Virus record (IMG/VR): IMGVR_UViG_3300026549_000001
Span: 32,001-96,000 of that record
Reading direction: 5' to 3' (one strand)
Source of the DNA: a virus
Taxonomy: Duplodnaviria; Heunggongvirae; Uroviricota; Caudoviricetes
DNA: 64,000 bases
How positions within the stretch are numbered: position 1 is the stretch's first letter; each line of letters begins with the position of its first letter. Shown one piece after another: positions 1-64,000 of this stretch. The translations under genes and the position numbers were made by a program. The notes beneath the pieces are model-generated. The model saw nothing but the letters and a program-made list of their open reading frames with translations. It did no database searches and was not told where the DNA came from.

Positions 1-3000
1 TAGATAACAAGGTCGGAAAGTTCAAACCAATACTCGTTTTCCTCTTCACCAGTTACAACAACTTCGGTTGCAATGGTTTTCACAGAAGGAATATAAACTT
101 GCTGTTTAGAATCAGTCAAATCCTCGTGCGCTGAAATAAGTATATCATTGTGATAGATATATTCAAACACAGTTAGAGTGTGTCCATTATAAAGAGTAGA
201 ATCTACTGGAATATCTACATAAAAATACCCATCAGTAGTAGTTTCACCATTAGGAACAGTATAATCTACTGTAACTTCGCTTACAACATTTCCATCTTCA
301 TCAACGAGTTTTGCATTTACTTTATAAGTAGTGCCACAAACTGCGCTGTAATAGTCTACACGGTCTCTAACAATACCTTTTTCATCATTCAAGAGGTATT
401 TTGCTAATTTATCACTTTCGTCTTTGCTCTTATCAAAAGCAAATGTGCCGATTGCTACTTTAACAATAGATTCATCCCAATCTGCAAGGTCGTAATGGAT
501 AGCAACCTGTGTGATATTAGGACGGTCGTTTCTATGCAATTCACCTGTGACAACATAAGTGCCACTTGACAAAATAGAACTATCAAATTCAAACTTAACA
601 TCAAATTCAGTAGTTACGGAATCAGTAGTGAATACATAATCATCTGTGGTAGCTACAATAGTACCATCAACACTATTACGGAGAGCAACATTTTTAAAGG
701 TATAAGTTTTATTGGGAAGTAGGTCTTCAACCCAGAAATGGTCGATTAATACAACATCTGTATTATAACCCGCTTCTAATATACCTGTATCAAATTGTGC
801 GTATGACTTAAGTCGAGGTGGCTTTTCGTTGATGATTTCTCTATTATATGTAGCATCATCATCTGCAACAGTAAATTCAACATAGGCTTCGTGTCCTTGT
901 GGGGGTAGATAGCCGTCAGGTTGTTTTACCTCAAGAATACGATAAGTCTTACCTACATGAAGTCCATAAAGGTCGATGGTTTCTCCTGTAGTAACATAAT
1001 CCATTTGTCCATAAAGAGGAAGTTGAACAGCGTAATTATCACCATTCATTTCCCAAAGCTGAACGGTTGCGCCAATAAGGAGTTTCTTATCACCATTAAC
1101 AGTATATCCGTTCTTATGGAAAATGTTTACAGTTGTATGGTTAGTAAGCCTATCAGTATATTCACTATCATAATAGAAAACAACATTTATAGCTCCATTA
1201 GAAGTATAAACTTCTTCAGGGTCAATAAAGATTTCAAACTCGAAATAATTATTATTGATTGTACCATTTTCTACATGATTAAGTGTATGTCCCAAAGGTG
1301 CTTTAATTTCGGAAAGCCTATACCTACCAGGCTTCATAGGTAGAGAAGTTGCCCTACCTTCACTATCAGTAACCAATAAACTTGCATCGTTTTCTTGATT
1401 AAGGATTAGGTCAGTAGCAGTTGCATTCTCCCATGCACCAGTGTTTTCATTAAAGAACTCAAGTCTAAACTCTGCGCCCTGTAGCGTACCATAATAATTG
1501 GGCTTATCGGAGTTATTAGAGCTTTTCTTTATTTCAATAGTAACAGTTTGTCTACGGTTAGCCGCAACTGTTAATTCTTTAGGAATAGTAGGATATTCGT
1601 CCCATCCAATGTGGGTATTTGCACCGTTGTTCCTCATATTCCACATCCAAGAGTCAACAGCATAGAAGCCCTCTGTGGTCTTTGTTTCCTCGAAAACATA
1701 AGTACCGATTAGAGCAACAGTTTCCCCTAATTCATTGTGGTAGAAAGTATCTCCACCAACAAGATAATCCTCATTATAGTAAATAGTAGTAGCAAGCATT
1801 ATACCTTCACTACCATCATCAAGAATTACAGGAGAAGGGGTTTCAGCATCTTTGGCTTCAAGAACCCACCTCTTTGCGGCACGATTCTTCATACTTTCCT
1901 TAATAACAACTCTACCATTTTCATCAGTAGTAAATAATTCGTTATAACTTAATTCATCATTAAGAAAATAATATACTGTGAATTGTGTACCTACAAGAGA
2001 TAAATCATAATACTGTTCATCTGCTGTGGATAAAGTTTTAGTTAAACCAAAATAGAATTCAGGACTATATGGCTCATTGCGGAGAGTGAATTCCACAACA
2101 TTATTGATATTATTATCTGCTGTGGCATTAATAGTCATTCTCTGCCTATCATAAATCTTACCACTATCTTGGTCGATTGCTGTTTCCTCAAGGATATAAT
2201 TTCCAATAGGAACTTCTACTGCGGGTTTATTATCTGCGGGGAATACAGTATCATATACCATTTCACCACGAGCATCGGTTTTACCAGTTGCTACAACAGA
2301 AACGCCGTCAGCCTTGAATAGTGTCCATGTTACACCTAAATTATATTCTTGTGGGTTTACGGTCTGTACCCAAGCATCGTTTTTCCAAACCTTGCGAACA
2401 CGAATCCAAGTGGTTGCTTCGCGTTCAGTAGAAGTTACGCTCACTTGAGTATTGCCATTGCCACTAATGGTATATATGTTATTATCAAACAAATATCCAT
2501 TAGGTCTTTCAACCTCTATGCAGTAATAAGTAACATCCTCGTCAAGCCAAATGCTATTCGGGGTGCAAGAACCGTTATTATTACTAATGGTAAATATTGC
2601 TTCATTACCATTTACATCAAGAGCAACATTACTATAAGGAACGGTCTTTGGGTACTTATTACTACCCGCGTAAGAGTCTATCTGATTTTTAACAACCTCT
2701 GCATCAGCGAGATTTGTAAAAAGAGCGTATTTAGCACCAATAATAGGATGGGATGCTAAATATTCCTCATTAGTATATAGAGGGGTTGCTAAACTTATCC
2801 TCTTTTCAATAGAAGCCTCAAAGAACTTGGGAGTTTCCATAGAGATAACAAGTCCATCCATTATGGTAGTAGCTTCGCCACCCGCAACAATCTTCATTGT
2901 ATGGATTGTTTCATCAAGATTATATCCCTTTGGAATTTTGGTTTCTATTACGAAATATTCCCCAATAAGGAATTCGAGAGTATTTGAAGTATATGAATCT

Positions 3001-3302
3001 CCGTTCTTTTCTATTACGAAAACAGCGGGTTCATTATTTGTTGTAATAGCAATACCCTCATCTCCTGCGGGTTTACCCTGTTTCATATTATCAAGGGCAT
3101 TTTGAGCCGCAATATAAGATGTATATGCAGTATATTCTGCACCCACCATAGACCATACTTCTGTATAGCTCGTCTTGGCTTTAATGGGTTCAGTATCGGG
3201 TTTTTCCGCAAAAGCGGTTACAGGTATAGCCGACACTATAATACTGCATACCATTGCTATCGCCATCACAAAAGAAAGAAGTCTTTTTGTTGATTTGAAC
3301 AT
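1..3302 (-). CDS. Large secreted adhesin/pilin-like protein with SpaA/Cna-B (prealbumin-like) domains and VaFE-like repeats; runs off the window edge
   Basis: Not in the ORF track because it is partial. Translated by hand from ATG 3302 (RBS GAAAGGA): signal peptide MFKSTKRLLSFVMAIAMVCSIIVSAIPVTAFA, then repeated Y-x-x-x-E-T-K-x-P-x-G-Y motifs (GEYFVIETKIPKGY, GRYRLSEIKAPLGH). Confidence 0.8.
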   Translation of the reverse strand, partial: MFKSTKRLLSFVMAIAMVCSIIVSAIPVTAFAEKPDTEPIKAKTSYTEVWSMVGAEYTAYTSYIAAQNALDNMKQGKPAGDEGIAITTNNEPAVFVIEKNGDSYTSNTLEFLIGEYFVIETKIPKGYNLDETIHTMKIVAGGEATTIMDGLVISMETPKFFEASIEKRISLATPLYTNEEYLASHPIIGAKYALFTNLADAEVVKNQIDSYAGSNKYPKTVPYSNVALDVNGNEAIFTISNNNGSCTPNSIWLDEDVTYYCIEVERPNGYLFDNNIYTISGNGNTQVSVTSTEREATTWIRVRKVWKNDAWVQTVNPQEYNLGVTWTLFKADGVSVVATGKTDARGEMVYDTVFPADNKPAVEVPIGNYILEETAIDQDSGKIYDRQRMTINATADNNINNVVEFTLRNEPYSPEFYFGLTKTLSTADEQYYDLSLVGTQFTVYYFLNDELSYNELFTTDENGRVVIKESMKNRAAKRWVLEAKDAETPSPVILDDGSEGIMLATTIYYNEDYLVGGDTFYHNELGETVALIGTYVFEETKTTEGFYAVDSWMWNMRNNGANTHIGWDEYPTIPKELTVAANRRQTVTIEIKKSSNNSDKPNYYGTLQGAEFRLEFFNENTGAWENATATDLILNQENDASLLVTDSEGRATSLPMKPGRYRLSEIKAPLGHTLNHVENGTINNNYFEFEIFIDPEEVYTSNGAINVVFYYDSEYTDRLTNHTTVNIFHKNGYTVNGDKKLLIGATVQLWEMNGDNYAVQLPLYGQMDYVTTGETIDLYGLHVGKTYRILEVKQPDGYLPPQGHEAYVEFTVADDDATYNREIINEKPPRLKSYAQFDTGILEAGYNTDVVLIDHFWVEDLLPNKTYTFKNVALRNSVDGTIVATTDDYVFTTDSVTTEFDVKFEFDSSILSSGTYVVTGELHRNDRPNITQVAIHYDLADWDESIVKVAIGTFAFDKSKDESDKLAKYLLNDEKGIVRDRVDYYSAVCGTTYKVNAKLVDEDGNVVSEVTVDYTVPNGETTTDGYFYVDIPVDSTLYNGHTLTVFEYIYHNDILISAHEDLTDSKQQVYIPSVKTIATEVVVTGEEENEYWFELSDLVI

Positions 3303-3690
3303 TTTGGTTTCCTTTCATATTTTTGTTTCCCACAATTTCTATTCGGTACGCTCTTATTGTAGGAAGATGTGTATATATATATTAAAGAGGGTATTAAGGG
3401 GATTAATACCCTCTGGTATTATTAAATAATTCAATTTATTCCAAATATAGAAAAACTGAATTGTTTATAATATTCCTTCATTATTAAATAGACTAATTTT
3501 AGTTCTTATATAGATATGAATGTAAAAAGTCTAAATAATATTAATTCTATAAGAAGATATATTAACCATTAAGAGAGTTGTTATTCAATCAAATAGAGAT
3601 TGTCATTTATTAAATAGTATAGAAACGAATGTATTTGCAAAACTATTCAAAAGAGCTATTATTCTTCTCTTAATAATAAATAACCTAAAT

Positions 3691-6600
3691 TTAGAACTTA
3701 AAAGGAGTTTTTGGTTTTTCAGTAGAACTTGTGTCTGTTGATTCTGCTTTCGGGAAGTTCAACTTAAATCCCTTTGGTTGTGGGTTTTCTGATACTTCAG
3801 GAGCAATAGTAGGACTTACTGCTGATGGTTCAACAGGTTTTGCTTCAACAGGTTTTGTATCTACATTAAATTGGATTTTAGGTCTGTCAGAAATATCCCT
3901 ATTAGGTCTAACAGGAGGTGTTATTCTCTCTGATACTTTTGGCGGTTCAGGAGTTTCTTCCTTCTTATTATTAAATAAGTCTTCTTCATCACTTAAAGCG
4001 TTTTTGATGAAATCAGGGGTAGTATCTTCTTGTTCTTCATTTTCATCAGTATTAGAAACACCACCATCGGGGTCATCAAGTTTGTATTGTCTAACCCATC
4101 CTTCATTTTTGATTTCCTCTTTACGCCGTTTTTTTAATTCAAGGAAAACGGGATTATCATAAGTCATCTTCAGACTTTCATCAAATTCCCAATCCACATT
4201 ATGTTTACCATAGTTCGCTACTCTATGATAGGAATAAAAATATTCCTCTCTTATTTTCATAAGAGGTCAGACTATATCATTCAGATAAAATTATATTTCC
4301 CGCACCATACACAACACATTCTTTATTATAAATAATACTCGGTGTAGGAATAATGTCAATAAGATTATTTTTATTAAAATCATCTTTTGGGTATCTATCT
4401 TCGTTCATTATTAAATAGGTTAAAAGTGATAGTTGTTCTTCAAAATTTTCAAAACCGTATATATGAATAAGTCGTATGCCCTTTTCTCTGCATAGTAAAC
4501 TTTTCTTCAAATGATAATCCTTCGGTACTTTACTATGCCAATATGTTCCATTGTACTCTATTGCAAGTTTTCTATGTGGTAAATATATATCTAATTCATA
4601 AGGAGATATTATTGTTCTTATATGCCTTATTATTTCATACGGATATACCCCCATTAAGCATTTAACAATTTCTTGTTCTGGTAAAGTATCAGTAGTTGCT
4701 ATATGAGAATTATAATACTCTTTTATAATAGGTATATATTCATTTGGAATGAAAGCAGAATTACAATAGTATATACGAGGTATATTTAATTGTTTATTTT
4801 GTTTCCAACCTTCACCATATAAATTTACTAATGTTTTCATTCGAGTACATTTGTTTTCTTGCTCAAATAAAGTTCTCTTTTCGGTTTTTGTATTTTGAAT
4901 TTGTTCCTGTATAGTAGTTAGATAAAATGGATTATCTACTCCATATTTAGCCATTAACGCTTTTTTAGTTTGGTTAGCTCTATATGAAGAGTTTCCCCTT
5001 CCACAAGCACAAGTTATTTGATATTTTTCTTGTAAGGTGTGTTTTGTTTTATCTCGAACATCTTTTCTATTTTGATTATATAATGCACTACAAGAATTAG
5101 AACAAAATATTCTATATCCTTTAGTTAATCCTAAAAAAGTTGTTTCTTTACTACATACAGGGCAAATACCCTCTTGTGATGTTTTATAAAATAAGTCATA
5201 ATATTGTTTAGGAGATATATTGTGTATTTTTATGTGTACTCCTAAAACATTAACATTTTCATTACATAATTGACATTGCATAATTTTAACTTTACCCACT
5301 CTTTCCCTTTTGCTTAAAAGGTACTCCCATACAGGGATAGTCGTTGAGCCTTTCTCTTGATTATCTATCAATTATTAAATAGACTAATTTTAGAGTTTTG
5401 GTTGCTTATTGTCCAATCTATATATTTTTTAAAACCCTCACACTTATCATTTCTAATTATGTTGTGGTATATATAGCTTTAAGGATGTTCAAGCAATTAA
5501 ATGGGTTTATAGAGGACAATGGTTTTCATCCTCTGGTTGTGTATAATATGTTTGTGTTTCTATGATTTCATTACCACTTTGTAAGAAACCGCGCCCCTTT
5601 ATCTCCGGTTTAGCCAGATTACTAATATCTTTTTCAAACATTAAAGTCGAGGCTCCCGTATCGAATGCGCCAAGTATAATGCTTAACTGTATATTGTTCT
5701 TTAGGTCTGTACTTATTGTGTTACCCGATGCTCTCTGACACTGGTAAGGAAAAATACCAAGACTATATCTTTAATCTATATACTGTTACCATATATAGAT
5801 TACCCACCACTTCGCATTTCTGCTACTCTACTCACTTCTTCACTTATATCTTTCTTATAAGTTATGTTTTCGATAGTCTTTGAACCTTCCTCTATTCGAG
5901 GCTTGGATGCGGATTGATATATTATTAAACGACCGTAGGAATAGATTACTTTTACTATTTTTTTATTTCACCATAGCCGATTTCTTTTTGTTTTTTCTAC
6001 TTTCGTAACATTCACACTTGACTTTATTTCATGTCTATGTTGTAGTCAAAAGAACCTTAATATCTTCCCGCAATTCAATGGGATAACTACACATAATTGC
6101 TTATATATAGTGCCTGTTTTTTTTTATTTCTTAATAGTCATGTCTAATTTCAAAATTAGAAGCTATCCAATTATGAATATCTTCGAGTGTCCATAAAACT
6201 ACATAATTTAATTTATTTTGTTTAGCACACTTTCTTTTTTCTACATCTTTTTTCGTCCATATATCTATAGCCATTTGCATTTTATTAGATGTTTTGGCTT
6301 TCTCTTTCCATGCGTTTAATACACTTACATCAGCTTGAGAGGTTTCATCAAACCAATGATTGTTGTGGGTAAAATAACCATTAATTTCTACAAAAGTATC
6401 AGTATTGGGTAAATAAAAATCACAATGATATGGATAACGCAAATCTTTATTATATTCATACTCAAAAGGAATATTATGTTCTAATAGTGCGGTTTTTAGT
6501 ATATTTTCCCAAGATGACCTTGTTCCATTATATTTTTCAAGTACATTACCACACATAGGATTATTATTTCCGTAGCGTTTTAATAAAGTTTGTTGTACCT

Positions 6601-9600
6601 TATGTTGTGTTTCCATTGTGCAAAACGAATTTGGATAGCCATATCGTTCAATCATTGTCGCTCGTTTTTTAGTCATCGCTTGTTTATTATGACTTTTTTG
6701 TAATGATTCCTCTGTTAATAATGGCGTTGTTTTCCCATACCGAGCGATATTTGTAGCCTCTATTTTATTTCTTGTGTTAGGATGTTTTTGCCCACAAGAG
6801 ACACTACACACTTTTCGATAACCAAGAGCAAGATTGATGAAATTAGTAGGATTACCACATACTTGACAAATATCTTCGTTATCTTTTTTTAAATATAAAT
6901 TATAATAGTTTTGTGTTGTCATACCATGTGCCAATGCAATATGACAACCAAGCCCTCTATAATTTGGACTTGTATGTTCACAAATTAGACATTTTACCAT
7001 TAAATATTTTCCTTTTAGGTTAAGCAAGAGCAAGGTGGGTAGCCGCGGCTCTTCCGAGGCGAGCTATACTCCCAAGTGCCTGTTTTACTGTGTCTACCGA
7101 TTTATAATCATCTGATGTCATACATAAATGGACTATATCTTTATCCTATATACTATTACCATATATAAAATACCTACCACTTCCCTTTAATAGACTTATA
7201 TATAACTATTCTCATTATATCGCTAACCGTTAAGGCGGTACTCTACTCATTTATTCATATAAGTTTTTCTCTTATATTATACTTTCGATAGTCTCTGAAC
7301 CGTTCTCTATTCGAGAGTTGGTTGCTGATTACTAATTATTAAACGACCGTAGGAGTAGATTGCTTTTACTACCTTTTATTTCACCATAGCCGATTTCTTT
7401 TATTTTTTCTGCTTTCGCAACATTCACGACTGTCTGTATTTCAAAACTTCGTTGTAGTTAAAAGAACATTATAGCTTTTCAGCAATTAAATAGGTTAATT
7501 TTTGCACATATTGGTTAAGTTATCAAAATAAACATTAACCTTTATATACCGAGCCTATAACACCATTAAGCTCATTGAGTTCATCACATAACAGTATCAT
7601 GCACTTTGGGGTATATTCCCCTCTTGTTTTCCTAATTGAGTTAGCATCCACATAAGAATTGTAACCCTTGACTTCGGGTAATTGTGGATGCTTCCACTTG
7701 TTCTTCTGTAAACCATTATATATATCTTCAATAGTAAGAATAATGGGTTGTCTACCTTCAGGATATATCATTAGGTTCTTTGCATAATTTCTATCTGTTT
7801 CGTCCAAGTCAACAGTAAGCTCAAACATTTCATCGAATTGACATTTTTTACCGAAAATTTCAAAATAATCTACTTCGACTCCTTTGCACTTATATATATT
7901 ATTGACTTGTTGCTTCTCCATAAATTTGAAGCGGCTCATCATTAGAGTTTGAAAGTTTGCCGCAAGTGCCGCCGCTGTTGCTACATCAAGCGCAACTCCT
8001 TTGACTCCTTTAACCCCCCGCAACAAATTGAATTCCACTCTTTTACAATCCCATTTACTTATTATATTTCTATAATAAACTGACTATATCTTGTATAATA
8101 AATGACTTATTTGTGAATTTTAAACTGCTTATACCAATGTTTATCATGAAATTTACTAATACAATAGTTTAGGTGTGGTTGTACTTCTTCGACTGTCCAC
8201 ATTATAACATTATTATCAGCCATACACTTGCGTTTATCTTTATCCTTTAGTTGTCTATCTTCATCCAAGAATTGAAGTCCTTTTATCTCAATCAGCTCAT
8301 CATTGATTAAGAAATCTGGAAAATAATAATGTTTTTTATTATTACTATCGTAGTATTCAAGTCTAATTGGTAATCTATTGATAGGTATGTTATTATCTTT
8401 ACAATAAATATATACAGCTAATTCCCAAGAGCTATCAAAGTTTAAATTATCATACTTGTAATGGCTTAAAGTTCTCTTTTGAATTTCTCTGTTTTGTTGA
8501 GGATTTTTAACCCCATATCTTTCCATGTTGGTATGTTTAATTTTTTCTTTGCCATACTCTGATGCAAAAACATTTTCAGCCCCAAACTTTTCTACAAGTG
8601 TTTTAATGGCTTTTGCTTTAATCTCTCCCGCTTGTAATGTGCATATATTACCGTATAGTTCTAAATTTGTTTGTTTTGTTTTTTCTATAACATCTATGCG
8701 TTGATGGGCATTCTCTACACCATACCGCTCAATATTTGCTTGTTTAATTTTTTCTTGTATTTCTTTTGATTTAAACGGATTGTTCACCCCATAATTCTCG
8801 ATAAATGTTTGTTTAACTTTATCTTGCGTTTCCCTCGTACAAAATGAAGTTTTATATCCGTGTACTCTTAAGTGTGTGGCTAATCGTTTTTCTTGAATCG
8901 TTTTATCTGCATACTGACATTTTTTACTGCATCGGGAATTATATCCTTGATTAAGACTAATAAACTTGGTAGGGTTTCCGCAACATTTACAGATTCCCTC
9001 TCCTTCCCGCTTTAGATAAGTGTCATAATATGTTACATTTGTTAAGTTATGATGTTTTATATGCCATGATAACTGTTTTGCTGTTTCAAACGATTCACCA
9101 CATATTTTACAAGTTATCATTTATTATACTCCTTCCACTTCCATCCGTAACTCATCCTCGGATGTACTCCCTTAATGGGATAGTCGATACACTTCCTCAA
9201 TTTTTTGAGTTTAGCACGGTATTCGGTTTATCTCACCATTTTTCAGGTTTACCGTCTCTTATTCAGATTATTCGTCTATGGTTTATATCCCTATATCTTG
9301 TTGTAACATTTCATAGAGAAGTCTTATTTTTCTGATACCGTTAGCAATTTAGAATAAAATCTAAATCACACCCATGAGTAATATGGTTCAAAAGGAATGC
9401 GCGAATTGGTTTACGCCCGCTAACTGAAAGTGGTCGGGGAATCTTGATACATGACCTACAATGGACTGTTCAAGAACTGACTTTCCTGAATTGTGTAGAA
9501 TAGCTCCAAAAGGAGATTGAAACTTTGGAGAGGTGTCCAATGTAAAACCATAATATTGTCCAATTTGATTTAATGGTTTTACAGCAAAGTTTACTTGTTT

Positions 9601-9603
9601 CAA
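3691..9603 (-). CDS. FtsK-like ATPase 1, C-terminal gene: 38-aa intein C-fragment plus C-extein. Exons 9603-9413, 8051-7569, 7122-7023, 5740-5528, 4194-3691
   Basis: TTG start with AAGGAGG RBS. Joined exons are in frame and read ...ILHN/SGKSVLEQS...AGV^DCKRVEF...ILLCDELNEL^MTSD...GSIARLGRAAATHLALA^CQRASG...GRGFLQSG...QPED^DWEF, which are FtsK/SpoIIIE motifs. Confidence 0.88.
4195..5527 (-). mobile_element. Group I intron 4 (carries an endonuclease ORF)
   Basis: P1 AGAGGAU/GUCCUCU with U-G at the 5' splice site; CAACGACUAUC and GAUAUAGUC P7 strands; P9 hairpins; terminal G; removal restores the frame. Confidence 0.85.
4277..5281 (-). CDS. Intron-encoded putative homing endonuclease (C2H2/CxxC Zn motifs, KYGVxN repeats, PD-(D/E)XK/Vsr-like C-terminus)
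   Basis: CQLC..H..H, CPVC, YELDIYLP..LAIEYNGTYWH; stop codon overlaps the P7 3' strand; likely start ATG 5281. Confidence 0.8.
   Translation of the reverse strand: MQCQLCNENVNVLGVHIKIHNISPKQYYDLFYKTSQEGICPVCSKETTFLGLTKGYRIFCSNSCSALYNQNRKDVRDKTKHTLQEKYQITCACGRGNSSYRANQTKKALMAKYGVDNPFYLTTIQEQIQNTKTEKRTLFEQENKCTRMKTLVNLYGEGWKQNKQLNIPRIYYCNSAFIPNEYIPIIKEYYNSHIATTDTLPEQEIVKCLMGVYPYEIIRHIRTIISPYELDIYLPHRKLAIEYNGTYWHSKVPKDYHLKKSLLCREKGIRLIHIYGFENFEEQLSLLTYLIMNEDRYPKDDFNKNNLIDIIPTPSIIYNKECVVYGAGNIILSE
5741..7022 (-). mobile_element. Group I intron 3 (endonuclease ORF in the P1 loop)
   Basis: Exon ends UUGCU and pairs with GGCA downstream of the ORF; core GAAUUGCGGGAA, AAGACUAUCG and AAGAUAUAGUC; ends ...CCAG before TGT CAG AGA. 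Confidence 0.85.
6131..7000 (-). CDS. Intron-encoded putative homing endonuclease
   Basis: CLIC..H...H, CQVC, RYG repeats, YPYHCDFYLP..FVEING..TH. Confidence 0.8.
   Translation of the reverse strand: MVKCLICEHTSPNYRGLGCHIALAHGMTTQNYYNLYLKKDNEDICQVCGNPTNFINLALGYRKVCSVSCGQKHPNTRNKIEATNIARYGKTTPLLTEESLQKSHNKQAMTKKRATMIERYGYPNSFCTMETQHKVQQTLLKRYGNNNPMCGNVLEKYNGTRSSWENILKTALLEHNIPFEYEYNKDLRYPYHCDFYLPNTDTFVEINGYFTHNNHWFDETSQADVSVLNAWKEKAKTSNKMQMAIDIWTKKDVEKRKCAKQNKLNYVVLWTLEDIHNWIASNFEIRHDY
7123..7568 (-). mobile_element. Group I intron 2 (no ORF, 446 nt)
   Basis: P1 GAGCU/GGCUC; AAUUGCUGAAA, GAGACUAUCG and AAGAUAUAGUC core; terminal G; the CT^T join gives DELNELMTS. Confidence 0.85.
8052..9412 (-). 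mobile_element. Group I intron 1 (carries an endonuclease ORF)
   Basis: P1 GCGU/GCGC; GUAUCGACUAUC and AAGAUAUAGUC; P9 hairpin with GAAA loop; the GT^G join gives AGVDCKRVEF. Confidence 0.85.
8107..9120 (-). CDS. Intron-encoded putative homing endonuclease
   Basis: CKIC..H..H, CKCC, repeated YGVxN units, FDSSWE..YFPDF..IEIKG nuclease motif. Confidence 0.8.
   Translation of the reverse strand: MITCKICGESFETAKQLSWHIKHHNLTNVTYYDTYLKREGEGICKCCGNPTKFISLNQGYNSRCSKKCQYADKTIQEKRLATHLRVHGYKTSFCTRETQDKVKQTFIENYGVNNPFKSKEIQEKIKQANIERYGVENAHQRIDVIEKTKQTNLELYGNICTLQAGEIKAKAIKTLVEKFGAENVFASEYGKEKIKHTNMERYGVKNPQQNREIQKRTLSHYKYDNLNFDSSWELAVYIYCKDNNIPINRLPIRLEYYDSNNKKHYYFPDFLINDELIEIKGLQFLDEDRQLKDKDKRKCMADNNVIMWTVEEVQPHLNYCISKFHDKHWYKQFKIHK
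9490..9603 (-). other. Split intein 1, C-fragment (38 aa)
   Basis: ..GQYYGFTLD..ILHN followed by Ser(+1) SGKS; VMA-type blocks F/G. Confidence 0.88.
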
Positions 9604-9687
9604 ATAAATTTCCTCCTTAATATATATTTCCCAAGATTGGGTTATATATAGCACTTACAAAATTACTTATTATTTGTATAATAAAAA

Positions 9688-9715
9688 ACAAAGAGAATAT
9701 ATTTATCTCTTTGTT
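9688..9715. terminator. Hairpin, probable terminator after the Hint-core gene
   Basis: acaaagaga...tctctttgt inverted repeat. Confidence 0.45.
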
Positions 9716-9740
9716 AGTAATAATGTAAGGTTATATTTAC

Positions 9741-10232
9741 TTATACTTTTTCCATAGCCATTTTACTTTGGAAGGATTCATCCATTTGTAGAAAAACATC
9801 AACAGGCATATCTATATGTTCACCCGTTTCTTTATCTACCATAGATAATATATGTTCTGCATTTACATAAAAGGTTTCTCCGTCAATAGTCAATTCATAC
9901 ATATCTGATAGTCCTGTATGTAATTTAGTAATTTGACGGGGAGTATTATCTTCTCCAACCACATAATCTCCAAGCTCAATATTTTTTGCTAATTTATATC
10001 GAGCATCAACAGGAAGGGTTGAATTATCTTCTTCTATTCGGAAAGACCTTTTTATTCTTCTACCATTAATATTATCTATAAGATAGTATTTAAAGTAGTC
10101 GGTCATTTCTAATAATTCTGAAATTGAAAAGCAATATTTCTTTGGGAATAGAAAGCCTTTAAATACAAATAATTGTTTATTGTCATTTCCAATAATAAAA
10201 GAGTTATCATCTAAATATACTCTGTATCTCAT
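9741..10232 (-). CDS. Free-standing Hint core, middle piece of split intein 1
   Basis: KLAKNIELGDYVVGEDNTPRQITKLHTGLSDMYEL..FYVNAEHILS is a VMA-type N2/B block; no block A and no terminal HN. Confidence 0.82.
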   Translation of the reverse strand: MRYRVYLDDNSFIIGNDNKQLFVFKGFLFPKKYCFSISELLEMTDYFKYYLIDNINGRRIKRSFRIEEDNSTLPVDARYKLAKNIELGDYVVGEDNTPRQITKLHTGLSDMYELTIDGETFYVNAEHILSMVDKETGEHIDMPVDVFLQMDESFQSKMAMEKV

Positions 10233-10266
10233 TTTTCCTTTCGCTTTGTACTTCCTTCCTTTTTTA

Positions 10267-10683
10267 TTAGGTTAATTCCCAAGCCAAGTCATAATATCTT
10301 TTATATCCACTATAATTAGGAATATCTTGGCTATGTCGCATTATTTTATTACTGTGCTTCTTGTGTGATTTTTTCCTTATATTCAGTCTCGCTACTCTTT
10401 CAGGAGTATCTACCACACTAAAAGTTACAGGTCTTTTTGTAACTGTTGGTGGGTAATATCCTCCCTCAACAATTACTTTACCATAGAGTTCTATTTTGGG
10501 AACATTTCGTTCAGGGAGAAAACAGATTTCATATCCTGTATTATATTTTTTAGTTTTTAAATAATACCCTAATCCCTGTCCGTATTCATAATTGATTGCT
10601 TTTTCAAATCGCCTTTGTTCTTTTAGGCGTGTTTGTCTAATACGGTTATTACGCTTATGTTTTTCAAATAACTTTCTGTTCAT
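10267..10683 (-). CDS. Basic hypothetical protein
   Basis: ORF with RBS, K/R-rich. Confidence 0.6.
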   Translation of the reverse strand: MNRKLFEKHKRNNRIRQTRLKEQRRFEKAINYEYGQGLGYYLKTKKYNTGYEICFLPERNVPKIELYGKVIVEGGYYPPTVTKRPVTFSVVDTPERVARLNIRKKSHKKHSNKIMRHSQDIPNYSGYKRYYDLAWELT

Positions 10684-10713
10684 ATCATAATCGTTCCCTT
10701 TCGTCTATATAAA

Positions 10714-10740
10714 AAGGCTAACTTGTTTAAGGTTAGCCTT
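10714..10740 (-). terminator. Rho-independent terminator
   Basis: aaggctaac...gttagcctt hairpin with a T-run on the minus strand. Confidence 0.6.
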
Positions 10741-10762
10741 ATTGTTATTATATTAGGTTTAA

Positions 10763-11383
10763 TTATGCCGCCTTTGTGTAGCGAATAATCTTGTCTGCCA
10801 ATCTTCTATATACCCGAAGATTGATAAGCAGATTTACAGGCTGTTCAGCAAGTCTCGTAGCACACATAAGTTTTACTTCGTCATTGTAAACTACTCTATC
10901 ATCACAGCCCTCAACCCTCCACAGGTCTTTCTTTATTCTATCAAAACCTATGGAATTTTCAATGTATTCCAACATGGCTTTTTTGCTTACCAAGATAAGT
11001 TCCATCTCTTCTACCTGTTGTGAAGCGTTTGAAATATTTTCACCATCTGGTACGGAGTGTTTGTGGATTACACCAATGAGCAAGTGCGTGGTTTCGAGAG
11101 AAGCGTTTACGCCCCAACCATCATACCTAATGCCGTTTTTATTAAGAACGGAAATCTCCCAATTATTTGTGCGGGGAAGATATTTCAATGATGCTTTGGA
11201 AGAAAGCATCTTAAAATCTACATTCATTCCGTCAATTATGGCATCAATTCCACGGACTTGCCTTTTCTTATCATGAACAAGTTCCACCGAATTGAATTTC
11301 TCTTTGAGAATTCGGGTTACAAGTCCGTTAAGGTGTTGTTCGATCTGGCTATCCTCTTTACGAGTGGTGTTGTAGTTAAGCAT
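10763..11383 (-). CDS. Putative PD-(D/E)XK-fold nuclease
   Basis: Q-x-x-G-I-D..VDFK..WEIS..GW pattern; AAAGGAGG RBS before ATG 11383. Confidence 0.55.
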   Translation of the reverse strand: MLNYNTTRKEDSQIEQHLNGLVTRILKEKFNSVELVHDKKRQVRGIDAIIDGMNVDFKMLSSKASLKYLPRTNNWEISVLNKNGIRYDGWGVNASLETTHLLIGVIHKHSVPDGENISNASQQVEEMELILVSKKAMLEYIENSIGFDRIKKDLWRVEGCDDRVVYNDEVKLMCATRLAEQPVNLLINLRVYRRLADKIIRYTKAA

Positions 11384-11412
11384 TAGCTTGTCCTCCTTTG
11401 TTTGATGTTTAT

Positions 11413-11441
11413 ATTGTATCATATATGGAAGAATTTGTCAA
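11413..11441 (-). promoter_or_regulatory. Sigma-A type promoter
   Basis: TTGACA-17 bp-TACAAT with TG extension. Confidence 0.7.
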
Positions 11442-11621
11442 TAGATTATACTAATTTATTTTAATATATTTTTCTTAATAAACCCTTGTAGTGAAATTAC
11501 CAACCCTTTTTCTTTTAACGCGACTTAAGGTATTCTCTTTTGTTGTGTTTCTTTTCATGTGTGTAAAAAAAAATAGTAATATTAAACTCTTTCCATTACA
11601 AGGGCTTATCAAGATATACAG

Positions 11622-12674
11622 TTACAGTAACCAATCTTTTCTTATTGGTAAATTATCATTAAACCAATTGTCTATATCTTCTTTATTCCATAATACAACA
11701 TAATTTATATTGTTTCGTTCAGCACATAATCTTTTTTGCACATCCTCAACTGTCCATATAGAAATAGCTCTTTGATAGTATGAAGATGATTGTTTAGATT
11801 TCCATTCACCTAATTTATCTAAATCTACTTTGTTATTACTATCAAACCAATGTCCTCCGTGAGAAGGATGATTATTTATTTCAATAAATAAATCTAAATG
11901 TGGTAAATAAAAATCACAAAAATAGGGATAACGACTATCTTTATATTCTTCTATATAAGAAGATATATTATAGGCTTCTAATAATAGAAGAAAATATTTT
12001 TCCATCTTGCTTCTTTTGTCATTCTTGCGTAATGTATTTGTTCTCTTACTCCAACATTCATCAGAATATACTTTTTCTAACTGTAAAGTATTTGACACCC
12101 CATATCTCTCTAAATTGGTAGTCATCATTTTTTGTTTGATTTCATCAGAATACATAGGATGGCTTACACCGTATTTTTGTAATAATGATTGTCTTATTTT
12201 TTCTTTTATACTTTCAGATGCAAATGGGTTTTCTGCATTATACCGAGAAATATTAGTCTGTTTAATTCTTTCTTGAATATCTTTATTTGCAAAAACATTT
12301 GATACTCCATATTTAGATAAATTAGTTTGAATTATCTTTTGTTTTACTATAGGAGATTTCAATACATTAGATACACCATATTTTTCTTTAACCGTAGAAG
12401 TTCTCTTTGCTTTGGTTTCTTCTGAACGCAGTTGTTTTTGTAGATTTCCATTAGTGTCAGAATTTGCACATTTAGAGGAACAATATTTAAGATAGCCCTT
12501 CACATAACCATTAAACTTTGTATCTTTTCCACACAAAGCACATTTTCCTTCATCTGCACTTTTTAGGTAACTATCATAATACTCTTTCAAAGTAATACTA
12601 TGCGATAGGCGTATATGACTACTTATCCCACATATTTGGATTTCTTTTCCACATATTTCACATTGTACTATCAT
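11622..12674 (-). CDS. Free-standing putative homing endonuclease; overlaps the end of the FtsK-1 N-gene
   Basis: Same family as the 6131-7000 ORF (YPYFCDFYLP..FIEIN..H, KYGVSN repeats). Confidence 0.8.
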   Translation of the reverse strand: MIVQCEICGKEIQICGISSHIRLSHSITLKEYYDSYLKSADEGKCALCGKDTKFNGYVKGYLKYCSSKCANSDTNGNLQKQLRSEETKAKRTSTVKEKYGVSNVLKSPIVKQKIIQTNLSKYGVSNVFANKDIQERIKQTNISRYNAENPFASESIKEKIRQSLLQKYGVSHPMYSDEIKQKMMTTNLERYGVSNTLQLEKVYSDECWSKRTNTLRKNDKRSKMEKYFLLLLEAYNISSYIEEYKDSRYPYFCDFYLPHLDLFIEINNHPSHGGHWFDSNNKVDLDKLGEWKSKQSSSYYQRAISIWTVEDVQKRLCAERNNINYVVLWNKEDIDNWFNDNLPIRKDWLL

Positions 12675-13431
12675 AAGGTCTTTCTAATGTATTAAACATT
12701 CTAATAGGAGTTTGTTCAGAAAAACACCCTGTACCCCCCGCTATGAGCATTGATGTGGAGGGAATAGTAGGATATAAAGAGGGGTTTTTATTTTGGTCGT
12801 TAAGATACCAAGCAATAGGAGATACTTGTTGAGTATTAGTGTTAATACATAAACCTACAGGTATAATGTTCCAAAAGAGGTCATCTTCTTGTTTGAATTT
12901 AGCCATTTTAGGAATAGGTTGCCTTTTCTTACATTCTACTTGAATAACACCTCTGTCAATAAATGTTTTTATATAGAAATAAGAAAAGTGTATGGACTTG
13001 TCACTCATTTCAGTAACAAATTCTTTTTTGTCAACTTCTTTTCCTGAACGGTCATATTCTATGTATATATATTTTCTGTCATAAAATATTACATCTGTGC
13101 CTAATCTTTTTTGTGCGATTTCGAACACCCAATCATCGAATGGAGCTTTTCTCAAGAATAATCCCTTAACAATAAAAGCTAATAAAAGCAATCCAAGAGC
13201 TAAAACACCACAATATAAAATAATGTGTCTGAAAATAGGATGTCCTGTAATATTAGCAGTTTGTTTGACAAAAGTAGAAGCAAATAAAAGAGCGGCTATT
13301 ATAAGAGCAATAATAGACAAGGTGCGTAGGGTTTTGAATACCCTATACATAAACTGATTTCTTGGTTGTATACCTTTGAGAACAACCTCTTCCTGTTTGT
13401 CATTTGCTATATTATCTTTAAAGAGTGCCAT
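12658..13431 (-). CDS. FtsK-like ATPase 1, N-terminal gene: 2 TM helices, ends in half of Walker A plus a 22-aa intein N-fragment (12661-12726)
   Basis: ..SMLIAGGTG/CFSEQTPIRMFNTLERPYDSTM*; CFxxxTPIRM is intein block A. Confidence 0.85.
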   Translation of the reverse strand: MALFKDNIANDKQEEVVLKGIQPRNQFMYRVFKTLRTLSIIALIIAALLFASTFVKQTANITGHPIFRHIILYCGVLALGLLLLAFIVKGLFLRKAPFDDWVFEIAQKRLGTDVIFYDRKYIYIEYDRSGKEVDKKEFVTEMSDKSIHFSYFYIKTFIDRGVIQVECKKRQPIPKMAKFKQEDDLFWNIIPVGLCINTNTQQVSPIAWYLNDQNKNPSLYPTIPSTSMLIAGGTGCFSEQTPIRMFNTLERPYDSTM

Positions 13432-13444
13432 TATTTCTACCTCC

Positions 13445-14515
13445 CTACAATACTAATCTTCCCGCACCATATACTGTATGTCTGTTATCATTATATATAA
13501 TACAAGGAGATGGTGGATTGTTTAAATATAAATTGTTTTTATTAAAATCTTCTTGTGGAAATAAATCTGTTCCATTTATAAGAAGATTGACAAGTCTTAT
13601 TTGTTCTTCTAAATCTTCAAACTCGTAGATGTGTATTAATCTTATTCCTTTTGTTTTACATAATATACTTTTAGTTAAATGATAATCTTTCGGAGTGCCA
13701 AATTCTACACTATGCCAATGAGTACCATTAAATTCTATAGCCAATGATATTTCGGGTAAGTAAATATCTAATTCATACGGAGAAATAATTTTTCTTGTAT
13801 GAGTTATAATTATTCCATCATAAGATAAATCATTTATGATAGATTGTTCAAGATGTGTGCGTGAACTGTAATATCCTTCAATAATCGAAATATCAGCAAT
13901 TCTTATATACCCTTTATTCTTATACCGCACAATGGGAAGAATTTGAGATTGTCGCCATCCTGTATTGAAGGGTAATTCCGATATAGGTATATATCCTAAT
14001 TCTCTCATATATAGAATATCTTGTTGTTTACTCTGTCTACATTTATTTATATATTCTTCTGTTTGAGCATAATTTTCTGTATGATACTTTTTTCTGCAAA
14101 TAGATACATACTGTTGTTTAAATTCTTCACTTTGAGTAAACCAATCACATTTATATCTTTTTTGGTTAGTGGATATAACCTTTTGCCTTATACTATTATA
14201 ATCAAATTTCTGTGCCTTTATTTGTTTAATGGTTTCCAATTTACTTATATTAGTTACGCCATATTTCTCTAATACAGTTTGTTTTCTCTTTTGTGTAGTT
14301 TCTGTACTCGAAGTCGCACATTTGTTTGAACAATATTTTCTATAACCTTTTGTAAATCCTAAAAAGGAAGTGGGATGTCCGCAAATAGGACAAACCCCAC
14401 TATTAGGATATATTAAATTATAATACTGCTGTATAGTATATTGATGTTTATGTTTTATATGATATAATAACCCTTTTTGTGTTTTTATATCTTCCCCACA
14501 AATTATACACTTCAT
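13445..14515 (-). CDS. Free-standing putative homing endonuclease
   Basis: Paralog of 4277-5281 (ISPYELDIYLP..AIEFNG.HWH; ends YGAG). Confidence 0.8.
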   Translation of the reverse strand: MKCIICGEDIKTQKGLLYHIKHKHQYTIQQYYNLIYPNSGVCPICGHPTSFLGFTKGYRKYCSNKCATSSTETTQKRKQTVLEKYGVTNISKLETIKQIKAQKFDYNSIRQKVISTNQKRYKCDWFTQSEEFKQQYVSICRKKYHTENYAQTEEYINKCRQSKQQDILYMRELGYIPISELPFNTGWRQSQILPIVRYKNKGYIRIADISIIEGYYSSRTHLEQSIINDLSYDGIIITHTRKIISPYELDIYLPEISLAIEFNGTHWHSVEFGTPKDYHLTKSILCKTKGIRLIHIYEFEDLEEQIRLVNLLINGTDLFPQEDFNKNNLYLNNPPSPCIIYNDNRHTVYGAGRLVL

Positions 14516-14555
14516 ATTGAACTACAATATATCTTTCCTCTTATTATTAAATAGA

Positions 14556-14996
14556 TTAAAATAGAGACGTAACATCATCATCGCCATAATAGGCGTTTAC
14601 TTTGGATATATTATAGTCACAGTTGTCACTAACATATTCATAGTCTGTTTGTTGTTCACAATCTCCATCAGCAGACCAACGACTTATAATATTGTGGCGT
14701 AAAGCAGATTCTAATACTTCCTTTACAGCATAGTCATAAGGCATTCTTCCTGTTTTACAAAATGAAAACACCGCATCTTCTGGATTAGATGTAAGCATAA
14801 AAGAATCGTAAGATGTTTCAAATTCTTTACACCCATTAAACCAAATAGTATTTTCATTTATTTCAGGAATACCCTCTCCATTTCCTCCGCAAATTCTTAT
14901 GCGTTTTTGAAAACAGCTTGCTATGATAGCTAATACATCATTTACAAATTCTTTTGTAAATGGTTCATCTGTTCTTCTCCAATAATTAGTATACAT
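14556..14996 (-). CDS. Phage-type hypothetical protein
   Basis: FSFCKT..PYD motif. Confidence 0.6.
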   Translation of the reverse strand: MYTNYWRRTDEPFTKEFVNDVLAIIASCFQKRIRICGGNGEGIPEINENTIWFNGCKEFETSYDSFMLTSNPEDAVFSFCKTGRMPYDYAVKEVLESALRHNIISRWSADGDCEQQTDYEYVSDNCDYNISKVNAYYGDDDVTSLF

Positions 14997-15009
14997 TTAT
15001 ATATCTACC

Positions 15010-15565
15010 TCACAACATAAAATTATTCCAAGTATCATAAACCGTAATTGCATCAGGACAATGTTCATACAAACACAATATTACATCTGTATATTTATTA
15101 AAATCGGGAAGTTCTTTTTTTGCTCCCTCTATATCCACAATGGTTCTATGCTCGGAATGGATAGTTCCTTTACTCATAACTGCGTGATATTTTATATTAT
15201 CATCTGATAAAACTTCTTCAAATAATTCAACAAGTAAAAGATGGGGGAACTTCAACTTTATCTAATTTACTATTAAGATAGTTTTTTGCTTCATTAGCTA
15301 ATATAGCATTTATTTCTATAACTTTAGTGCCAATTTCTGATATAGTATGCTTATATGGTTGATTGGAATATTGTTCTACATAGGATAAAAGTTTCTTCAT
15401 TAATGAGCTAATTGAACCATTAAACTCAATGCTTTGTGGTTGGTTGTCAACTCCCTTAATAGTAAACTTACCATTATCATCAATAGAGTCAATCTTAATG
15501 TTGAGAATGCCTTGTGGGTCTGCATTATCTAATATTTCTTGCAATTTAGACTTGGGTAATTTCAT
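15010..15565 (-). CDS. Two small hypothetical proteins (15227-15565 and 15010-15255)
   Basis: ORF track; coupled to the ATPase gene. Confidence 0.5.
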
Positions 15566-15567
15566 AA

Positions 15568-17745
15568 TTAATCTCTTTTCTTTTGGAATGGATTGCTTGT
15601 TAATAGCTTCACATCGTAATTAGAAATTATATGAATAAATCCAGTTCTGTTCTGACTGTCTATCATAAAACAATTACCTGTGGCTAATTTTGTGGTACTT
15701 GCAATAACACTATCTGTATCAATTGCGGTTGATGCATCTATTTTAGATGTGTCAAATTTATCTAAAAATAGTTTAGCTTCTTCCATAGAACTTCTAAACA
15801 TTACTTTGGTTGACATAAACTGTGCAATGTTATCAGGAAAGTGTGAGATGCCTTGTGAAGCCAATAAAGTAGCTGTATTAAGCGAACGCCCTATAACAAG
15901 GAATTTATCTATAAGGTCAGACATTTTTTTATTACCATACAATAAGTGAGCTTCATCACAAACTAATGTGGTAGGTATTTTATTATCTGATGATAGGAGT
16001 TCATATAATTTAGTTGTAATAATATACAAAATAGCAGAAGTGAATCTTTCATTAGCATCATAATCTTCCACTTTCTTTGTATAGTCAGGCAAACTCATTC
16101 CGTGTAAAGTAATAATTAAAGATGTTCCTCTATTTAAATATAATGGAGTAACATTTTCCTCTCTGGTGAATAATAATTTACCGTACTTATTATCTTCATA
16201 CATTTTTAGCATATTGCCTATTTTTTGACAAGATTCATTATCTCTGCTAAAAAGATAGTCAGCGACATCTTGCATATCTTTATAAACACCATCTCGGTTA
16301 TATGCAATAATAAAGTCTTGAATAATAGGTGTAATTGCTATAATATCCTGTTTATCTAATTTACCACATATTATCTCTATTATAGATAAAAGAGTAGAAC
16401 TATCAAATTTATCTAAAAATGTAAAAGGATTTAATGCTCCTGGGCGAATATTATTTATATCTATAAACTCAACAGAACTACTTACATTTAGTAATTTATT
16501 GAAGTCATTCTTCGGGTCTATACAAATAACCCTTTGCCCCATTCCTAAAGCATTTGCACATACATTTAATAGAAAAAATGTATTATGGGTAACTACTGTA
16601 TCTCCTGCAATAAATTGATGGTCTGGAGCATCTACCATAAAACAGGTACAATCTTCTTCTTTATTTAATGGTTGAATATCTATGATTTGTAAAGTGTTAT
16701 AATTGCGATAATGTTTTTTAACAATAGATGATGCTTCTAATGCTCTTTCTTTCTTTGCACTATATGAGAAAAAATTAGGCTTTCTTTCTGCAAAACAACC
16801 AACAAATATATTGTAACTTGGATTACCTTTTCGTAAGTCAGGATTTCTTTCTGAACAATACATATAACCCATACTACGGACAACCTCTATAATATCATCA
16901 ATAAGTTGTCTTGAACCACTACAATATGAAATATTATATCGTGGTGGAAGACCTATTGTACCATCTGTATCAAATAGCCCCTGTATAAGCTCCCACCTAT
17001 CCTCCTCGGTAGTATATTTATAACAATCGGGAATATACTTATTATAAGAATAACAATTTGTCAATAAATTTTGTATTTCTTCATTTTCTGTTAAATGCTT
17101 TGCGTGTACTCTGTTATTACTATTATCAAAATAAAAGCTATAAGTATATCCTACTTTCTCTTTTTTACAAGTAATTGTAGTATTTAATTGCTTACTTAAT
17201 AGTAATGCAATTTTATTTGGAACTTCTTCATTTCCAGAAGAAACCTGTAAGTCCCCATAACTGCGACAACCATTACCTAAAAATGCTCCAATTATATATG
17301 GTGCTACAGTATACGACTGCTTTGGGAATTGAAGCGCACCATTGTTTTGTAAATAAAAGTTATGTCTATTCGTGCTATCTGTGACACCCTTTTTTATTAT
17401 ATCTTCTACACTCATTATCTCCCACTTATATTTTTTGTGAGAAATTGTACCGACTAAAAACCTATGGTCTTTAGAACAAACTATTTTTCTTCGGTCGGCT
17501 AATGTCACTTGATACATTTCTTTTTTCCCTTGTGGAAAAACACCTAATACTTTGGTTGGTTGCCCATTTTGTCCAAAAATATAATCTTGTTCTTTTATAT
17601 CTGCTATTGTTTTCATCCCCTGCGGGGTTATTATCCGCTCACTATTAGCGATCGGCTTTCCGCTGCCTGGGGAACCTATCACAACTGAACCAGAAGCTCT
17701 ATTAGTCATTTGAGCAGTAACGGGCGACCATCTAACTGTACTCAT
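15568..17745 (-). CDS. VirB4/TcpF-like conjugation ATPase (ATPase domain only) containing an intein
   Basis: GSPGSGK/TFF Walker A, IDPKND, LVCDEAH Walker B, GRS..ASQ. Confidence 0.85.
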   Translation of the reverse strand: MSTVRWSPVTAQMTNRASGSVVIGSPGSGKPIANSERIITPQGMKTIADIKEQDYIFGQNGQPTKVLGVFPQGKKEMYQVTLADRRKIVCSKDHRFLVGTISHKKYKWEIMSVEDIIKKGVTDSTNRHNFYLQNNGALQFPKQSYTVAPYIIGAFLGNGCRSYGDLQVSSGNEEVPNKIALLLSKQLNTTITCKKEKVGYTYSFYFDNSNNRVHAKHLTENEEIQNLLTNCYSYNKYIPDCYKYTTEEDRWELIQGLFDTDGTIGLPPRYNISYCSGSRQLIDDIIEVVRSMGYMYCSERNPDLRKGNPSYNIFVGCFAERKPNFFSYSAKKERALEASSIVKKHYRNYNTLQIIDIQPLNKEEDCTCFMVDAPDHQFIAGDTVVTHNTFFLLNVCANALGMGQRVICIDPKNDFNKLLNVSSSVEFIDINNIRPGALNPFTFLDKFDSSTLLSIIEIICGKLDKQDIIAITPIIQDFIIAYNRDGVYKDMQDVADYLFSRDNESCQKIGNMLKMYEDNKYGKLLFTREENVTPLYLNRGTSLIITLHGMSLPDYTKKVEDYDANERFTSAILYIITTKLYELLSSDNKIPTTLVCDEAHLLYGNKKMSDLIDKFLVIGRSLNTATLLASQGISHFPDNIAQFMSTKVMFRSSMEEAKLFLDKFDTSKIDASTAIDTDSVIASTTKLATGNCFMIDSQNRTGFIHIISNYDVKLLTSNPFQKKRD
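16582..17655 (-). mobile_element. Cis intein (358 aa, class 3-like, LAGLIDADG) in the VirB4-like Walker A
   Basis: Starts with Pro; CSKDH block B; GAFLGNG and GLFDTDG; CTC block F; VTHN/T. Confidence 0.9.
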
Positions 17746-17786
17746 AAAAACTTCCCTTCTCCTTTCTTATAATATTAAATTGTATA

Positions 17787-18200
17787 TTATTCTCCCTGTG
17801 TTATAGTTGACATTATAACTCTATATACAGGATAATCGTGTCGTTGTATTCCAAAATTAGGATTTGCGGAATCTTCCCAATTTTGTAAATTTGTAGTGTC
17901 AAAAGAATATTTACTATCTTTTAACCATGTTCTATGTTCTCCTGTTGGCTCGGCTAATTTATTCTCAACTAACCAATCTTCTGCCCAATTATATCGAATA
18001 GTGTCCAATACAAATTCATCTTCCGCTATGGGTTGTTGCTTCATTTCTTCAAATTGTAATCCTGTAATTCCAAAAGAAACAACAGCCGCCCCCTCATATT
18101 CCAACCTAAATATAGTTGAATGGTTTATTGGGTCTGGTAATAATGTAATTGTTAATTCTCTACCATCAGGTATTTGATATTTTTTATTAGGGAATCTCAT
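17787..18200 (-). CDS. Hypothetical protein, DUF4313-like
   Basis: EDEFVLDT..WAEDWL.EN.LA..TG resembles 22650-22988. Confidence 0.45.
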   Translation of the reverse strand: MRFPNKKYQIPDGRELTITLLPDPINHSTIFRLEYEGAAVVSFGITGLQFEEMKQQPIAEDEFVLDTIRYNWAEDWLVENKLAEPTGEHRTWLKDSKYSFDTTNLQNWEDSANPNFGIQRHDYPVYRVIMSTITQGE

Positions 18201-18212
18201 AACTATCTCCTA

Positions 18213-18680
18213 TTAGTCTATTTTAGCATCATTTAAAAGTATTTCCGTTACAATGTTAAAAGGTATTTGATATATCCAATTCTCATTAGAATCATATAAA
18301 AGTATATGGTTATCTTCTATAACACCGTTTTCTATGTCATCATCTCTATTGTCGGGATTTATAAATACAGGAGCTAATTTAGAAAAGGTTTTTTCAAACC
18401 AATATTTACCCGCATTTACTAACCATTGATAGATACCTTTAACATCTTTTGTTTCATTTAAGGCTAAACATTCTTCATTATAAAGTTCTAATTTTTCATA
18501 CGGAATATCTACTATCCTTTTAGATTGAGCCATTAAAGCATTATACCAATTAAAGAATTCTTGTTTTGGTGGATAAGGTAAATGATTTAATCCATGTGTA
18601 ACCCATTCCGCAAGTATATTCAGATATTCTTGTTCTGATAACTCTATAAACAGTTTATCTTTTTCAAGGTAAGAATTCAT
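18213..18680 (-). CDS. Hypothetical protein
   Basis: ORF track; translationally coupled. Confidence 0.55.
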   Translation of the reverse strand: MNSYLEKDKLFIELSEQEYLNILAEWVTHGLNHLPYPPKQEFFNWYNALMAQSKRIVDIPYEKLELYNEECLALNETKDVKGIYQWLVNAGKYWFEKTFSKLAPVFINPDNRDDDIENGVIEDNHILLYDSNENWIYQIPFNIVTEILLNDAKID

Positions 18681-19246
18681 TAACCTACTACCCTTTCAAT
18701 ATGAATAATATCATTAAAATCTAACATAGTAACTTCTATCATTGAAGTATTATCTTCTAATACAGAATAGGTCATTCCGTCAAGAGAATGATATTGATAT
18801 TCACTATCTTTTGTATAACTCACTTCCTCTTGTATTTGTTCATCTCTTATATACTTAACATGAAAATCATCAAAAATAAAGAGTATATTAAATTGTGCTT
18901 GTTTTTCAGCATCTAATTCTTCCAATGTATAATATATATCATCAACCGTAACTCCTTTTACTTGCCAACTGCCTACAATAGAAAATGGTTCTTTTGTTAT
19001 TTCAGGAGTAGGTTCAACGGTTGGTACTTCTGTTGGTACTTCCGTTGGCGCATCTGTTTCAAGTGGTGGAGGTGTAGGAGCTACTGTTGGAGATACAGTA
19101 GGTTCTGTTGGTTGAGTGGTATCTACTATTTCTTGTGTAGGTGTAGGAGTGTTAGTTGGGGTGTTTGTATTTTTAGCACAAGCCACCATAAATAAAGAGG
19201 ATATAATTAAAATACCACTAATTATTTTACATATAGTTGATTTCAT
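18680..19246 (-). CDS. Lipoprotein with Thr/Pro-rich linker
   Basis: MVAC lipobox, TPT repeats, IVGSW domain. Confidence 0.7.
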   Translation of the reverse strand: MKSTICKIISGILIISSLFMVACAKNTNTPTNTPTPTQEIVDTTQPTEPTVSPTVAPTPPPLETDAPTEVPTEVPTVEPTPEITKEPFSIVGSWQVKGVTVDDIYYTLEELDAEKQAQFNILFIFDDFHVKYIRDEQIQEEVSYTKDSEYQYHSLDGMTYSVLEDNTSMIEVTMLDFNDIIHIERVVG

Positions 19247-19256
19247 TTTTTATAAT

Positions 19257-19568
19257 TCATTCCTTCTGTTTTAGTGAATTTTTGATATTATGCACATCAT
19301 CAAAATAATTTACGACCATGTGTGCAAACAAATGTAAGATATACATACCAAAACCAAAGAGCAATAATACAATTATCATCATAGCTATTTGATACATAGT
19401 GTTAAATAAAATGTTTTGTATTTTATTATAGTATTTTGCTACTGCTACAATTGTGGTTAAATATCGTAAAAATATCAAAAATCCCCCACCGCAAGTAAGC
19501 ACAGCAAAGGAGACCTTTAGTATCTTTTGAAGTTTTTCAGATGGATTTTTGAATAATCTATTTAACAA
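19257..19568 (-). CDS. Small membrane protein
   Basis: Two hydrophobic segments. Confidence 0.6.
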   Translation of the reverse strand: MLNRLFKNPSEKLQKILKVSFAVLTCGGGFLIFLRYLTTIVAVAKYYNKIQNILFNTMYQIAMMIIVLLLFGFGMYILHLFAHMVVNYFDDVHNIKNSLKQKE

Positions 19569-19779
19569 AATATATTCTCCCGTAAAGTAATACCATTAAA
19601 ACTTATATGTGAGTTGCTTTATACGCTGAACCACTATACCCATATCCCTTTTCAGAACTACTAACTTTATAGTTCAATTTAGGAGGTATATAAGTAGATT
19701 TCGATGGTATATATTTTCTCTTTAATCTTTTGTTAGTAGTAGAATTTGGTTTTCTACAATTTTTTATACTCATATATTA

Positions 19780-20061
19780 TCACATAGTACAGTCTATGAC
19801 TATTCTTTTGTATAAAGAAGGTTCTGTACTTTCTAACTCCTTCCATAGATAATAGAAGTTAGGTAATTCATGTTCACCTTTGAAGTCATAACAATATTCC
19901 CCTATCTTGTATAGGAAATGTCCCATAACAGGTTCATATATTATATCTCCATTATTAAACCGAGTGTGTAAAATTATTGAGAAATAATAACAATTTCCCG
20001 TACACCATTTACAGTCGATTTTGAATCTTCGATTGATAAATTCTAATACTTCAGTATTCAT
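19780..20061 (-). CDS. Hypothetical protein
   Basis: GNCYYF..GHF..YD motif. Confidence 0.55.
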   Translation of the reverse strand: MNTEVLEFINRRFKIDCKWCTGNCYYFSIILHTRFNNGDIIYEPVMGHFLYKIGEYCYDFKGEHELPNFYYLWKELESTEPSLYKRIVIDCTM

Positions 20062-20120
20062 TTTATATTATCTTATGATAAGAGAAATGCCGCTTATCAT
20101 AATTATTCTTCCCTTCTTGA

Positions 20121-20807
20121 TTATTCCACTTCTACAATATCATCATATAATATTCTATATTTTCCAAACGATTTGTCGAAATGATAATGTCCACAATAAA
20201 ATTGTTTAAATTTTACAGAATTACATAGTATCTCTAAATAATTAGTCAACCTATTGTGCATATAGGTAGGATTTATTAATGATTGAATAGAATCTGGCGC
20301 ACAATGAGCTATGATATAGTCTACACTATCATTATGTAATTGTAAGTTATTAAAGCCCTCCATGTACTCTTCTTCTGACGGTAGTTCTTCTTCCCACCAA
20401 CTAATATCTTTTTTACGAAGATACTTGTCAATAGATTCAGCCCCACCCATAGTAAAGAATTTTTTATTCTCAATGGTAAATACCTGACCGCGCATTAAAT
20501 GAATAATGTTTGGTCTTATTCTATGAATTTTACCGCCATTCCAAATTTCAATGGGATAACTGTTTAATAATTTATGGTTCTCGTGGTTGCCATCTACAAA
20601 TAATACTGTATATGGCTCACCTTCCCACCAACCTAATGTGCGGCTGTCTTTTTCGCCGCCATCCCAAATAGCCCCAAAATCTCCGCAAATAATCATATAG
20701 TCATTTTTAGAGAGGGTACTTCCTTGAGGAAAGTTTGAGGGAATAAATTTATCTATATCAATTTGTCCGTGTGTGTCGCCCGTAATAAACACCATAGTAT
20801 CAATCAC
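20121..20807 (-). CDS. Metallophosphoesterase
   Basis: GDTHG, GDFG, GNHE and GHYH motifs. Confidence 0.9.
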   Translation of the reverse strand: MIDTMVFITGDTHGQIDIDKFIPSNFPQGSTLSKNDYMIICGDFGAIWDGGEKDSRTLGWWEGEPYTVLFVDGNHENHKLLNSYPIEIWNGGKIHRIRPNIIHLMRGQVFTIENKKFFTMGGAESIDKYLRKKDISWWEEELPSEEEYMEGFNNLQLHNDSVDYIIAHCAPDSIQSLINPTYMHNRLTNYLEILCNSVKFKQFYCGHYHFDKSFGKYRILYDDIVEVE

Positions 20808-21750
20808 AGCAGGGGTCTTGTTTTGGTTTTATAGGAAATTTTACACCCTGCTTTGTATATCCTCCTATTTCTGTTGTTTCAGAAAAAATTGTATTTTGGG
20901 TTGTCATATCAACAACATCTGATGGAATAATCAATTTCGTTGCTTGCCCATCAGCTAAATTAGACAAAGCCTCATATTTTTTAAGTGTGAGAATCATTGC
21001 ATCAATATTAGATTGTTTCAAATAACTAATACCTGTTGCTTCAGCAAGAGAGCGTCTTTCTATAGCTTCTGCTTCACCCTCTGCCCTTATTCTCGCACTT
21101 TCTCTAAATCCTTCTGCTTCAAGGATTGCGGCTTGCTTTTCGCCTTCCGCACGAGTAATTACAGCAAGTTTATGTGCTTCCGCATCAAGTATCTTTTGTC
21201 GTTTATCTCTTTCCGCAATCATTTCTTTATCCATAGCGGATTTAATCTCTGCGGGGGGAAGAATATCTTTTAACTCAACACGAGTTACACGAATACCCCA
21301 TTTATCGGTTGCTTGGTCTAATAATTGAGTCAATTGTGCATTGATTTTATCACGGGAAGTCAAGCTCTCATCAAGAGTTAAGCCGCCCAACACATTTCTT
21401 AATACAGTTGTAGCCAAATTAGCTAATGATAGCAAGGGGTCAACCGCGCCATAGCAAAAAGACTTACTATCGAAAACATAATAATAAACAATACTATCAA
21501 CAGCAAGAGTTACATTATCTTTTGTTATAACTCTTTGAGGGGGAGTGTCAATTGTTCCCTCTTTAACAGATACTTTCTTTATTACACTATCTATAAAGGG
21601 AAACTTTAACTGCAATCCCGCATTTGCTGTTCTATGATATTTACCTAATCGTTCTATAACATATTGACTTGCTTGTGGAACAATAAAGATATTTCTATAA
21701 ATAAGAAAACCAATTCCACCAATTACTAAAATTGCAATAATCCACGGCAT
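20800..21750 (-). CDS. SPFH/band-7 (stomatin-like, QmcA-like) membrane protein
   Basis: N-terminal TM, ERLGKY, VITKDNV, WGIRVTRVE, AEG repeats. Confidence 0.9.
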   Translation of the reverse strand: MPWIIAILVIGGIGFLIYRNIFIVPQASQYVIERLGKYHRTANAGLQLKFPFIDSVIKKVSVKEGTIDTPPQRVITKDNVTLAVDSIVYYYVFDSKSFCYGAVDPLLSLANLATTVLRNVLGGLTLDESLTSRDKINAQLTQLLDQATDKWGIRVTRVELKDILPPAEIKSAMDKEMIAERDKRQKILDAEAHKLAVITRAEGEKQAAILEAEGFRESARIRAEGEAEAIERRSLAEATGISYLKQSNIDAMILTLKKYEALSNLADGQATKLIIPSDVVDMTTQNTIFSETTEIGGYTKQGVKFPIKPKQDPCCD

Positions 21751-21752
21751 CT

Positions 21753-22647
21753 TTATACAAATTTCCTTTCAAGTTGATAAGCCCATATATCATAATAGGG
21801 CGTATGTTCACATTTTATATCTATTATCTCATACTTTTCCCCATCACGAGTTACAACATCTTCTATTGCTAAATCATCAGGAGTTGATAAATATAAAATT
21901 AGTTCGGCACTTTTAAATGGGCAATACTCATTCTTTAAGGGTTGCATATATTCTCCCTTTGTGCAAAGCATTTCTATCTTTGCTCCTAATTGCATACAAA
22001 ATCTATCTAATAGATTACGAACAATTCTTATTGGAGCATCCACCACTTTGCTTTCTTGTTTAAGAAAATCAAAGTCTAATGAGAATGCTTCAGCTTGATA
22101 AAGACAATCCATACAATCCTTAATTGTAGAAGAATTAGATAAAATAATATTCCATACTTTAACTGCAAATGAGTTGTCTTTCTCTATTGCACCACTTATT
22201 ATTTTTTGATGTAAAGTGTCAATAGATTCATTCTGCATTTTTTTTCTTCTCCTTTACTTATGTAAGATTTTTACTTTTCTCCCAAATCTTGTTTATATCG
22301 TCCTCTTCTATTTCATCCATCACACAATCTTCACAATCGTTCATTAGGGCTACTAATTCTTCTTTGCTGTAATAATCCTCTAATAATGAAAGGGCATAAG
22401 CAACAAACAGATATTGAGTATCTATACTTATACTACCTTTTATATTTTCAGAAATATTGTCTCCGATTAGCTCTGCTTGTTCCTCCTCTGAAAAACCTTT
22501 ATCAGATAAATCACAACCTACGCGGTCAACCACAAAATCATCAAAACTTTGAGAATGTTCATTTTGTGAGTTATATTCATCCATTAAGGTTTTTATCATA
22601 TCAAAACCATAGTTCGTCCACAGATTAATAAATGTTTTCTGTATCAT
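21753..22647 (-). CDS. Two hypothetical proteins (21753-22238 and 22258-22647)
   Basis: ORF track. Confidence 0.5.
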
Positions 22648-22649
22648 AT

Positions 22650-22988
22650 TTAATCCTCAATTTTATTATTGATTCTAATTTTTTGTATATCTATTTTATA
22701 AAGCGGATAAGTGCAATATCCTGACCTACCATCTCTATTCATATATTCTCCCAGATTGTATTCTTTGAGAAAATCTTCAGCCCACGGGTTATTGTTTGTG
22801 TCAATATATGCTTCATCTTCAGGAAGAATTTCTCCCAAATTTACAGTTAGAGATGCAAATGGTTCTTCAGGAGTATTAAGTCTAACTGCTAAATTGTTAT
22901 TATTTGCATACTTTGTAAGTTCAATAGTACATTCATATACACCAAAAGGTGTTTTGACTTGATAGATACCATCAGTATTATAACTCAT
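22650..22988 (-). CDS. DUF4313-like protein
   Basis: EPFASLTVNL..AYIDTNN..SGYCTYPLY. Confidence 0.75.
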   Translation of the reverse strand: MSYNTDGIYQVKTPFGVYECTIELTKYANNNNLAVRLNTPEEPFASLTVNLGEILPEDEAYIDTNNNPWAEDFLKEYNLGEYMNRDGRSGYCTYPLYKIDIQKIRINNKIED

Positions 22989-23036
22989 TTTTCAACCTCT
23001 GTCAATAGTTTTGTTTGCAATTCCATAACATAATAA

Positions 23037-23595
23037 TTATACATATTTCTTTGCACAATTTAATAATAATGCTAAATCTTGTTTAGATAAGTCATTCATA
23101 TCAAAATGGGAATAGCATTGGATAGCTATGTTTAACTCTTCTGCATTTTTAAATGGGTGTAATTTGTATAATAAAAACGCAGTTATTTTATACAACATAT
23201 CGCCACTAAAAGACTCTCCTACTGCAAAATACCACATAAGATTATTTAAATTGGTCTCACATATATCCCATTTAGATAGGGCTGATGCTATACGCTCACC
23301 CCACTCTTTACTGTCATACACATCCTCCATGTTCGTGTATTTCTCTTCTCTAAAAATGGAATAAGCAACATCATTTAACCATTTGTTCCACATATCTTCA
23401 ACTATATTAAACTTAACCATTGTTTTTCTCCTACACTTCTTCTATATATAGCTCGCGTATACTTCCATCAGGAGAATAGTCATCAAACCTTATAGATAAA
23501 TCTCCCGTAAGTATTGTAGAATCATCAGGAATGTCGGAGAGAAATTTTTTTAGTTCTCCAACAGTTGTATCTTCTTTGATATACAATAACGGCAT
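23037..23595 (-). CDS. Two hypothetical proteins (23037-23420 and a 54-aa ORF at 23431-23595 absent from the track)
   Basis: RBSs present; second ORF translated by hand (MPLLYIKEDTTVGELKKF..). Confidence 0.5.
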
Positions 23596-23616
23596 AATAA
23601 TCTCCTTTTAAAAAAT

Positions 23617-24006
23617 TTATATTTCTTCCCATTTTTGGTCTTCTCTCTTGTCTATTTCGGCACTTTCACCATTAAACTCAAAAGTTGTTTTATCATCAGC
23701 AAAAGAGATTTCCTCTGTACCTTCCAATTCATCAAGCAATTCTTCTGTGTTAATTATTTCATCAGAATTATAACCCATAGGTGATAATCCTCTTAATTTA
23801 TAATATTCTTCTATATCTTCAAATTTAGAAAAGAATACTCTTGCAAATAAAGGTGTACCCGCAGACTGAATAACTGCCATACCAGGATATGTATTATCTA
23901 TTGTAGTTGCCAATGTATTATCTAATGCAACTAAACTACTTCCCGCTTCCGTTGCTTTGCCACAAAAACAACGAAATCCACAATTAGAAGTCAAAATTTT
24001 CCCCAC
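23617..24006 (-). CDS. FtsK-like ATPase 2, piece D: 8-aa intein C-tag plus C-terminal extein
   Basis: GTG start with AAGGAGGT RBS; MGKILTSN/CGFRCFCG..SSLVALDNTLA..PG matches the FtsK tail. Confidence 0.78.
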   Translation of the reverse strand: MGKILTSNCGFRCFCGKATEAGSSLVALDNTLATTIDNTYPGMAVIQSAGTPLFARVFFSKFEDIEEYYKLRGLSPMGYNSDEIINTEELLDELEGTEEISFADDKTTFEFNGESAEIDKREDQKWEEI

Positions 24007-24021
24007 AAAAAAGCAACCTCC

Positions 24022-25134
24022 TTAATATAATTTTCCCGCGCCATAAATTGTATGTTTGTCATCTTTATATATAATCATCGGTTCGGGAATTGTAGGTAAC
24101 AAATTATTCTTGTTAAAATCTCCAATAGGATAGTTGTCTGTTCCTTGTAATAAAGATTTTAATAGAGATAGTTGCTTATTAAAATCTTCAAACTCGTATA
24201 TGTGAATAAGTCTAATGCCTTTTTCTCTGCATAATAGACTTTTATTTAAATGTTTATCTATAATAGGACAATGTTCAATGCTATGCCAATGTGTACCATT
24301 ATATTCTATTGCTAACGACAAAGAAGGTATATATAAATCCAACTCATAAGGGGAAATTACTCTTCGTGTATTAGTAAGAATTTCTCCATTATATAATGTT
24401 TCTAAAAGTTGTAATATTCTATTTTCGGCTTCACTTCTTTGAGATTGGCTACTGTACGCTTGTATATCCTTTAGAAAGTCCTTTGATATATAAGTATTTA
24501 CCCCGTCTTTTATTGTAGGTAAATTAAGAGCAAACCAACCCTGTCCATATTCCGCTATAAGTGTTTTCTTGACAATACAATTATGAGTATGCTCAAAAGA
24601 ATGAATGTTTTTTCAACGGGTAATATTTGCTTTTTCCTTGCGGGATTGTTCTTCTGATGTAGTTTTTATACTATGCCATTTTTTATTTCTATTTGATAAT
24701 GTAGCACGAAACTGTTGTTTTTCATCGTCTGAAAGAGCGTTATAACGAGCATAATACTTTTCCCGCAACAATTCTTTGGTGGCTTGTTTTGATTGTTCGC
24801 TTCGTTGAGATAACCCTTGTGATATTCTTTTTCCAAACTCATTACCATAGGTTTCTCTAATGGTAAAAAGTCGTTTCGTATGTGACTGCTGTAATTGTTC
24901 CTCTGTATAATGTTTATTTTGATATGTGGTAGCACAAGATGTAGAACAAAATTTTCTATACCCTTTGGACAAACTTATAAAAGTAGTTGGTTTTCCACAA
25001 ATTAAACACTTACCATCTTCCACATTTATATAAGTATCATAATATTCTTTTGGAATAACATTATGTGTATGGGATAGATGTCGGCTAAATCCTTCAGTTG
25101 TAGTAAACAGTTTGTTACAAAAATGACAAATCAT
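24022..25134 (-). pseudogene. Homing endonuclease family gene interrupted by an in-frame TGA at 24613-24615
   Basis: ORFs 24613-25134 and 24022-24342 share a frame; reading through gives ITR*KNIHSFE..YGQGW as in the paralogs. Confidence 0.75.
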
Positions 25135-26597
25135 TTATCCTTAATCCATAGGTCGCAATTTTCCCCATCAATAATTCTAACATAGTCGGGGCGTTGTTTT
25201 AGCCACCAAGTAACATCAAGCTCTTGATTAGTAACTATAGCATCAAAATCATATTTCTTAAAATAATGGTCTATAATTGCCCCATCTTTATCTTTTCTCA
25301 TTTGCATAAAAATATGAACCGAATCTTCATATCCCATTTCTTTTATATAGGGGTGCTGTCTTGTATCTTGAAACACTTTTATATCATTCCATAATAATAT
25401 ATTTCCAACGGCATATCCATTTAATAGTCTACTTGGTTTATTATTTTTTAGATATTCTACTATGTCAGATGATATATATTCTGATGAAGTGTTTAATACA
25501 TACTTATCCATTGTACTATATGAGTAAACAAATGACAGTAAGCAAAAGATTGTGGATAGTATGCTTGTAGAAATTATAATCCACCATTTATGATGAATTG
25601 CTCTTTTATTATATTCAAGAGGGGCTTTGTCAAACAACTGCTCAATATAGGTATATCCTAAAATCGGATAACAATATACTAATAATGTGCTACTTTTTAT
25701 CGCCTTAAAAGTTAGTACAAATAATATACATAATAAGCCTATATTTATAAAATCTTTTCGGCTGTATTTTCTTTTAGAACAAAACAATACTATTATTAAG
25801 AATAGTGTGCCAATTATCTGTGGAACAAAACTACTCTGAAAAGGTTGCCACTCTGAAATATAAGAGTTGTCAGCCAAAATAGCTTTAAGCATACTTATAA
25901 TAGGAGTATAACCTAATGGATTAACTAACAGCCCTATACTAAATAATAGAATGGAGCAAATTCTATATCCTATATATCTTATAGATATAACTTCTTTATC
26001 TTTATACAAAAGAGCAGATATAAAATCTAATCCAAATTGAGCGCACATAAATCCCAATAATACTATTGCCTGTCCGCAATGAAAATTAGATAGAAATACC
26101 CCTATTAGAAAATAGAATAGTATATTTCTAAAATCAATCTTCTTATTATATAAATATAGTATAATTATAAAACAAAAGGTAGAATACTCTGATGGTCTAT
26201 TTATTGGAGTAGCATATAATAATAAGTGTACTAATAAATATACTCCACCAAATAATACTATATTTTTTGGTTTAACTATTCTAACACTTACATAGAATAA
26301 TATAATACTAAAAACCGCGTGTATAATATAAAAACCATAGATATTAAATATATGCACTACATTATATAATAATACATCAAACAACCATTCTTGTTGATTC
26401 CACTCACTATTTGTTAGCCAAGTAAATGTATTATTTGTGGTTATCGTTCCTGTATTGGTTATTTGTTCTCCAATTTTTATATGCCACAAATAATCATAAT
26501 CATTAGAGTATCTTCCTAATAAGGTAATCCAAAAAATCAAAAAGAAAATAGTGATTATAATATATTTATCTATGCTTTTGGTTTTTAGTAGTTTCAT
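25131..26597 (-). CDS. Multi-TM protein, probable GT-C glycosyltransferase
   Basis: DYLWHIKIG..W..QEWLF, NFH.G, NPLG, ISEWQP and VFQDTR motifs with about 11 TM helices. Confidence 0.65.
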   Translation of the reverse strand: MKLLKTKSIDKYIIITIFFLIFWITLLGRYSNDYDYLWHIKIGEQITNTGTITTNNTFTWLTNSEWNQQEWLFDVLLYNVVHIFNIYGFYIIHAVFSIILFYVSVRIVKPKNIVLFGGVYLLVHLLLYATPINRPSEYSTFCFIIILYLYNKKIDFRNILFYFLIGVFLSNFHCGQAIVLLGFMCAQFGLDFISALLYKDKEVISIRYIGYRICSILLFSIGLLVNPLGYTPIISMLKAILADNSYISEWQPFQSSFVPQIIGTLFLIIVLFCSKRKYSRKDFINIGLLCILFVLTFKAIKSSTLLVYCYPILGYTYIEQLFDKAPLEYNKRAIHHKWWIIISTSILSTIFCLLSFVYSYSTMDKYVLNTSSEYISSDIVEYLKNNKPSRLLNGYAVGNILLWNDIKVFQDTRQHPYIKEMGYEDSVHIFMQMRKDKDGAIIDHYFKKYDFDAIVTNQELDVTWWLKQRPDYVRIIDGENCDLWIKDK

Positions 26598-26643
26598 ACT
26601 ATTCCCGTAAGTGGTTTTTCACCCCGTCTAAAAAATTAAGGTA

Positions 26644-27126
26644 TTACAACAAATCCATAATTACCAAGTCTGTTCCTTGTGAATTCTCATAAATTACATC
26701 ATAATCATCTGCTTTAATAGATAATTCTTGACAGACAAGTTTAATCAAGTCATCTTCTATAATGGTCGTTTTTCCTTTTACATACTCAATTAGTTTTGGA
26801 ACAATAGACTTAAATGCTCCATAAACAACTATACAATCCTTAATATCATCATCGGATTTAAGTTCATTGTATTTCAAACCCGTTTCAAGAGCTTCCAAGT
26901 CAATAATTAACTCGTTGTTATGGTCGATTATACTAAATCTTTCATAAGAAGAAAAATATATAGTAAGGTGGTCTACATTATCAGGCATATCACCGCTAAA
27001 AGTATTTGGTGAAATGTTTATTGTAAAACTTCTGTCTGCTTGCACAAGTTCTTTAAAAATAATATAACTAAAATCATCTAACCCGTTCAAAATGCGGGAT
27101 AAATCATTTACTTTCAAAAATGCCAT
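26644..27126 (-). CDS. Hypothetical protein (C-terminus resembles 51534-52022)
   Basis: DDLIKLV..YDVIYENS versus DDVIKLV..YDIIWDNS. Confidence 0.55.
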   Translation of the reverse strand: MAFLKVNDLSRILNGLDDFSYIIFKELVQADRSFTINISPNTFSGDMPDNVDHLTIYFSSYERFSIIDHNNELIIDLEALETGLKYNELKSDDDIKDCIVVYGAFKSIVPKLIEYVKGKTTIIEDDLIKLVCQELSIKADDYDVIYENSQGTDLVIMDLL

Positions 27127-27129
27127 AAA

Positions 27130-27480
27130 TTAATCTTCTCCATAAATTACAAATAAACTATCTTCTGTGTCAGTAGTAATACATCTTACTGGTTCGGGTT
27201 TAATTTCCTGTATAGATAATAATTTACTACCACAAAAATCGACTGTTTGAAAATACTCAAAATCATCAAAGATGTTAAGAGTATCAGTTATATATTTTAG
27301 TTCGTTTATATAATAATGCCATTGGTGATTCCAAGAGCATTTTACCTTCCCATTATCAAATGTTAAAAGAAACATTCTTAAAGGGAGATGGATAGGAGTA
27401 AGGTCTAATACTGTGTGGGGTTTACCATCATAACCAATAACCTTATCTCCTATTTTTACATCTCGTAGCTTTTTCTTCAA
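27130..27480 (-). CDS. Free-standing Hint core, middle piece of split intein 3 (class 3-like)
   Basis: LRDVKIGDKVIGYDGKP; CSWNHQW block B; EPVRCITTD..LF block F; no block A or G. Confidence 0.85.
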   Translation of the reverse strand: MKKKLRDVKIGDKVIGYDGKPHTVLDLTPIHLPLRMFLLTFDNGKVKCSWNHQWHYYINELKYITDTLNIFDDFEYFQTVDFCGSKLLSIQEIKPEPVRCITTDTEDSLFVIYGED

Positions 27481-27504
27481 GTTATATTTCCCTTCATAAT
27501 TAAA

Positions 27505-27777
27505 TTAGGATAATCCTAATGCAATTCGTGTTATAATGATGGTATCAGCAATTCCTACTGTACCATCGCCATCCATATCAGCCCTCGCTGGCATAAAAAC
27601 ACCGTTGGTAATTCCCAACATAACATAACGCATTGTTGCAATAGCATCAGCAATGGTTACGGCACTATCTCCGTTCACATCTCCCAAAAGAGGAGCGGGG
27701 AGTGTTTCGGCAAAAGCGGGAACTGCAAGAGCCATAATCATAATAGCGACTAAACTGAACACAAGTAATTTCTTCAT
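27505..27777 (-). CDS. Secreted stand-alone type I dockerin
   Basis: Signal peptide plus duplicated GDVNGDSAVTIADA / ADMDGDGTVGIAD. Confidence 0.85.
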   Translation of the reverse strand: MKKLLVFSLVAIMIMALAVPAFAETLPAPLLGDVNGDSAVTIADAIATMRYVMLGITNGVFMPARADMDGDGTVGIADTIIITRIALGLS

Positions 27778-27828
27778 ATAAAAAGATTCTCCTATAAAAT
27801 AATTTTAGTTATAAAGGATATTCTACTG

Positions 27829-28567
27829 CTATTCTTCCAAATAATTCTTTTCTATTTCTGTCCAACAATGTTCAAAAAAATGAATAGCCTTACCAATATC
27901 ATCATCTGCCTCAATTGATGTTTCCGTATTATAGACTTCTTCACCATCATCAGGCATTAACCAATCCATATCATATTCTTTCATATAACTATTATTATAA
28001 GCTACCTTACCACATATACGGTAAGTATCTAATAGGTATTCCCCATCATCTCCCTTGTTTTCAAAGCCATCAACCCAAGCTAATACAACAGCCCAAGTTT
28101 TCCGACCTTGTTTAAGTATAGTTGAATAATATGTTGAAGATGTATCTCTATGTTTTTTAAGAGTATCTATAAAATCTCTTACTTCATTATATACTATCAT
28201 AATATTTCCTCTTTAAATATTCGGCAAACGCAATATCATTTTGTTCCATAAAATAACCCGACTCTAATTGTCCCTCATACCATTTTTGAGCGGTTTCAGC
28301 CAAGTCTTTATCTACCTCTACACCATTAAAATAATCTTCCACTATATGAACTAAATGAAATACACCTAACTGTCTACATTGTTTCAAAAAATTAAAACCG
28401 AATGCTCCTAATTTTGGAAATTTGACAATCCAAGTTTTTTCTTCTTCAGTATACATAGGATAAGATTGTCCGTTAAGCTCCCAAGTCATATTTATTACAG
28501 AATCAATAAGAGATGGATTATTTTGTTGAATAATATTTACTTCTCTCGGTGTTAAGTCTCTACTCAT
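27829..28567 (-). CDS. Two hypothetical proteins (27829-28200 and 28187-28567)
   Basis: ORF track; overlapping and coupled. Confidence 0.55.
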
Positions 28568-28569
28568 AA

Positions 28570-28908
28570 CTATTCTTCTATTTCTACCAAAGTATCAAGG
28601 CTTAAAGGATTTGACCTTAATACTGTGGGTACAATATCTGCTTTTGGTTTCTGTGTAGCTATACTTATATGTATACCCGCACTTCTACCTAACTGTGCTA
28701 TTGATGATAAGATTGATACTATTTCATCTTTTAGCGCATCTTCTTCCTTTGCTTCGGCACTTTTCATACCACTATGCTGTGTCAACTCTGCCAACTCGTC
28801 ACAAATCACCAATAATACTTGTAACTCATCAGAATATATATAATCTACGCAGTTTGCATTAACAGGAATCCAATCCGTACCATTAAGGCAAACTTCCACT
28901 TCTTTCAT
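28570..28908 (-). CDS. FtsK-like ATPase 2, piece C: Walker B region plus a 12-aa intein N-tag (28573-28608)
   Basis: LLVICDELAEL..IAQLGRSAGIHISIATQKP..LRSN/PLSLDTLVEIEE*; likely start ATG 28908. Confidence 0.85.
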   Translation of the reverse strand: MKEVEVCLNGTDWIPVNANCVDYIYSDELQVLLVICDELAELTQHSGMKSAEAKEEDALKDEIVSILSSIAQLGRSAGIHISIATQKPKADIVPTVLRSNPLSLDTLVEIEE

Positions 28909-29308
28909 TACAATACCACCTTTCTTAAAAACAACTACATTCTTAACATAGTTTTTGCTCGTTGTTTCTGTCAATTTGTATATTCCAAACAAATTAAGAT
29001 AGGCATAATCGTTTGTATTATTATAACATAACCCATTATAAAAATCAACATTAGAGGTGTTATAAAAACCGTTACTCTAAAAAAGCAAGTATAACCGCAA
29101 AACTATAAAACTTCATCACTTTTGCGGATATATCATTAGCGTTTTATTCACTCATAAAAGCGAATTAAGTGAATATTCACTCTTTTATTTGGAATATAAA
29201 TAAATCATAAGGTGAAATTACTTTTAGAACATTTATAATAATTTCCCCACTATATCAACACGCATTATTTGAGTGTTGTTTTATAAACATATCGTTCGCG
29301 TTTAACGA

Positions 29309-30525
29309 TTATCGGTCTTGATTGCCTAACTCTATAAGCGGTTCAATAAGGAACTGATGTAAGAAGGAATATCTGTCTTGTACTTCCTTCAAATCCTCAA
29401 GATATTGGTCTAAACAAGTTTCAGATAAAAAGCGTTGTGCAAGTTCTTTATAATCATTTAAAGGAATATTATATTTTTCAAAATCAGAATCAGTCAGTCC
29501 CCAATCCACAACAGATGTTTTATAAGTCCAATAACTAACAAACTCATATTCGGCATATTTGTTTTGCATATAAACAAATATACTTTGTAATATATTAATT
29601 ATTTCATCGGGTAAGCAATGTTGTTTTATAAGAGAACCTATTTCCTCAATATAACAATAATCTTTATACCAATTAGAAAAACACCTCAAAGATTTAATAT
29701 TTCTTAATAAATATTTTCCATCTTGTTTATCCACATAAACAACAGCGTTATGTGCTATGTCAGATGCATAAAACCCCTCATAAAAAACTTGGTTTTTATA
29801 AGCAACTGTTTTTGTTACATCCATATAGATTATTGCTCCCTTGCTGTAATTAAATATAATCCATTCAACTGTGCTTTTACTCTGTCTGGATTTCTTTCAA
29901 GGTCTATATGATAATTGTTAAAATCATCTTCTTTAATTACCACATATTCATTTATTGCATCATTATCAACACGCGCCTTTAGGTCAAATTTAATACCATT
30001 AAACTTACCTTTCTTTATTTGGTCTTGATAAAACAATTCCCACAAGTCGTATTCATCACTACTATCTATCCACCTATTAACTCTATCCATCAACATTTCA
30101 AGAAAGAGTTCATCTTCAATAAAAACATTAACCATATTATAACCTCATTATATTTCTATATCACCATATACTATATAATAATCTTTGGTGGGGTCTAATA
30201 TATAATTACCCCAAGTTCCTTTTATTATATGTGCGTTCTTATCTACGATTTCAGTAATCTTGCCTTTTGTGTCCAACCCATCATTAAATCGCTTATTTAC
30301 AGGGTCTTTAGTAAGGTGAGATGCTAATACTAAAACTGAATCCCCTTTCTGTGGTTCATCTAAATAATTATATTCTACTGTTCTATAAATAGTTTCCGCT
30401 AATAGTACATGATGTTGTAAACATTCTTTACAAACATATTCGTAATCCTCTTGTGGACAAAGGGGGTCAGCCGCAAATACTTCATCCCCTGGAATTAAAG
30501 CTTTTCCGCAAAGATAACAATTCAT
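29309..30525 (-). CDS. Three hypothetical proteins (29309-29824, 29830-30135 and the Zn-finger-like 30148-30525)
   Basis: ORF track; CxxC pairs in the last. Confidence 0.5.
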
Positions 30526-31218
30526 TTAATATATCTCCCAAATACTTTCAAAAACACTTGTAACTGTTATGTCATTAGCTTCTGAAAGCATCTCGTCTAA
30601 TACTTTTATTTTTTCTTCGTTAGTTGGCGCACTTGAACATTTCATCATTCTTGCTTCGTCAAAAGTACCATACGACTGTGTTTTAAAATTAAAATTGATA
30701 GTAGATAATTCAACGCCCTCATATCCTAAATGTTCTGCAATTCCGCGTATCTCTATGTGTATATTATCAATAGCGTTATTGGTAGCTTTTGCTTTAAGAC
30801 TTGCAAAGGTATTTTCTGTTAGAGTAAAATCAATATTTATTCCACCACCTAAATTATTGGTTTCTAACAACAATTCGGCAAAGACTTTTCTATTATCTTC
30901 AAAAGGAAGCTCAATAGAAAAATACCCTGTAATATAATGATATTCCAATTCGTCCTTATAAGTTGTTTTATCGTCTTTCTTAACTTCTACTCTTCTATAT
31001 TTAGCAGACTTTTTATATTCACTAAACTTTAATAGATTTTCTGAATAACCATACTTCGATAACACTCTCGTAATAACTGTCTTAAACTTTGTCAAGTCTT
31101 TACAAAATAAATCTATAAGTCCTTTATCTTGTAATGCCTTTGTAGTAATGGTTAAAAACACCTTACCTAAATTTGCAGGATGTTTAGCTTTTCCTTCACC
31201 ATTCTTAATAATCTTCAT
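30526..31218 (-). CDS. SIMPL/DUF541-like protein
   Basis: G-E-G..P start, FTL..A..NA..A..LG pattern, ends WEI. Confidence 0.55.
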   Translation of the reverse strand: MKIIKNGEGKAKHPANLGKVFLTITTKALQDKGLIDLFCKDLTKFKTVITRVLSKYGYSENLLKFSEYKKSAKYRRVEVKKDDKTTYKDELEYHYITGYFSIELPFEDNRKVFAELLLETNNLGGGINIDFTLTENTFASLKAKATNNAIDNIHIEIRGIAEHLGYEGVELSTINFNFKTQSYGTFDEARMMKCSSAPTNEEKIKVLDEMLSEANDITVTSVFESIWEIY

Positions 31219-31250
31219 AATACTTTACAACATTCTCCCAATTTAATATA

Positions 31251-31721
31251 TTATGTACTATGTAAAAGTTCTACAAGTTCACTTGCTTTCATAGATGTTT
31301 CCTCTCCATCTACTCTTACTTTTATAGTATCATTTTCATTATATTCCCTACCTGTAACATAAACCTTGTCAGTTTTTTTACTTGGCAAATAATCTGTTAA
31401 GGATTTTATTCCCATCTTTGCCATTTCCTTATTTCGCTTATACATACATAATCTTGCAATGCGTAATAATTCAACCGCCTCTTTAACACTATTGGCAACA
31501 CCAACTATTCCGTTCATTCCTTTATAATTAGAATATTCAACTTGCTTAATATCAATCAATCCTAATGCAATCTTATCTCGGTGTTCGATACAATGTATTA
31601 TAAGATTCTGGGTTAAAACGGAGTTATGAGATTTAATTCCATTGGTAATATAAGAGCCTGTATTTGTACTGACACAAAAACAAGGTAGTTTGCCAACAGG
31701 TTCACAAGATAATAGTTTCAT
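31251..31721 (-). CDS. FtsK-like ATPase 2, piece B: 33-aa intein C-fragment (31623-31721) plus extein
   Basis: MKLLSCEPVGKLPCFCVST..IKSHN/SVLTQNLI..LIDIKQVEY..MYKR. Confidence 0.87.
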   Translation of the reverse strand: MKLLSCEPVGKLPCFCVSTNTGSYITNGIKSHNSVLTQNLIIHCIEHRDKIALGLIDIKQVEYSNYKGMNGIVGVANSVKEAVELLRIARLCMYKRNKEMAKMGIKSLTDYLPSKKTDKVYVTGREYNENDTIKVRVDGEETSMKASELVELLHST

Positions 31722-31786
31722 AATTACTTCCTTTCAAGATAATAATATTTCTTTTTAGTGACTAAAAAGAATTTATTCTATCAACC

Positions 31787-33013
31787 TCAAATTATAAGGT
31801 TTACCCGAACAGGGTTTAGTACACACCCAATATCCAATGGTTTTTCAACATCTTGGAATACTTTTCTCATTATTTGATAAGCCCCATTTACATCTGCGTT
31901 TATTAATGTACCATCATTACTTCTAAACAATCCTCTGTTTACTCGTCTTTTTGGGTTATAGTATTCTTTTAAAGGGGGTTCATTATCTAAAAAACTTGTA
32001 CCCGAAGTGTAACTTTCTTCGGATAAAATGAAATTAATACCTTCTTCCTGACATTTATATTTTAATTTTTGTATAAATGAATAGTATGGTATTTGAGCAA
32101 AATTCTTTAGGCGTACCCCCTGTTTTTGATATTTATTGTGTCCAACCACAATAGAGGTAATACCCAAAGAAAGACAATGGTTTACAATATATTTAGAAAC
32201 TCGGTGCAAAAAACAATCTATTTTATCTGCCCTTTTATTTTGCAAACCATATAATAGATGACTATACCCAATATCATTTCCATTTCTATCTAATTCAGCT
32301 TTTACTGAATTAATGCGATAATTGAAGTAGTTATTACAAGATTTTAGACCTTTACCATTTATAATAATTGGTTTATTAAACATATTATCAACAAAGGTTA
32401 CAAAGTTATCTAATCCCAAGTCTATACTACCTATTGCCCCGCATTCATTAATTTGTTCTGAAATATCAATAGTATATATTAATTCCACAATGATTCTTTG
32501 GTTATGGGGTACAAATCTACATTGGTTAAAGTTTACAAGTCTACTATCTTTAATAAATTGTGGTTGAAGTGTAAATCCACACAAAGATTTGCTAAAATGA
32601 ATTAGCCCGTCTTGTTTTAGTCTACAATTTGATTTTGTCAATGAGAATTCAGTTACACCATCTTTTTTCAAATATTTAGGCAGTTGTGGTCTGCCTTTAT
32701 ATTTTGATGGATTATTTTTCCAATCCTTTATAGTAACAAAAAATGATTTCCAATTATCTTCCAAACGGCGAAGAATTTGCTGACTGCCGCTTGATAATTC
32801 TAATTCCCAATAGTCAGGGTATTCTAAATTACTCTTAACTAATTTATCAACCTCGCCATATCTCAACCACTTACCATTTTCAAGAAATTCCTTACGAACA
32901 AGATAATTGCCGTGGTTATATATGTTCTTGGCAATGTGACATTTTTTAAATAAAAGATTGTACCACTTGGATTGTCTATCTATTATATGTTTTTCTGTTC
33001 TTTGCACTAACAC
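31787..33013 (-). mobile_element. tnpB: TnpB (IS200/IS605-superfamily RNA-guided nuclease) with no transposase
   Basis: IDLGLDN, EESYTS and NADVNGA RuvC motifs. Confidence 0.88.
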
Positions 33014-33018
33014 CTATA

Positions 33019-33855
33019 TTATCTCCCCCCATCAATATACTTCCTTCCAAGACAACCCGCACCGTATATAATGTAACCATTTTCATTATAAATAACTTGT
33101 GGTGTTGGTATATCCTTTATTAAATTATTTTTATTAAAATCATCATCAGGGTAGTTATCTATTCCATTAAGAAGATTAAGCAATAAAGAAAGTTGTTTCT
33201 TAAAATCTTCAAATTCGTATATATGGATTAGCCTTATTCCCTTTTCTCTGCATCGTAAGGATTTCATTAAATGATAATCCTCGGAGGTACTATTTTTTGT
33301 ACTGTGCCAAAATAGTCCATTATATTCAATAGCTAATTTAACATCAGGCAAATATATATCTAACTCATACGGGGATATTATTTGTTTTGTATTTTCAATA
33401 ATAGCACCACTATATTGTTTTCTTATAGCCGCTACTATTTTCTTTTCTGTTTTAGAACTTCTATATAGTGTTTTATAGTTTTGTATTAATGGTAATTGAT
33501 TATTAGGTACAAAAATATATTTTTTATAACGCAGAAAATCAATTCTATCTTTTATAGATAGCCAACCTTGCCCGTATTGACTTATAACTTTTTGATAATG
33601 AGTACAATCATTTATTAATTCAAAACGCGCAATATCTTTCTTAATACTTTCAGATAATTGTTTTGTATTTGTAAAAGTGGAATTATTATAACGATTTTGT
33701 TTTGTAGCCATAGATTGCTCCTTGAATCTATCTGTTTCCACATAACTACAAACACCATAGAGTTCTATCATTGTTTATGTAGCTTTCTCTCTGTTATTAT
33801 ATGATGTAGTACCATATAATCTTATTTCTGTTTCTCTGAATTTTTGAGTTATAAA
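33019..33855 (-). pseudogene. 5'-truncated homing endonuclease family gene (intact ORF 33019-33771)
   Basis: Lacks Zn fingers; in-frame TAA two codons upstream of the ATG with family repeat sequence before it. Confidence 0.65.
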
Positions 33856-33879
33856 TGTTCACGAAAAAACAACACTTCA

Positions 33880-34553
33880 TTATTCATTTAGCAGTTTGTT
33901 TATATAGCTTTCGTTTAGCATCAAAGGAAGTCTAAACTCAATATAGACATCTGTTAAATCTTCGGAAGAAAACTCTGCTGTAAGGTCTTCTATATTATAT
34001 GTGCAATTAGCTATAATTTGTTCTGATGGTATATCATCCGCTAAACAGTCTAAAACCTTATCATAATCATCATTGGATAAATTAGTATTGATTGCAACCT
34101 CACCAATATTGTCTACCATATCAAAAGCAGTTATGAGTTCTTCTTCAAGGTTTGGTTGACTAAACATAGAAGTTGCTTGCATTGTAAATGTTAAAATAAT
34201 TTTCATTTATTTCTCCTTCACCCCATTGCATCTAATAAAGTATAAACATCATCGCCTGTTAAATATAATGGAATGTCATACTGTAAAGTTTCATTATTAC
34301 TAAAACACCCTAAAAAACTTAATTCAGAGGCATCGTATGAAAACTTGTGAATCAAGTTATCCATTATTGAAGTGTCTTTCAATACATCATACGCATGAAG
34401 TTTATCAAATTGAATATCACCATAGAAAAACAAACCCTGTGGCTTAAATTTCTTCAAAGCAAGACTATCCTCAACAGCTTTACTTAATGTTGTAATTTTG
34501 TCAAACACTTCATAGGCATTTATAGAGATGCGTAAATAAATTACTAATTTCAT
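33880..34553 (-). CDS. Two small hypothetical proteins, possibly distant paralogs
   Basis: Similar length and pattern (MKIIL/MKLVI..PL.L). Confidence 0.5.
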
Positions 34554-34580
34554 AAAAACCTTCTTTTATCTTTCTTCTTA

Positions 34581-34947
34581 TTATATTATTAACCTACCCA
34601 ATTTTTGATTGTACTTATTGACAGTAATTTGAACTTCATAATTGCGCTGAAACATTGATGGTTCTTTTTTATCCCAAACGGTCTCTCTGCTTCGAGAAAC
34701 AAAATTTGGGATTTCTTTTTTTAGATTTACTGCACCTTTAGTATATAACATATAATACCTCAAATTATAATGGCAGTTTTCCCGCTTCAAGATTATATTT
34801 TGGGACTTCCACCTTTACTTTAATATTTCTTTGAAATCTTGACGGTTCTCTATCAATAAGAGTGTCCTTCTCCCTTACAACAAAGCAAGGTATCTCTTTT
34901 TTGATACTAACCGCACCATGTTTAGTGTAAAGCATATTGTACCTCAC
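34581..34947 (-). CDS. Tandem pair of paralogous ~60-aa proteins
   Basis: RYxMLYTK.GAV..KKEIP.FV.R..EPS.FQRN in both. Confidence 0.7.
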
Positions 34948-34972
34948 TTACAACCATTAGTGTATTGATTTA

Positions 34973-35566
34973 TCAGTCGGACTCCATAGAGAATAGGTCA
35001 GCGACAACCTTCAGGTCTCTACATCTTGTTAAATCCATAGATTGAATTGTAACGGAAATAGTTCTGCTGTCAGATTCAATGTTTACTACATCAAAATATT
35101 TTCCTTCTAATCTGTCCAATGCTTTTCTCCATATATGAGCGGAATATGTACCCATAATAAAGTTATCAATACAATTAAATATAGATATTTTTTGTTTGGC
35201 GTTAATATTTTGCTCGATTACCGCTCGTAAGCTACAAATGACAGGTAACATTTCAGGCGCATACGCATTGGGGTTTTTTACCCATTTTTTATAAAATTCT
35301 TCCAATGCTGTTATACATTCTTCATTATAAGGATAATCTATATTATTCGTTACAAGATAATGCAACCAAGCTCTAAAAAATTCAAACAAATTAGAGGGTT
35401 GACAACTCCAATTTTGTGGCTTATATACAGGATTATCGTTTTGATGGTCTTTTAGATATTGTGGCAGATATGCCCCTTTGACAAAATTCCACCCTGCTCC
35501 ATAACTTTCATTATCTATCATAACTTCCCACACCATAGTTTCTAATATCACATCGAAAGTAAGCAT
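34973..35566 (-). CDS. Hypothetical protein
   Basis: ORF track. Confidence 0.55.
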   Translation of the reverse strand: MLTFDVILETMVWEVMIDNESYGAGWNFVKGAYLPQYLKDHQNDNPVYKPQNWSCQPSNLFEFFRAWLHYLVTNNIDYPYNEECITALEEFYKKWVKNPNAYAPEMLPVICSLRAVIEQNINAKQKISIFNCIDNFIMGTYSAHIWRKALDRLEGKYFDVVNIESDSRTISVTIQSMDLTRCRDLKVVADLFSMESD

Positions 35567-35587
35567 ATCTTAATCCTCTTTAATTAT

Positions 35588-36277
35588 TTATTTTGAATAA
35601 AATACTAATGGCAACATTCCGTCTGAAATTGTCATTACCATATCAGCATTATCATTTTGAGTAGTTATCTCATTTAAAGATAGACTATTTTCTGTAAGGG
35701 AAACATTAAATACTTGTGCTACTGTTTCATCATCTATATTATAAAAAGATAATACATTGTTTTCAAAAGTATATGTTCCATTGTATTCCCATACTATTTC
35801 TTCAAGCAATTCATCTTTTGTTTGTTGTTTAAAAGCATCAAAAGATTCTATTTCTAATACTTCACATAATTTTTCATCTGTGATTTCTTCTCCATCCTCA
35901 ACACCCATTACCGCCATCTGTTTTAGGAAAGCAAGTATTATATCTACATACTTATCCATTGCGGTCATATATGATTCTTTATCCGCTATTCTTACATAAG
36001 TTCCATCTTCATTAAATTTATAACTAATGGTTATATTTATAGGTTCTCCGTCATAAGATGGAAAATCTGCTTCTGCAAGAGAATCCATTAGATTAACAGT
36101 TGTTTGCCAATCCTTAACTATTGTAATAACAGGTTCAGGTGTGTTTGTTGGTGCTTCTGTTGGAGCAACCGTAGGTGTTTCTTTTGGTACGGGTGTTGGA
36201 TTGTTATTGTTAGATGTGCAAGCCAATATTGAAATACACATAATAAAACAAACTATTGCTATGATTATTTTTTTCAC
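35588..36277 (-). CDS. Lipoprotein with Thr/Pro-rich linker
   Basis: ILAC lipobox. Confidence 0.7.
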   Translation of the reverse strand: MKKIIIAIVCFIMCISILACTSNNNNPTPVPKETPTVAPTEAPTNTPEPVITIVKDWQTTVNLMDSLAEADFPSYDGEPINITISYKFNEDGTYVRIADKESYMTAMDKYVDIILAFLKQMAVMGVEDGEEITDEKLCEVLEIESFDAFKQQTKDELLEEIVWEYNGTYTFENNVLSFYNIDDETVAQVFNVSLTENSLSLNEITTQNDNADMVMTISDGMLPLVFYSK

Positions 36278-36308
36278 TTTATAGTTTCCTTTCTTACTTA
36301 TAATATAA

Positions 36309-36782
36309 TCAATCTGGAATTGCTTTCATTTCATAATTCCAAAACTGTAAAATAATATCTATTAAATATGCCTTAATACTTTCTTCTGTTTCATCAAATA
36401 GCCCATCGCATATATCGCCAAAATCGCCTACAAACTCTCCGTTTTTAGTTAATAGAGTCTCACACCAATTATTCTCCCAAATTGTAATATTATATCTATC
36501 AAAATATTCTCCCCAATTTTCTGGGTTTCTAAAAATCTCTACTAATTCTTTTGGAAATTCAGAAGCCCTATAGTAGTTTCTTCCATTATAGGCAACTCGC
36601 ACCTCACCTCGAACATCTATAACAGCCATTTCTTCTTCATTGGAGCATTTCGGTATTTTGTAGGTTAGAGTGACTAATGTTGTTCCACTATCGCAAAGCA
36701 TAGAATCAATACTTGCTTTTTTAATTTCTTCCACATCATATTCAAGATGTACTATTTCTATATCTTCTATGGTAATCTTCAT
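36309..36782 (-). CDS. Hypothetical protein
   Basis: ORF track with RBS. Confidence 0.55.
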   Translation of the reverse strand: MKITIEDIEIVHLEYDVEEIKKASIDSMLCDSGTTLVTLTYKIPKCSNEEEMAVIDVRGEVRVAYNGRNYYRASEFPKELVEIFRNPENWGEYFDRYNITIWENNWCETLLTKNGEFVGDFGDICDGLFDETEESIKAYLIDIILQFWNYEMKAIPD

Positions 36783-36931
36783 TGGTATACTTCCTTATTA
36801 TTAAATAAACTAATTCTCAATACGGTTAAAGATACAACAAATGTATCTATTCGGGAACAGATTGACCTTTCATCCGAAACTACAATTTTCAAAAATTTCA
36901 AAAAATTGAGAAAAATGAAAGTTAAAAATAA

Positions 36932-37141
36932 CCACAATATATAGTGGTTTTATAAAACAGCTAACCACTATATATGGTAGAAAATTAGGTAAAAAACACT
37001 AAAAGTGCCATTTTTGAGCAACTTTTTTACTTTTATGAGTATTTATACATCCTATGCTCGTTTTTGCCCTTTTTTGACTACTGTACTTTTCACCACAATA
37101 TATAGTTATTGTATTTGCTATTTTAATACTATATATTGTGT
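36932..37141. promoter_or_regulatory. Two tandem pairs of NrdR-box-like palindromes
   Basis: 16-mers at 36932, 36965, 37093 and 37126 match acaCwAtATaTwGtgt; 33-bp spacing in both pairs. Confidence 0.65.
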
Positions 37142-37147
37142 AGTAAA

Positions 37148-37483
37148 TTAATCATTAAGATAAATACTTATAATTTTATAGTCACCAAACTCGCCCTCTA
37201 TCCCATAATCATGGTCATAAAAAGGAAGATAATTCCGACTCGCAAAATTGTTTACTCGTTCTTCCGTTACTTCTCTATCTGGGAATATTTGTTTATATTT
37301 TTCTACAATGTCTTCATAAGTTAATATTTGCACTTCTTCAGGAGGGTAAAAGCATTCGTTTGATAACTTTAGACAATTTCTTTCATCTTCTGCCCACTTT
37401 GCATATTGAGATTTAGTCATTACTACAAGAGAGTGGGTTGATGAACTATTAGTTTCAAATGTTCCTATACGCACATTTATCAT
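37148..37483 (-). CDS. FETNSSSTH-motif phage-type protein
   Basis: Paralog of 50898-51185. Confidence 0.65.
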   Translation of the reverse strand: MINVRIGTFETNSSSTHSLVVMTKSQYAKWAEDERNCLKLSNECFYPPEEVQILTYEDIVEKYKQIFPDREVTEERVNNFASRNYLPFYDHDYGIEGEFGDYKIISIYLND

Positions 37484-38045
37484 TTTTTTTCATCCTTATT
37501 TTTCTTATTTGCTTATACGCTTATTTTTTTCTTATATTCTCATTATACATTTTTTTTCTTATATAATAATATTATTATTTATGCTTCATACTATATTCAT
37601 TATTCATTATTCATTAGTTAATCTATTGATATTATTATATATAGTACCCCAATAATAGGGGGGAGATGTTTTACTTAAACAAAAATACTTACAATTTACA
37701 CAGACAAAAAGGAATAGAAAAAAGGCGAATTTGCAAAAAATTTCACACCATAATATTCTATAATAATATTCTTATAACATCACAATTGGCATATTCACTT
37801 CGTTCATATACACAATTGATGATGTTCAATGTTCTTCGCTATGCTTGAACATTGGTAAAGTTATAATTTATTATTTATATTTATTTATACTATACCAATA
37901 ATAGGGGGGAATTCTTTTTCCTTTATTTATAAGCATTTTTTCTATGTATCTATGTAAACTATGTCAAAGTTGTGTCATTTGTGTCAAACCCGTGAAGATT
38001 GTAGCGAAAATATGTATATATTAAAGTCACCTATACTATGAAGTA
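37484..38045. repeat. AT-rich non-coding region with direct repeats; candidate origin
   Basis: CCAATAATAGGGGGGA at 37649 and 37895; tandem TATTCAT; clustered TGTCA. Confidence 0.4.
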
Positions 38046-38808
38046 TTATCTTTCCCCAGTCCACTTGGAAACTAATATCTTATGGTTAGGTGAATGCGGA
38101 AAATAATATGTGAAATTTGATGGTGTAAGCTCTCCACCAAAGGTTGACTTGTGTTTAGTTGTACTGTGTCTATAAGGGTTATATCTTACATATTTCTTTC
38201 GACTATTAAGAAGATTATCATAGTCGTAATTGTCTAACTCAATCATTTCTTCCCAAGTTTTAATATTCATAATAATTAGTCGGTTGTACGATAATAGTAA
38301 GACAGTTCTTCACCTTTTAGGGTGGAGGTTGCATAATTGGCTGTACTATTATACAGTTTATTATAAAGCTCTGCATAGGTTTCATTGACTTCATTATGTT
38401 CCCAAATTTTCCAATTAAGAGCCATAACAAGTTCGGTTAAAACTTTATAGTCTGTTTTTGCATAAGCCATTGCGTTTTTATGTGTGTCCTCTATTGCCTT
38501 AATACCAAAAGCATCGGCAATAGAAAAATCCATATAAAAAGTTGTTATGGGCTTATACCCTGTCATAGCTTCTATATTCCAATCTTTATATTTCATTATA
38601 GATAACCCCCATCTACTAAATCTTTAATATCTATTTCTCCTAAATAAGTATCAAATTCATTTACTATTCTCAAATGAACTATATCCCCGTTTTGTAAGAT
38701 TTCATATAGTCCAAATTTTTTCAAAAAATCTGCATATATTTGCGGATTCTCCTCAATCCAACACATAAGCCTGTCAATATCTATATCTTTAGGTATATTG
38801 TGCATCAT
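38046..38808 (-). CDS. Three small hypothetical proteins
   Basis: ORF track (38046-38270, 38276-38596, 38596-38808). Confidence 0.55.
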
Positions 38809-38821
38809 ATATATCCCTCAT

Positions 38822-39349
38822 TTATATACTTAATTCTCCAAAAGTATTTAGCAAGAAAGCCACTCCTTCTAATGGAACCCAGTAATGAACATCATCAATT
38901 TTTTGGCTTTCTTCTTCTATGGTAAATCTTTTAACAAAGACTTCCCTGTATGTTCCATCCTTAAATGTTATTTGATAACATTCAAAATGGTCTTGACTAA
39001 TATCTATAACTTCCTGAAAAGCAGAATCATCAATACCACCAATTACATAAGAATAAACTAATTTTTTTTGTAAATCATCTACATATCCTAATATTTCACA
39101 AGATATATTTTCTCTCAAAGGAATTTTCCCCTGTGAACAATAATGCTCCACATAATCTTTTGCTTCTTGGGGAAACGCAGAAATATCTACCTCTATAAGA
39201 TGGTCTTTTGAAGCTATCAATGATTTTTCTATTCCATCATTATCTATATAAACTAACTTATAGCAATCGTATAGATGTGTTTGATGGCGTTGTGTAACCT
39301 CTGAACCATCTTTAAATTTATGCTTTCTTTTAACATCTTTCCATTTCAT
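38822..39349 (-). CDS. Free-standing Hint core, middle piece of split intein 2
   Basis: MKWKDVK..DGSEVTQRH..CYKL..KSLIASKDHLI is N2 plus block B (H); no block A or G; likely start ATG 39349. Confidence 0.68.
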   Translation of the reverse strand: MKWKDVKRKHKFKDGSEVTQRHQTHLYDCYKLVYIDNDGIEKSLIASKDHLIEVDISAFPQEAKDYVEHYCSQGKIPLRENISCEILGYVDDLQKKLVYSYVIGGIDDSAFQEVIDISQDHFECYQITFKDGTYREVFVKRFTIEEESQKIDDVHYWVPLEGVAFLLNTFGELSI

Positions 39350-39450
39350 AAAAAAACATTCCTTCAATTGTGTATATTTCAAATCTCCTTGCATATAATA
39401 ATACCAACAGCGAGAAAAACGCTTAATAATTATAAAGGAGATTTTATAGT

Positions 39451-39657
39451 ATGAAAATCAATGGTATTCACACGGAGCAGGGACAAATCCTCTATTATAG
39501 GCTTGACAATGGGAGAATTGTTACACCCAATGAGTGCATAGACCTTATACGAGAGGGTTCTATTGAAAATGGCACATTGAGCAAGAGTAAGAAAGGATTG
39601 GTGTTCATTAAGAATAAGCACCGTAACTCTAAACTTACTGATTTTGAAGCCTTTTAA
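39451..39657 (+). CDS. DUF3892-like small protein; only convincing plus-strand gene
   Basis: AAAGGAG RBS; YRLDNG..T..E.IDLI..G.I; followed by a hairpin. Confidence 0.6.
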   Translation: MKINGIHTEQGQILYYRLDNGRIVTPNECIDLIREGSIENGTLSKSKKGLVFIKNKHRNSKLTDFEAF

Positions 39658-39660
39658 GTA

Positions 39661-39684
39661 TAAGGGGGAAAACGCTCCCCCTTA
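39661..39684. terminator. Terminator between convergent genes
   Basis: taagggg...cccctta hairpin. Confidence 0.65.
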
Positions 39685-39697
39685 TTTTTATATGTAA

Positions 39698-40849
39698 TTA
39701 TTGTTGTTCTCCACGCACAAACACTTTCCATTCAGTTGCAAACGGAGTTACACAAGTTGCGTGAAATATAACATCGTTAAACTGTTTGCGTAATTTATAA
39801 TATATCGGGTTTGGGGAATCGGTTTGTCCATATAAACCTGTTTCGTATTCTGTATCGGATAAAGCAACAAACCCATGCTTTTTAAGAATATCCTCTGATA
39901 AAAACACATTTAATCTCTCACACGGAGCTTCTAACAAATATGCTATATATACATCGGCATCCTTAACCGCACAGTCCGAGCAATATATTTCACCCTCTGT
40001 CGGCTCGAAGTAATTTCTTCTCCAGTCAGCCATATACATTGGGGTAATACGCCTACACCCATCGCAAATATAAGCCTCGTCTGAATAATAAAAAGCATCA
40101 GCTATATAATATATAAAGGCACATTGACTTTTTAATTTGGTATCATAATCTTCTTGTGTGATATAAGAATTAGCTAATAATATTTCTCCTATTTTTGAAT
40201 TAACTTGTTCCATATCTTCTACAGATTGAAATAACATTGCCATTTGTCCATAGCTGTCTTTCCTATATTCATAATAACAATTTGTGGCTTCTTGTAATTC
40301 TTTTAATACAGTAGCTACCATTTATTACCTCTTTTAAGAAATAGATGCAGTTATAGTGTCTGCCCAACTTACTACGGAGTCAAAGTCAGATTCTTCAAGG
40401 TCATCGTATTCGTCTACTGTTAATCCGATAACATAGGTAATAGAACCCGTAGGAACATCATGAGAAGATTCACACAACTTTATACATTTGTTAGTATTGG
40501 ATATTACGGAAAAACTAACCTCATAGCCTCTCTCAAAGGCTTTTCCAATTGTGTCCACTATTTTATATCCACTTGCACCGTTCCATCTGCAACCGTGAGC
40601 CATAACAAGATAATGGGGAAATTTATCTATGAGTGTTTCTACATAATATTCAAACTCATCTTTCATAAATTCGCTACTATCCCAATGAACATATTTATCG
40701 GGTATGTCAAACTTATAAATAGTGGCAAGGTCAACAGACATACCATCTTCTACATCATCATACCCAATATCAGCAAACATCTTTTTTACATTTTCATCAT
40801 CCCCGTTTTCTACATATACATAAGTAAACATATCAAACAAGTTATCCAT
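39698..40849 (-). CDS. Two hypothetical proteins (39698-40321 and 40334-40849)
   Basis: ORF track. Confidence 0.55.
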
Positions 40850-40866
40850 AACAATTCTTCTCCTAA

Positions 40867-42168
40867 TTATTCAATAATTTGTTCTATATAAATGGCTTTA
40901 CCTCCACCCGTATTACGAGTATAGAGGGCTTTATATGGATATATATTTCCACCACTCCATAATGGCTCTTGTGTGTCGGTAATTAAAAATAAATGATTTT
41001 CGGAATTAACCTTGATACATCTTACTGGCTCAATAGACACTTCATCTTTTGCTATTAATCCATAACTCTCTAATATATTGTTGGTGCTTCCAAGAACTCT
41101 GTCTGTGTATAATTTCAATTCTTCTGCGGAAGTTTCAGCATACCCTACATTTAGTTTGCGTTTATTTTTAAAGGTTTCAGCAGATTTTAATTCTTTGGGG
41201 AATTTATGTATTTTATCAGAAATTACATTTATTGTATTCAGACCTGATGCAAAGGTAAGACTATAAACTTTATCGGGAATTAGTATATCATGTACTTCCA
41301 CAACCTTGACTGGTTTATTGTTTATATCAAATACCATATCGCCCACTTCAATAGTAGCCATTGTTTTATATCCTTTTGTAGTAGGAATAACAGTATTTAA
41401 TCCTAATGGCGCACCACTAATAAGACTTTGTGGCTGTCGAGGTAAAGTAGTATCTTCAGGAATATAATTACCTTTTTCATCTTTATATTGACTATGGTAT
41501 CTTCTACTTTTAGGAACAGCATCAATTACCCAAGACACTTCACCTTTACCAGAAATACCCAATGGCATCTCTCTAAAGTGTTTTAACCAACTACCCGCCC
41601 AACGAGCCATATTCGGGGGTTTATCGTTTCCTACAAAGGTCATATATCTTTCTTCAAGATGTAACTCATATCCCCAAGTGAAATTTGGTAAGAAAGAATT
41701 AAGCTGTTGAAGAATAATAGATAATACTTTTTCATCAAATGAAGTAGGTTCAACTTCTACATCTATTTTATTGATATTACCATACTTATAGCCTAACTTG
41801 AAAGGTACTTTATTATAATCTAACCCCTCACCTTTCTTGTCAACCATTTTTTGTAGGATTTCATATACTTGTTGAATCTCTTTTCTTTGTTCTTCAACTT
41901 TAGATTTTTTGATAGTCATAAAGACCATCATAATAATAAGGGAAATAACAGCGTAGCCTAATACAATACCCCAATAAGCACTTTTTAGAGGACTTATTTT
42001 AGGAACTAATATTTGAGCAATTATCCCCACAAGAAAAAGAACAGCTAAAATAATACTATCTCTTTTTGAAAAAGAATAGCTTTCTTCCACTTCGTCAGAA
42101 ATGCCTAATATTTTATTAGCGGCAAATTGTGATATTGCTACTATTATAAAATATATTAGTATAAACAC
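40867..42168 (-). CDS. FtsK-like ATPase 2, piece A: TM N-terminus, cis mini-intein, TGGGK, then a 9-aa intein N-tag (40870-40896)
   Basis: QSLISGA/[intein]/TGGGK/AIYIEQIIE*. Confidence 0.85.
   Translation of the reverse strand: MFILIYFIIVAISQFAANKILGISDEVEESYSFSKRDSIILAVLFLVGIIAQILVPKISPLKSAYWGIVLGYAVISLIIMMVFMTIKKSKVEEQRKEIQQVYEILQKMVDKKGEGLDYNKVPFKLGYKYGNINKIDVEVEPTSFDEKVLSIILQQLNSFLPNFTWGYELHLEERYMTFVGNDKPPNMARWAGSWLKHFREMPLGISGKGEVSWVIDAVPKSRRYHSQYKDEKGNYIPEDTTLPRQPQSLISGAPLGLNTVIPTTKGYKTMATIEVGDMVFDINNKPVKVVEVHDILIPDKVYSLTFASGLNTINVISDKIHKFPKELKSAETFKNKRKLNVGYAETSAEELKLYTDRVLGSTNNILESYGLIAKDEVSIEPVRCIKVNSENHLFLITDTQEPLWSGGNIYPYKALYTRNTGGGKAIYIEQIIE
40912..41409 (-). mobile_element. Cis mini-intein (166 aa, class 3-like)
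   Basis: PLGLNTVIPT..TIEVGDMVFD; SDKIHKF; EPVRCIKV; YTRN/T. Confidence 0.85.
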
Positions 42169-42195
42169 TTAATTTCCCTCCTTTGTATGTTTACA

Positions 42196-43383
42196 TTACC
42201 ATTTGTTTACCATACTATTTGTTGTCGAGTTTGTGAAATTGTTTGTTATATTATAATCTGTGGAAATATAATATTTTGTATCTTCTTTTTCTAATATGAC
42301 AAAGGTAAACACTTTTGAATCTTCATTCTTGCTATAAGGTTTATCCCAAGTGTATCTTGTTTTAGCATAAATAGCAATAGAATCATCTCCTGTGATAACA
42401 ATGTCATAGTTATCAGCTAATTCAATATCAGCTATCTTCAAATTGCTTACGGTATTATTCCAAGTACATATACCTTTTATTGCGGCTTGTATATCTTGAA
42501 TATCAGTAGGTGAAATATCTTCAACAAAATATTTAGCCCATTCGCTAATTGTTAAATCTTGTGCATCGTATAACTGAAATAGTGCGTTAAAATTATCTTT
42601 AACAGCGGTTAATGCTTCTGCAATAAAATCAGCATCAGTTATAGATGGGCAAATGGTATATTTTGCTAATTTAGTATCTTCATCGGTAGTAGGAGTAACC
42701 TCTACTTCAAATGCACCAAATTCTGTTTCTACTGTTGCTTTAAGTATTCTTTTAGGAATAGTTAAGGTGTAAACCACTCTACCCATAGATACCTCTTTGG
42801 GTTTGAATTGTTCATCAAGTTTTACACCATTAAATGTAATATCACAATCTTTTGGTGCAAGAATAGTAACATCTTTTTCATAGAAATCAGAATAATCTAT
42901 ATACCAATTATCATCATCAGCTAATACAGTATATACAGTAATACTTTGTCCATTTATAATTAAGTCTGCATTAGCTTTTCCACTATTCTCGTTAAAGTTA
43001 GTAATTTCTATTGTTCCGTTATTAATAAACTCACTAAAGGTACTTCTCTTAAAATGATAAGATAAATCCTCAAGAGTTACAACAGAATTTGTAGGTAACA
43101 ATAAAACAGTATTTAGGGCTTCATAGTTTTCAGTTTCTAATGCCCTTGCAAAGTGTTCAATAGCCTTATAACTTAATTTATTGATATAAGGGGCTTCTGT
43201 TATAACATCAACCTCTGTAGTTGTTTCTACCTCTGCTGTTGGAGTAGGTATTGTTGTAGGACTTATATACGGAGTTTCTACAACAGGGGGAACAGTATTA
43301 TTTTTAGGTTCTGCGGGTTTAGGATTGCAAGCCATTAAGGAAGCAATAACTACGCAGGGTATTATCATTGTTATTTTTTTCAT
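42196..43383 (-). CDS. Lipoprotein with Thr/Pro-rich linker
   Basis: LMAC lipobox. Confidence 0.7.
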   Translation of the reverse strand: MKKITMIIPCVVIASLMACNPKPAEPKNNTVPPVVETPYISPTTIPTPTAEVETTTEVDVITEAPYINKLSYKAIEHFARALETENYEALNTVLLLPTNSVVTLEDLSYHFKRSTFSEFINNGTIEITNFNENSGKANADLIINGQSITVYTVLADDDNWYIDYSDFYEKDVTILAPKDCDITFNGVKLDEQFKPKEVSMGRVVYTLTIPKRILKATVETEFGAFEVEVTPTTDEDTKLAKYTICPSITDADFIAEALTAVKDNFNALFQLYDAQDLTISEWAKYFVEDISPTDIQDIQAAIKGICTWNNTVSNLKIADIELADNYDIVITGDDSIAIYAKTRYTWDKPYSKNEDSKVFTFVILEKEDTKYYISTDYNITNNFTNSTTNSMVNKW

Positions 43384-43398
43384 TTCAACATTCTTTCC

Positions 43399-44432
43399 TT
43401 ATTTAATGTATTCCGATACATCAAAAGACATATCGTAGTTTAAACTTGTAAATATTCTAATAACATCTTCAATAAGTTTCTTTAACATTTCATTTGATGT
43501 TAAGGTTAAGTGCTTATTAAAATATTCACTTGTTTCTAATCCTTCTCTAAAACTTTCATTTGCCAATAATAAATTGGTAGATATTTTGTCATCTTCGATA
43601 TAATCTTTAATATATATATAGTCTATACCAAAGTAATGATTAAATGCTTCAGTTAATTCTATTGATACTAATTGGAAAAAATAAGTAGCAAAGAAGTTTG
43701 CATCTATTTGTTCTTCTATATAAGCAACTATTTCTTCCGTAGATTTTGTTTTTGTTAAAGGATATACCGAATCATTTAAATTATCATTATCTACAAAAAA
43801 ATATTCAGATAAGAACATTTTTTCTTTTAGTTTTGGATTAGCTTTTAATAACTTCTCAAACATATTTAAACTCCTATATATTGTCTATAATATACATCTA
43901 CATAAGATGCAGAATATACCTCATAAACTTTTCTAAACACATCTCTTATGAATTCTACTATATCTTCAGGGGCTAACATTTCATCTTCTTCTATATCATC
44001 ATCTTCTTCATCAGAAAAATCATTATAAAGAGCATCTTCCCCACAAAAATATTTAATAAATACAGGATTGCCATTTAAATAATCTGTGTCGATAAAATCA
44101 TCTTTTATTGCTCCTTCAAATACTGTATAAAGTTCTTCGGGAGCATCCTCAAATTGATGAAAGAATATAACTCTGCACCAATAATAAAGCTCTTTTACTA
44201 TTTTAGCAGTTGTATGCTCTATCCCCGCAAGAGCCACATTATCTTTATCAATTAATTCAATAATAGTATCTATTGGGGTATCGGGAGCAATCTTTAACTT
44301 TTTCCGTTCATCCTCAAATAGCGAAGTTGTTATAAGAGAACGAACTATATCTCTATTATCTAATACTATTTTTGTAAAGGTACATACATCCATTATATTT
44401 TTCTCCGTAGTAAATTTTAAGTGAATAGCCAA
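43399..44432 (-). CDS. Two acidic hypothetical proteins
   Basis: ORF track. Confidence 0.5.
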
Positions 44433-45655
44433 TAATAAGGAATATCCTCTTTTTTGTAATGATAATAATTAGAGGTATTACTATTACCTAAAAAAGAATC
44501 TCCATGTGAAGCGGCATATCCTAAATCATAATATAAATTATCCACACTTATCCAAGCGTGATGGCTGTTTGGAGAATTGTATTTCCCCTCACAATATACA
44601 GCATTTATGCCTATTCGTTTACACGCATATAATAAAGTCAAACTATAACCCATACAAGATGCTTTATGTTTTTCAAATACTTCTTCTATATGGTAACAAG
44701 AAGCATTATATTTTGCCATTGATAATATCTTCTTACAAAGTGCCATTACTACATTGTGTTTTGTATCTGACTTAACATTTTGTAATAGTCCATCTATATA
44801 AGTTAAATTCTTATTTGACTGTCGTATAAGTCCTTGTATAGTAGAAGCATCCCAACCTAAATATAGAACTCCCATTCTATAATAATACGCCATAATCATA
44901 CCTTCTCCAAAATTACCAAACTCTACTACAGGATGTCCAAATACCCATTCAGCATAAACATCTCCATAAAACGGAATAGTTAAAGGGAAATAATATGAGT
45001 ATAAATATCCGCATATATTTTCATAAGTTTCAATTGGAGTTGTTGTTTCTATTGATGCTATATGTATACCACTATCCGTATTTATTATTTCTTCTACAAT
45101 TTGTTTTTCTGCCGCAGTTAAATTGACAGGACATATAGATATTGGAAATCTTTTAGATGTGTCTATATAATCATTTGGAATAGGCGAAGGTGTTATATAC
45201 GGAGTTGGAATACTTGTTATATTGGGTGTTGGAATATCTGTTGGATTAATGGTCGGAGTTTCAGTAATTATTGAAGTAGTAGGAGCAACAGTTATATTTA
45301 TTGTTGGAGAGGGAATAACTGTTGGAGTAATATATGGAGTAGGAGTAATTATAGGAGTGTTGCTTATTTCTATAAAAGGAGTTGAAGTAACTTCTATAAT
45401 AGGCTCTTTTGTAACTTCTATATTGGGTACATCAGTAGGGGTATCTATCGCAAACAAAAAACGCCTTTTTAGAGGGCGTTTCTGTGGTTGACAGGTTTCT
45501 TTATTTTCTATGAAATCATTCGTTGTAGGGGTTATTTTGTGCGTTTCAGAAGGGGGTGTATACTTTACCATTGAGTACGCATCTTGCGGCGTTACACAAC
45601 AAATTGTTCCCAATATAATACATAGCACAATAACCATTATTACTATGCGATTCAT
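44417..45655 (-). CDS. Exported transglutaminase-like protein with T/P-rich linker
   Basis: ASCMGYS..HAW..YYD Cys-His-Asp triad. Confidence 0.75.
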   Translation of the reverse strand: MNRIVIMVIVLCIILGTICCVTPQDAYSMVKYTPPSETHKITPTTNDFIENKETCQPQKRPLKRRFLFAIDTPTDVPNIEVTKEPIIEVTSTPFIEISNTPIITPTPYITPTVIPSPTINITVAPTTSIITETPTINPTDIPTPNITSIPTPYITPSPIPNDYIDTSKRFPISICPVNLTAAEKQIVEEIINTDSGIHIASIETTTPIETYENICGYLYSYYFPLTIPFYGDVYAEWVFGHPVVEFGNFGEGMIMAYYYRMGVLYLGWDASTIQGLIRQSNKNLTYIDGLLQNVKSDTKHNVVMALCKKILSMAKYNASCYHIEEVFEKHKASCMGYSLTLLYACKRIGINAVYCEGKYNSPNSHHAWISVDNLYYDLGYAASHGDSFLGNSNTSNYYHYKKEDIPYYWLFT

Positions 45656-45679
45656 TTTTATACATCCCTGCCTATGAAG

Positions 45680-46174
45680 TTATCCTATATAATCGTCAAT
45701 GTTTATATCTACATCAAAATCATATTGGAAATTAGAATTGATGGTTGTTCTGATATAATCCATCAAGAAATCCTCAAATACTTCTTGTGGAACATCATCA
45801 ACTGTATAAAAAGAATCGGAATCATAAAGTTCAAAATCCTCATGTTCAAAAAGTTCTGTTTTTATTTGAGGATATGTTTTTAGTATTTTTGCAACATCTA
45901 TTTTATGCATCGTCTATTTCTTCCTTCATTATTAAATAGGTTTTCTTATCATTAAAACTTTCTTTATTGGATATTCACCACTATCTGTATATAGGGTATC
46001 TACAAACACTTTAGAAATACAACAGGTAATAAAATTACCGTCTTTTAGCATTATACCAACAGGTTCACCATAAGTGACAAAAACTCGGCTTTCTCCTATA
46101 TAATCTGCACCTGTAAATTTTACACCGTTATCTGTTTGTGTTATCTTTAAGTTTTTAGAAATAATATATTCCAT
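45680..46174 (-). CDS. Two small hypothetical proteins
   Basis: ORF track. Confidence 0.45.
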
Positions 46175-46507
46175 CTATGCCCTCTTTAATTCTACAAACC
46201 CCATACTATTTATAAAATATCGTCTGCCATCTTCAAGTTCCACTATGTCAGAAACACTTAAACTTCTTGCTTTATAATCTTTGGGTTGGTTGGTATTTAA
46301 TAAATTATATAAGTATGATAAAACACGGTACTCACTTTCATTAATTTTTAGGTCGGATATTTCTCCCTCATATACATTACGCCATTCTTTTAAATGTTCG
46401 GAAGTAAAACTCTCACCTTTTATATTATCGTGGTTCATACTATAATAATCCCAATTCATAAAACAAGAATCATTATCAGTTGGTAATTGATAAATAATAT
46501 ATTTCAC
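46175..46507 (-). CDS. YodL-like domain protein
   Basis: Y.IYQL..VYEG..P.DY..RSLSVSDIV..YF..S.GF. Confidence 0.8.
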   Translation of the reverse strand: MKYIIYQLPTDNDSCFMNWDYYSMNHDNIKGESFTSEHLKEWRNVYEGEISDLKINESEYRVLSYLYNLLNTNQPKDYKARSLSVSDIVELEDGRRYFINSMGFVELKRA

Positions 46508-46520
46508 TTATACCCACCAC

Positions 46521-47781
46521 CTACATTAGCTCACTTACACCGAATGTCGGAACTTTAAACTTACCAATATTAAAGAATATTACATCTAAATTCTTTATGT
46601 TGTCATATTCTTCTCTTGGAATCTCTACATATAATAACCCTGTTATTCTTCGCATACTCAAAGTAGATTTATATTGCTGTTCAAACAGTTCTTCTAATTT
46701 GTTATATTCAAAGTCATCGTATTGGTTAATAACCCCATCTTTAATTAATAACCTTCTCATATAGGGCGAAGATACTAATTGTAAAATATCACAATGACTT
46801 ATATCAATTTCCATTCCTTCTACATTTAAAAACTCTTGCAATACCATATAAAGTGTCCTTTTTAATTATTAAATATATGACTAATTTCCATACCAGTTGC
46901 GATTACCACCCACAATTATTTCTGCTATTAGAGATATAAGACCTATAATAGCGAAACCAATGACTATGCCAATTAGTAGTGTCATTTATATTATCACCTC
47001 ATTTATTAAGCATACGGAGGACTTTCAAAAGAGAAAATGCCTTTTTCCGTATAAGCACTTCCAATAGCGGGTTGTTGTTCTAACCAGTCAAGAAGTTGTT
47101 CATTTAATACTACTTTTTCTAAATCATTTAGTAATTCTTCATATTCACTATCTTTGGTTATAGTATATATTCTTTCTAAAATGGGTACGGTATCAGAAAT
47201 ATATGTATAAAGCCAATTAGCACTTCCACTTATATTATTTACCCACCCTTTTAGTCCGTAATGGTTATCAAAAACATCTCCGTCATTATACCACTTATAT
47301 TGGAGTTTACATAATGCTGTTACTGCTTGATTAGCCCTATTTGTACCGTCCCCATAGCCAGGTAAATATTTCTCTATAATTTCAGCTCTTGTCATAATAT
47401 TTTTTATATCCCGTGATATTCTTCAAAATGCCAACCTGTTTTATCAGTATATCTTGCATAAAGGAACGGAAACCCATTATGTCCACCGCCAGGATGGTAA
47501 TAATCCATGTCAACAGTACACCAAAATACGAGTTCATCACCCGATTTTGACCGCTCTACTAATCCCTCTGCTTTTACGCGCAGTTCTCTAAAAATCAGTT
47601 TTAAAAAACCAACCTTTTCAACTATATCTTGTGAGTCATATTCTATGATTAATCTATACTCTCTGTCTATAATTTTGGTATTGAAGATTAAATCAGAAAG
47701 ACCAGTGCGTTTTCTAATTTCATCAGACAGTTCTTCCATTGGTATTGAATGAAAGAACTCTTTTGCTTTTTCTATATCCAT
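46521..47781 (-). CDS. Three hypothetical proteins (46521-46847, 47006-47395, 47404-47781)
   Basis: ORF track; 47006-47395 is paralogous to 54612-55022. Confidence 0.55.
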
Positions 47782-47798
47782 ATTATCCCACTTTCTAT

Positions 47799-48290
47799 TT
47801 ATAGTATACCGTTTGCTACTTTAGCTTGTTTTACTAACAATTCATATTCTTCTTGCGTACATTGGTTGGTATCTAACAATCTTCTATATTCTGTAATAAG
47901 ATTATCAATATGAGATTGTTTGTAACTATTATCAGCTTTCTTTAATTGTGCATCTGATATTTGCTTCTTCCATTTATGTAAATTAGGAGAACAATAAAAT
48001 TCTGTAAAAGATAGTTCAGGCAAAGTAATAGTTAATTCATCAGCAGACAAAGCATCTGTATTTAATGTGGGGTGAAAAGTATTGATATAATATACTTCAT
48101 AAACAATCATATCTGCTTCACTTTTACATTCAGCGTATTCTATCTTTGTTACATATTGAGGATTAATATTTATACGGTCTAATCCCTTTGTTAAATGCTC
48201 TCTTATTCTTTGTGCAAGAGGTCTTTTAGTTCTTCCTATATATACAACTACATCATCATAATATATTTTATATATAAAATATCTCTTCAT
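47799..48290 (-). CDS. GIY-YIG family nuclease
   Basis: FIY..VYIGRT..R..EH..E..YI..P.LN. Confidence 0.75.
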   Translation of the reverse strand: MKRYFIYKIYYDDVVVYIGRTKRPLAQRIREHLTKGLDRININPQYVTKIEYAECKSEADMIVYEVYYINTFHPTLNTDALSADELTITLPELSFTEFYCSPNLHKWKKQISDAQLKKADNSYKQSHIDNLITEYRRLLDTNQCTQEEYELLVKQAKVANGIL

Positions 48291-48310
48291 TATTCCCTAC
48301 AATAAGTATA

Positions 48311-49834
48311 TCAATAAGTAAATGTCCAACTGCCCGCTAAACTATCATTCAATCCGCTTAACATCTTAATATTAAGTGTTCCATCATAAGTGTTTCCCTC
48401 AATTGTAATTGATGCGGGGAGTGAATATGTCAAGCATCCTAAAATGTTGTTCGGGTCATACAACGGTTCAAAATTATCTAATGTTAAATTATCAACATTT
48501 ACTTTATCGTCAAATGCCATTTTAATTTGTTCAATTACTAATGGAAATAGTTTGTTGAAAATCTGTAATGTTGTTTCATTTGTGAGAGGTTGTCCATAAG
48601 GATAAAACTCATGGTCAGTAGTTCCTTGAATTTTAACACGACAATCTTGTATTGTTTGATTAGCACCTACTGTAAAGGTATATTCACTATAAAAATGACT
48701 TGCCATTAAGGGATGTAATTCGTCTGCGTGTTTACAAAAATCTGTGTTTATCTTATAAACTGTTGTTCCGTCATACGATGTATCTTTTTGATACTCATAG
48801 TCATATAAACGGGAACAAATATATGGTTGAGCTTCTTCAAGTTTGAAAAACTTATCAAATGTTCCTTTATTATCTGCAATACTAAATACATCACCAAGTC
48901 TGCCATTAAATATAGAAGGTATATCTATTGGAAAATCAGTAGCAATGGACTCATATCCTATATCATATCCATTTGCCCAATTATGAGCATCAGTATCAAG
49001 ATATACTCCAATCTCTAAATCTAATGGCTTGTTATTACCCTTTAAATATATTCCACGAGTGATTGTATACTTATTTGTGTTATCATATTCATCTGTATTT
49101 TCAATATATTCTAAAAGCCTATATTGATAGTCTGAAACATCTATCGAAGGAGCATATATAATCGAATGTGCCATTGATTCATCAAACATAGCCATTAGAA
49201 TTTCTTTTGCCATTGTTTGTAAATCTGTTGGAGGAATATTACCAATATCAGTCATCTCTACTCGGATTCTGTGATTACCAATGGTTTCGCTTGTGTCAGT
49301 AGATATACTTACCTCTAATGAAGTATCATATATACTCTGTGCATCAGAAGCATAGCCCACGATAGTGATTTCTCCACATTGTTTCACAAACCCTGAATTA
49401 TTAGGGGCATCAAAGGCATTACCCTCTCCCCATTCTCTATAATGAGTAGTGAATGTTAGATTTTTACCAAATTGTGTATTCTTTAATTTTTCCATAATCT
49501 CCTGTTCGTTTAAGGAAAATGGAGACTGTAGAAAATACACTTTATCTCCCCTATATTCAAATTCCTTTGTTTTCAGTTCAGGTAATATGGTTTTCAAGTT
49601 CACATCTTCGGAATTAAATACCACAGGTGAATTTGTTACATCTATATAAGGTGTTGGTTCTGTTACTTGTTCTGTTTCTTTAGGTGTTTCGTTTGGTAAT
49701 ATCGTCTCTTTTGGAGATGGGGTGGTATTATCTTTATTAGGATTACACGCAAATAAAGATAAACACATTCCTATAACCATTAATATTATAATTGTCTTTT
49801 TCACAAATACTTTCCTTTCTAATAAACTTTCCAA
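48311..49834 (-). CDS. Large lipoprotein
   Basis: LFAC lipobox, T/P linker. Confidence 0.7.
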   Translation of the reverse strand: MESLLERKVFVKKTIIILMVIGMCLSLFACNPNKDNTTPSPKETILPNETPKETEQVTEPTPYIDVTNSPVVFNSEDVNLKTILPELKTKEFEYRGDKVYFLQSPFSLNEQEIMEKLKNTQFGKNLTFTTHYREWGEGNAFDAPNNSGFVKQCGEITIVGYASDAQSIYDTSLEVSISTDTSETIGNHRIRVEMTDIGNIPPTDLQTMAKEILMAMFDESMAHSIIYAPSIDVSDYQYRLLEYIENTDEYDNTNKYTITRGIYLKGNNKPLDLEIGVYLDTDAHNWANGYDIGYESIATDFPIDIPSIFNGRLGDVFSIADNKGTFDKFFKLEEAQPYICSRLYDYEYQKDTSYDGTTVYKINTDFCKHADELHPLMASHFYSEYTFTVGANQTIQDCRVKIQGTTDHEFYPYGQPLTNETTLQIFNKLFPLVIEQIKMAFDDKVNVDNLTLDNFEPLYDPNNILGCLTYSLPASITIEGNTYDGTLNIKMLSGLNDSLAGSWTFTY

Positions 49835-49863
49835 GAGCGTTTTTCTAAAAATGTTATTATGCT

Positions 49864-50790
49864 CTATTCATCCCAATAATCGAATAATTGAACTTCTATA
49901 ACCTCGTTATTTTCATATCTCGTAAATCCGCGTCCACAAACAGTCAAATTTGATTTATTGGTAATATCTTTTTCAAATACTGTAAAAGAGGTATAGGAAC
50001 TGCATTCTCCTATTATTAATTTGTTTGACACATAACACAATAAATCTTTAGGAACATAAGAATAGGAAAGTTTTGACGGCAGTAATAATACATTAATCCC
50101 AGCGCGTTTGCCTAATCTTATAAGACTACCAAGAGCATTATTTATTCTATCTATTAAAACATACTTATTTTGTTGTAACTCACCGTACATATCATTAACA
50201 CATAATATAATATTTTTCCTATGATACGGTAGTTTATCTACACTATCCACTTGATGTTGTTCCATACATTTATATAACCTCATCATTCGGTCGTATAATC
50301 TTTGAACAGCATCTACACTATCTGTAAAAGATGAAACATAAGTAATACCATTAATATGTTGTAAATGTGAAAAGTCACCGTTTACATCACAGAATATAAA
50401 TTCTATACTATCAAGATTATTTAATATATGCCGCATTATAAGACTAATAAACATTTGTTTATTTGTATAGGATTCTGCTCCAACCAACAAGCCTGTTGAT
50501 TTTAGGTTATCATTATTTCCTAAACTTAACTCCCAATTAAATGGAAATTCAGCATCGTTTACATTCATTTTACCAAGTGGAACAGTATATGGAGTTTTTG
50601 ATGCTTCGTAACTATAATGGTCTTTTAGGATTTTTTGAGTATAGTGTTTTGTTCCTCTTAACATTTGAATAGTGAGTGGAAAAGAATTGGTTATTTCCGC
50701 TTCACCCTTTGCAATAAGTTTGTTTGCTCTTTTTAAGTCTGTGGACATTAATTTTTGTCCATCTTTAGACAAAACCTTTACTTCTTTCAT
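49864..50790 (-). CDS. RRXRR/PLMP-like N-domain fused to a degenerate FtsK-like ATPase domain
   Basis: VKVLSKDGQKLMST..RANKLI..G.A..PLTIQM; ALGSLIRLGKRAGIN, FEKDI and GRGF match FtsK-1; Walker A and B are lost. Confidence 0.7.
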   Translation of the reverse strand: MKEVKVLSKDGQKLMSTDLKRANKLIAKGEAEITNSFPLTIQMLRGTKHYTQKILKDHYSYEASKTPYTVPLGKMNVNDAEFPFNWELSLGNNDNLKSTGLLVGAESYTNKQMFISLIMRHILNNLDSIEFIFCDVNGDFSHLQHINGITYVSSFTDSVDAVQRLYDRMMRLYKCMEQHQVDSVDKLPYHRKNIILCVNDMYGELQQNKYVLIDRINNALGSLIRLGKRAGINVLLLPSKLSYSYVPKDLLCYVSNKLIIGECSSYTSFTVFEKDITNKSNLTVCGRGFTRYENNEVIEVQLFDYWDE

Positions 50791-50897
50791 TGTAAGTAAC
50801 TCCTTTTGAAAATATAAACGCTTTACAGCAAAAATATATAAAACTGTTTATAGCCTGTAAGGGCTGTAATTTTAAGTCTTACGACTATATAAATATT

Positions 50898-52022
50898 TTA
50901 AAGTTCAAACACTTCAGCTCTAAAAACTAAATAGTTATCAAAAGCACATATCTTTTCAAGGTCGCATTCTGGGTCAATATAATATTCAAAATTGTGAGTA
51001 TAACCTGACTCTATATCAGCTTCATCCCAAGTTAATTTTACATCATTTGCATTATCTATTTCTCTATTACATAATACATAAGCACCTTCAGATTTTAGAG
51101 CTTTATATTGTTCCTTTGTAAGAACTACTATAGAATGAGTGGAACTACTGTTAGTTTCAAACACACCTATTCTTATGTTAATCATCTTTCTTTTCCTCCC
51201 AATTTGGAAAAGTTTAAACAATATATTCTAATTCTTTCTTCATCATTTAGTATATCCCAATCACCAGTATCTTCTGCTATTCCGATTTCCTCAAGCCAAT
51301 CTCCCACATCAATAGGGGCGTGTTCATTTATATAGAATAAATCTGCCCCATTATCAAACATTGAAGGCAAGTCCATTGACAATTCTCTTAATAAGTTATT
51401 GTTTGAAGCATCTACAACAGAAAGTTTTAGCAGTCCACTTTCATAAGTAGACACATCTATTTTTACTTTACATCTAACATATCCATCATAATAATCATAT
51501 ATATTAGAATATATCAAATTGGTTCACCTCTTTTTAATTAACATCAAATAGCGGGAAATTTGCTCCATTTTCATGACTGTTATCCCAAATTATGTCATAC
51601 TTGTCTAAATCAACTTTTAAATAAGTAGACACGAGCTTTATCACATCATCAAAGTTTGCCTTTTCTTCATTTTCCAAAATGGTTTGAATTATTAAATCTG
51701 CCGTCATCGAGAATAACCCTGAACCTACTATAATGTCACATAAATTATCCACAGTAAGTTGTTCAATTTCTTTATAATAATGTAATGCGGCAACATCAAT
51801 AGAAAGATAACTACTTTCATCTTGGACTTCAATTTCCTCATCTTCGCTTACTAAAAAGTATATCCAAGAGCAGTCTGTCATTTCTTTAACAAACTCAACC
51901 CCTAATGAAGTATTAATACTCATAGGTTTAAAATCTTCTATTAACTTAAAAATTATTTCGTTGACTATTGGGTTTTGGTTGTTACCGAACCACTCCATAT
52001 TATTTATTATTAGCTTTGCCAT
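50898..52022 (-). CDS. Three hypothetical proteins (FETNSSSTH protein 50898-51185, DUF4313-like 51182-51517, and 51534-52022)
   Basis: ORF track and internal paralogy. Confidence 0.55.
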
Positions 52023-52498
52023 TAACTTAACCTCTCTGCGTATTGCTCTTTGTTTGCTAACCGTATGCCTAAAACAGAATCAATATGCCCTTCTTGGTCG
52101 GGCTTATATCTTCCAAACTTAACAATAATATTTGGAAATTGTTTTAATTGCTCTAATTGGTCTGATATTTCCTCTTTATTATATCCTGTATAAATAACAA
52201 TATCATCTTCTGTTTTTTCCCGAAACGCAGATATTAAATCTATCATCTCTGTACTATCAAATGGTTCAAGTCCACCAAACACAATTGAATGTGTTATATC
52301 ATTAGATAGATATTTATTTACTATGTATTCAGTAGGCAACACGATACAAGACATATTTGCTAAATCACTATTTTGACAAACTGGTTTACCATATTCCTTA
52401 TCACACTTAAAGGTGCAATAAGGAAATATGATAAACATACAGGCTTTTTTATATTGGCAGAAATCCTCTGCTACTATTCCTTTTAATTTTATTTGCAT
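52022..52498 (-). CDS. nrdG: Anaerobic RNR activase-like radical SAM protein
   Basis: CTFKC..CQN, GGLEP, IYTGY, KFGRY. Confidence 0.85.
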   Translation of the reverse strand: MQIKLKGIVAEDFCQYKKACMFIIFPYCTFKCDKEYGKPVCQNSDLANMSCIVLPTEYIVNKYLSNDITHSIVFGGLEPFDSTEMIDLISAFREKTEDDIVIYTGYNKEEISDQLEQLKQFPNIIVKFGRYKPDQEGHIDSVLGIRLANKEQYAERLS

Positions 52499-52757
52499 AT
52501 TTCCTTACTCATCTTTCATAAAATAATACAGTATTAAATAAAAACCAATCCTGTATTTTGTTTTAATAGATTACATTTACTATAAATCACTTCATAAAAA
52601 TATATGAAGGTAAAAGTTTCCCCTGACTGCTTATAGACTGTGCATTGTTATAAACTGGGAAAATTCATAAGTGCCATCTTTTCCAAGAACGCCTATAAAC
52701 TATGCCTGTAACCTACCCGTATTACTATATCAAATGTAAGCAACACAAGTAGGATTT

Positions 52758-53990
52758 TTAATCATCTATTTCAAATTCTATTATCGTTCCATTATAAGCA
52801 TTTATTGAAATTGAATATTCTAAATGCTTAACATTAAATTCAATTTCATATACCCATAAGCCATCATCAAAATCTAATTGTATTTCATAATGAGAGATTT
52901 GGGATTCTGTAACATTAGCTCTTTGAAGTGCAATGTTCTTTGCTTGTGCTTCTGTTATTCTATTAGGTGCAGATGTGGGAGAAGAAGTGTTGTGTATATA
53001 ATCATCGTCTATTTCTTTATTAAAAAATAGTATTGTGGCTTTAATAGCATCAATGATAAATTCGTATTCATATCCACTTGCCTTGAATTCTATATCATAC
53101 ACCATTTTACCATTTTGTCTTTCTAATTCAATAGAAAAATCATAAACACTATTTGCTGACACCCCTGCGTGTAGAATTGCAATTTGTTTTGCAGATTCCG
53201 CACTAATATAATTTGTATTATCTGTTGGTATTGAAGTAGTAGGGACAGAAGTAGGAGTGTTTGTAGGGTTAGGGGTAATGTTTGGGGTGTTTGTGGGCTT
53301 TGGCTGTTGTGTAGGTTGAGAGGTCATATATGGAGGAGTGTCATTTAAATCTACATCAAATGATAAAACTTCACCACTAATAGCATCAACTTCTACATCA
53401 TATTCAAAAGAAGAATTAGCCAAAAACTCTACATCATATATCATTCTCCCATCATCTTTCTTAAATTCTGTATGTGTCCAAACAACATCCTTTGCGTTTA
53501 TATGAGCATAATTGTAAGCAATATTAATAGCTTCTGCTTCACTTATATATGTAGGCTGTGGAACATTTGTGGGAGCAGTAGTGGAAAGGTTCGGTGTTGG
53601 TATAGGATTTGTTGGCGTAGCTGTACCATAAACAGGGAGTTTTGCTACTTCATACCCAATAATTGCACCGCTTACAGCATTAACGGTCACATCGTACTTG
53701 TGTGCTGTTGTTATAAATTCTATCTCATATACTGGCGTACCGTTTTCAAAATCCGTTTCAACTTGACAAGCAACTACATTAGTTTCAGAAATATTGGCAT
53801 GATTAAATGCAATCATTTTCGCATCTTCTTCTGAAATTATGTGTGGGGGCTTTGGTGTAAACGGGGTTGTAGAATTTAATGGTTTATCCTTGTTTAAATT
53901 AGCATTTTCGGAGTGTGGTCGGGAGGTGCAAGCCATGCCTAAACACATTAACATTGCGATAACCACACAAAAACTTATGTATTTTTTCAT
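52758..53990 (-). CDS. Lipoprotein with four PepSY domains
   Basis: Repeated IS.E.A..IA..A / YEIEF..Y...I.A..G.I units. Confidence 0.88.
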   Translation of the reverse strand: MKKYISFCVVIAMLMCLGMACTSRPHSENANLNKDKPLNSTTPFTPKPPHIISEEDAKMIAFNHANISETNVVACQVETDFENGTPVYEIEFITTAHKYDVTVNAVSGAIIGYEVAKLPVYGTATPTNPIPTPNLSTTAPTNVPQPTYISEAEAINIAYNYAHINAKDVVWTHTEFKKDDGRMIYDVEFLANSSFEYDVEVDAISGEVLSFDVDLNDTPPYMTSQPTQQPKPTNTPNITPNPTNTPTSVPTTSIPTDNTNYISAESAKQIAILHAGVSANSVYDFSIELERQNGKMVYDIEFKASGYEYEFIIDAIKATILFFNKEIDDDYIHNTSSPTSAPNRITEAQAKNIALQRANVTESQISHYEIQLDFDDGLWVYEIEFNVKHLEYSISINAYNGTIIEFEIDD

Positions 53991-54049
53991 GAAAAAAAAA
54001 TTCTCCTTTATACTTTTCGCGTGTGGTTTCCCTCCAAACCACATCACTA

Positions 54050-55402
54050 TTATTGTTCTGCAACAGGGTAGATAATCCTTCTACAATTTTTAAAGGATAA
54101 TCTATTACAAATTACCGTTCCATCTATTCCTGAAATAAAATAATTTACTATTTCCTGTGGCTCGGCAATCCAAGTAACTTTATCTTCTTTGATGTCAGCC
54201 ATTAGTCTATTACTTCTATCAAATATTTGTGCTTGATTATATCCATATCTCATACAGTAGTTAGCTATGACTTCATCGCGTTCTACATCATTTGTTGATT
54301 CACTTATAAATTTATTATCAAAAAATATAACCATAATACTCCTTAATTATAAAATAATACATATATTCTGGAAGTTTCAATATTATTGTCATTATTTAAG
54401 ATTAACCAATTCAATATATCATCTTCCGTGGATTTTCTACCATAACCTGATATTGTTCCTTCTATAATTGCATTGTCTGTAACAACTGTGATAGTATCTC
54501 CTATATTAAAAGAAGCACTTCCACCTTCAGATGATATAACAATTCTATTGTTCAATAACCTAAAGAGTGCGCCTGTTGTCCTTAATGAGTACACATATCG
54601 TTTAACCATTATTAATACTCCCTGTTTATATATTTACCCTTGAAATTATATATAGAATCTTCTGCGACTTCTAACTTTAATTTAGGCACAATTCTTTTTA
54701 ATTGATTGTCCCTTATTGAACATAAAAGTTCCAAATATTGTTCCCCTGTTTTACAAAAACGGAATTTATCAAACTCCCATTCTGTTTCAGGGATATGAGC
54801 AATTAGCCAATTTGCGTAACAGGATATATCATAAGTCTGGGATAGGTTTTGTAGGTTTGGAAGGGTGTTAGTGAAATAATATCCGTTATTTCTATAATGG
54901 TTGATTAAAAGGTTCATGCAAACAACTGCTTGAGATGCTTTTGTTAGTCCTTCACCCTTTTCAGGCAACCATTTCTTTTCAATCTCTCCCCAATCTAATG
55001 GGGGCTTTTCTTTATGCATCACATGAAATCCTCTTCATCGTATGTTTCTTCAACCCACTTTTCAAAATCTCGGAGAGTTTGTCCATCACCATTACCGCAT
55101 AACAGGTCAGCATCCCTCCAAGAGTAATTTTCTCCGTGTGTCATTAAAAACCCTCTCCCATAAGAATAATAACCTCTTATATCTTCAAGAGTCTTTCCTT
55201 TGGTTTTTAGATATTCTTCAAGAATTGTGTTAAATCTTACATCAGGGAAAAACTCAACCGCTACAAGGCAATACAGGCATTCGCTTTCATCCGCGTAATC
55301 TTCAGACCTATAAATTTTTGAAGCATAGTTATATAAAACCTCATCCCAACCACTATCGGTCAACACATCTTTATTTTGTGCATATTGCCATACATCAAAC
55401 AT
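54050..55402 (-). CDS. Four small hypothetical proteins
   Basis: ORF track. Confidence 0.5.
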
Positions 55403-55522
55403 ATAAAATACCTCGTTAATCTATTTTTATTATACACCCCATAATACCACTTCTATATATTGCAAAATGGTCTGTGGGTACTGTGAAGATTTTCTTGTTA
55501 TTCTCTTTATAATCTTTCACAT

Positions 55523-55551
55523 ATTATACCAAACATAAATAAAATTGTCAA
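55523..55551 (-). promoter_or_regulatory. Consensus sigma-A promoter
   Basis: TTGACA-17 bp-TATAAT. Confidence 0.75.
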
Positions 55552-55604
55552 TTAGCAAAAAGGGGGAATGCTTTTTTATATACACATTCTCCCTTCCATA
55601 TCTA

Positions 55605-57545
55605 TTATACTACATCCGTACAAAAACCGATAGTAGAATTATTCTCCCAAATACGATGCTCAAATTCGCTTTTTCTGTCTTTACTCCATGCGGCGGTTTT
55701 TGTATAAAAGCCTACAATACGAGCAAATGTAGCTTCTGCGGGGTCACCACAAGTAGGACAAGTTTTTCCATAAAATAAATGGTTATGTTTACATTGACTA
55801 ATTTTACCAGTGAATGCAAAATACTTTACACCTTTATCTGCTACATAATTAAGTAACTCCCAAGCCGTATTTTTGTCAGAAACTTCGGTATCTAAACAGA
55901 TATGACAAATTGAGCCGCCATCACAATAACTATCGAAAATTGAGCAGATTTTTATGCGCTCTTGTAGTGTTGTTTTAATTCCAAGAGGAATCCATTGGTT
56001 TCCCAACAAAGATAACTCATAGTTTACATTAAATAATAATTCGTTGGACTGTTTAAACTTAACTGCGGCAGATTCACCAGGAACTTGCTCAATATTTATC
56101 TTGTAATCTTTGTCCTTTTGATATTCGGTAATAACATTGTGTAATGTTTCAAAAATATTACGCCCAAACTCAAAGGCTTCTGGGGTATAATAAGTATCTC
56201 CTAACTCATCTACATAGGTATATCCAAAATGTTTAAGTGTTTCATATATACCATTAACTCCAAGCGTATTATATAAATGTTCAAAATCCATCAACCCGTC
56301 TTGGAAGTTGGGTAATAAATTTCTTGCAACATTCTTTTTAAGAATATTACGAACAATATGTAGAGCATGAAGAGCTATAATTGCCCTATCTGACAATATA
56401 GATAAATATTCCTTTTCATTCTTGGCTTCAAGAGCTATTCTGGCAAGATTAAGCGTGTTTACCTTTACGCTACCAACTTTTAAGGCAGTACCCCCAATTG
56501 AATTAAAGTATAGTTCCGTAATATCCGATTTAAGTCTACAGCAATTAGAAAGAGATGTTACCGTATCATCAATAAAATAATTGCTGTCCATCCACTTTCT
56601 ATTATGTTCACAAACCCACCTTGCAAATTCTTCATCTGCAAACTTATTATTTTTACGCAATAGTGATATGGTGTTAACTGGGAATGTAAACATATTTCCC
56701 CTATCTTTAATGGCTTTCATTTCTTCTAAAAACCATTTTTGAAATTTCATAATGCCGTCTTTATGGTCTATCATAAGTTCGCCATCAGGGAAAACTGAAC
56801 CCCCAAAAAGAGCATCAAAATAATAACCATCAAATATAGATGTGTTTACAAATGCACTTTGAATCCCATCTCGACAATACGGTTGATTAATAGCGTAGAT
56901 GAGTCTTTGAATTTCGGATTTGGCAAATTTTTCAGGAGTTTTGTTTCGTGGGTAAGATTTGTTAGCAATATCATTTTTCCAAAAATAATACATATAAGGA
57001 ATTAAATTCGGGAGTCCGCAAGCTCCAGAAGATTTGTTACTGGCGTAACTAATGAACTCTTTAACAAAATCTACAAAAGTTTCAAGGTGCTTTGGTGGCT
57101 CAATATTCATATTTTCCGTGGTTAGCCAAAAAAGTCCGTCTGTTGCCATTTTGGTAAGGTCATAAGCAAAACAGTAAGGTAGAAGGGTAGAGGTGGAAAA
57201 ATCGTGCATATATAAGGCTTTACTCCACTCTAACTCCATCCATTTTTTTGCAATACGAAGTCCAAATTCTTGTTTTAGCTCTAAAAAGATTTTATGAAAA
57301 GCCATTAGCTTTTCATCGGGTTTAGATATTTCGCCACGCAAGGTCGTAATATCTCTATTTTTAACATTAGCCGAACTGTCTACTGAAACATCAGCAGTTG
57401 TATTTGCTTTTGTGAAATTATCTAAAAAATCATTATGGTTTAATTGAGATTCAGCCAGCCCGTTTAAGTATTCAAAATCTTCTCCATACTTTTCCTTCAT
57501 AGCCTCCCAAGCACGAAGGAAGTCTTTATTCATTTTTGCCATCAC
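55605..57545 (-). CDS. nrdD: Class III anaerobic ribonucleotide reductase
   Basis: PYCFAY, FTFPV, SNCCRL, EQVPGE, CxxC and RIVGFY glycyl-radical motif. Confidence 0.93.
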   Translation of the reverse strand: MMAKMNKDFLRAWEAMKEKYGEDFEYLNGLAESQLNHNDFLDNFTKANTTADVSVDSSANVKNRDITTLRGEISKPDEKLMAFHKIFLELKQEFGLRIAKKWMELEWSKALYMHDFSTSTLLPYCFAYDLTKMATDGLFWLTTENMNIEPPKHLETFVDFVKEFISYASNKSSGACGLPNLIPYMYYFWKNDIANKSYPRNKTPEKFAKSEIQRLIYAINQPYCRDGIQSAFVNTSIFDGYYFDALFGGSVFPDGELMIDHKDGIMKFQKWFLEEMKAIKDRGNMFTFPVNTISLLRKNNKFADEEFARWVCEHNRKWMDSNYFIDDTVTSLSNCCRLKSDITELYFNSIGGTALKVGSVKVNTLNLARIALEAKNEKEYLSILSDRAIIALHALHIVRNILKKNVARNLLPNFQDGLMDFEHLYNTLGVNGIYETLKHFGYTYVDELGDTYYTPEAFEFGRNIFETLHNVITEYQKDKDYKINIEQVPGESAAVKFKQSNELLFNVNYELSLLGNQWIPLGIKTTLQERIKICSIFDSYCDGGSICHICLDTEVSDKNTAWELLNYVADKGVKYFAFTGKISQCKHNHLFYGKTCPTCGDPAEATFARIVGFYTKTAAWSKDRKSEFEHRIWENNSTIGFCTDVV

Positions 57546-57832
57546 ACACCTCTATCATTTATCCATTTTATAGCTTCAGTAAAATCATATAATTCACCAT
57601 TAACAGATAGAACAGGAACACTCATTATTCCTAAAGAAAGCATTTCCTCTGTATCTGTATTTTCTGTAAATGCTATTCCCTTTTGAGTTAGCTTTGTTGC
57701 TAACACCTTGCATTTGGGACAATTAGTAGAATATAATATTATTCCTTCCTTTACAGAAATATTTTTTCGTTCTGTATTTGTATTGTTAATAACACAAGTA
57801 GAACATTCATTCATTTTTATTCTTTCCTCCAA
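57542..57832 (-). CDS. Glutaredoxin/NrdH-like protein
   Basis: CPKC..SVPVL..G; adjacent to nrdD. Confidence 0.8.
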   Translation of the reverse strand: MEERIKMNECSTCVINNTNTERKNISVKEGIILYSTNCPKCKVLATKLTQKGIAFTENTDTEEMLSLGIMSVPVLSVNGELYDFTEAIKWINDRGV

Positions 57833-57868
57833 TTCATTAGAACATTATTGAGGGGGAATTCCTCAATT

Positions 57869-60607
57869 TTACAAATAGTCATCAATGTTCTTGACTTCTA
57901 CGGGTTTTTCCCCCATCGTTATTAAATAGTCTATATTTTGACTTTGTTGATTTATCGCAAAAGGCTCTCCATTTATTAATGCTTGATTTTCTGTTACTGT
58001 TGGAATATCAATTACTAACGGTCTTTCTGGTGGAGTAGTATCTTCCCCTGAAACACTATTATTGATTTTCAACTTTGGTTTTTTATTCTTATAGATATAT
58101 GGAATAATCCTATACATCTCCTGATTGCCCTTTTTAGATAATAATGGATATTTAGAAATGATTAACGCTGTAGGGGATTTTCCTCTATATGGTTTACGCA
58201 AATCCATAATAGAATATCCTTTTCCCTCATATTTCTGAACACCCGCCAATAAATCAGCAGTAGTCTGTGTAGCTCCTGCGTGTATTATAAATGAATTTAT
58301 TGTGCCTAATATAGCATTAACAAAATACTCTCCTGCGTTCATAGCTATTTGGTTTACATCTAAAATAGAGAATACAGTTTGACATCCTCCAGACCTTCCT
58401 TTTTCCAACAGGTCTTTAATTAGAGTAGAACTCTCCATTGTTCCAAACTCATCAATACATAATAATAATCTTGGGTTATATCTCTTTCGAGTACCCCTAT
58501 CCATTATGTCTTGGAATATAAAAGAACTCATACTATTTGCTAACGCTTTATTAGCACTTATAAATGAAAAACAGATAACATATTGTTTCTCTGTTTCAAA
58601 TGAAAACTTATTACCACCATCCACTAACATTTCTTTAGCTTTGGAAGTTAATAATATTTCAAGCTGTTTTGTTAGAGTAGCAAAACCATCTCTTTCATTA
58701 CTTTCGGGTTTATAAGAATACATAAACTGTTGTAACCCTACTAAATAATTAATGGTTTCATTCTTTTGCTCCCTATATTTATCATACGCTCTAATAACAT
58801 TTTGAATGGCTAATTGAGTGGAGGTCTTATAATGCTCATCCGCACCGTCTGAACTCCATCGTCTTGTATTCATTAGAGCTTCTACCTTACCTGTTTCATT
58901 TAGATTAACTAACGGGTCATAAGTAAAGGTACACCGTCTTGCACTAAACTCATAATAAGGTATATCTCTTTCAGAACAATACTTTTGTAAATCATCAAGT
59001 ATCTCTGTTTCACCTTTATAGTCAACAAATACAACGGGCTTTCCATTATTTATTGCTTGTTGCATTATAGACCGCATTGTAGTTGTGTTGTGAGTAACTA
59101 CAAAATTTTCTCCTTGATACAAATGTTCTTCATCAGCTATATAGATACAAGTACATTCCTCTTGATAGTCAAGTTTTCTAATGGCTCTTATGCCAATAAC
59201 CTCACCAAATGATTTTACTCTGCTCCTATTAACGCTATTTGCCATTTTTGCTCGTTCTAATTTATATGAAAGAGTAAAGAACTTTTGTTTATCAATATTA
59301 TTACATTTTATATGTAAATGATAACAAATATGCTTATGTCGGGTATCTTCGGTGATTGATGAAGAAATACCTAATGAGTATAATATTTCTTGTATATCCT
59401 TGATAAGTTGTTTTGAAGTCGAACTATAAGAAACATTATAGCGAGTCGAAATGCCGATTGTACCATCCGTGTCAAATAACCCCTGTAAAAGTTCCCATCT
59501 TTGTTCTATACTACCAAATTTATATTCAAATGGTATATACTTATTATACGAATATGTATTTGTTAAAAGATGTATCAATTCTTCATTTGTCGTTAAGTGT
59601 TTGGCGTGAACTTTATTACCTTCCTCATAACAAAAAGAATAGGTGTAGTTGGATTTTGGAGGTCGTATATAAACAGGGGATTTGCATACTGTATTTAACA
59701 ATCTAACTATTTTATTTGGCACTTCTTCATTTCCAGAAGAAAGCTGTAATTCCCCATAACTGCGACACCCATTGCCTAAAAATGCTCCAATTATATATGG
59801 TGGAATATCATATTTTATAGGAGTAGTGTATACTGCTTGGTTTGCGGGAATAACATTATTCAAAGATGTACCCCTTGTTTTATCTATAAGCGTATGCAAT
59901 TCTACAGTTTTCCAATATTTACTACCATTGCCCCATCTACTTTTATATGTAATTAAATGGTTGCCACTTGCTTTAAAGGTTCTACCATCTGCAAGTTCTA
60001 TTTCATATATATCTAACTTTCCTTGTGGAAATACACCAAGTATTTCGGTTGGGATTCCTTCTCTATTATATACAAAATCTCCAATCTGCAATTCACCCAT
60101 TTGTTTATACAAAAAATTTCCATTATCATATACGGGTATTTTTGCACTATTCGGCTCGGCTTTCCCTGAACCTGATGCGCCTGTAAGTAATGTACCCGCA
60201 GAAAGAATGGTGTCATTTAAGCAAACAGGTCTATTATTATGTTTTAACTCCTTATGATTAACAGGTAGAATCTTACCAATAATAACCTCATCTTTTTTTG
60301 GTTTTCTATTGTTGAATAGTCTGGAAATGCTAAAAATTGTACCACTATAATCTAAATTAGCCCCTTCAAGAATATACCTATATCTATATCTAACATAAAT
60401 GAGTAAAGCTAATCCTAAAACAATATATATTATTGTGGGTAAACCAAATAGAAAAGCAATACCACTAAAAAATAATTGATTTAGATATGCTACAGGGGCA
60501 GTTTGTTTTTTCGCTAATACTACATTAATAACCGTAATAATAAATATTATACCTAAACCAATAAGGGAGTTTAACCACACTCCATTTAATATATTAATCA
60601 TAGTCAA
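57869..60607 (-). CDS. VirD4/TraD-like coupling ATPase containing an intein
   Basis: N-terminal TMs, GASGSGK/TTT, VDYKG, LCIDEFG, KGRSGG. Confidence 0.85.
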   Translation of the reverse strand: MTMINILNGVWLNSLIGLGIIFIITVINVVLAKKQTAPVAYLNQLFFSGIAFLFGLPTIIYIVLGLALLIYVRYRYRYILEGANLDYSGTIFSISRLFNNRKPKKDEVIIGKILPVNHKELKHNNRPVCLNDTILSAGTLLTGASGSGKAEPNSAKIPVYDNGNFLYKQMGELQIGDFVYNREGIPTEILGVFPQGKLDIYEIELADGRTFKASGNHLITYKSRWGNGSKYWKTVELHTLIDKTRGTSLNNVIPANQAVYTTPIKYDIPPYIIGAFLGNGCRSYGELQLSSGNEEVPNKIVRLLNTVCKSPVYIRPPKSNYTYSFCYEEGNKVHAKHLTTNEELIHLLTNTYSYNKYIPFEYKFGSIEQRWELLQGLFDTDGTIGISTRYNVSYSSTSKQLIKDIQEILYSLGISSSITEDTRHKHICYHLHIKCNNIDKQKFFTLSYKLERAKMANSVNRSRVKSFGEVIGIRAIRKLDYQEECTCIYIADEEHLYQGENFVVTHNTTTMRSIMQQAINNGKPVVFVDYKGETEILDDLQKYCSERDIPYYEFSARRCTFTYDPLVNLNETGKVEALMNTRRWSSDGADEHYKTSTQLAIQNVIRAYDKYREQKNETINYLVGLQQFMYSYKPESNERDGFATLTKQLEILLTSKAKEMLVDGGNKFSFETEKQYVICFSFISANKALANSMSSFIFQDIMDRGTRKRYNPRLLLCIDEFGTMESSTLIKDLLEKGRSGGCQTVFSILDVNQIAMNAGEYFVNAILGTINSFIIHAGATQTTADLLAGVQKYEGKGYSIMDLRKPYRGKSPTALIISKYPLLSKKGNQEMYRIIPYIYKNKKPKLKINNSVSGEDTTPPERPLVIDIPTVTENQALINGEPFAINQQSQNIDYLITMGEKPVEVKNIDDYL
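59087..60160 (-). mobile_element. Cis intein (358 aa, class 3-like, LAGLIDADG) in the VirD4-like Walker A
   Basis: Starts with Ala; ASGNH; GAFLGNG and GLFDTDG; CTC; VTHN/T. Confidence 0.9.
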
Positions 60608-60627
60608 TCCTCTCTATATATAAATAC

Positions 60628-60936
60628 TTATGGTTTATAATATATACCATTATTATAATAAAACTCGCCACCTGAAAACCATCCACCGATAGTTTCACCT
60701 ATTTTTTGAGATACATTTACAACAGCTTTTAATGCCGCACCTTGATTTATTCCACCCATAAGAACAAAAGCGATTAGTAACACAACAACTATTCCTGTAA
60801 CAAGTTTCCATGTATCTTCGTAACTATGTTGTAATGCGCTTCTTTCTCTGGAACGCTTCATACTGGCACGGGCTTTAGGTAGGTTTATGTCTACTTTTTC
60901 CTTTTTCTTCTTCTCTTTCTTTTTCTTTTCTTCCAT
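60628..60936 (-). CDS. Small membrane protein
   Basis: Single TM segment. Confidence 0.6.
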   Translation of the reverse strand: MEEKKKKEKKKKEKVDINLPKARASMKRSRERSALQHSYEDTWKLVTGIVVVLLIAFVLMGGINQGAALKAVVNVSQKIGETIGGWFSGGEFYYNNGIYYKP

Positions 60937-60938
60937 AA

Positions 60939-61391
60939 TTACTTACCTCGCATACTTGTTAATACGGACTTTATTTGTTTGTTTGTAAACGCTCCGTACA
61001 CTCTTGAATCTTTACTATGTTCTCTATTATCCCCTAAACAAAAGTATTCATCTGTTCCAAGAGTTATGTTCATATCCTCTGTTTTACCCTCTGTATACCA
61101 TTCATTTATTCTTTCACCATTAACTATTAGTTGTTGGTTTACATACTTAACAGTATCATTAGGCAACCCGATTACCCTTTTCACTATATATTTATCATCT
61201 ATTTTTACAACTACTATATCAAATCGTTTTATATCTGTTACACCATTTCGTACTGCAATTCCTAATTTGCCATTAAGAAGTGTAGGGTTCATAGAATCTC
61301 CACTCACATTATACACCATAAGAAATAAATTCAGTATAAGCATTACTATAATTGTTATAAGCGGTAATATTAAATACTTAATTTTTTTCAT
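60939..61391 (-). CDS. lepB: Signal peptidase I
   Basis: GDSMNPTL, VKRVIGLP, GDNR..S.DSR. Confidence 0.92.
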   Translation of the reverse strand: MKKIKYLILPLITIIVMLILNLFLMVYNVSGDSMNPTLLNGKLGIAVRNGVTDIKRFDIVVVKIDDKYIVKRVIGLPNDTVKYVNQQLIVNGERINEWYTEGKTEDMNITLGTDEYFCLGDNREHSKDSRVYGAFTNKQIKSVLTSMRGK

Positions 61392-62442
61392 CCTGTGTAC
61401 GCTCCTGTTCAATAAGTTTAGCCTGTGCCTCATCATCTTCAAATGAATAATTTGATAAGCGAACAGCAGGGGGAACGAAAGGCATAATATATAATTGACA
61501 AGTTCCTAATCCTCCCACTTCTCTAAAAGCAGTTTTAACTAAATTAGTAATTGCGGGAGTACCACACAAATAAAAGAGTTTACCAAACATTATATTGTCT
61601 TTATAGTGTTTCATAATCTCTATATATTTCTTTGGTGGTTTTGCAGATAATTCTATTTCAATAGAGTAACTTTGAGGTAAACCCTCTTTTCGAGGAACAG
61701 GCACTATTACATCAGGTGTTTGTGTAATAACTGTTCCATCTGATTCTACATATACAATAGGAAACAGCGACAAGTCAGCAAATTCAGATGTATATTTTTT
61801 ACCGCTTTTCATTTCTCTACGCAAATCTTCATGCTTTCTAACTAATTCTGCGGGTTTAAATGTATTAGCCTTGAACATTGCCTCTCGAACAACTATTGTT
61901 CCCATATCAGAATGGATAGGTTCTATCTTTAATGGATGATAGCAAGATAGCATATCTTCCTCTGCACTAATCACTTGCCACAATTCAGAATTAGGGTTTC
62001 CTATCATTAAATCAAACGCTACCTGTTCTTCTCCGCAAGTGTGATTTAATAATCCAAAGGAACTCATAGATAGATACTCTTGGTCTTTTATTTCCATCAT
62101 ATCTAATAAGAATTTTGTAGGGCGAACAAATATGCCTAATGCTGTGGGTTCTATCCACACTAATCCTACAGATACCCATGTAGATACTGTGGTATAACTA
62201 TCTTTCCTGTTGAAGTCCTCAAACCATTGCTGTATCAGCCATAAGGGAGTAAATTTGAAATCTGCCACAATGTATAATACAACTTCTTCTAATTTACCAA
62301 TATTGGTAGAATGATTAATAGTTTTAACTTCTACAAATTCCTTATGATGTAAAATAGCGGGAGATACTTTTGGCGACCTATAAAAACTGTTCTTTGTTGC
62401 CTCTCCATCTTGTAGTTTTAACAAGTCTGTCATTCTACTCAT
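61378..62442 (-). CDS. Probable Replic_Relax (replication-relaxation) family relaxase
   Basis: L.HT, PD..., IEIELS.K..Y pattern; near the VirD4-like gene. Confidence 0.55.
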   Translation of the reverse strand: MSRMTDLLKLQDGEATKNSFYRSPKVSPAILHHKEFVEVKTINHSTNIGKLEEVVLYIVADFKFTPLWLIQQWFEDFNRKDSYTTVSTWVSVGLVWIEPTALGIFVRPTKFLLDMMEIKDQEYLSMSSFGLLNHTCGEEQVAFDLMIGNPNSELWQVISAEEDMLSCYHPLKIEPIHSDMGTIVVREAMFKANTFKPAELVRKHEDLRREMKSGKKYTSEFADLSLFPIVYVESDGTVITQTPDVIVPVPRKEGLPQSYSIEIELSAKPPKKYIEIMKHYKDNIMFGKLFYLCGTPAITNLVKTAFREVGGLGTCQLYIMPFVPPAVRLSNYSFEDDEAQAKLIEQERTQDEKN

Positions 62443-62966
62443 TTTCTCACCACCACATTGGTTAAAATACCCTTATCAGGAATATATACCTTTGGTGTAA
62501 TTGCAAAGTAAATATATACAGTAAACGGTATTATAGCCCATGCAAATAATAGCCAAGAGCTTTTTCCATTCTTAACGGAAAAATCACGCATCATCCAAGT
62601 CCACATAGCAAAATATATAAAGGCTATACCTAATGTTACATAACTACTTATATTTAATATATTAGTTTGAAGTTCGGGAAGCGTAACATATATTTCTGTT
62701 TTTCCATTATTTGTTACAGTAGCGTATTCTGCATAGTTTTCGATACAATCAAATTCATAAATAGCTGTACCAATAAATGCACAAATAGTTAATGCAGATA
62801 GCACAGCAACAGCAATTCCTATAATTTTTTTATCACATAATTTACCTAATATATATTTATTATAAAAAGGTATAAGCGTTTTATACCATTTTTCATCTCG
62901 TGCTTGAAAGATTATACCTCTCATTATAACGCACAGAAAAATTGCAAATATTAACACATACCACAT
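62439..62966 (-). CDS. DUF5684-like membrane protein
   Basis: IF..A...WY..LIPFYN.Y. Confidence 0.6.
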   Translation of the reverse strand: MWYVLIFAIFLCVIMRGIIFQARDEKWYKTLIPFYNKYILGKLCDKKIIGIAVAVLSALTICAFIGTAIYEFDCIENYAEYATVTNNGKTEIYVTLPELQTNILNISSYVTLGIAFIYFAMWTWMMRDFSVKNGKSSWLLFAWAIIPFTVYIYFAITPKVYIPDKGILTNVVVRK

Positions 62967-62996
62967 AAAAACTAATTTCCTTTCACATTATATGAA

Positions 62997-63842
62997 TTAA
63001 TAATCGTGGCGGCTAATTTCCTTTGCTACAATTATTAATCTTTGATTTCTATTTCCCCTATAACAAGTTTGTAGGGTAACAATTTTATCTCCGTATTCAA
63101 TATCTGTTATACTATCTAATTTATTTATTTGTTTAGTTAGTCTAACAAATTCATCAAATTGGTCGTTATCAAAATTGCGAGTTTGATGATTAAGTTTTGC
63201 AAAATCATTATTTATATAGGCATAACATATTACATAATCTCGCACTTCATTTTCAAAGTAAATAGAAAAGAGAGCATTTCGTTTATACACCTCATCTGAT
63301 AAGTAAACATCATTTAATGGGGCAAACTTTACAGTATAGTTGTTTCTATTATTATGTCCGTAAATAGTCAAGTTATCATCATCTAACTTATTTACATAGT
63401 TCATAAATACTGTACCTCTTGTATGGTACTGTTTATATATGTTTCTACGCAAATAGTAATCGTTATCCTTTGCTTGTACTATTGGCTCTCTTATCAATCC
63501 TGTATCAAACCACAAATATCCAATAACATCAGAATTAATAGATTTAACATTTCTAAAAGATTCCTTTGTCATTTTTTGTTCCAAATAATTTCCATCTTGA
63601 ATATCATCAATGTCATCTTTTGATACCATCGGGGGAATTGTGGGCTGTGGTGTAGGCGTTATTTCTGTTCCCCAAACAATATAGGGAGTAGGAGTAATGC
63701 CTTGATTTATAAGATTATCTATATCATCATATACATCTTGCTCTTGAACTTTGCCCTTATGTATAGTGACAATATTATAAATACCATATCCTATTACTCC
63801 TAATAAAATAATGGCTATAATTATTGATATTGTTTTCTTCAT
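62997..63842 (-). CDS. srtB: Class B sortase
   Basis: PIVQ..DNDYYL, IYGHN, TLQTC..R. Confidence 0.9.
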   Translation of the reverse strand: MKKTISIIIAIILLGVIGYGIYNIVTIHKGKVQEQDVYDDIDNLINQGITPTPYIVWGTEITPTPQPTIPPMVSKDDIDDIQDGNYLEQKMTKESFRNVKSINSDVIGYLWFDTGLIREPIVQAKDNDYYLRRNIYKQYHTRGTVFMNYVNKLDDDNLTIYGHNNRNNYTVKFAPLNDVYLSDEVYKRNALFSIYFENEVRDYVICYAYINNDFAKLNHQTRNFDNDQFDEFVRLTKQINKLDSITDIEYGDKIVTLQTCYRGNRNQRLIIVAKEISRHDY

Positions 63843-64000
63843 TATTTCCCTCCACTCGGTCTTGCAGAAAATAAATTAAATATTGGTTTATACAAATCCA
63901 TATAGGCTTGTTCACAATATGTTAGAGCTTCTTTTAATTCTTTATCATGTGGTGTTTTTTTCGGAAAACTCATTATGCGAACAAATTTAAGTTCGGATAG
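63842..64000 (-). CDS. Partial ORF, possibly a GIY-YIG-like C-terminus
   Basis: EQAYMDLYKPIFN. Confidence 0.35.
   Translation of the reverse strand, partial: LSELKFVRIMSFPKKTPHDKELKEALTYCEQAYMDLYKPIFNLFSARPSGGK

Follow-up and report, generated by a model that had tools for sequence, protein, structure and literature searches.

A putative natural three-piece intein and four predicted group I introns in an FtsK/TcpA-like ATPase gene of a large mobile element

The window, by which we mean the whole 64,000-nucleotide stretch of DNA that was analysed (positions 32,001 to 96,000 of IMG/VR record IMGVR_UViG_3300026549_000001), carries on its minus strand an FtsK/TcpA-like ATPase gene that is broken into several pieces. 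The first of these encodes a 235-aa N-extein (12727–13431) with two predicted membrane segments, a linker and the first half of the Walker A motif, and continues into a 22-aa intein fragment, IntN (12658–12726), which begins with Cys1 and whose last codons overlap the start of a free-standing gene for a putative homing endonuclease (11622–12674; DUF7487, zinc finger, PD-(D/E)xK/Vsr-like end). Two intervening, unrelated ORFs of 219 aa (10763–11422) and 138 aa (10267–10683) follow, the former preceded by a strong sigma-70-like promoter (11441–11413) and trailed by a terminator-like hairpin (10740–10714), the latter with homologues that lie near, but outside, the same gap in related elements. Next comes IntM, a free-standing ORF of 163 aa (10232–9741), in which residues 1–72 (10017–10232) form a half-Hint domain that is duplicated and degenerate and lacks the block B histidine, and residues 73–163 (9741–10016) represent the middle of the intein, extending from strand 3 as far as the endonuclease split site and including the block B histidine and a match to Hom_end_hint with an E-value of 4e-7. 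A terminator-like hairpin with a T run (9683–9715; 10-bp stem, loop of 9), which the scanner did not list, separates the IntM gene from that of the 38-aa IntC (9490–9603), which starts with TTG behind AAGGAGG and ends in His-Asn before Ser+1 of the C-extein. Each of the ORFs carrying IntN, IntM and IntC has its own start and ribosome site, and the gaps between the intein pieces amount to 2.4 kb (IntN–IntM) and 138 nt (IntM–IntC).

The C-extein is itself interrupted and consists of five exons: 77 nt with the second half of Walker A (9413–9489), 483 nt containing Walker B (7569–8051), 100 nt (7023–7122), 213 nt with the Q-R motif and the arginine-finger region (5528–5740), and 504 nt that cover the end of the ATPase domain and an acidic, proline-rich tail (3691–4194). 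When the segments 9603–9413, 8051–7569, 7122–7023, 5740–5528 and 4194–3691 are joined, a single open frame results that begins at the TTG at 9603. The extein parts add up to 1377 nt, and removal of the 38-residue IntC leaves a C-extein of 458 aa which, together with the 235-aa N-extein, yields a 693-aa product; the exon sum, the N-extein length and the product size agree with the preliminary description of this DNA. The product aligns with six intein-free homologues without an insertion or deletion at the intein joint or at any of the four intron joints, and the N-extein is 50–65% identical to the N-terminal part of intact homologues; for the six just mentioned, identity over the N-extein is 50–57%. 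The intein interrupts Walker A. Introns 1 and 3 immediately precede the D-x-K motif and C-Q-R, respectively, and intron 2 follows the DE of Walker B by four residues, in line with the earlier statement that the insertions mostly fall at conserved motifs; intron 4 is located at the end of the ATPase domain.

For database searches, the closest intact homologue (P0003) served as a stand-in for the 693-aa product, with which it is co-linear. This protein passes the cut-off of the PF01580 FtsK_SpoIIIE model (E-value 1e-18), and its best structure matches, which are weak (E-value 2e-10), are to coupling proteins of the TcpA type. The PF01580 domain, the Walker A and B motifs and the membrane anchor place the product among the FtsK/SpoIIIE-TcpA ATPases. 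With the TcpA-type coupling proteins and FtsK/SpoIIIE of known structure (PDB 6o1w–6o1z, 2ius) it shares N-terminal membrane segments, the FtsK_SpoIIIE domain, Walker A/B, the Q-R motif and the arginine finger, but identity is only about 30% over part of the domain, there is a large insertion between Walker A and B, and the element encodes, in addition, a TrwB-type coupling protein and a second FtsK paralogue. On the basis of the neighbouring genes and the weak TcpA-type matches, the product is most likely a membrane-anchored FtsK/TcpA-like DNA translocase that forms part of a conjugation machine. No unbroken copy of the gene is present in the genome to which the window belongs, and both exteins are under purifying selection (pN/pS 0.19/0.80 and 0.26/0.73). 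Since the P-loop stays broken unless the pieces are ligated, while the exteins are under selection, splicing probably does take place.

All four introns have a U at position –1 and a terminal G, which leave a single possible register at each, and in all four the U pairs with a G of the internal guide in P1; the guide sequence pairs with both exons in each case, and the P3/P7 pseudoknot, P4 and P8, with the P, Q, R and S elements, are present throughout. Intron 1 (8052–9412) is IA2-like, with P3.1/P3.2 and P7.1/P7.2, and carries an endonuclease ORF (9120–8107) in L8. Intron 2 (7123–7568; 446 nt) has no ORF, a P10 of 10 bp and no P9, only 8 nt separating P7 from the intron end. The core of intron 3 (5741–7022) is about 80% identical to that of intron 2, and its endonuclease ORF (7000–6131) sits in the P1 loop. 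Intron 4 (4195–5527), with P7.1, P7.2, P9 and P9.1, has an endonuclease ORF (5281–4277) in L8 with the stop codon within the S element. The intron endonucleases belong to one family, characterized by DUF7487, a zinc finger and a PD-(D/E)xK/Vsr-like end. The consecutive pairs of P1 plus P10 number 10, 16, 7 and 10 in introns 1 to 4, of which 6, 10, 3 and 3, respectively, are P10 pairs with the 3' exon. Random exon pairs reach these lengths in 0.15%, 0 of 20,000, 10% and 0.06% of cases, so that the pairing in introns 1, 2 and 4 exceeds chance, whereas that of intron 3, taken alone, does not. P9 is GNRA-capped in introns 1 and 4, a plain 5-bp stem without a GNRA loop in intron 3, and absent from intron 2, homologues of which retain a GNRA-capped P9; this missing element is the main structural doubt. 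In intron 1, another candidate for the 5' strand of P4 (about 9256) was rejected, as it is not conserved in homologues.

Comparison with homologues shows compensatory, two-sided changes in P3, P7.1, P7.2, P8 and P9 of the intron 1 family and in P3, P4 and P8 of the intron 2/3 family, counts that rest on few, related sequences (4 and 7). Over 94 nt, part of the intron 2 core is 75% identical to the recA intron annotated in Staphylococcus phage 812. For none of the four introns did Rfam scans, run with gathering or with E-value limits, give a group I match at gathering level, which is the outcome of the covariance-model check proposed at the outset; yet the only two RF00028 matches in the entire 250-kb genome, at 15.6 and 11.5 bits (cut-off 50), both fall inside intron 2. 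The intron cores are split by large inserts and ORFs. In relatives, homologues of intron 1 (72–76% identical) occupy other sites of the same gene, which contains four insertions in G002, three in G003 and one each in G001, L021, L027, L032 and L046, mostly at other sites (here and below, G denotes complete genomes, with G000 that of the window, L loci and P homologous proteins). The site of intron 4 is occupied in G002 and G003 as well, by a different intron family. Across the clade, the FtsK-like gene is, as judged from these sequences, an intron hot spot. Four group I introns at the positions originally proposed, with U(–1), a terminal G and P7 strands in each and an open frame after their removal, are the best reading of the interruptions, and the relatives provide independent support for it.

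Bacterial and phage group I introns (reviewed in PMC3984707), such as the recA intron of Staphylococcus phage 812 (EF136585) and those in the capsid gene of crAss-like Zeta phages (PMC7886860), have the same U-G pair in P1, P10, P3–P8 core and terminal G, endonuclease ORFs in L1 or L8, and several introns per gene at conserved motifs. The introns described here differ in that the host gene encodes a conjugation-type ATPase, intron 2 lacks P9, and all are below the RF00028 cut-off. The density of introns in this gene is less unusual than was first claimed, given a crAss-like capsid gene in five fragments (PMC7886860) and relatives of the element with three or four introns of their own. Because that five-fragment gene has been published, the introns are of an already known type in an unreported host gene, and it is the intein, rather than the number of introns, that is new.

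The residues expected of a class 1 intein are distributed among three ORFs: Cys1 lies in IntN, the block B histidine (His127) in IntM, and His-Asn at the end of IntC, directly before Ser+1. All of them are invariant in the complete loci. The predicted Hint fold and the exact removal that restores the host frame are likewise consistent with a class 1 intein. Since IntN and IntC together provide only about 50 intein residues and no block B, the locus falls outside the definition of a two-piece natural split intein, and a third, extein-free gene appears to be needed. The endonuclease gene at 11622–12674, free-standing between intein pieces and overlapping the IntN stop codon, conforms to the arrangement of fractured genes. 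For either extein, for IntC and for the two halves of IntM, pN is lower than pS (in the closest pair, pN/pS is 0.09/0.48 for the N-terminal extension of IntM and 0.02/0.36 for its core); IntN compared with that of G001 displays no excess of silent change, in a comparison of only 15 codons. A structure model of the three chains obtained a score of 0.88, against 0.24 for the best control, with runs sharing at least 83% of contacts and partner pLDDT of at least 61. Of 80 solved pairs, 58 attain the mark used for this score, as do 2 of 110 mismatched ones, and, because split inteins have already been solved as structures, the model may owe its success to likeness.

In four related complete records (G001–G004; 290–467 kb) the three intein pieces occur in the same order as in the window, with IntN–IntM gaps of 4.5, 10.6, 8.7 and 4.5 kb and IntM–IntC gaps of 8.3, 17.3, 5.2 and about 28 kb, filled with unrelated genes that include helicase and sigma genes. 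An assembly artefact was rejected on account of the identical layout in independent genomes. An IntN of 15–16 residues closes the N-extein gene in 14 distinct related loci, often with the next ribosome site right after the stop codon. In a tree of N-exteins, these loci and the three-piece genomes form one clade with the window (support 95/90), three long intact branches being of unsure place. The endonuclease gene at the first split occupies the same place in L001, L002, L032 and L046 and is absent from L003 and L026. Word-based searches with IntM recovered a near-identical copy only; a profile search brought to light at least 16 further clusters, at 50% identity, of free-standing IntM proteins of 158–220 aa, none with a His-Asn end. 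The outgroups comprise intein-free genes (P0002–P0005), two-piece forms with a long IntN (P0007/L021, P0008, P0031), of which L021 has its break at the usual position and an endonuclease gene between the two pieces, and two-piece forms with a short IntN in which IntM and IntC are fused (P0022/L046, P0029), accompanied by an overlapping endonuclease gene. The three-piece form, as far as the sequences tell, combines both outgroup breaks. A natural trans-splicing intein in three pieces, as the preliminary description proposed, is the best reading of the locus, and one that gains independent support from the relatives.

The first 70 or so residues of IntM are found in every partner of a short IntN and in no long-IntN form. 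This extension aligns to the distal half of IntM itself (hhalign score 30.1, E-value 1.4e-5; best shuffle 14.7) and has no catalytic histidine. In a structure model (mean pLDDT 91), it superimposes on the C-terminal two thirds of solved inteins, with a Z-score of 10.0 and an rmsd of 2.2 Å over 71 residues aligned to positions 46–148 of the Prp8 intein. The top 24 rows of the fold search are all Hint domains, and the Atlas agrees; the search was informative with a 22-row model and uninformative with a four-row model. The modelled IntN chain contacts both the true core and the extension, and the conserved tail of IntN (D/N-T-L-V/I) is similar to a strand that a half-domain of this kind lacks. 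No contiguous intein with such an extension was found, the partial matches being tandem inteins. We infer that the extension may be a dead half-Hint, a remnant of either a tandem intein or a duplication in tandem, whose present role would be to hold the short IntN; of all the steps, this one is the least certain.

Close parallels exist among laboratory constructs. Engineered three-piece versions of Ssp and Rma DnaB, Npu DnaE and gp41-1 (bioRxiv 10.1101/2023.01.30.526203; PMC11766414) likewise consist of N-, M- and C-pieces with a free middle piece, and Ssp DnaB cut at S1 and S0, about where the breaks lie here, splices in three pieces (PMC11766414). In contrast to these, the present intein is natural and conserved in a clade, its pieces are encoded up to 28 kb apart, and its middle piece has an extra half-Hint. 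The fractured genes of Dassa et al. 2009 (PMC2677866) resemble the locus in that the break in the host gene falls within an intein and is the site of a free-standing endonuclease gene, and in that the same endonuclease type also occurs in group I introns, including the P1 loop; here there are two breaks rather than one, the first after about 10 residues, and the host is an FtsK/TcpA-like ATPase, a combination for which the open-access literature gave no match. Atypically split natural inteins (AceL-TerL, with an IntN of 25 aa; GOS-TerL, 37 aa; consensus Cat; PMC11766414) also have a short IntN with the first strands and the N-terminal nucleophile only, but in the present case the long partner is cut again and opens with a duplicated half-Hint, the two-piece form with the extension being present in outgroups (P0022, P0029). 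The 2023 preprint states that no natural intein made of more than two fragments had been demonstrated (bioRxiv 10.1101/2023.01.30.526203), the existence of such inteins being an open question at that time; three-piece layouts are otherwise described only for laboratory-made inteins, and a natural one was not found in the open-access literature, including papers later than that preprint.

The locus lends itself to direct testing: its expected chemistry is standard class 1, and five complete genomes, no fewer than 16 additional clusters of middle pieces and intermediates of both two-piece kinds are available. Where peptide labelling and three-input logic are concerned, engineered versions are weak or leaky, and an evolved three-part intein that combines a tag of 15 residues with its own capture domain would be a candidate tool for both. 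The locus would also represent an intein fragment that persists as a stand-alone gene and add a conjugation-type ATPase to the proteins encoded by fractured genes and by genes with group I introns; by themselves, the four introns are of moderate interest.

The chemistry of group I introns and class 1 inteins is established, and the following scheme draws on it. The last transcript would lose its four introns by guanosine-initiated self-splicing, as their predicted structures suggest, and would then be translated into IntC joined to the 458-aa C-extein. Three separately started proteins (N-extein–IntN, free IntM and IntC with its extein) would assemble as one Hint fold, in which the half-Hint at the front of IntM may offer the very short IntN a further point of attachment, at its tail. 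Class 1 splicing would join Gly235 to Ser236, restore the P-loop and release IntM. Historically, one break probably occurred at the usual endonuclease site and the other after the first two strands, each being found alone in outgroups, and homing endonucleases of a single family may have driven both breaks as well as the intron traffic. To this explanation as a whole, the removal of four introns and three-chain intein splicing into one DNA translocase, we assign a probability of roughly 0.8. With less assurance, we lean towards a broader proposition: large extrachromosomal elements of one clade would employ a natural three-chain intein, the free middle chain of which captures a 15-residue IntN by means of its duplicated, dead half-Hint. 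Transcribed separately and bearing no extein, this middle chain would serve as a splicing factor that controls the assembly of a DNA pump, in addition to the four splicing steps at the RNA level.

The intein pieces might instead be joined at the RNA level, by a very large intron or by RNA trans-splicing, with the protein intein itself contiguous or in two pieces. The element's richness in group I introns and the short distances in the window (2.4 kb and 138 nt) are compatible with this, but no intron core lies near either break, each piece has its own start and stop codons, and the IntM extension is conserved as protein. Moreover, hairpins and a strong promoter separate the pieces, the ribosome site of the next gene directly follows the IntN stop codon in L003, L026, L036 and L038, and the gaps in relatives reach 28 kb with helicase and sigma genes within, all of which renders such joining very improbable. 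Non-splicing half-intein clasps have been proposed elsewhere, and the extension is itself catalytically dead, so the pieces could conceivably assemble non-covalently, or the gene could be a decaying relic. That would be difficult to reconcile with catalytic residues (Cys1, block B His, His-Asn, Ser+1) that are invariant in the complete loci, with the position of the break in the P-loop, which would be obstructed if a Hint domain stayed in place, and with exteins under purifying selection in a genome devoid of an intact copy; we regard it as improbable, if somewhat less so than RNA-level joining. A further variant would leave the intein functional while at least one intron, most likely intron 2, cannot self-splice unaided, needing a protein or RNA helper, or has lost its activity in this strain. 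The mere 8 nt between P7 and the last G of intron 2, where homologues keep a GNRA-capped P9, and the 3-bp P10 and the P9 without a GNRA loop in intron 3 speak for this, whereas the P10 of intron 2 is the longest of the four (10 bp), its P3, P4, P7 and P8 are intact, and all exons are open and conserved. We consider the variant unlikely, albeit deserving more weight than either of the foregoing, and retain the reading of three-chain protein splicing preceded by removal of all four introns.

The last alternative concerns the element rather than the splicing: it could be a jumbo phage in which the ATPase functions in packaging or segregation, not conjugation. The genome of the window is a single contig of 250,568 bp with a 127-nt terminal repeat and 33% G+C, has almost all its genes on one strand, encodes a replication set of its own (DNA polymerase, gyrase, ligase, helicase and clamp loader), and is filed in IMG/VR as a complete virus record. 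Filing of this genome and its four relatives as viruses with terminal repeats, phage-like replication genes and introns close to those of phages are in favour of a phage. Against it, the TrwB model matches all five complete records, and the window's genome encodes a VirB4-like ATPase (15568–17745), a TrwB/VirD4-like ATPase (57869–60607), a VirB11-like ATPase, an NlpC/P60 hydrolase and a ParA-like protein, while none of the five records matches the Terminase_6N, Terminase_6C, Terminase_3 or portal Pfam models, which divergent virion genes could escape. With VirB4, VirD4 and VirB11 encoded and terminase and portal not found, the phage framing is doubtful, and the initial comparison with phage genes may not apply, although the record is filed as a virus. 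A phage is the less likely alternative, yet the most serious of those considered, and we favour a large conjugative element. No close relative was found among PLSDB plasmids, GenBank phages or GTDB genomes, and no tRNA in the window; overall, the 250-kb element looks like a conjugative mobile element of a gut type. The window also contains a second, fractured FtsK paralogue, the four extein pieces of which were confirmed by tblastn.

The record that contains the window (G000) and four related complete records (G001–G004) form a family of 250–467-kb circular elements that are filed as viruses and encode their own replisome along with conjugation ATPases. No terminase or portal was detected in G000–G004, and no named plasmid, phage or genome closely matches these records. 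The VirB4-like ATPase (window 17745–15568, minus strand) carries a contiguous LAGLIDADG intein inside Walker A, with Pro as first residue and a block F Cys, which marks it as class 3-like. LAGLIDADG inteins are also present in the TrwB/VirD4-like ATPase (60607–57869, minus strand) and in the VirB11-like ATPase (133924–136203 of G000): every conjugation-type ATPase of this element is invaded.

The window encodes, in addition, a second paralogue of FtsK, split into four extein pieces (42168–40867, 31721–31251, 28908–28570 and 24006–23617, all on the minus strand), which tile an intact homologue from the related locus L024 at 49–65% identity and bear short intein-like tags. A free Hint core of 116 aa (27480–27130) and a possible degenerate one (39394–38822) accompany these pieces. 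This fractured gene probably contains two further multi-piece inteins of the class 3 type.

Among relatives of the main FtsK-like gene, a second, contiguous, Pro-starting intein occupies the same Walker A as the split intein, two residues upstream of it, in the homologous proteins P0001, P0007 (L021:10001–11488) and P0008; in P0001, it is found together with a short IntN. At locus L017 (G002), the FtsK frame contains a 320-nt insertion just after Walker A (oriented 13440–13765); this insertion lacks the usual P7 motifs. Other introns, at L020:4460–5800 and its L017 equivalent, have the endonuclease ORF directly after P7, and this ORF stops at the 3' splice site.

A fifth DUF7487-type endonuclease gene (14515–13445, minus strand), with no recognisable intron around it, lies directly upstream of the N-extein gene, and locus L001 has such a gene at the equivalent position. 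A repeated motif with the core CTATTTAATAAT occurs at window positions 5387–5365, 3496–3480, 14560–14540 and 4423–4405 and at about 14 more sites in G000, nearly always on the coding strand and immediately ahead of ribosome sites; it is likely to be an element-specific promoter. In intron 4, one copy of the motif is situated within L6, upstream of the intron's endonuclease ORF. Between the free-standing endonuclease gene and the next predicted promoter (11612–11470, minus strand), an AT-rich loop of 100 nt is closed by a stem of ~20 bp.

Follow-up and report, generated by a model that had tools for sequence, protein, structure and literature searches.

Two FtsK-like ATPase genes in the DNA analysed here (hereafter the window: 64,000 nucleotides, positions 32,001-96,000 of an IMG/VR record that is complete at 250,568 bp and has terminal repeats) are broken into separate genes, and at three of the breaks the broken ends carry short intein peptides, with the middle of an intein standing apart as a gene of its own. 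This raises the question of whether each such triplet is a single natural intein made in three pieces, at which level its pieces are joined, and how the layout came about.

The element and its fragmented ATPases

The record has a GC content of about 31-33% and carries nearly all of its genes on the minus strand; the sequencing runs containing window DNA are bovine gut metagenomes, and the GTDB genomes searched gave spurious short matches only. The window encodes a VirB4-like ATPase (15568-17745) and a VirD4-like protein (57869-60607), each with a cis LAGLIDADG intein inside, and an NlpC/P60 hydrolase gene lies elsewhere in the record, beyond the window. PHROG terminase matches to 57869-60607 were discarded because they fall on the intein region of the VirD4-like protein. 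Neither the record nor five to six related records had a match to five Pfam models covering capsid, terminase, portal and sheath, although divergent virion genes could escape such models. Given the VirB4-like, VirD4-like and NlpC/P60 genes and the lack of a virion-model match, the host element looks like a giant conjugative-type mobile element rather than a phage. TcpA/FtsK-like ATPases are the coupling ATPases of Gram-positive conjugative elements. The ATPases found here resemble them in combining a membrane anchor with an FtsK domain and in lying near VirB4-like, VirD4-like and NlpC/P60 genes, but differ in that there are two paralogues (FtsK1 and FtsK2), encoded by two and four extein genes, respectively, with a putative role in transfer. 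Their parts are listed below from the N- to the C-terminal end of each protein.

12727..13431, minus strand: FtsK1 N-extein, 235 aa, with membrane anchor and C-terminal GGTG, the first half of Walker A
12661..12726, minus strand: IntN1, a 22-aa tag with Cys1 first (class 1 block A); 15-16 aa in relatives
11622..12674, minus strand: DUF7487-type putative homing endonuclease gene overlapping the IntN1 stop (Pfam PF24308, E = 1e-23; endonuclease function predicted)
9741..10232, minus strand: core 1, a free-standing 163-aa gene; residues 1-75 a degenerate extra half-Hint, residues 76-163 the remaining N-intein with the block B His
9490..9603, minus strand: IntC1, 38 aa, with blocks F and G, His-Asn, and a TTG start with TAAGGAGG
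3691..9489, minus strand: FtsK1 C-extein, with Ser+1 and SGKS, in five exons with four group I introns
9413-9489, 7569-8051, 7023-7122, 5528-5740 and 3691-4194, minus strand: exons of the FtsK1 C-extein
41410..42168, minus strand: FtsK2 piece a, N-extein with membrane anchor, up to the first Walker A residues
40912..41409, minus strand: contiguous 166-aa cis mini-intein with Pro1, an Arg-Asn end and Thr+1
40897..40911, minus strand: micro-extein TGGGK, five Walker A residues
40870..40896, minus strand: IntN2, a 9-aa tag with Ala1 first
38822..39349, minus strand: core 2, a free-standing 175-aa gene with the block B His, stopping short of block F
33019..33771, minus strand: ORF ahead of IntC2 with endonuclease-like motifs as judged by eye (no Pfam match)
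31787-33013: TnpB-like gene, after the endonuclease-like ORF
31623..31721, minus strand: IntC2, 33 aa, with block F Cys and His-Asn
31251..31622, minus strand: FtsK2 piece b, with Ser+1, ending at a stop without an intein tag (Pfam FtsK)
28609..28908, minus strand: FtsK2 piece c, with its own ATG and Walker B, the N-extein of intein 3 (Pfam FtsK)
28573..28608, minus strand: IntN3, a 12-aa tag with Pro1 first
27130..27480, minus strand: core 3, a free-standing 116-aa gene with His52 and Trp54 (block B) and Cys100 (block F)
24022..25134, minus strand: a pair of endonuclease-like ORFs (24613-25134 and 24022-24342) immediately ahead of IntC3 (by eye; the ORF tested had no Pfam match)
23983..24006, minus strand: IntC3, an 8-aa tag with block G Thr, Ser-Asn, and a GTG start with TAAGGAGG
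23617..23982, minus strand: FtsK2 piece d, with Cys+1

All nine intein pieces in this list, proposed in a preliminary description of this DNA, translate on the minus strand. The IntN tags (22, 9 and 12 aa in sets 1, 2 and 3, respectively) are each followed directly by a stop codon, the cores (163, 175 and 116 aa) are closed ORFs, and the final Asn of the C-pieces (38, 33 and 8 aa) precedes Ser, Ser and Cys. Every core and C-piece has its own start (ATG, TTG or GTG) with a Shine-Dalgarno-like motif upstream, which is a perfect TAAGGAGG ahead of IntC1 and IntC3 and weaker ahead of the cores, and in five of five genomes examined each piece has its own ribosome-binding site and start. The description of each separate ORF as the Hint middle only needs amending, as core 1 has a 75-aa extra half-Hint domain. 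In the window, block F of set 2 sits in the C-piece rather than in the core. The N-tags are acidic, and the C-tags and the N-termini of cores 2 and 3 are basic, a charge difference that may drive capture of the pieces.

The FtsK1 C-extein is an open frame once its four group I introns, with P7/S motifs present, are taken out. In FtsK2, Walker A is interrupted twice, by the 166-aa cis intein and, five residues on, by split intein 2; the cis intein is also found in L065, which is without intein 2. A fourth FtsK2 break (31251/28908) has no intein and occurs as well in relatives without inteins 2 or 3, so FtsK2 would consist of two chains, a+b and c+d.

Intein identity of the pieces and their junctions

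Pfam assigns a Hint domain to cores 1 and 3, and FtsK to two of the extein pieces. When the 327 minus-strand ORFs of the 250-kb genome are scored for block A, the IntN1 tag comes first (20.2 versus 11.2 for the next). When 4,759 stop-to-stop frames are searched with profiles derived from 115 contiguous inteins, core 1 and IntC1 rank highest (E = 1e-21 and 7e-4, respectively). A block G position matrix failed to rank the C-tags, although the profile did rank IntC1; likewise, single-sequence searches with core 1 returned no relatives, and profiles found them. Compared with fused alleles, the cores and most tags match their own much better than the others; N1 and the 8-aa C3 tag are too short or too divergent for this comparison to separate them, and N2 has no fused allele.

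The core 3 model (pLDDT 93.7) has class 3 DnaB inteins as its best matches (TM 0.76, rmsd 2.1; E = 1e-5 versus 6bs8). The model of core 1 is of low confidence in its C-terminal half; for residues 1-75, the best structural matches are all inteins (Z 7.8 and 6.8; rmsd 1.7-2.7). A three-chain complex prediction for set 3, with a score of 0.32 (0.15 for a control), carries no weight in this assessment. The Hint fold is indicated for core 3 by model, for core 1 by profile and for core 2 only via homology to a fused allele. Blocks A, B, F and G are all present over the three genes of an intein, and their in-frame removal restores the host protein.

How exactly it does so can be judged from metagenome locus L046, in which both ATPases are intact and intein-free: the window exteins, joined in silico, align to it at 52-61% identity with zero gaps at every junction. 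That removal of the intein parts rebuilds FtsK motifs exactly, as first described, agrees with these gap-free junctions, with the correction that GATGGGK also requires the 166-aa cis intein (40912-41409) to be taken out. At the intein-free sites of P0326 and P0334, Cys+1 is already there.

Relatives, selection and the level of joining

Both possible two-piece forms, N+core with a separate C and N with a separate core+C, were found in relatives. N and core are fused in sets 1 and 3 of L024 and likewise L025, and in P0118 and P0092; core and C are fused in set 2 of L024 and L025, and in P0109, P0116 and P0090. In P0109 and P0116 it is core 1 that is fused to IntC1. In P0090, core 3 is fused to the C-tag, and a DUF7487 gene separates this fusion from a short N-tag; in P0092, the fused N+core 3 is followed by an endonuclease-like gene; and in L067 and L068 an endonuclease-like gene lies exactly at the sole break. 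The window pieces align nearly end to end with fused alleles. The three-piece form recurs for all three inteins in G001-G003, and G005 has short N-tags of sets 1 and 3 together with all three free cores; none of the relatives examined had a contiguous allele at one of the three intein sites. Because the second break of intein 2 falls after block F in G001-G003 and G005 and before it in the window, we infer that this break arose at least twice. Alleles of the core+C form have the extra half-Hint domain of core 1 and those of the N+core form lack it, which suggests that it came with the short-tag break; it is perhaps a stabiliser.

The free-standing cores are widespread. Searching with a core 3 profile gave 96 short proteins, of which about 85 are complete stand-alone genes; these represent about 85 distinct clusters at 90% identity, beginning just past block A and ending just past block F. 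Over 87 sequences His52 and Cys100 are invariant and Trp54 is conserved in at least 90%. Set 3 C-tags, which begin with a variable lysine-rich stretch, have the block G Thr in 55 of 59 and the penultimate His in 54 of 59, a position at which the window IntC3 has Ser. In a core 3 tree of few columns and long branches, the window core sits on a long branch near fused alleles (97/94). Stand-alone core 1 forms at least 14 clusters at 50% identity, and short IntN1 tags (15-16 aa) occur in about 14 distinct loci.

Between the two most closely related genomes, the cores have dN/dS values of 0.09, 0.06 and 0.04, and the extein has a value of 0.09. One could imagine that the ATPase genes are dead, shattered by selfish elements, considering their very heavy load of introns, inteins and endonuclease genes and the small stop-containing inserts in the FtsK2 exteins of some relatives. 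However, with dN/dS about 0.1 or lower, all window frames restored without stops, and RNA of the FtsK1 C-extein transcribed and spliced, we give this reading almost no credence.

The pieces were initially described as always collinear, which holds in the window but not in relatives: in G001-G003 they are spread over up to 28, 87 and 59 kb (sets 1, 2 and 3, respectively), with set 3 in the order core, C, N, and in L024 the IntC1 gene lies ahead of the N gene. This scatter bears on whether the pieces might be joined at the RNA level, by nested or trans-splicing group I or II introns, and translated as a contiguous intein. The same genes are indeed rich in group I introns, and group II introns occur in the FtsK2 of relatives, but between the intein pieces there is no strict group I P7/S motif, such motifs occurring only within the FtsK1 C-extein, and the record has no group II domain V by the same patterns that detect introns in relatives. 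Rfam gave no match and missed the real group I introns as well. In two RNA runs of one sample a group I intron is spliced out: the exons meet at 8051/9413, a joint that puts the frame back together and that DNA runs do not show. At the set 1 breaks and in the gap from core 3 to IntC3, by contrast, RNA contigs run on unbroken and have no such joint. As contigs of a single sample, covering the set 1 and core 3/IntC3 gaps, cannot prove absence and the libraries may include DNA, these data are supporting rather than decisive. The stops, ribosome-binding sites and starts of the pieces in five genomes, together with the absence of an RNA joint in the covered gaps, mark them as separately translated fragments, and both tags and cores have variable N-terminal extensions. 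Genes out of order and tens of kb apart, own ribosome-binding sites, purifying selection and the RNA data thus favour joining at the protein level, in line with the preliminary description, and RNA-level joining appears very improbable.

Predicted splicing mechanism, origin and significance

The pieces, their junctions and the relatives support the existence of three natural three-piece inteins with free-standing middle genes. We think it highly probable that these act by the predicted three-chain protein trans-splicing and were produced by repeated endonuclease-gene fracturing of one intein. Each triplet would be one intein made as three separately translated chains, with the N-tag and C-tag giving terminal beta-strands and the free core giving most of the Hint fold; once assembled, the three chains would join the exteins through standard intein chemistry, each core most probably acting a single time. 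Set 1 has the Cys1, block B His, His-Asn and Ser+1 of class 1 inteins, with the block B Thr replaced by Asn; Cys1 on the tag would be activated by the block B His of the core, with His-Asn and Ser+1 acting from the C-piece. Set 3 has the residues that define class 3 (PMC2807308), namely Pro1 on the N-tag, Trp54 and Cys100 on the core and Thr on the C-tag, and its N-extein should therefore pass via a core thioester: it would first move onto Cys100 of the free core, from which Cys+1 of the C-extein would take it over before the Asn cyclises. Set 2 is atypical in having Ala1 together with the block F Cys, and lacks the Trp and Thr of the class 3 triplet; by analogy with AceL NrdHF (PMC7891396), it may work like class 3 despite the altered triplet. 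The products would be full FtsK1 with a repaired Walker A, and FtsK2 as a+b and c+d, associating without an intein.

Against this reading count the Ser for His in the window IntC3, the absence from intein 2 of two of the three class 3 signature residues, and the failure to find a contiguous allele for any of the inteins. Alternatively, the pieces could assemble without ligation, by non-covalent complementation or with cleavage only, and the intein parts would be docking modules or decaying. FtsK2 already tolerates one intein-less break, conserved in relatives, so partial function without ligation is conceivable, and intein-less fractured enzymes are known (Aeh1 NrdA, PMC2677866); the Ser replacing His in IntC3 would fit as well. 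However, the breaks of sets 1 and 2 fall inside Walker A, and ATP binding there is hard to imagine while the tags are still attached; the catalytic residues (Cys1, His, Cys F4, Asn and the +1 nucleophile) are conserved across relatives 40-65% identical, and we consider assembly without ligation improbable.

A different view would be that the cores are domesticated, separately regulated trans-acting licensing factors, possibly reusable ligases, that switch on the conjugation ATPases post-translationally. The tags are tiny, the set 3 nucleophile is on the core, the extra half-Hint of core 1 is conserved, and the cores lie far from the tags among unrelated genes under strong selection, which simple dependence would explain equally well. 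Against this view, an intein turns over only once (PMC2807308), spent tags would be expected to remain attached as parts of completed beta-sheets, and promoter and terminator scans were at chance level; we see it as an unlikely, if not negligible, reading. Its most specific form, in which core 3 is a free reusable protein ligase for a 12-residue C-terminal and an 8-residue N-terminal tag, with an acyl-carrying Cys, spent-tag release, turnover and separate expression gating assembly of the conjugation motor, strikes us as a somewhat fainter prospect. We expect splicing by the three-chain inteins to be stoichiometric and single-turnover.

As to origin, endonuclease genes could have broken one intein twice, or two kinds of two-piece allele could have recombined, after which the pieces drifted apart. 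The simplest origin of the layout would be that selfish endonuclease genes fractured the inteins in series and that the breaks were tolerated since the pieces can still come together. A putative endonuclease gene lies between intein halves after IntN1 (DUF7487) and in L067, and before IntC2 and IntC3 as judged by eye only. In the fractured genes with a free-standing endonuclease described by Dassa et al. in 2009 (PMC2677866), there is one break. Those genes share with the present case an intein-bearing gene split into separate genes, an endonuclease gene at the break and a mobile-element host, but here each intein has two breaks, at non-canonical sites near both ends, and an extein-free middle gene, and in place of two genes in the original order there are three, which relatives keep neither in order nor close together.

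Engineered three-piece inteins (Ssp and Rma DnaB, Npu DnaE and gp41-1) splice, and the 2023 preprint describing them states that natural inteins of more than two fragments had not been demonstrated (10.1101/2023.01.30.526203), which agrees with the earlier statement that three-piece inteins are known only as engineered; no natural example was found in the literature searched, which left most subscription journals outside. The engineered forms likewise have N-, middle and C-pieces on separate cistrons and splice via three-chain assembly, as predicted here, whereas ours are natural, occur three times in one genome, are conserved in many relatives and have pieces up to tens of kb apart. Natural two-piece split inteins consist of exactly two extein-fused fragments; here, each intein has a third, extein-free gene. 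Known class 3 inteins include MP-Be DnaB (PMC2807308), M. smegmatis DnaBi1 and the naturally split two-piece AceL NrdHF (PMC7891396). Set 3 shares with this class Pro1, the Trp-Cys-Thr triplet, insertion in an ATPase and the best structural match of core 3, and has the Cys+1 of the B. vietnamiensis IcmO intein (PMC2807308), but its triplet is split over two genes and its branch-point Cys lies on an extein-free chain. Finally, engineered S1 and S11 atypical split inteins splice, singly, with N-tags of 11-12 aa and C-tags of 6 aa (PMC3620165); set 3, as well as set 2 in relatives, is broken at sites corresponding to these tag sizes, with the difference that one natural intein here combines both short-tag breaks.

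Tag pairs of 8-12 residues with a separate catalytic chain have been a goal of engineers for peptide ligation, labelling and three-input logic, and about 85 natural core 3 variants are now at hand as candidates for such tools. It had been an open question whether nature contains inteins of more than two pieces (10.1101/2023.01.30.526203); here there are three, of two mechanistic classes, and the intermediate alleles show how gene fracturing can repeat. Extein-free intein genes, usually dismissed as debris or hypothetical, thereby become candidates for essential trans-acting factors.

Introns and minute inserts in the ATPase genes

The C-extein of FtsK1, one of two FtsK/TcpA-like ATPases encoded in separate pieces on the minus strand, contains four group I introns (window 3691-9489), three of which hold endonuclease-like ORFs; Rfam detected none of the four, and splicing of the first is visible in RNA. 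Domain V motifs of group II introns are present in the FtsK2 and VirB4 genes of relatives, and the group II intron in FtsK2 of the related genome G002 apparently has no reverse transcriptase ORF. In addition, the FtsK2 exteins of relatives are interrupted by tiny inserts of ~6-21 nt, each starting with a TAG stop and one bearing a short GAAA-capped hairpin; minimal introns and stop-hopping sites are two possible readings of these inserts.

Group II motifs and tiny inserts in related genomes (G) and metagenome loci (L)
G002 179400-180100 and 169560: domain V motifs
G003 105800: domain V motif
L029 11370: domain V motif
G002 195538 and 231246: tiny TAG inserts
G003 84883 and 61983: tiny TAG inserts
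G001 52781: tiny TAG insert
L016, L018, L013, L012, L006: the loci that hold these same G002, G003 and G001 inserts

Further inteins, and a break without one

The split site of three-piece intein 2 lies only five residues from a cis mini-intein, within the same single Walker A motif.

40897-41409: cis mini-intein, beginning with Pro1 and ending in Arg-Asn, together with the five residues up to the split site

Contiguous LAGLIDADG inteins interrupt two other ATPases, one in the VirB4-like protein (window 15568-17745) and one in the VirD4-like protein (window 57869-60607); VirB4 of G001 and L024 has none. FtsK2 has an additional, intein-less break inside an inserted domain (window 31251/28908), which is common to relatives without inteins 2 or 3 (L065, P0322) and absent from L024, with its two-piece fused alleles, and L046, whose ATPases lack inteins.

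A TnpB/Cas12f-like gene (window 31787-33013) lies directly upstream of IntC2, with a second copy at genome 142555-143799.

Core 1 and the surroundings of the intein tags

In core 1, the free-standing core gene of intein 1, the N-terminal 75 aa (window 10008-10232) have the fold of a degenerate second half-Hint domain missing the catalytic His. Between IntN1 and core 1, an ORF of higher GC, without a Pfam match, looks by eye like a restriction-type nuclease.

10763-11422: ORF
10714-10740: long hairpin after the ORF
11413-11441: near-consensus candidate sigma-70 promoter before the ORF, like the hairpin between IntN1 and core 1

In G002, two copies of the IntN3 tag, at 179451 and 178369, stand either side of an endonuclease-like gene, an arrangement resembling a target-site duplication.

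Follow-up and report, generated by a model that had tools for sequence, protein, structure and literature searches.

Whether natural inteins occur in more than two fragments has been an open question, and a 2023 preprint stated that this had not been proved in nature (10.1101/2023.01.30.526203). In a stretch of 64,000 nucleotides (hereafter the window) from a giant circular mobile element of the rumen (250 kb), we found an ATPase gene interrupted by a conserved, selected and recurrent three-piece intein, which answers this question if, as we infer, it splices.

Three genes carry the pieces of one class 3 intein

The initial annotation had proposed that a class 3 intein is divided here into a 12-aa N-tag, a 116-aa free-standing core and an 8-aa C-tag, and the positions of all three were verified on the minus strand (Table 1). 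Placed one after another, the pieces amount to 136 aa and can be aligned from one end to the other with the uninterrupted intein (145 aa) of the homolog P0005, which excludes a chance origin; blocks A, B, F and G are all present across the three genes and none is missing relative to P0005. The same layout was found in the independent assemblies L001–L003. The insertion is in frame, its site is unoccupied in 13 homologous alleles, and the residue that follows at +1 is Cys, where inteins have Cys, Ser or Thr.

Table 1. Positions of the intein pieces, the host ATPase pieces and the adjoining endonuclease-like gene in the window
Feature	Position	Strand	Remarks
ATPase piece 4, C-extein	23617..23982	-	First residue Cys+1; 56 homolog clusters
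Intein C-tag, 8 aa (7 if Met is removed)	23983..24006	-	Block G Thr-Ser-Asn
Homing-endonuclease-like gene	24022..25134	-	In-frame TGA at 24613-24615; PHROG 3339, E 6e-30
Class 3 Hint core, 116 aa	27130..27480	-	TTG start; without block A, block G or extein
ATPase piece 3, N-extein	28570..28908	-	Walker B to ...RSN; ATG at 28908, strong RBS
Intein N-tag, 12 aa	28573..28608	-	Pro1, block A; then stop 28570-28572
ATPase piece 2	31251..31721	-	33-aa Walker A intein C-part, Ser+1, host residues ~250-376
Free core of the Walker A intein	38822..39349	-	Forms one chain with its C-part and extein in P0011 and L006
ATPase piece 1	40867..42168	-	Membrane segments, cis mini-intein, Walker A glycine loop, 9-aa N-tag

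Class 3 membership was borne out by Pro1, by the WCT triplet and by the alignment of the core to 6RIX. Pro1, read directly from the sequence, leaves the N-tag without a position-1 nucleophile. As had been noticed, the triplet is split between chains: the core holds Trp54 (B12) and Cys100 (F4), and the C-tag holds the Thr (G5). Block B of the core contains His52 and Trp54 (HQW; His codon 27325–27327) and block F contains Cys100 (VRC; codon 27181–27183). The core and C genes do have ribosome-binding sites of their own, with anti-SD duplex energies of -9.3 and -12.3 kcal/mol respectively, and the N gene reaches -13.3 kcal/mol; among ATG/GTG/TTG sites on that strand, 5.7% reach -8, 1.8% -10 and 0.4% -12.

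The structure model of the core (pLDDT 87) has a Hint fold and was matched by Foldseek to 6BS8 (TM 0.74, E 4e-6). The best solved matches in profile searches were class 3 inteins (6RIX, E 2e-11; 6BS8, E 5e-10), and in a 16-row alignment His B10 and Cys F4 are invariant while Trp is present in at least 90%. A BIL or Hedgehog Hint domain was ruled out, the core having neither block A nor block G, both of which lie on the ATPase pieces at the intein site. Single-sequence searches with the core matched only the core itself, and its relatives surfaced solely via the exteins and profile searches. The top ESM Atlas match, a 118-aa hypothetical protein (65 members, 0.96), may represent the free-core family. 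Annotated as hypothetical proteins, free cores form an intein class that genome surveys would miss. A predicted complex of the core with both tagged peptides scored 0.22 (mark 0.32) and was counted neither for nor against assembly.

The N-extein gene, which matches Pfam FtsK_SpoIIIE (E 4.7e-7) and starts at the same Met as the homologs P0002 and P0060, ends in ...LRSN followed by PLSLDTLVEIEE and a stop. Many homologs likewise carry an N-tag of 12–13 aa followed by a stop, and the tag peptide is conserved despite synonymous divergence. The structure model of a contiguous homolog has low confidence across the N-tag and was not used for placing it. The view that this intein is the most extreme case holds for both tags jointly, but not for the N-tag alone, since that of the Walker A intein has 9 aa.

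The C gene (23617–24006) has a GTG start and begins MGKILTSN/C (Cys+1 codon 23980–23982), its extein picking up the intein-free P0009 at residue ~477. C-tags of 8–10 aa were also observed in P0003, P0022, L025, G001 and G003. Loss of the xTxN/C start among homologs of this gene had been named as an observation that would speak against the intein; the start is retained, with G5 Thr in 45 of 47 sequences and the terminal Asn and Cys+1 in all. The penultimate His is indeed Ser, and the block-F His (F13) is Ser as well (DSLF). Ser at G6 was seen in the window's allele only, among the 47 sequences. This allele thus has neither of the histidines that ordinarily help the Asn to cyclise.

One insertion site supplies the full evolutionary series

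Homologs of the ATPase provide every stage between an empty site and a double split at this single position. The site is empty in P0002, P0007–11 and L047 and holds a contiguous intein in cis in P0005, L039 and L073. The intein is split solely after the N-tag in L008, L035 and L038 and solely before the C-tag in L006, L020, L021 and L025, so either break occurs alone in nature. An endonuclease gene lies between N-tag and core in L008 and L035, and ahead of the C-tag in L025, G001 and the window's element. In the latter it sits directly upstream of the C-tag gene and is 44–48% identical to the endonuclease separating the two halves of L025; it is likely the agent of the C-side split. To give this layout, the intein would have been fractured twice in succession, probably each time through insertion of an endonuclease gene into it, after which the pieces would have drifted apart.

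Relatives with a scrambled gene order

The three-piece state with an extein-free middle fragment was found in four genomes. Besides the window's element, G001, G002 and G003 are complete elements (290–394 kb), each with a free core of 118–120 aa. Their genes follow the order core, C, N, with the core 7–59 kb from the tagged genes, an arrangement that excludes rejoining in cis of RNA or DNA in these three elements. Their free cores are under purifying selection, with dN/dS values of 0.04, 0.12 and 0.10, compared to 0.07–0.13 for the extein. The C genes of G001 and G003 contain an in-frame TAG five codons past Cys+1, which leaves G002, whose genes are uninterrupted and whose set has both Asn-cyclisation histidines, as the sole clean independent example. 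Reassignment of TAG was rejected for both, since none of the other aligned TAG codons stood in for a residue and a CUA tRNA was not found in G001. In the extein tree a single clade of the four three-piece hosts was rejected (p-AU 0.0004); the core tree has no resolution at depth and does not fix the number of origins.

Proposed mechanism and alternatives

The element likely encodes a functional, naturally three-piece class 3 intein that splices in trans, the free core probably stitching the ATPase halves together. The core would bind the first beta-strand, provided by the 12-aa tag of piece 3, and the last one, provided by the 7–8-aa tag of piece 4, completing the Hint fold; the tiny size of the tags is probably compensated by pre-assembly of the exteins within the ATPase fold. 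By analogy with class 3 inteins, Cys100 of the core would attack the Asn/Pro1 bond and hold the N-extein as a thioester, then pass it to Cys+1 of piece 4. The terminal Asn of the C-tag would cyclise, and an S-N shift would give ...R-S-N-C-G-F..., restoring this ATPase segment as it is, contiguous, in intein-free relatives.

The core should be chemically unchanged by this reaction. Its turnover requires dissociation of the excised tags, and a multiple-turnover transpeptidase, in which the core's own Cys carries the acyl-enzyme thioester and the core, once regenerated, lets go of the tags and ligates further ATPase pieces, is a speculative and rather doubtful prediction. Such turnover would make of a selfish single-turnover intein a trans-acting peptide-tag ligase.

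The three pieces might instead assemble without being ligated, the core acting as a clamp or only as a tag clipper and the ATPase working as a non-covalent complex, which we consider unlikely. An intein-free break just upstream, between ATPase pieces 2 and 3, is shared with intein-less homologs and also occurs in P0002, P0014 and P0016; the ATPase may therefore do without covalent joining in places. The missing histidines point the same way, and a scaffold role would likewise place the core under purifying selection. However, Cys+1, which ligation requires, is kept in 48 of 48 intein-bearing alleles, all short-tag genes included (P0050 being reassigned by eye), against 0 of 13 empty ones, where Leu, Thr or Ile is found. 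Across cores that share just 42–45% identity, the terminal Asn, Thr G5, His B10 and Cys F4 likewise persist, which disfavors a pure scaffold, expected to lose some of them.

There is little probability that the layout works in the relatives while the window's copy is decaying or its ATPase is a pseudogene. Ser at both G6 (unique) and F13, a core a few residues shorter than in two-piece relatives and an adjoining endonuclease gene that is already broken would fit decay. Yet the reading frames of the six ATPase and intein genes are all intact, the three genes of this intein have good ribosome-binding sites, and no second copy of the ATPase was found anywhere in the element's genome. Moreover, relatives from other studies match the same genes at ~90–97% identity, one contig covering 24012–27708, and core dN/dS is 0.36 in the sole comparison, near saturation, with L008, a distant two-piece allele.

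That self-splicing introns or DNA excision reunite the pieces into an ordinary contiguous intein ahead of translation is very improbable: intron-like interruptions are frequent in the family and the window's pieces are collinear, but this reading is largely refuted by the core, C, N order across tens of kb in G001–G003, and each piece has its own ribosome-binding site and start, the stop that ends the N-tag keeps its position among homologs and unrelated genes occupy the gaps. Rfam gave no matches, a weak negative because putative introns elsewhere in the window were also missed, and no repeats were found at the breaks. Contigs from run X2, labelled RNA but maybe DNA and lacking a positive control, ran collinear to the DNA sequence, in one case over 12 kb, with no joint at the breaks, and are not taken as evidence. 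A promoter scan gave no useful excess over shuffles.

Comparison with known inteins

M. smegmatis DnaBi1 (6BS8) and M. chimaera DnaB1 (6RIX) share the Hint fold with the window's intein (TM about 0.7) and likewise have no position-1 nucleophile, a block B His-x-Trp, a block F Cys and block G Thr and Asn. These are contiguous inteins of DnaB, whereas ours consists of three polypeptides in an FtsK/TcpA-like ATPase, at about 22% identity. Another parallel is AceL NrdHF, the first natural split class 3 intein, which splices efficiently without both the C2:13 and C1:6 histidines (Hoffmann et al., PMC7891396). Both are natural class 3 inteins that combine a fractured gene with an endonuclease and lack the two histidines. 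AceL NrdHF, however, has two pieces (98 and 48 aa) with a canonical cut, one of which carries both the branch Cys and the Asn, whereas here the Cys, the Asn and the N-junction each belong to a different chain.

As in the fractured genes of Dassa et al. (PMC2677866), a split intein is accompanied here by free-standing endonuclease genes at the break. As summarised in PMC13014065, VidaL, PolB16 and AceL TerL are cut at S1, with a short N-fragment, as here, and natural N-fragments span 15–37 aa, 15 being termed record-short. The window's fragments measure 12 aa (N) and 8 aa (C), and the N-tag is below the shortest published natural one; a natural counterpart of the C-tag was not found in the literature. 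All of these fractured or atypically split natural inteins are two-piece, unlike the three-piece intein with an extein-free core described here. Like natural split inteins, ours has separate genes with their own starts and an endonuclease at the break, but it does not consist of exactly two extein-fused fragments.

Engineered inteins work with the same two cuts, S1 leaving 11–12 aa on the N side and S11 leaving 6 aa on the C side (PMC3620165); the engineered S1, S11 and three-piece inteins taken together have C-fragments of 6–7 aa. They include those of Sun, Yang and Liu (2004), as cited in PMC3620165, and other three-piece designs work (Weis et al., 10.1101/2023.01.30.526203). All these are artificial, whereas the window's intein is natural, and the S1 and S11 precedents carry a single cut per construct. 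The engineered inteins are reportedly class 1, with the first nucleophile consequently on the N-piece. Our literature search found no class 3 intein combining S1 and S11 and no natural three-piece intein; so far, the three-piece layout has been published as a laboratory construct only. Both tags are short enough to be synthesised easily as peptides, and Cys is absent from the N-tag, so that evolution has provided a system from which tools for minimal-tag ligation, labelling and three-input logic could be developed.

The host ATPase and its element

Judged from its sequence, the intein host is an FtsK/TcpA-like ATPase, a DNA-pump protein: PF01580 with Walker A and B follows N-terminal membrane segments, as in the FtsK/SpoIIIE type. 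The intein-free homologs P0009 and P0010 match PF01580 (E 4e-19 and 1e-21), and P0009 is tiled by the window's four ATPase pieces, of which piece 2 terminates at the intein-free break. Annotated plasmids and phages gave merely distant FtsK matches (<30% identity among the matches listed), and GTDB genomes gave none. As to the tailed-phage label in IMG/VR, a large terminase was sought as PF03237, which was found in 0 of 5 records, against 5 of 5 for VirB4-like AAA_10. Intron-like interruptions are abundant in this family of elements. The Walker A intein is a second three-piece intein within the same host ATPase gene.

A class 3 intein divided among three genes

The N gene, which matches FtsK_SpoIIIE, ends in LRSN/PLSLDTLVEIEE-stop (the slash marks the splice junction), a separate gene encodes a free 116-aa core carrying HQW (His52, Trp54) and VRC (Cys100), and the C gene starts with MGKILTSN/CGF. 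Good Shine-Dalgarno sites precede all three (-13.3, -9.3 and -12.3 kcal/mol for the N gene, core and C gene), in agreement with the initial annotation, which had given the core and C-tag genes their own ribosome-binding sites. Three unrelated genes separate the N-tag from the core; the interval from the core to the C-tag is occupied by a 160-aa gene, by the gene of a 488-aa membrane protein and by that of an endonuclease, which is broken. The same split gene call for the endonuclease was found in the independent assemblies L001-L003. Joined in order, N-tag, core and C-tag give a 136-residue sequence whose alignment with the contiguous intein (145 residues) of the homolog P0005 runs from one end to the other, and the same three-gene layout was observed in independent assemblies. 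The locus also holds a secreted 90-aa dockerin protein (27505-27777); the 488-aa protein is multi-membrane (25131-26597).

In fold comparisons with the AlphaFold model of the core (pLDDT 87), class 3 inteins ranked first, 6BS8 (TM 0.74, E 3.7e-6) being followed by 6RIX. A profile search with the core also placed class 3 inteins on top (6RIX 2e-11, 6BS8 5e-10). With Pro1, Trp B12, Cys F4 and Thr G5 the intein fits the published definition of class 3 (PMC7891396). The class first proposed for it stands. The Ser reported in place of the penultimate His was confirmed, and the block F13 His is likewise Ser. AceL NrdHF, like the window intein, is without both the F13 and penultimate histidines, yet it splices with a half-time of ~4 minutes (PMC7891396); the missing histidines therefore call for caution and are not disqualifying. 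The three-piece intein is real and conserved, and it is very likely functional.

Positions of the split genes, inteins and neighbouring features
Feature	Position	Strand	Remark
N gene	28570-28908	minus	N-tag 28573-28608
Core gene	27130-27480	minus	
C gene	23617-24006	minus	C-tag 23983-24006
Endonuclease gene	24022-25134		broken by a single in-frame TGA (24613-24615)
ATPase piece 1	42168-41389	minus	P0009 residues 1-256
ATPase piece 2	31646-31257	minus	P0009 residues 250-376
ATPase piece 3	28911-28609	minus	P0009 residues 377-477
ATPase piece 4	23994-23629	minus	P0009 residues 474-596
Walker A intein	40867-40896; 38822-39349; 31623-31721		N-tag (9 aa); core; C-part (33 aa)
Third three-piece intein	12658-13431; 9741-10232; 9388-9654		class 1 (Cys1)
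cis mini-intein	40900-41409		five residues ahead of the Walker A N-tag
VirB4-like; TrwB-like; relaxase-like; sortase-like genes	15568-17745; 57869-60607; 61378-62442; 62997-63842		LAGLIDADG inteins in the first two; last two by eye
G001 core; C gene; N gene	55.4; 84.9; 97.1 kb		
G002 core; C gene; N gene	34.3; 27.0; 22.5 kb		
G003 core; C gene; N gene	238.9; 195.5; 180.4 kb		

Three-piece loci in other elements

An extein-free core of 118-120 aa that has its own start is also encoded in each of three other complete elements, G001 (332 kb), G002 (290 kb) and G003 (394 kb), where the N-tag is 12 aa long and the C-tag 10-17 aa. Since the strand order is core, C gene, N gene in all three, neither cis RNA splicing nor simple excision could repair the gene. 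Their cores are 42-45% identical to the window core and give dN/dS values of 0.04-0.12 versus 0.07-0.13 for the extein, values that are rough, since synonymous sites approach saturation. The extein tree rejects the placement of all four three-piece hosts in one clade (p-AU 0.0004), which implies either two origins or a lateral spread of alleles.

G002 is the cleanest second example, because G001 and G003 contain an in-frame TAG and the N gene of G003 is broken by an intron-like insert. The TAG lies five codons past Cys+1 (the first C-extein residue), within a conserved 6-base in-frame insert in the C genes of G001 (84884) and G003 (~195537) (L091, L092). Similar short in-frame TAG inserts are present in ATPase piece 2 of G001 and G002, and one of these sites is occupied in G003 by an insert of ~400 bases. 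The TAG inserts may be relics of an intron, products of a collapsed assembly or cases of recoding; a general reassignment of TAG was rejected.

Alleles at the insertion site

Alleles were collected by searches with the C-extein (56 clusters) and the N-extein (24 proteins and 59 loci). In 13 empty alleles, Asn is followed by Leu, Thr or Ile. The intein is contiguous in P0005, L039 and L073, cut only after the N-tag in L008, L035 and L038, and cut only before the C-tag in L006, L020, L021 and L025; short tags on both sides represent a further allelic state. Cys+1 was found in 48 of the 48 intein-bearing alleles and Thr at G5 in 45/47 sequences, while G6 is His (39), Arg (3), Lys (2), Gln (2) or Ser (1).

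The start of the window core resembles the large fragment of the N-split L008 (53% identical), and the start of its C-tag resembles the C-tag of the C-split L025, whose break is occupied by an endonuclease gene homologous to that of the window (44-48%). This suggests an origin by two successive fractures driven by endonucleases, to be read with the caveat that the whole record (G000) holds at least four copies of this endonuclease family.

Short N-tags at the same site in L067 (~10340), L072 (~1160) and L071 (~4810) start with Cys or Ser, not Pro; these alleles may belong to class 1, or this one site may have switched class. The C genes of P0015, P0024-P0026, P0030, P0032 and P0039 have, ahead of the final T-x-N/C, a leader of 48-75 aa that seems to repeat part of the N-terminal Hint strands; P0039 has a full Hint in addition to this insert. 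In many gut alleles (L012-L019, L026-L030), an intron-like insert (~250 bases, after Cys+1-Gly) lies in the C-extein two residues past the contiguous intein, as an intron stacked on the intein junction.

Host ATPase and other inteins

Four window genes tile the intein-free ATPase P0009, and no further copy of the ATPase was found in G000. The break between pieces 2 and 3 (31251/28908) has no intein, lies inside an inserted subdomain and is common to the intein-less P0002, P0014, P0016, P0020 and P0034. It points to non-covalent complementation, and the mature ATPase therefore probably still consists of two chains once splicing is complete.

The same gene carries a second three-piece intein, the Walker A intein. 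Its second cut comes later in G001-G003 than in the window, leaving block F on the core and a C-tag of 11-12 aa, and it is two-piece in P0011 and L006. The third three-piece intein interrupts a paralogous FtsK-like gene, and G001-G003 have kept both its free core and the tagged genes (42-64% identity). With two other inteins so divided, one with a shifted second cut, the three-piece layout is a recurrent outcome in these elements. The cis mini-intein, of the same family (26% to the core), retains Pro1 and the block F Cys, has Phe for Trp and ends in Arg-Asn before Thr.

Proposed mechanism and relation to known inteins

The mechanism proposed here is drawn by analogy from class 3 inteins (PMC7891396, PMC10559147). 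The N-tag would complete the Hint fold with its first strand and the C-tag with its last. The N-extein would be captured as a thioester on Cys100 of the core and accepted by Cys+1, then Asn would cyclise and an S-N shift would close the final bond. Extein pre-assembly may give an affinity possibly missing from 8-12 residues alone. The core would exit unchanged, still with two short peptides bound, so that turnover would depend on tag release; a putative capacity for multiple turnover appears improbable.

The split inteins described from nature have two pieces, and more than two fragments were unproved in nature according to a 2023 preprint (10.1101/2023.01.30.526203); natural short N-fragments measure 15-37 aa (2026 paper, PMC13014065). 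Engineered S1 and S11 inteins function when cut at the same two positions as the window intein (PMC3620165). No natural three-piece intein was found in the literature searched, which covered few subscription journals. The chemistry, the fold and the fracture mechanism are already known, but not a layout of three genes that includes a free catalytic core.

The element carrying the intein

The record (250,568 bases, 127-base terminal repeat, G+C 32.6%) is contained in bovine gut runs. Among its genes are those for a VirB4-like ATPase and a TrwB-like coupling protein, together with 18 tRNA genes. The search for phage hallmarks covered the terminase family PF03237 and gave no match in it or in four relatives. 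Despite its IMG/VR virus label, the record is in our reading a large plasmid-like element of the conjugative type; the VirB4-like, TrwB-like, relaxase-like and sortase-like genes are a conjugation module inside a virus-labelled record. Relatives of 170-480 kb were found in gut metagenomes, with no close annotated plasmid or phage. An IS605/TnpB gene (31787-33013) lies directly upstream of ATPase piece 2. Its insertion is recent, because it is missing (1313-base skip) in relatives from the sequencing runs X4 and X5.

What the first reader, a model, noticed from the sequence alone, without database searches (positions are those of the whole stretch)
23617..42168. One FtsK-like ATPase encoded by four extein genes and two helper genes across 18.5 kb
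Pieces A (40867-42168), B (31251-31721), C (28570-28908) and D (23617-24006) follow FtsK motif order: TM, Walker A, IDxKxVE, Walker B, GRSAGIH..ATQ, tail. More than 20 unrelated genes separate them. All pieces are open and have plausible RBSs. Predicted products are A+B (~381 aa) and C+D (~221 aa). Standard annotation would call these unrelated hypotheticals.
Basis: partly seen in the sequence, partly recalled or inferred. Interest (0 to 1): 0.88.

Follow-up and report, generated by a model that had tools for sequence, protein, structure and literature searches.

The report
Two natural three-piece inteins rebuild ATPase
A giant mobile DNA from cattle gut encodes one DNA-pumping motor protein as six scattered genes, and two stand-alone helper proteins appear to stitch the pieces together by gripping 8- to 33-residue tags, a three-part protein-splicing layout so far reported only for lab-made inteins.

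Summary
Confirmed. An FtsK-like ATPase of a 250-kb circular bovine-gut element is encoded by four extein genes (A-D) and two extein-free intein-core genes (M1 38822-39349, M2 27130-27480).

A+B are joined by a three-piece intein (9-aa tag, 175-aa core, 33-aa C-piece). C+D are joined by a three-piece class 3 intein (12-aa tag, 116-aa core carrying the catalytic Cys, 8-aa tag). A also holds a cis intein. The B|C break has no intein.

Relatives show the uninterrupted protein, contiguous intein 3, each single cut of it, and natural intein-free genes of 380-381 and 220-221 aa that match the predicted products. Both inteins model as Hint folds, with the cuts in turns or at the usual split site. The pieces are under purifying selection, while the endonuclease gene at one cut carries a stop. 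RNA runs show a neighbouring intron spliced but no RNA joint between M2 and D.

Splicing itself is inferred, not shown. I found no natural three-piece intein in the papers searched. This scan noted the same layout in other genomes.

The parts
41410..42168 (-). Piece A, N-extein (253 aa): two membrane segments, linker, first half of Walker A
   Evidence: 49% identical to uninterrupted L033 protein; RBS before GTG
40912..41409 (-). Intein 1: 166-aa cis mini-intein in A, Pro start, block-F Cys, ends Thr-Arg-Asn, Thr+1; class 3-like, Phe in place of the Trp
   Evidence: Present or absent at this exact site in relatives (P0023 vs P0021); aligns with intein 3
40897..40911 (-). 5-residue micro-extein TGGGK (middle of Walker A)
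40867..40896 (-). N-tag of intein 2 (9 aa, Ala start) and stop
   Evidence: Same tag ends A in L002, L006, L007, L008, L020, L035, L039
38822..39349 (-). M1: free-standing middle of intein 2 (175 aa; block-B His, about 70-aa insertion), no extein
   Evidence: Fused to B's C-piece in P0011-14, P0018, P0022-28; free-standing in L002, L004, L006, L058; the fused form models as a Hint fold lacking the first strands
31623..31721 (-). C-piece of intein 2 (33 aa; conserved block-F Cys, His-Asn end, Ser+1)
31251..31622 (-). Piece B extein (123 aa): Ser of Walker A, IDxK motif, first half of a family-specific insertion
   Evidence: natural A+B genes of 380-381 aa end at the same place (P0020, P0021, P0025, P0027)
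28609..28908 (-). Piece C extein (100 aa): rest of insertion, Walker B, Arg-finger motif, ATQ
   Evidence: Pfam FtsK_SpoIIIE above cut-off; natural C+D genes of 220-221 aa start at the same place
28570..28608 (-). N-tag of intein 3 (12 aa, Pro start) and stop
   Evidence: Same tag ends P0011, P0019, P0022, L015, L017; continues into a whole intein in P0026
27130..27480 (-). M2: free-standing core of class 3 intein 3 (116 aa; block-B His and Trp, block-F Cys), no extein
   Evidence: His, Trp and Cys invariant in 18 relatives; contiguous form matches class 3 DnaB inteins, E 9e-9
23983..24006 (-). C-tag of intein 3 (8 aa, MGKILTSN; Cys+1)
   Evidence: Near-identical 8-9-aa starts in L030, P0040, P0058; strong RBS
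23617..23982 (-). Piece D extein (121 aa): C-terminal strands and acidic tail
   Evidence: 52-61% identical to relatives
24022..25134 (-). Zinc-finger/Vsr-like endonuclease gene with one in-frame stop at about 24613, directly upstream of D; likely maker of the second cut in intein 3
   Evidence: Best match in the genome (45%, E 1e-98; next 1e-56) of the intact endonuclease that sits at the same cut in L030
33019..33771 (-). N-terminally short endonuclease gene of the same family, one gene upstream of B; possible relic of the M1|B cut (weak)
   Evidence: 47% to the endonuclease at that cut in L002, but not its best match

Best explanation
The ATPase is rebuilt at the protein level. SHOWN by sequence, homology and models: the six genes hold complementary, non-overlapping parts of one FtsK-like protein and of two Hint-fold inteins, each intein cut twice. 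INFERRED: (1) intein 1 splices out of A in cis. (2) A's 9-aa tag, M1 and B's 33-aa piece assemble a Hint domain; the block-F Cys on B attacks the Lys-Ala bond, Ser+1 takes over the N-extein, Asn cyclises, and Walker A is restored (381 aa). (3) C's 12-aa tag, M2 and D's 8-aa tag assemble; the block-F Cys of the free M2 protein takes up the C extein as a thioester and passes it to Cys+1 of D (221 aa). (4) The two products associate without a covalent bond, at a break inside a family-specific insertion. The product is most likely a membrane-anchored DNA translocase or coupling protein of the element's conjugation-like machinery. Origin: endonuclease genes inserted into the intein coding sequences at positions where a break is tolerated; other genes later filled the gaps and some endonucleases decayed.
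For: Uninterrupted and intein-free forms exist (P0029, L033). Intein 3 occurs contiguous (L010-L013, L019-L023), cut only after the N-tag (L008, L015, L017), cut only before the C-tag (L030, L045), and cut twice (window). Intein 2 occurs as two pieces (L007, L008, L019, L020, L035, L039) and as three pieces in L002/L004, L006 and the window, with free M1 and B also in L058. Natural genes of the predicted product sizes exist. Models: M1+C-piece pLDDT 87, about 27 intein/Hint structures lead the list (best Z 10.5, rmsd 2.0, 101 aligned), mostly aligned from residue 16-20 of the solved inteins, i.e. the gap the N-tag fills. Contiguous intein 3 pLDDT 92, top match class 3 DnaB intein 6bs8, E 9e-9; both cuts fall in turns between strands. 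dN/dS 0.19-0.44 for exteins, M1, M2 and the C-piece where dS was not saturated. No other gene in the genome can supply these middles. RNA runs show the neighbouring FtsK2 intron spliced (8051-9413, absent from DNA runs) but no joint between M2 and D. Engineered inteins tolerate 11-12-aa N-pieces and 6-aa C-pieces (PMC3620165) and three-way splits (10.1101/2023.01.30.526203).
Against: No splicing assay or peptide evidence. The doubly cut intein 3 was seen only in this genome and its identical copies, so M2's selection since the second cut is not measured; dN/dS values span deep branches with dS near saturation. D's tag has Ser where most relatives have the penultimate His (Arg, Lys, Gln and Ser also occur). 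Intein 2 lacks the Trp and usually the Thr of the class 3 triplet and was never seen contiguous. Many engineered short-tag splits failed to splice (PMC3620165). RNA evidence is contigs from one sample and covers directly only the M2-D junction.
Confidence: 0.82

Rival explanations
1. The intein fragments no longer splice and act only as non-covalent clamps that hold the ATPase pieces together.
For: The B|C break already works without an intein in many relatives. D's tag lacks the penultimate His.
Against: Intein 2 sits between the Lys and Ser of Walker A, where an unspliced Hint domain should destroy the P-loop (inference). The catalytic His, Cys, Asn and +1 nucleophile are kept in all pieces.
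Confidence: 0.07
2. The gene is a decaying pseudogene broken up by endonuclease and gene insertions; one or both doubly cut inteins are dead.
For: The endonuclease upstream of D is itself broken. A second FtsK-like paralog exists in the window. Double cut of intein 3 seen in one lineage only.
Against: All six ORFs are open, the extein genes have RBSs, and the new starts match those of independent relatives. dN/dS well below 1. Three-piece intein 2 recurs in lineages only 44-61% identical in M1.
Confidence: 0.07
3. The pieces are joined at RNA or DNA level (giant or trans-acting introns, or rearrangement), so that ordinary one- or two-piece inteins are translated.
For: This family carries group I introns in the same genes (L002, L008, FtsK2).
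Against: In L002 the endonuclease fills the M1-B gap to within 15 bases, leaving no room for an intron core. Each downstream piece begins with its own start codon. No M2-D joint in RNA runs that do show a spliced intron; contig L041, which by its length and position is record 15 of RNA run X2, runs unbroken across B, C, M2 and D.
Confidence: 0.04

Closest known systems
Engineered three-piece split inteins (Ssp and Rma DnaB, Npu DnaE, gp41-1; Weis et al., 10.1101/2023.01.30.526203)
   Same: N-, middle and C-fragments, with an extein-free middle piece.
   Different: Here natural, encoded kilobases apart, class 3 or class 3-like. That paper says three-piece inteins had not been shown in nature. 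Intein 3 combines a 12-aa and an 8-aa tag, so nearly the whole domain is the free piece.
Fractured genes (Dassa et al. 2009, PMC2677866)
   Same: [quoted passage not shown]
   Different: There each intein is in two parts. Here two inteins are each in three parts, the gaps hold up to 13 unrelated genes, and the host is an FtsK-like ATPase.
AceL NrdHF, first natural split class 3 intein (Hoffmann et al. 2020, PMC7891396)
   Same: Internal block-F Cys as nucleophile; split; deviations from the WCT triplet tolerated.
   Different: Two pieces. In intein 3 here the catalytic Cys lies on a protein that carries no extein.
Engineered S1 and S11 atypical split inteins (Lin et al. 2013, PMC3620165)
   Same: Very short N-piece (11-12 aa) or C-piece (6 aa), similar in size to the tags here.
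   Different: Made in the lab, one cut at a time.
FtsK/SpoIIIE-family translocases and conjugative coupling proteins (PDB 2iuu; 6o1w)
   Same: Membrane anchor plus RecA-fold ATPase motifs; best PDB sequence matches of intact P0029 (E 7e-12 and 5e-10).
   Different: Far below NCBIfam cut-offs for FtsK, EssC or TraB; has a family-specific insertion and acidic tail.

Membership tests
Intein (Hint fold) | Hint fold | tested here: met
   Models of the fused or contiguous relatives of inteins 2 and 3 match solved inteins; the window's own separate pieces were not modelled with support
Intein (Hint fold) | Precise insertion in a host protein, absent in alleles, with Asn end and Ser/Thr/Cys +1 | tested here: met
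   Intein-free alleles at all three sites
Intein (Hint fold) | Protein splicing activity | not testable with these tools
   Needs expression or proteomics
Class 3 intein (intein 3) | No N-terminal nucleophile; Trp-Cys-Thr triplet | tested here: met
   Pro start on C; Trp and Cys on M2, invariant; Thr on D's tag
Class 3 intein (intein 2) | No N-terminal nucleophile and Cys at block F position 4 | tested here: met
   Ala start; the Cys is kept in every row that covers it; definition as used in PMC7891396
Class 3 intein (intein 2) | Trp and Thr of the triplet | tested here: not met
   Leu/Ile/Phe for Trp, Ser/His/Asn for Thr; filed as class 3-like only
Natural (two-piece) split intein | Exactly two fragments, each fused to an extein | tested here: not met
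   A third, extein-free gene carries block B in both cases
Fractured gene (Dassa 2009) | Pieces in original order and orientation at one locus | tested here: met
   A, M1, B, C, M2, D in order on one strand
Fractured gene (Dassa 2009) | Free-standing endonuclease gene at the break | tested here: inconclusive
   Met in L002, L007, L008, L030; in the window only a broken copy at one cut and a short copy near another
FtsK/SpoIIIE-like ATPase | Walker A, Walker B, Arg-finger and Gln motifs in order | tested here: met
   after in-silico removal of inteins
DNA translocase FtsK (NCBIfam equivalog) | Whole-protein score above cut-off | tested here: not met
   48.8 vs 1566 bits for P0029
Tailed phage | Terminase, capsid, portal genes | tested here: inconclusive
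   For the one protein whose alignment range was shown, the PHROG terminase hits cover its intein region; only 25 of 88 families were displayed

The most novel reading that the evidence does not exclude
M2 is a natural stand-alone protein ligase: an extein-free Hint core that holds the catalytic Cys, joins two proteins through 12- and 8-residue tags, and releases the spent tags to work again, so that its expression gates assembly of the DNA-transfer motor.
Probability: 0.15. Interest if true: 0.95.

Novelty: new variant of a known kind. Interest (0 to 1): 0.86.

Why it matters
It would answer an open question stated in the intein literature: whether inteins split into more than two pieces exist in nature. 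The relatives record the steps (whole, one cut, other cut, both cuts), extending the fractured-gene model. Intein 3 needs only short, synthesisable tags on both partners, which engineers have sought, and evolution has already tuned it. It also shows that annotation misses such genes: M1, M2 and D have no hit above cut-off. The claim can be tested with three small genes in E. coli.

Tried and rejected
Complex prediction of C-tail, D-head and M2 gave no verdict (score 0.23, mark 0.32); not used either way.

Pfam and NCBIfam do not recognise M1 or D, and M2 only weakly. Foldseek gave only weak intein rows for M1+C-piece; the wide structural search was needed.

Rfam found nothing in the window at E 0.1, although an intron is demonstrably spliced, so that blank says nothing. 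Promoter and terminator scans were at chance level.

No relatives in the plasmid collection, only distant FtsK matches in the phage collection, none in GTDB genomes. No Terminase_6N match in the genome; absence is not proof. No stand-alone M2 homolog other than itself. No viral-contig relative of the FtsK2 middle piece.

The weak Shiga toxin B hit on B (E 0.03-0.05, far below cut-off) is treated as chance. Runs X4-X11 hold small shares and are not used for habitat. Paper searches found no natural three-piece intein; the library lacks most subscription journals.

Full report
Setting. The window is part of a 250,568-bp record with terminal repeats, held almost completely over the tested stretch by bovine-gut runs. 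It encodes its own replication enzymes and VirB4-, VirD4- and PilT-like ATPases; these three, GyrB and PolA carry cis inteins. I could not show phage structural genes, so I call it a giant mobile element.

Observation. A, B, C and D are open minus-strand ORFs at the stated places. They tile an uninterrupted 612-aa relative in order. Removing the intein parts gives 381 and 221 aa, and natural intein-free genes of 380-381 aa (P0020, P0021, P0025, P0027) and 220-221 aa (L002, P0041) exist. Other records carry the same DNA, colinear.

Three inteins and one plain break. Intein 1 is a 166-aa cis element inside Walker A. Five residues later A ends in a 9-aa tag. M1 (175 aa) is the middle of that intein, and B starts with its last 33 aa. 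M1 and B are one protein in many relatives. That fused form folds as a Hint domain missing its first strands. C ends in a 12-aa tag, M2 (116 aa) follows 1.1 kb later, and D starts with 8 aa ending in Asn before Cys. Together these align end to end with the contiguous intein of P0026, whose model matches class 3 DnaB inteins and has both cuts in turns between strands. The B|C break has no intein and is shared by several relatives.

Evolutionary series. Intein 3 is whole in L010-L013 and L019-L023, cut after the N-tag in L008, L015 and L017, cut before the C-tag in L030 and L045, and cut at both sites here. About 40 of 65 distant representatives of D begin inside this intein (my count), so splitting is common in the family. 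Intein 2 is always cut after the N-tag in what I retrieved. It is cut again, at the same place as here, in L002/L004, L006 and L058. Zinc-finger/Vsr-like endonuclease genes sit at the cuts in L002, L007, L008 and L030. The gene upstream of D is the best match of the L030 endonuclease and carries an in-frame stop. This fits the fractured-gene route (PMC2677866), repeated twice per intein, with later gene insertions.

Are the pieces alive? dN/dS against L006, L002, L008 and L044 is 0.19-0.44 where it could be computed; these are rough values on deep branches. Catalytic His, Trp and Cys of M2 are invariant. The genome holds no other candidate middles; a genome-wide profile search found only M1, M2 and one more free core belonging to a paralog.

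RNA-level rival. In two RNA runs of one sample the FtsK2 intron appears spliced (8051 to 9413), and that joint is absent from the DNA runs, so splicing is detectable. No joint links M2 and D. Contig L041, matching record 15 of run X2 in length and place, is unbroken over B, C, M2 and D. These are contigs, so rare forms could be missed.

Mechanism. Class 3 inteins use an internal block-F Cys for the first step (PMC7891396). In intein 3 that Cys, the block-B His and the Trp lie on M2, so the extein-free protein would transiently carry the C extein. In intein 2 the Cys lies on B's piece and M1 supplies the His and most of the fold; it lacks the Trp and Thr, so it is class 3-like only. These steps are inferred. 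Whether M2 turns over is unknown; spent tags probably stay bound. The ATPase's role is least certain: closest structures are FtsK and a conjugative coupling protein, and the gene context suggests DNA transfer.

Novelty. Three-piece inteins have been engineered, and a 2023 preprint states none had been shown in nature. My searches found no later report. The chemistry is known; the genetic layout is new. Notes from this scan report the same layout in other genomes. I read them after forming this view, did not check their loci, and do not count them as support.

Noticed in passing
window 3691-13431 (-): A second FtsK-like gene, matching an intact 663-aa relative in L033, holds a third three-piece intein of class 1 type: 22-aa N-tag at the end of 12658-13431, free core 9741-10232, C-piece starting near 9603. 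It is further interrupted by introns; the one at 8052-9412 is spliced in RNA runs and restores the frame, while no RNA joint links the intein pieces. No contiguous relative of this intein was found.
   Followed up: partly
window 40897-40911: Two inteins five residues apart in one Walker A. Split intein 2 goes with cis intein 1 in six of the seven distinct relatives listed, the exception being L039.
   Followed up: partly
genome C1 7156-9258 and 11026-12540 (L047): DNA polymerase A is in two genes; the first ends in a roughly 70-aa non-polymerase tail with no intein end motif recognised.
   Followed up: no
genome C1 147271-148056 and 153539-154651 (L051): NAD-dependent DNA ligase is in separate genes about 5 kb apart, without recognised intein parts.
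   Followed up: no
window 49864-50790 (-): A third, degenerate FtsK-like paralog without an intact Walker A.
   Followed up: no
L058 2-478: An intein 1-like ORF ends without the terminal Asn, micro-extein or N-tag, upstream of a free M1 and B; possibly a further cut or decay.
   Followed up: partly
L039 2872-10369: A distant relative has the ATPase in four genes, with a cell-wall-anchored protein gene between the first two pieces and a 75-aa C-piece on D.
   Followed up: no
window 31787-33013 (-): TnpB/IS605-type gene directly upstream of B.
   Followed up: no
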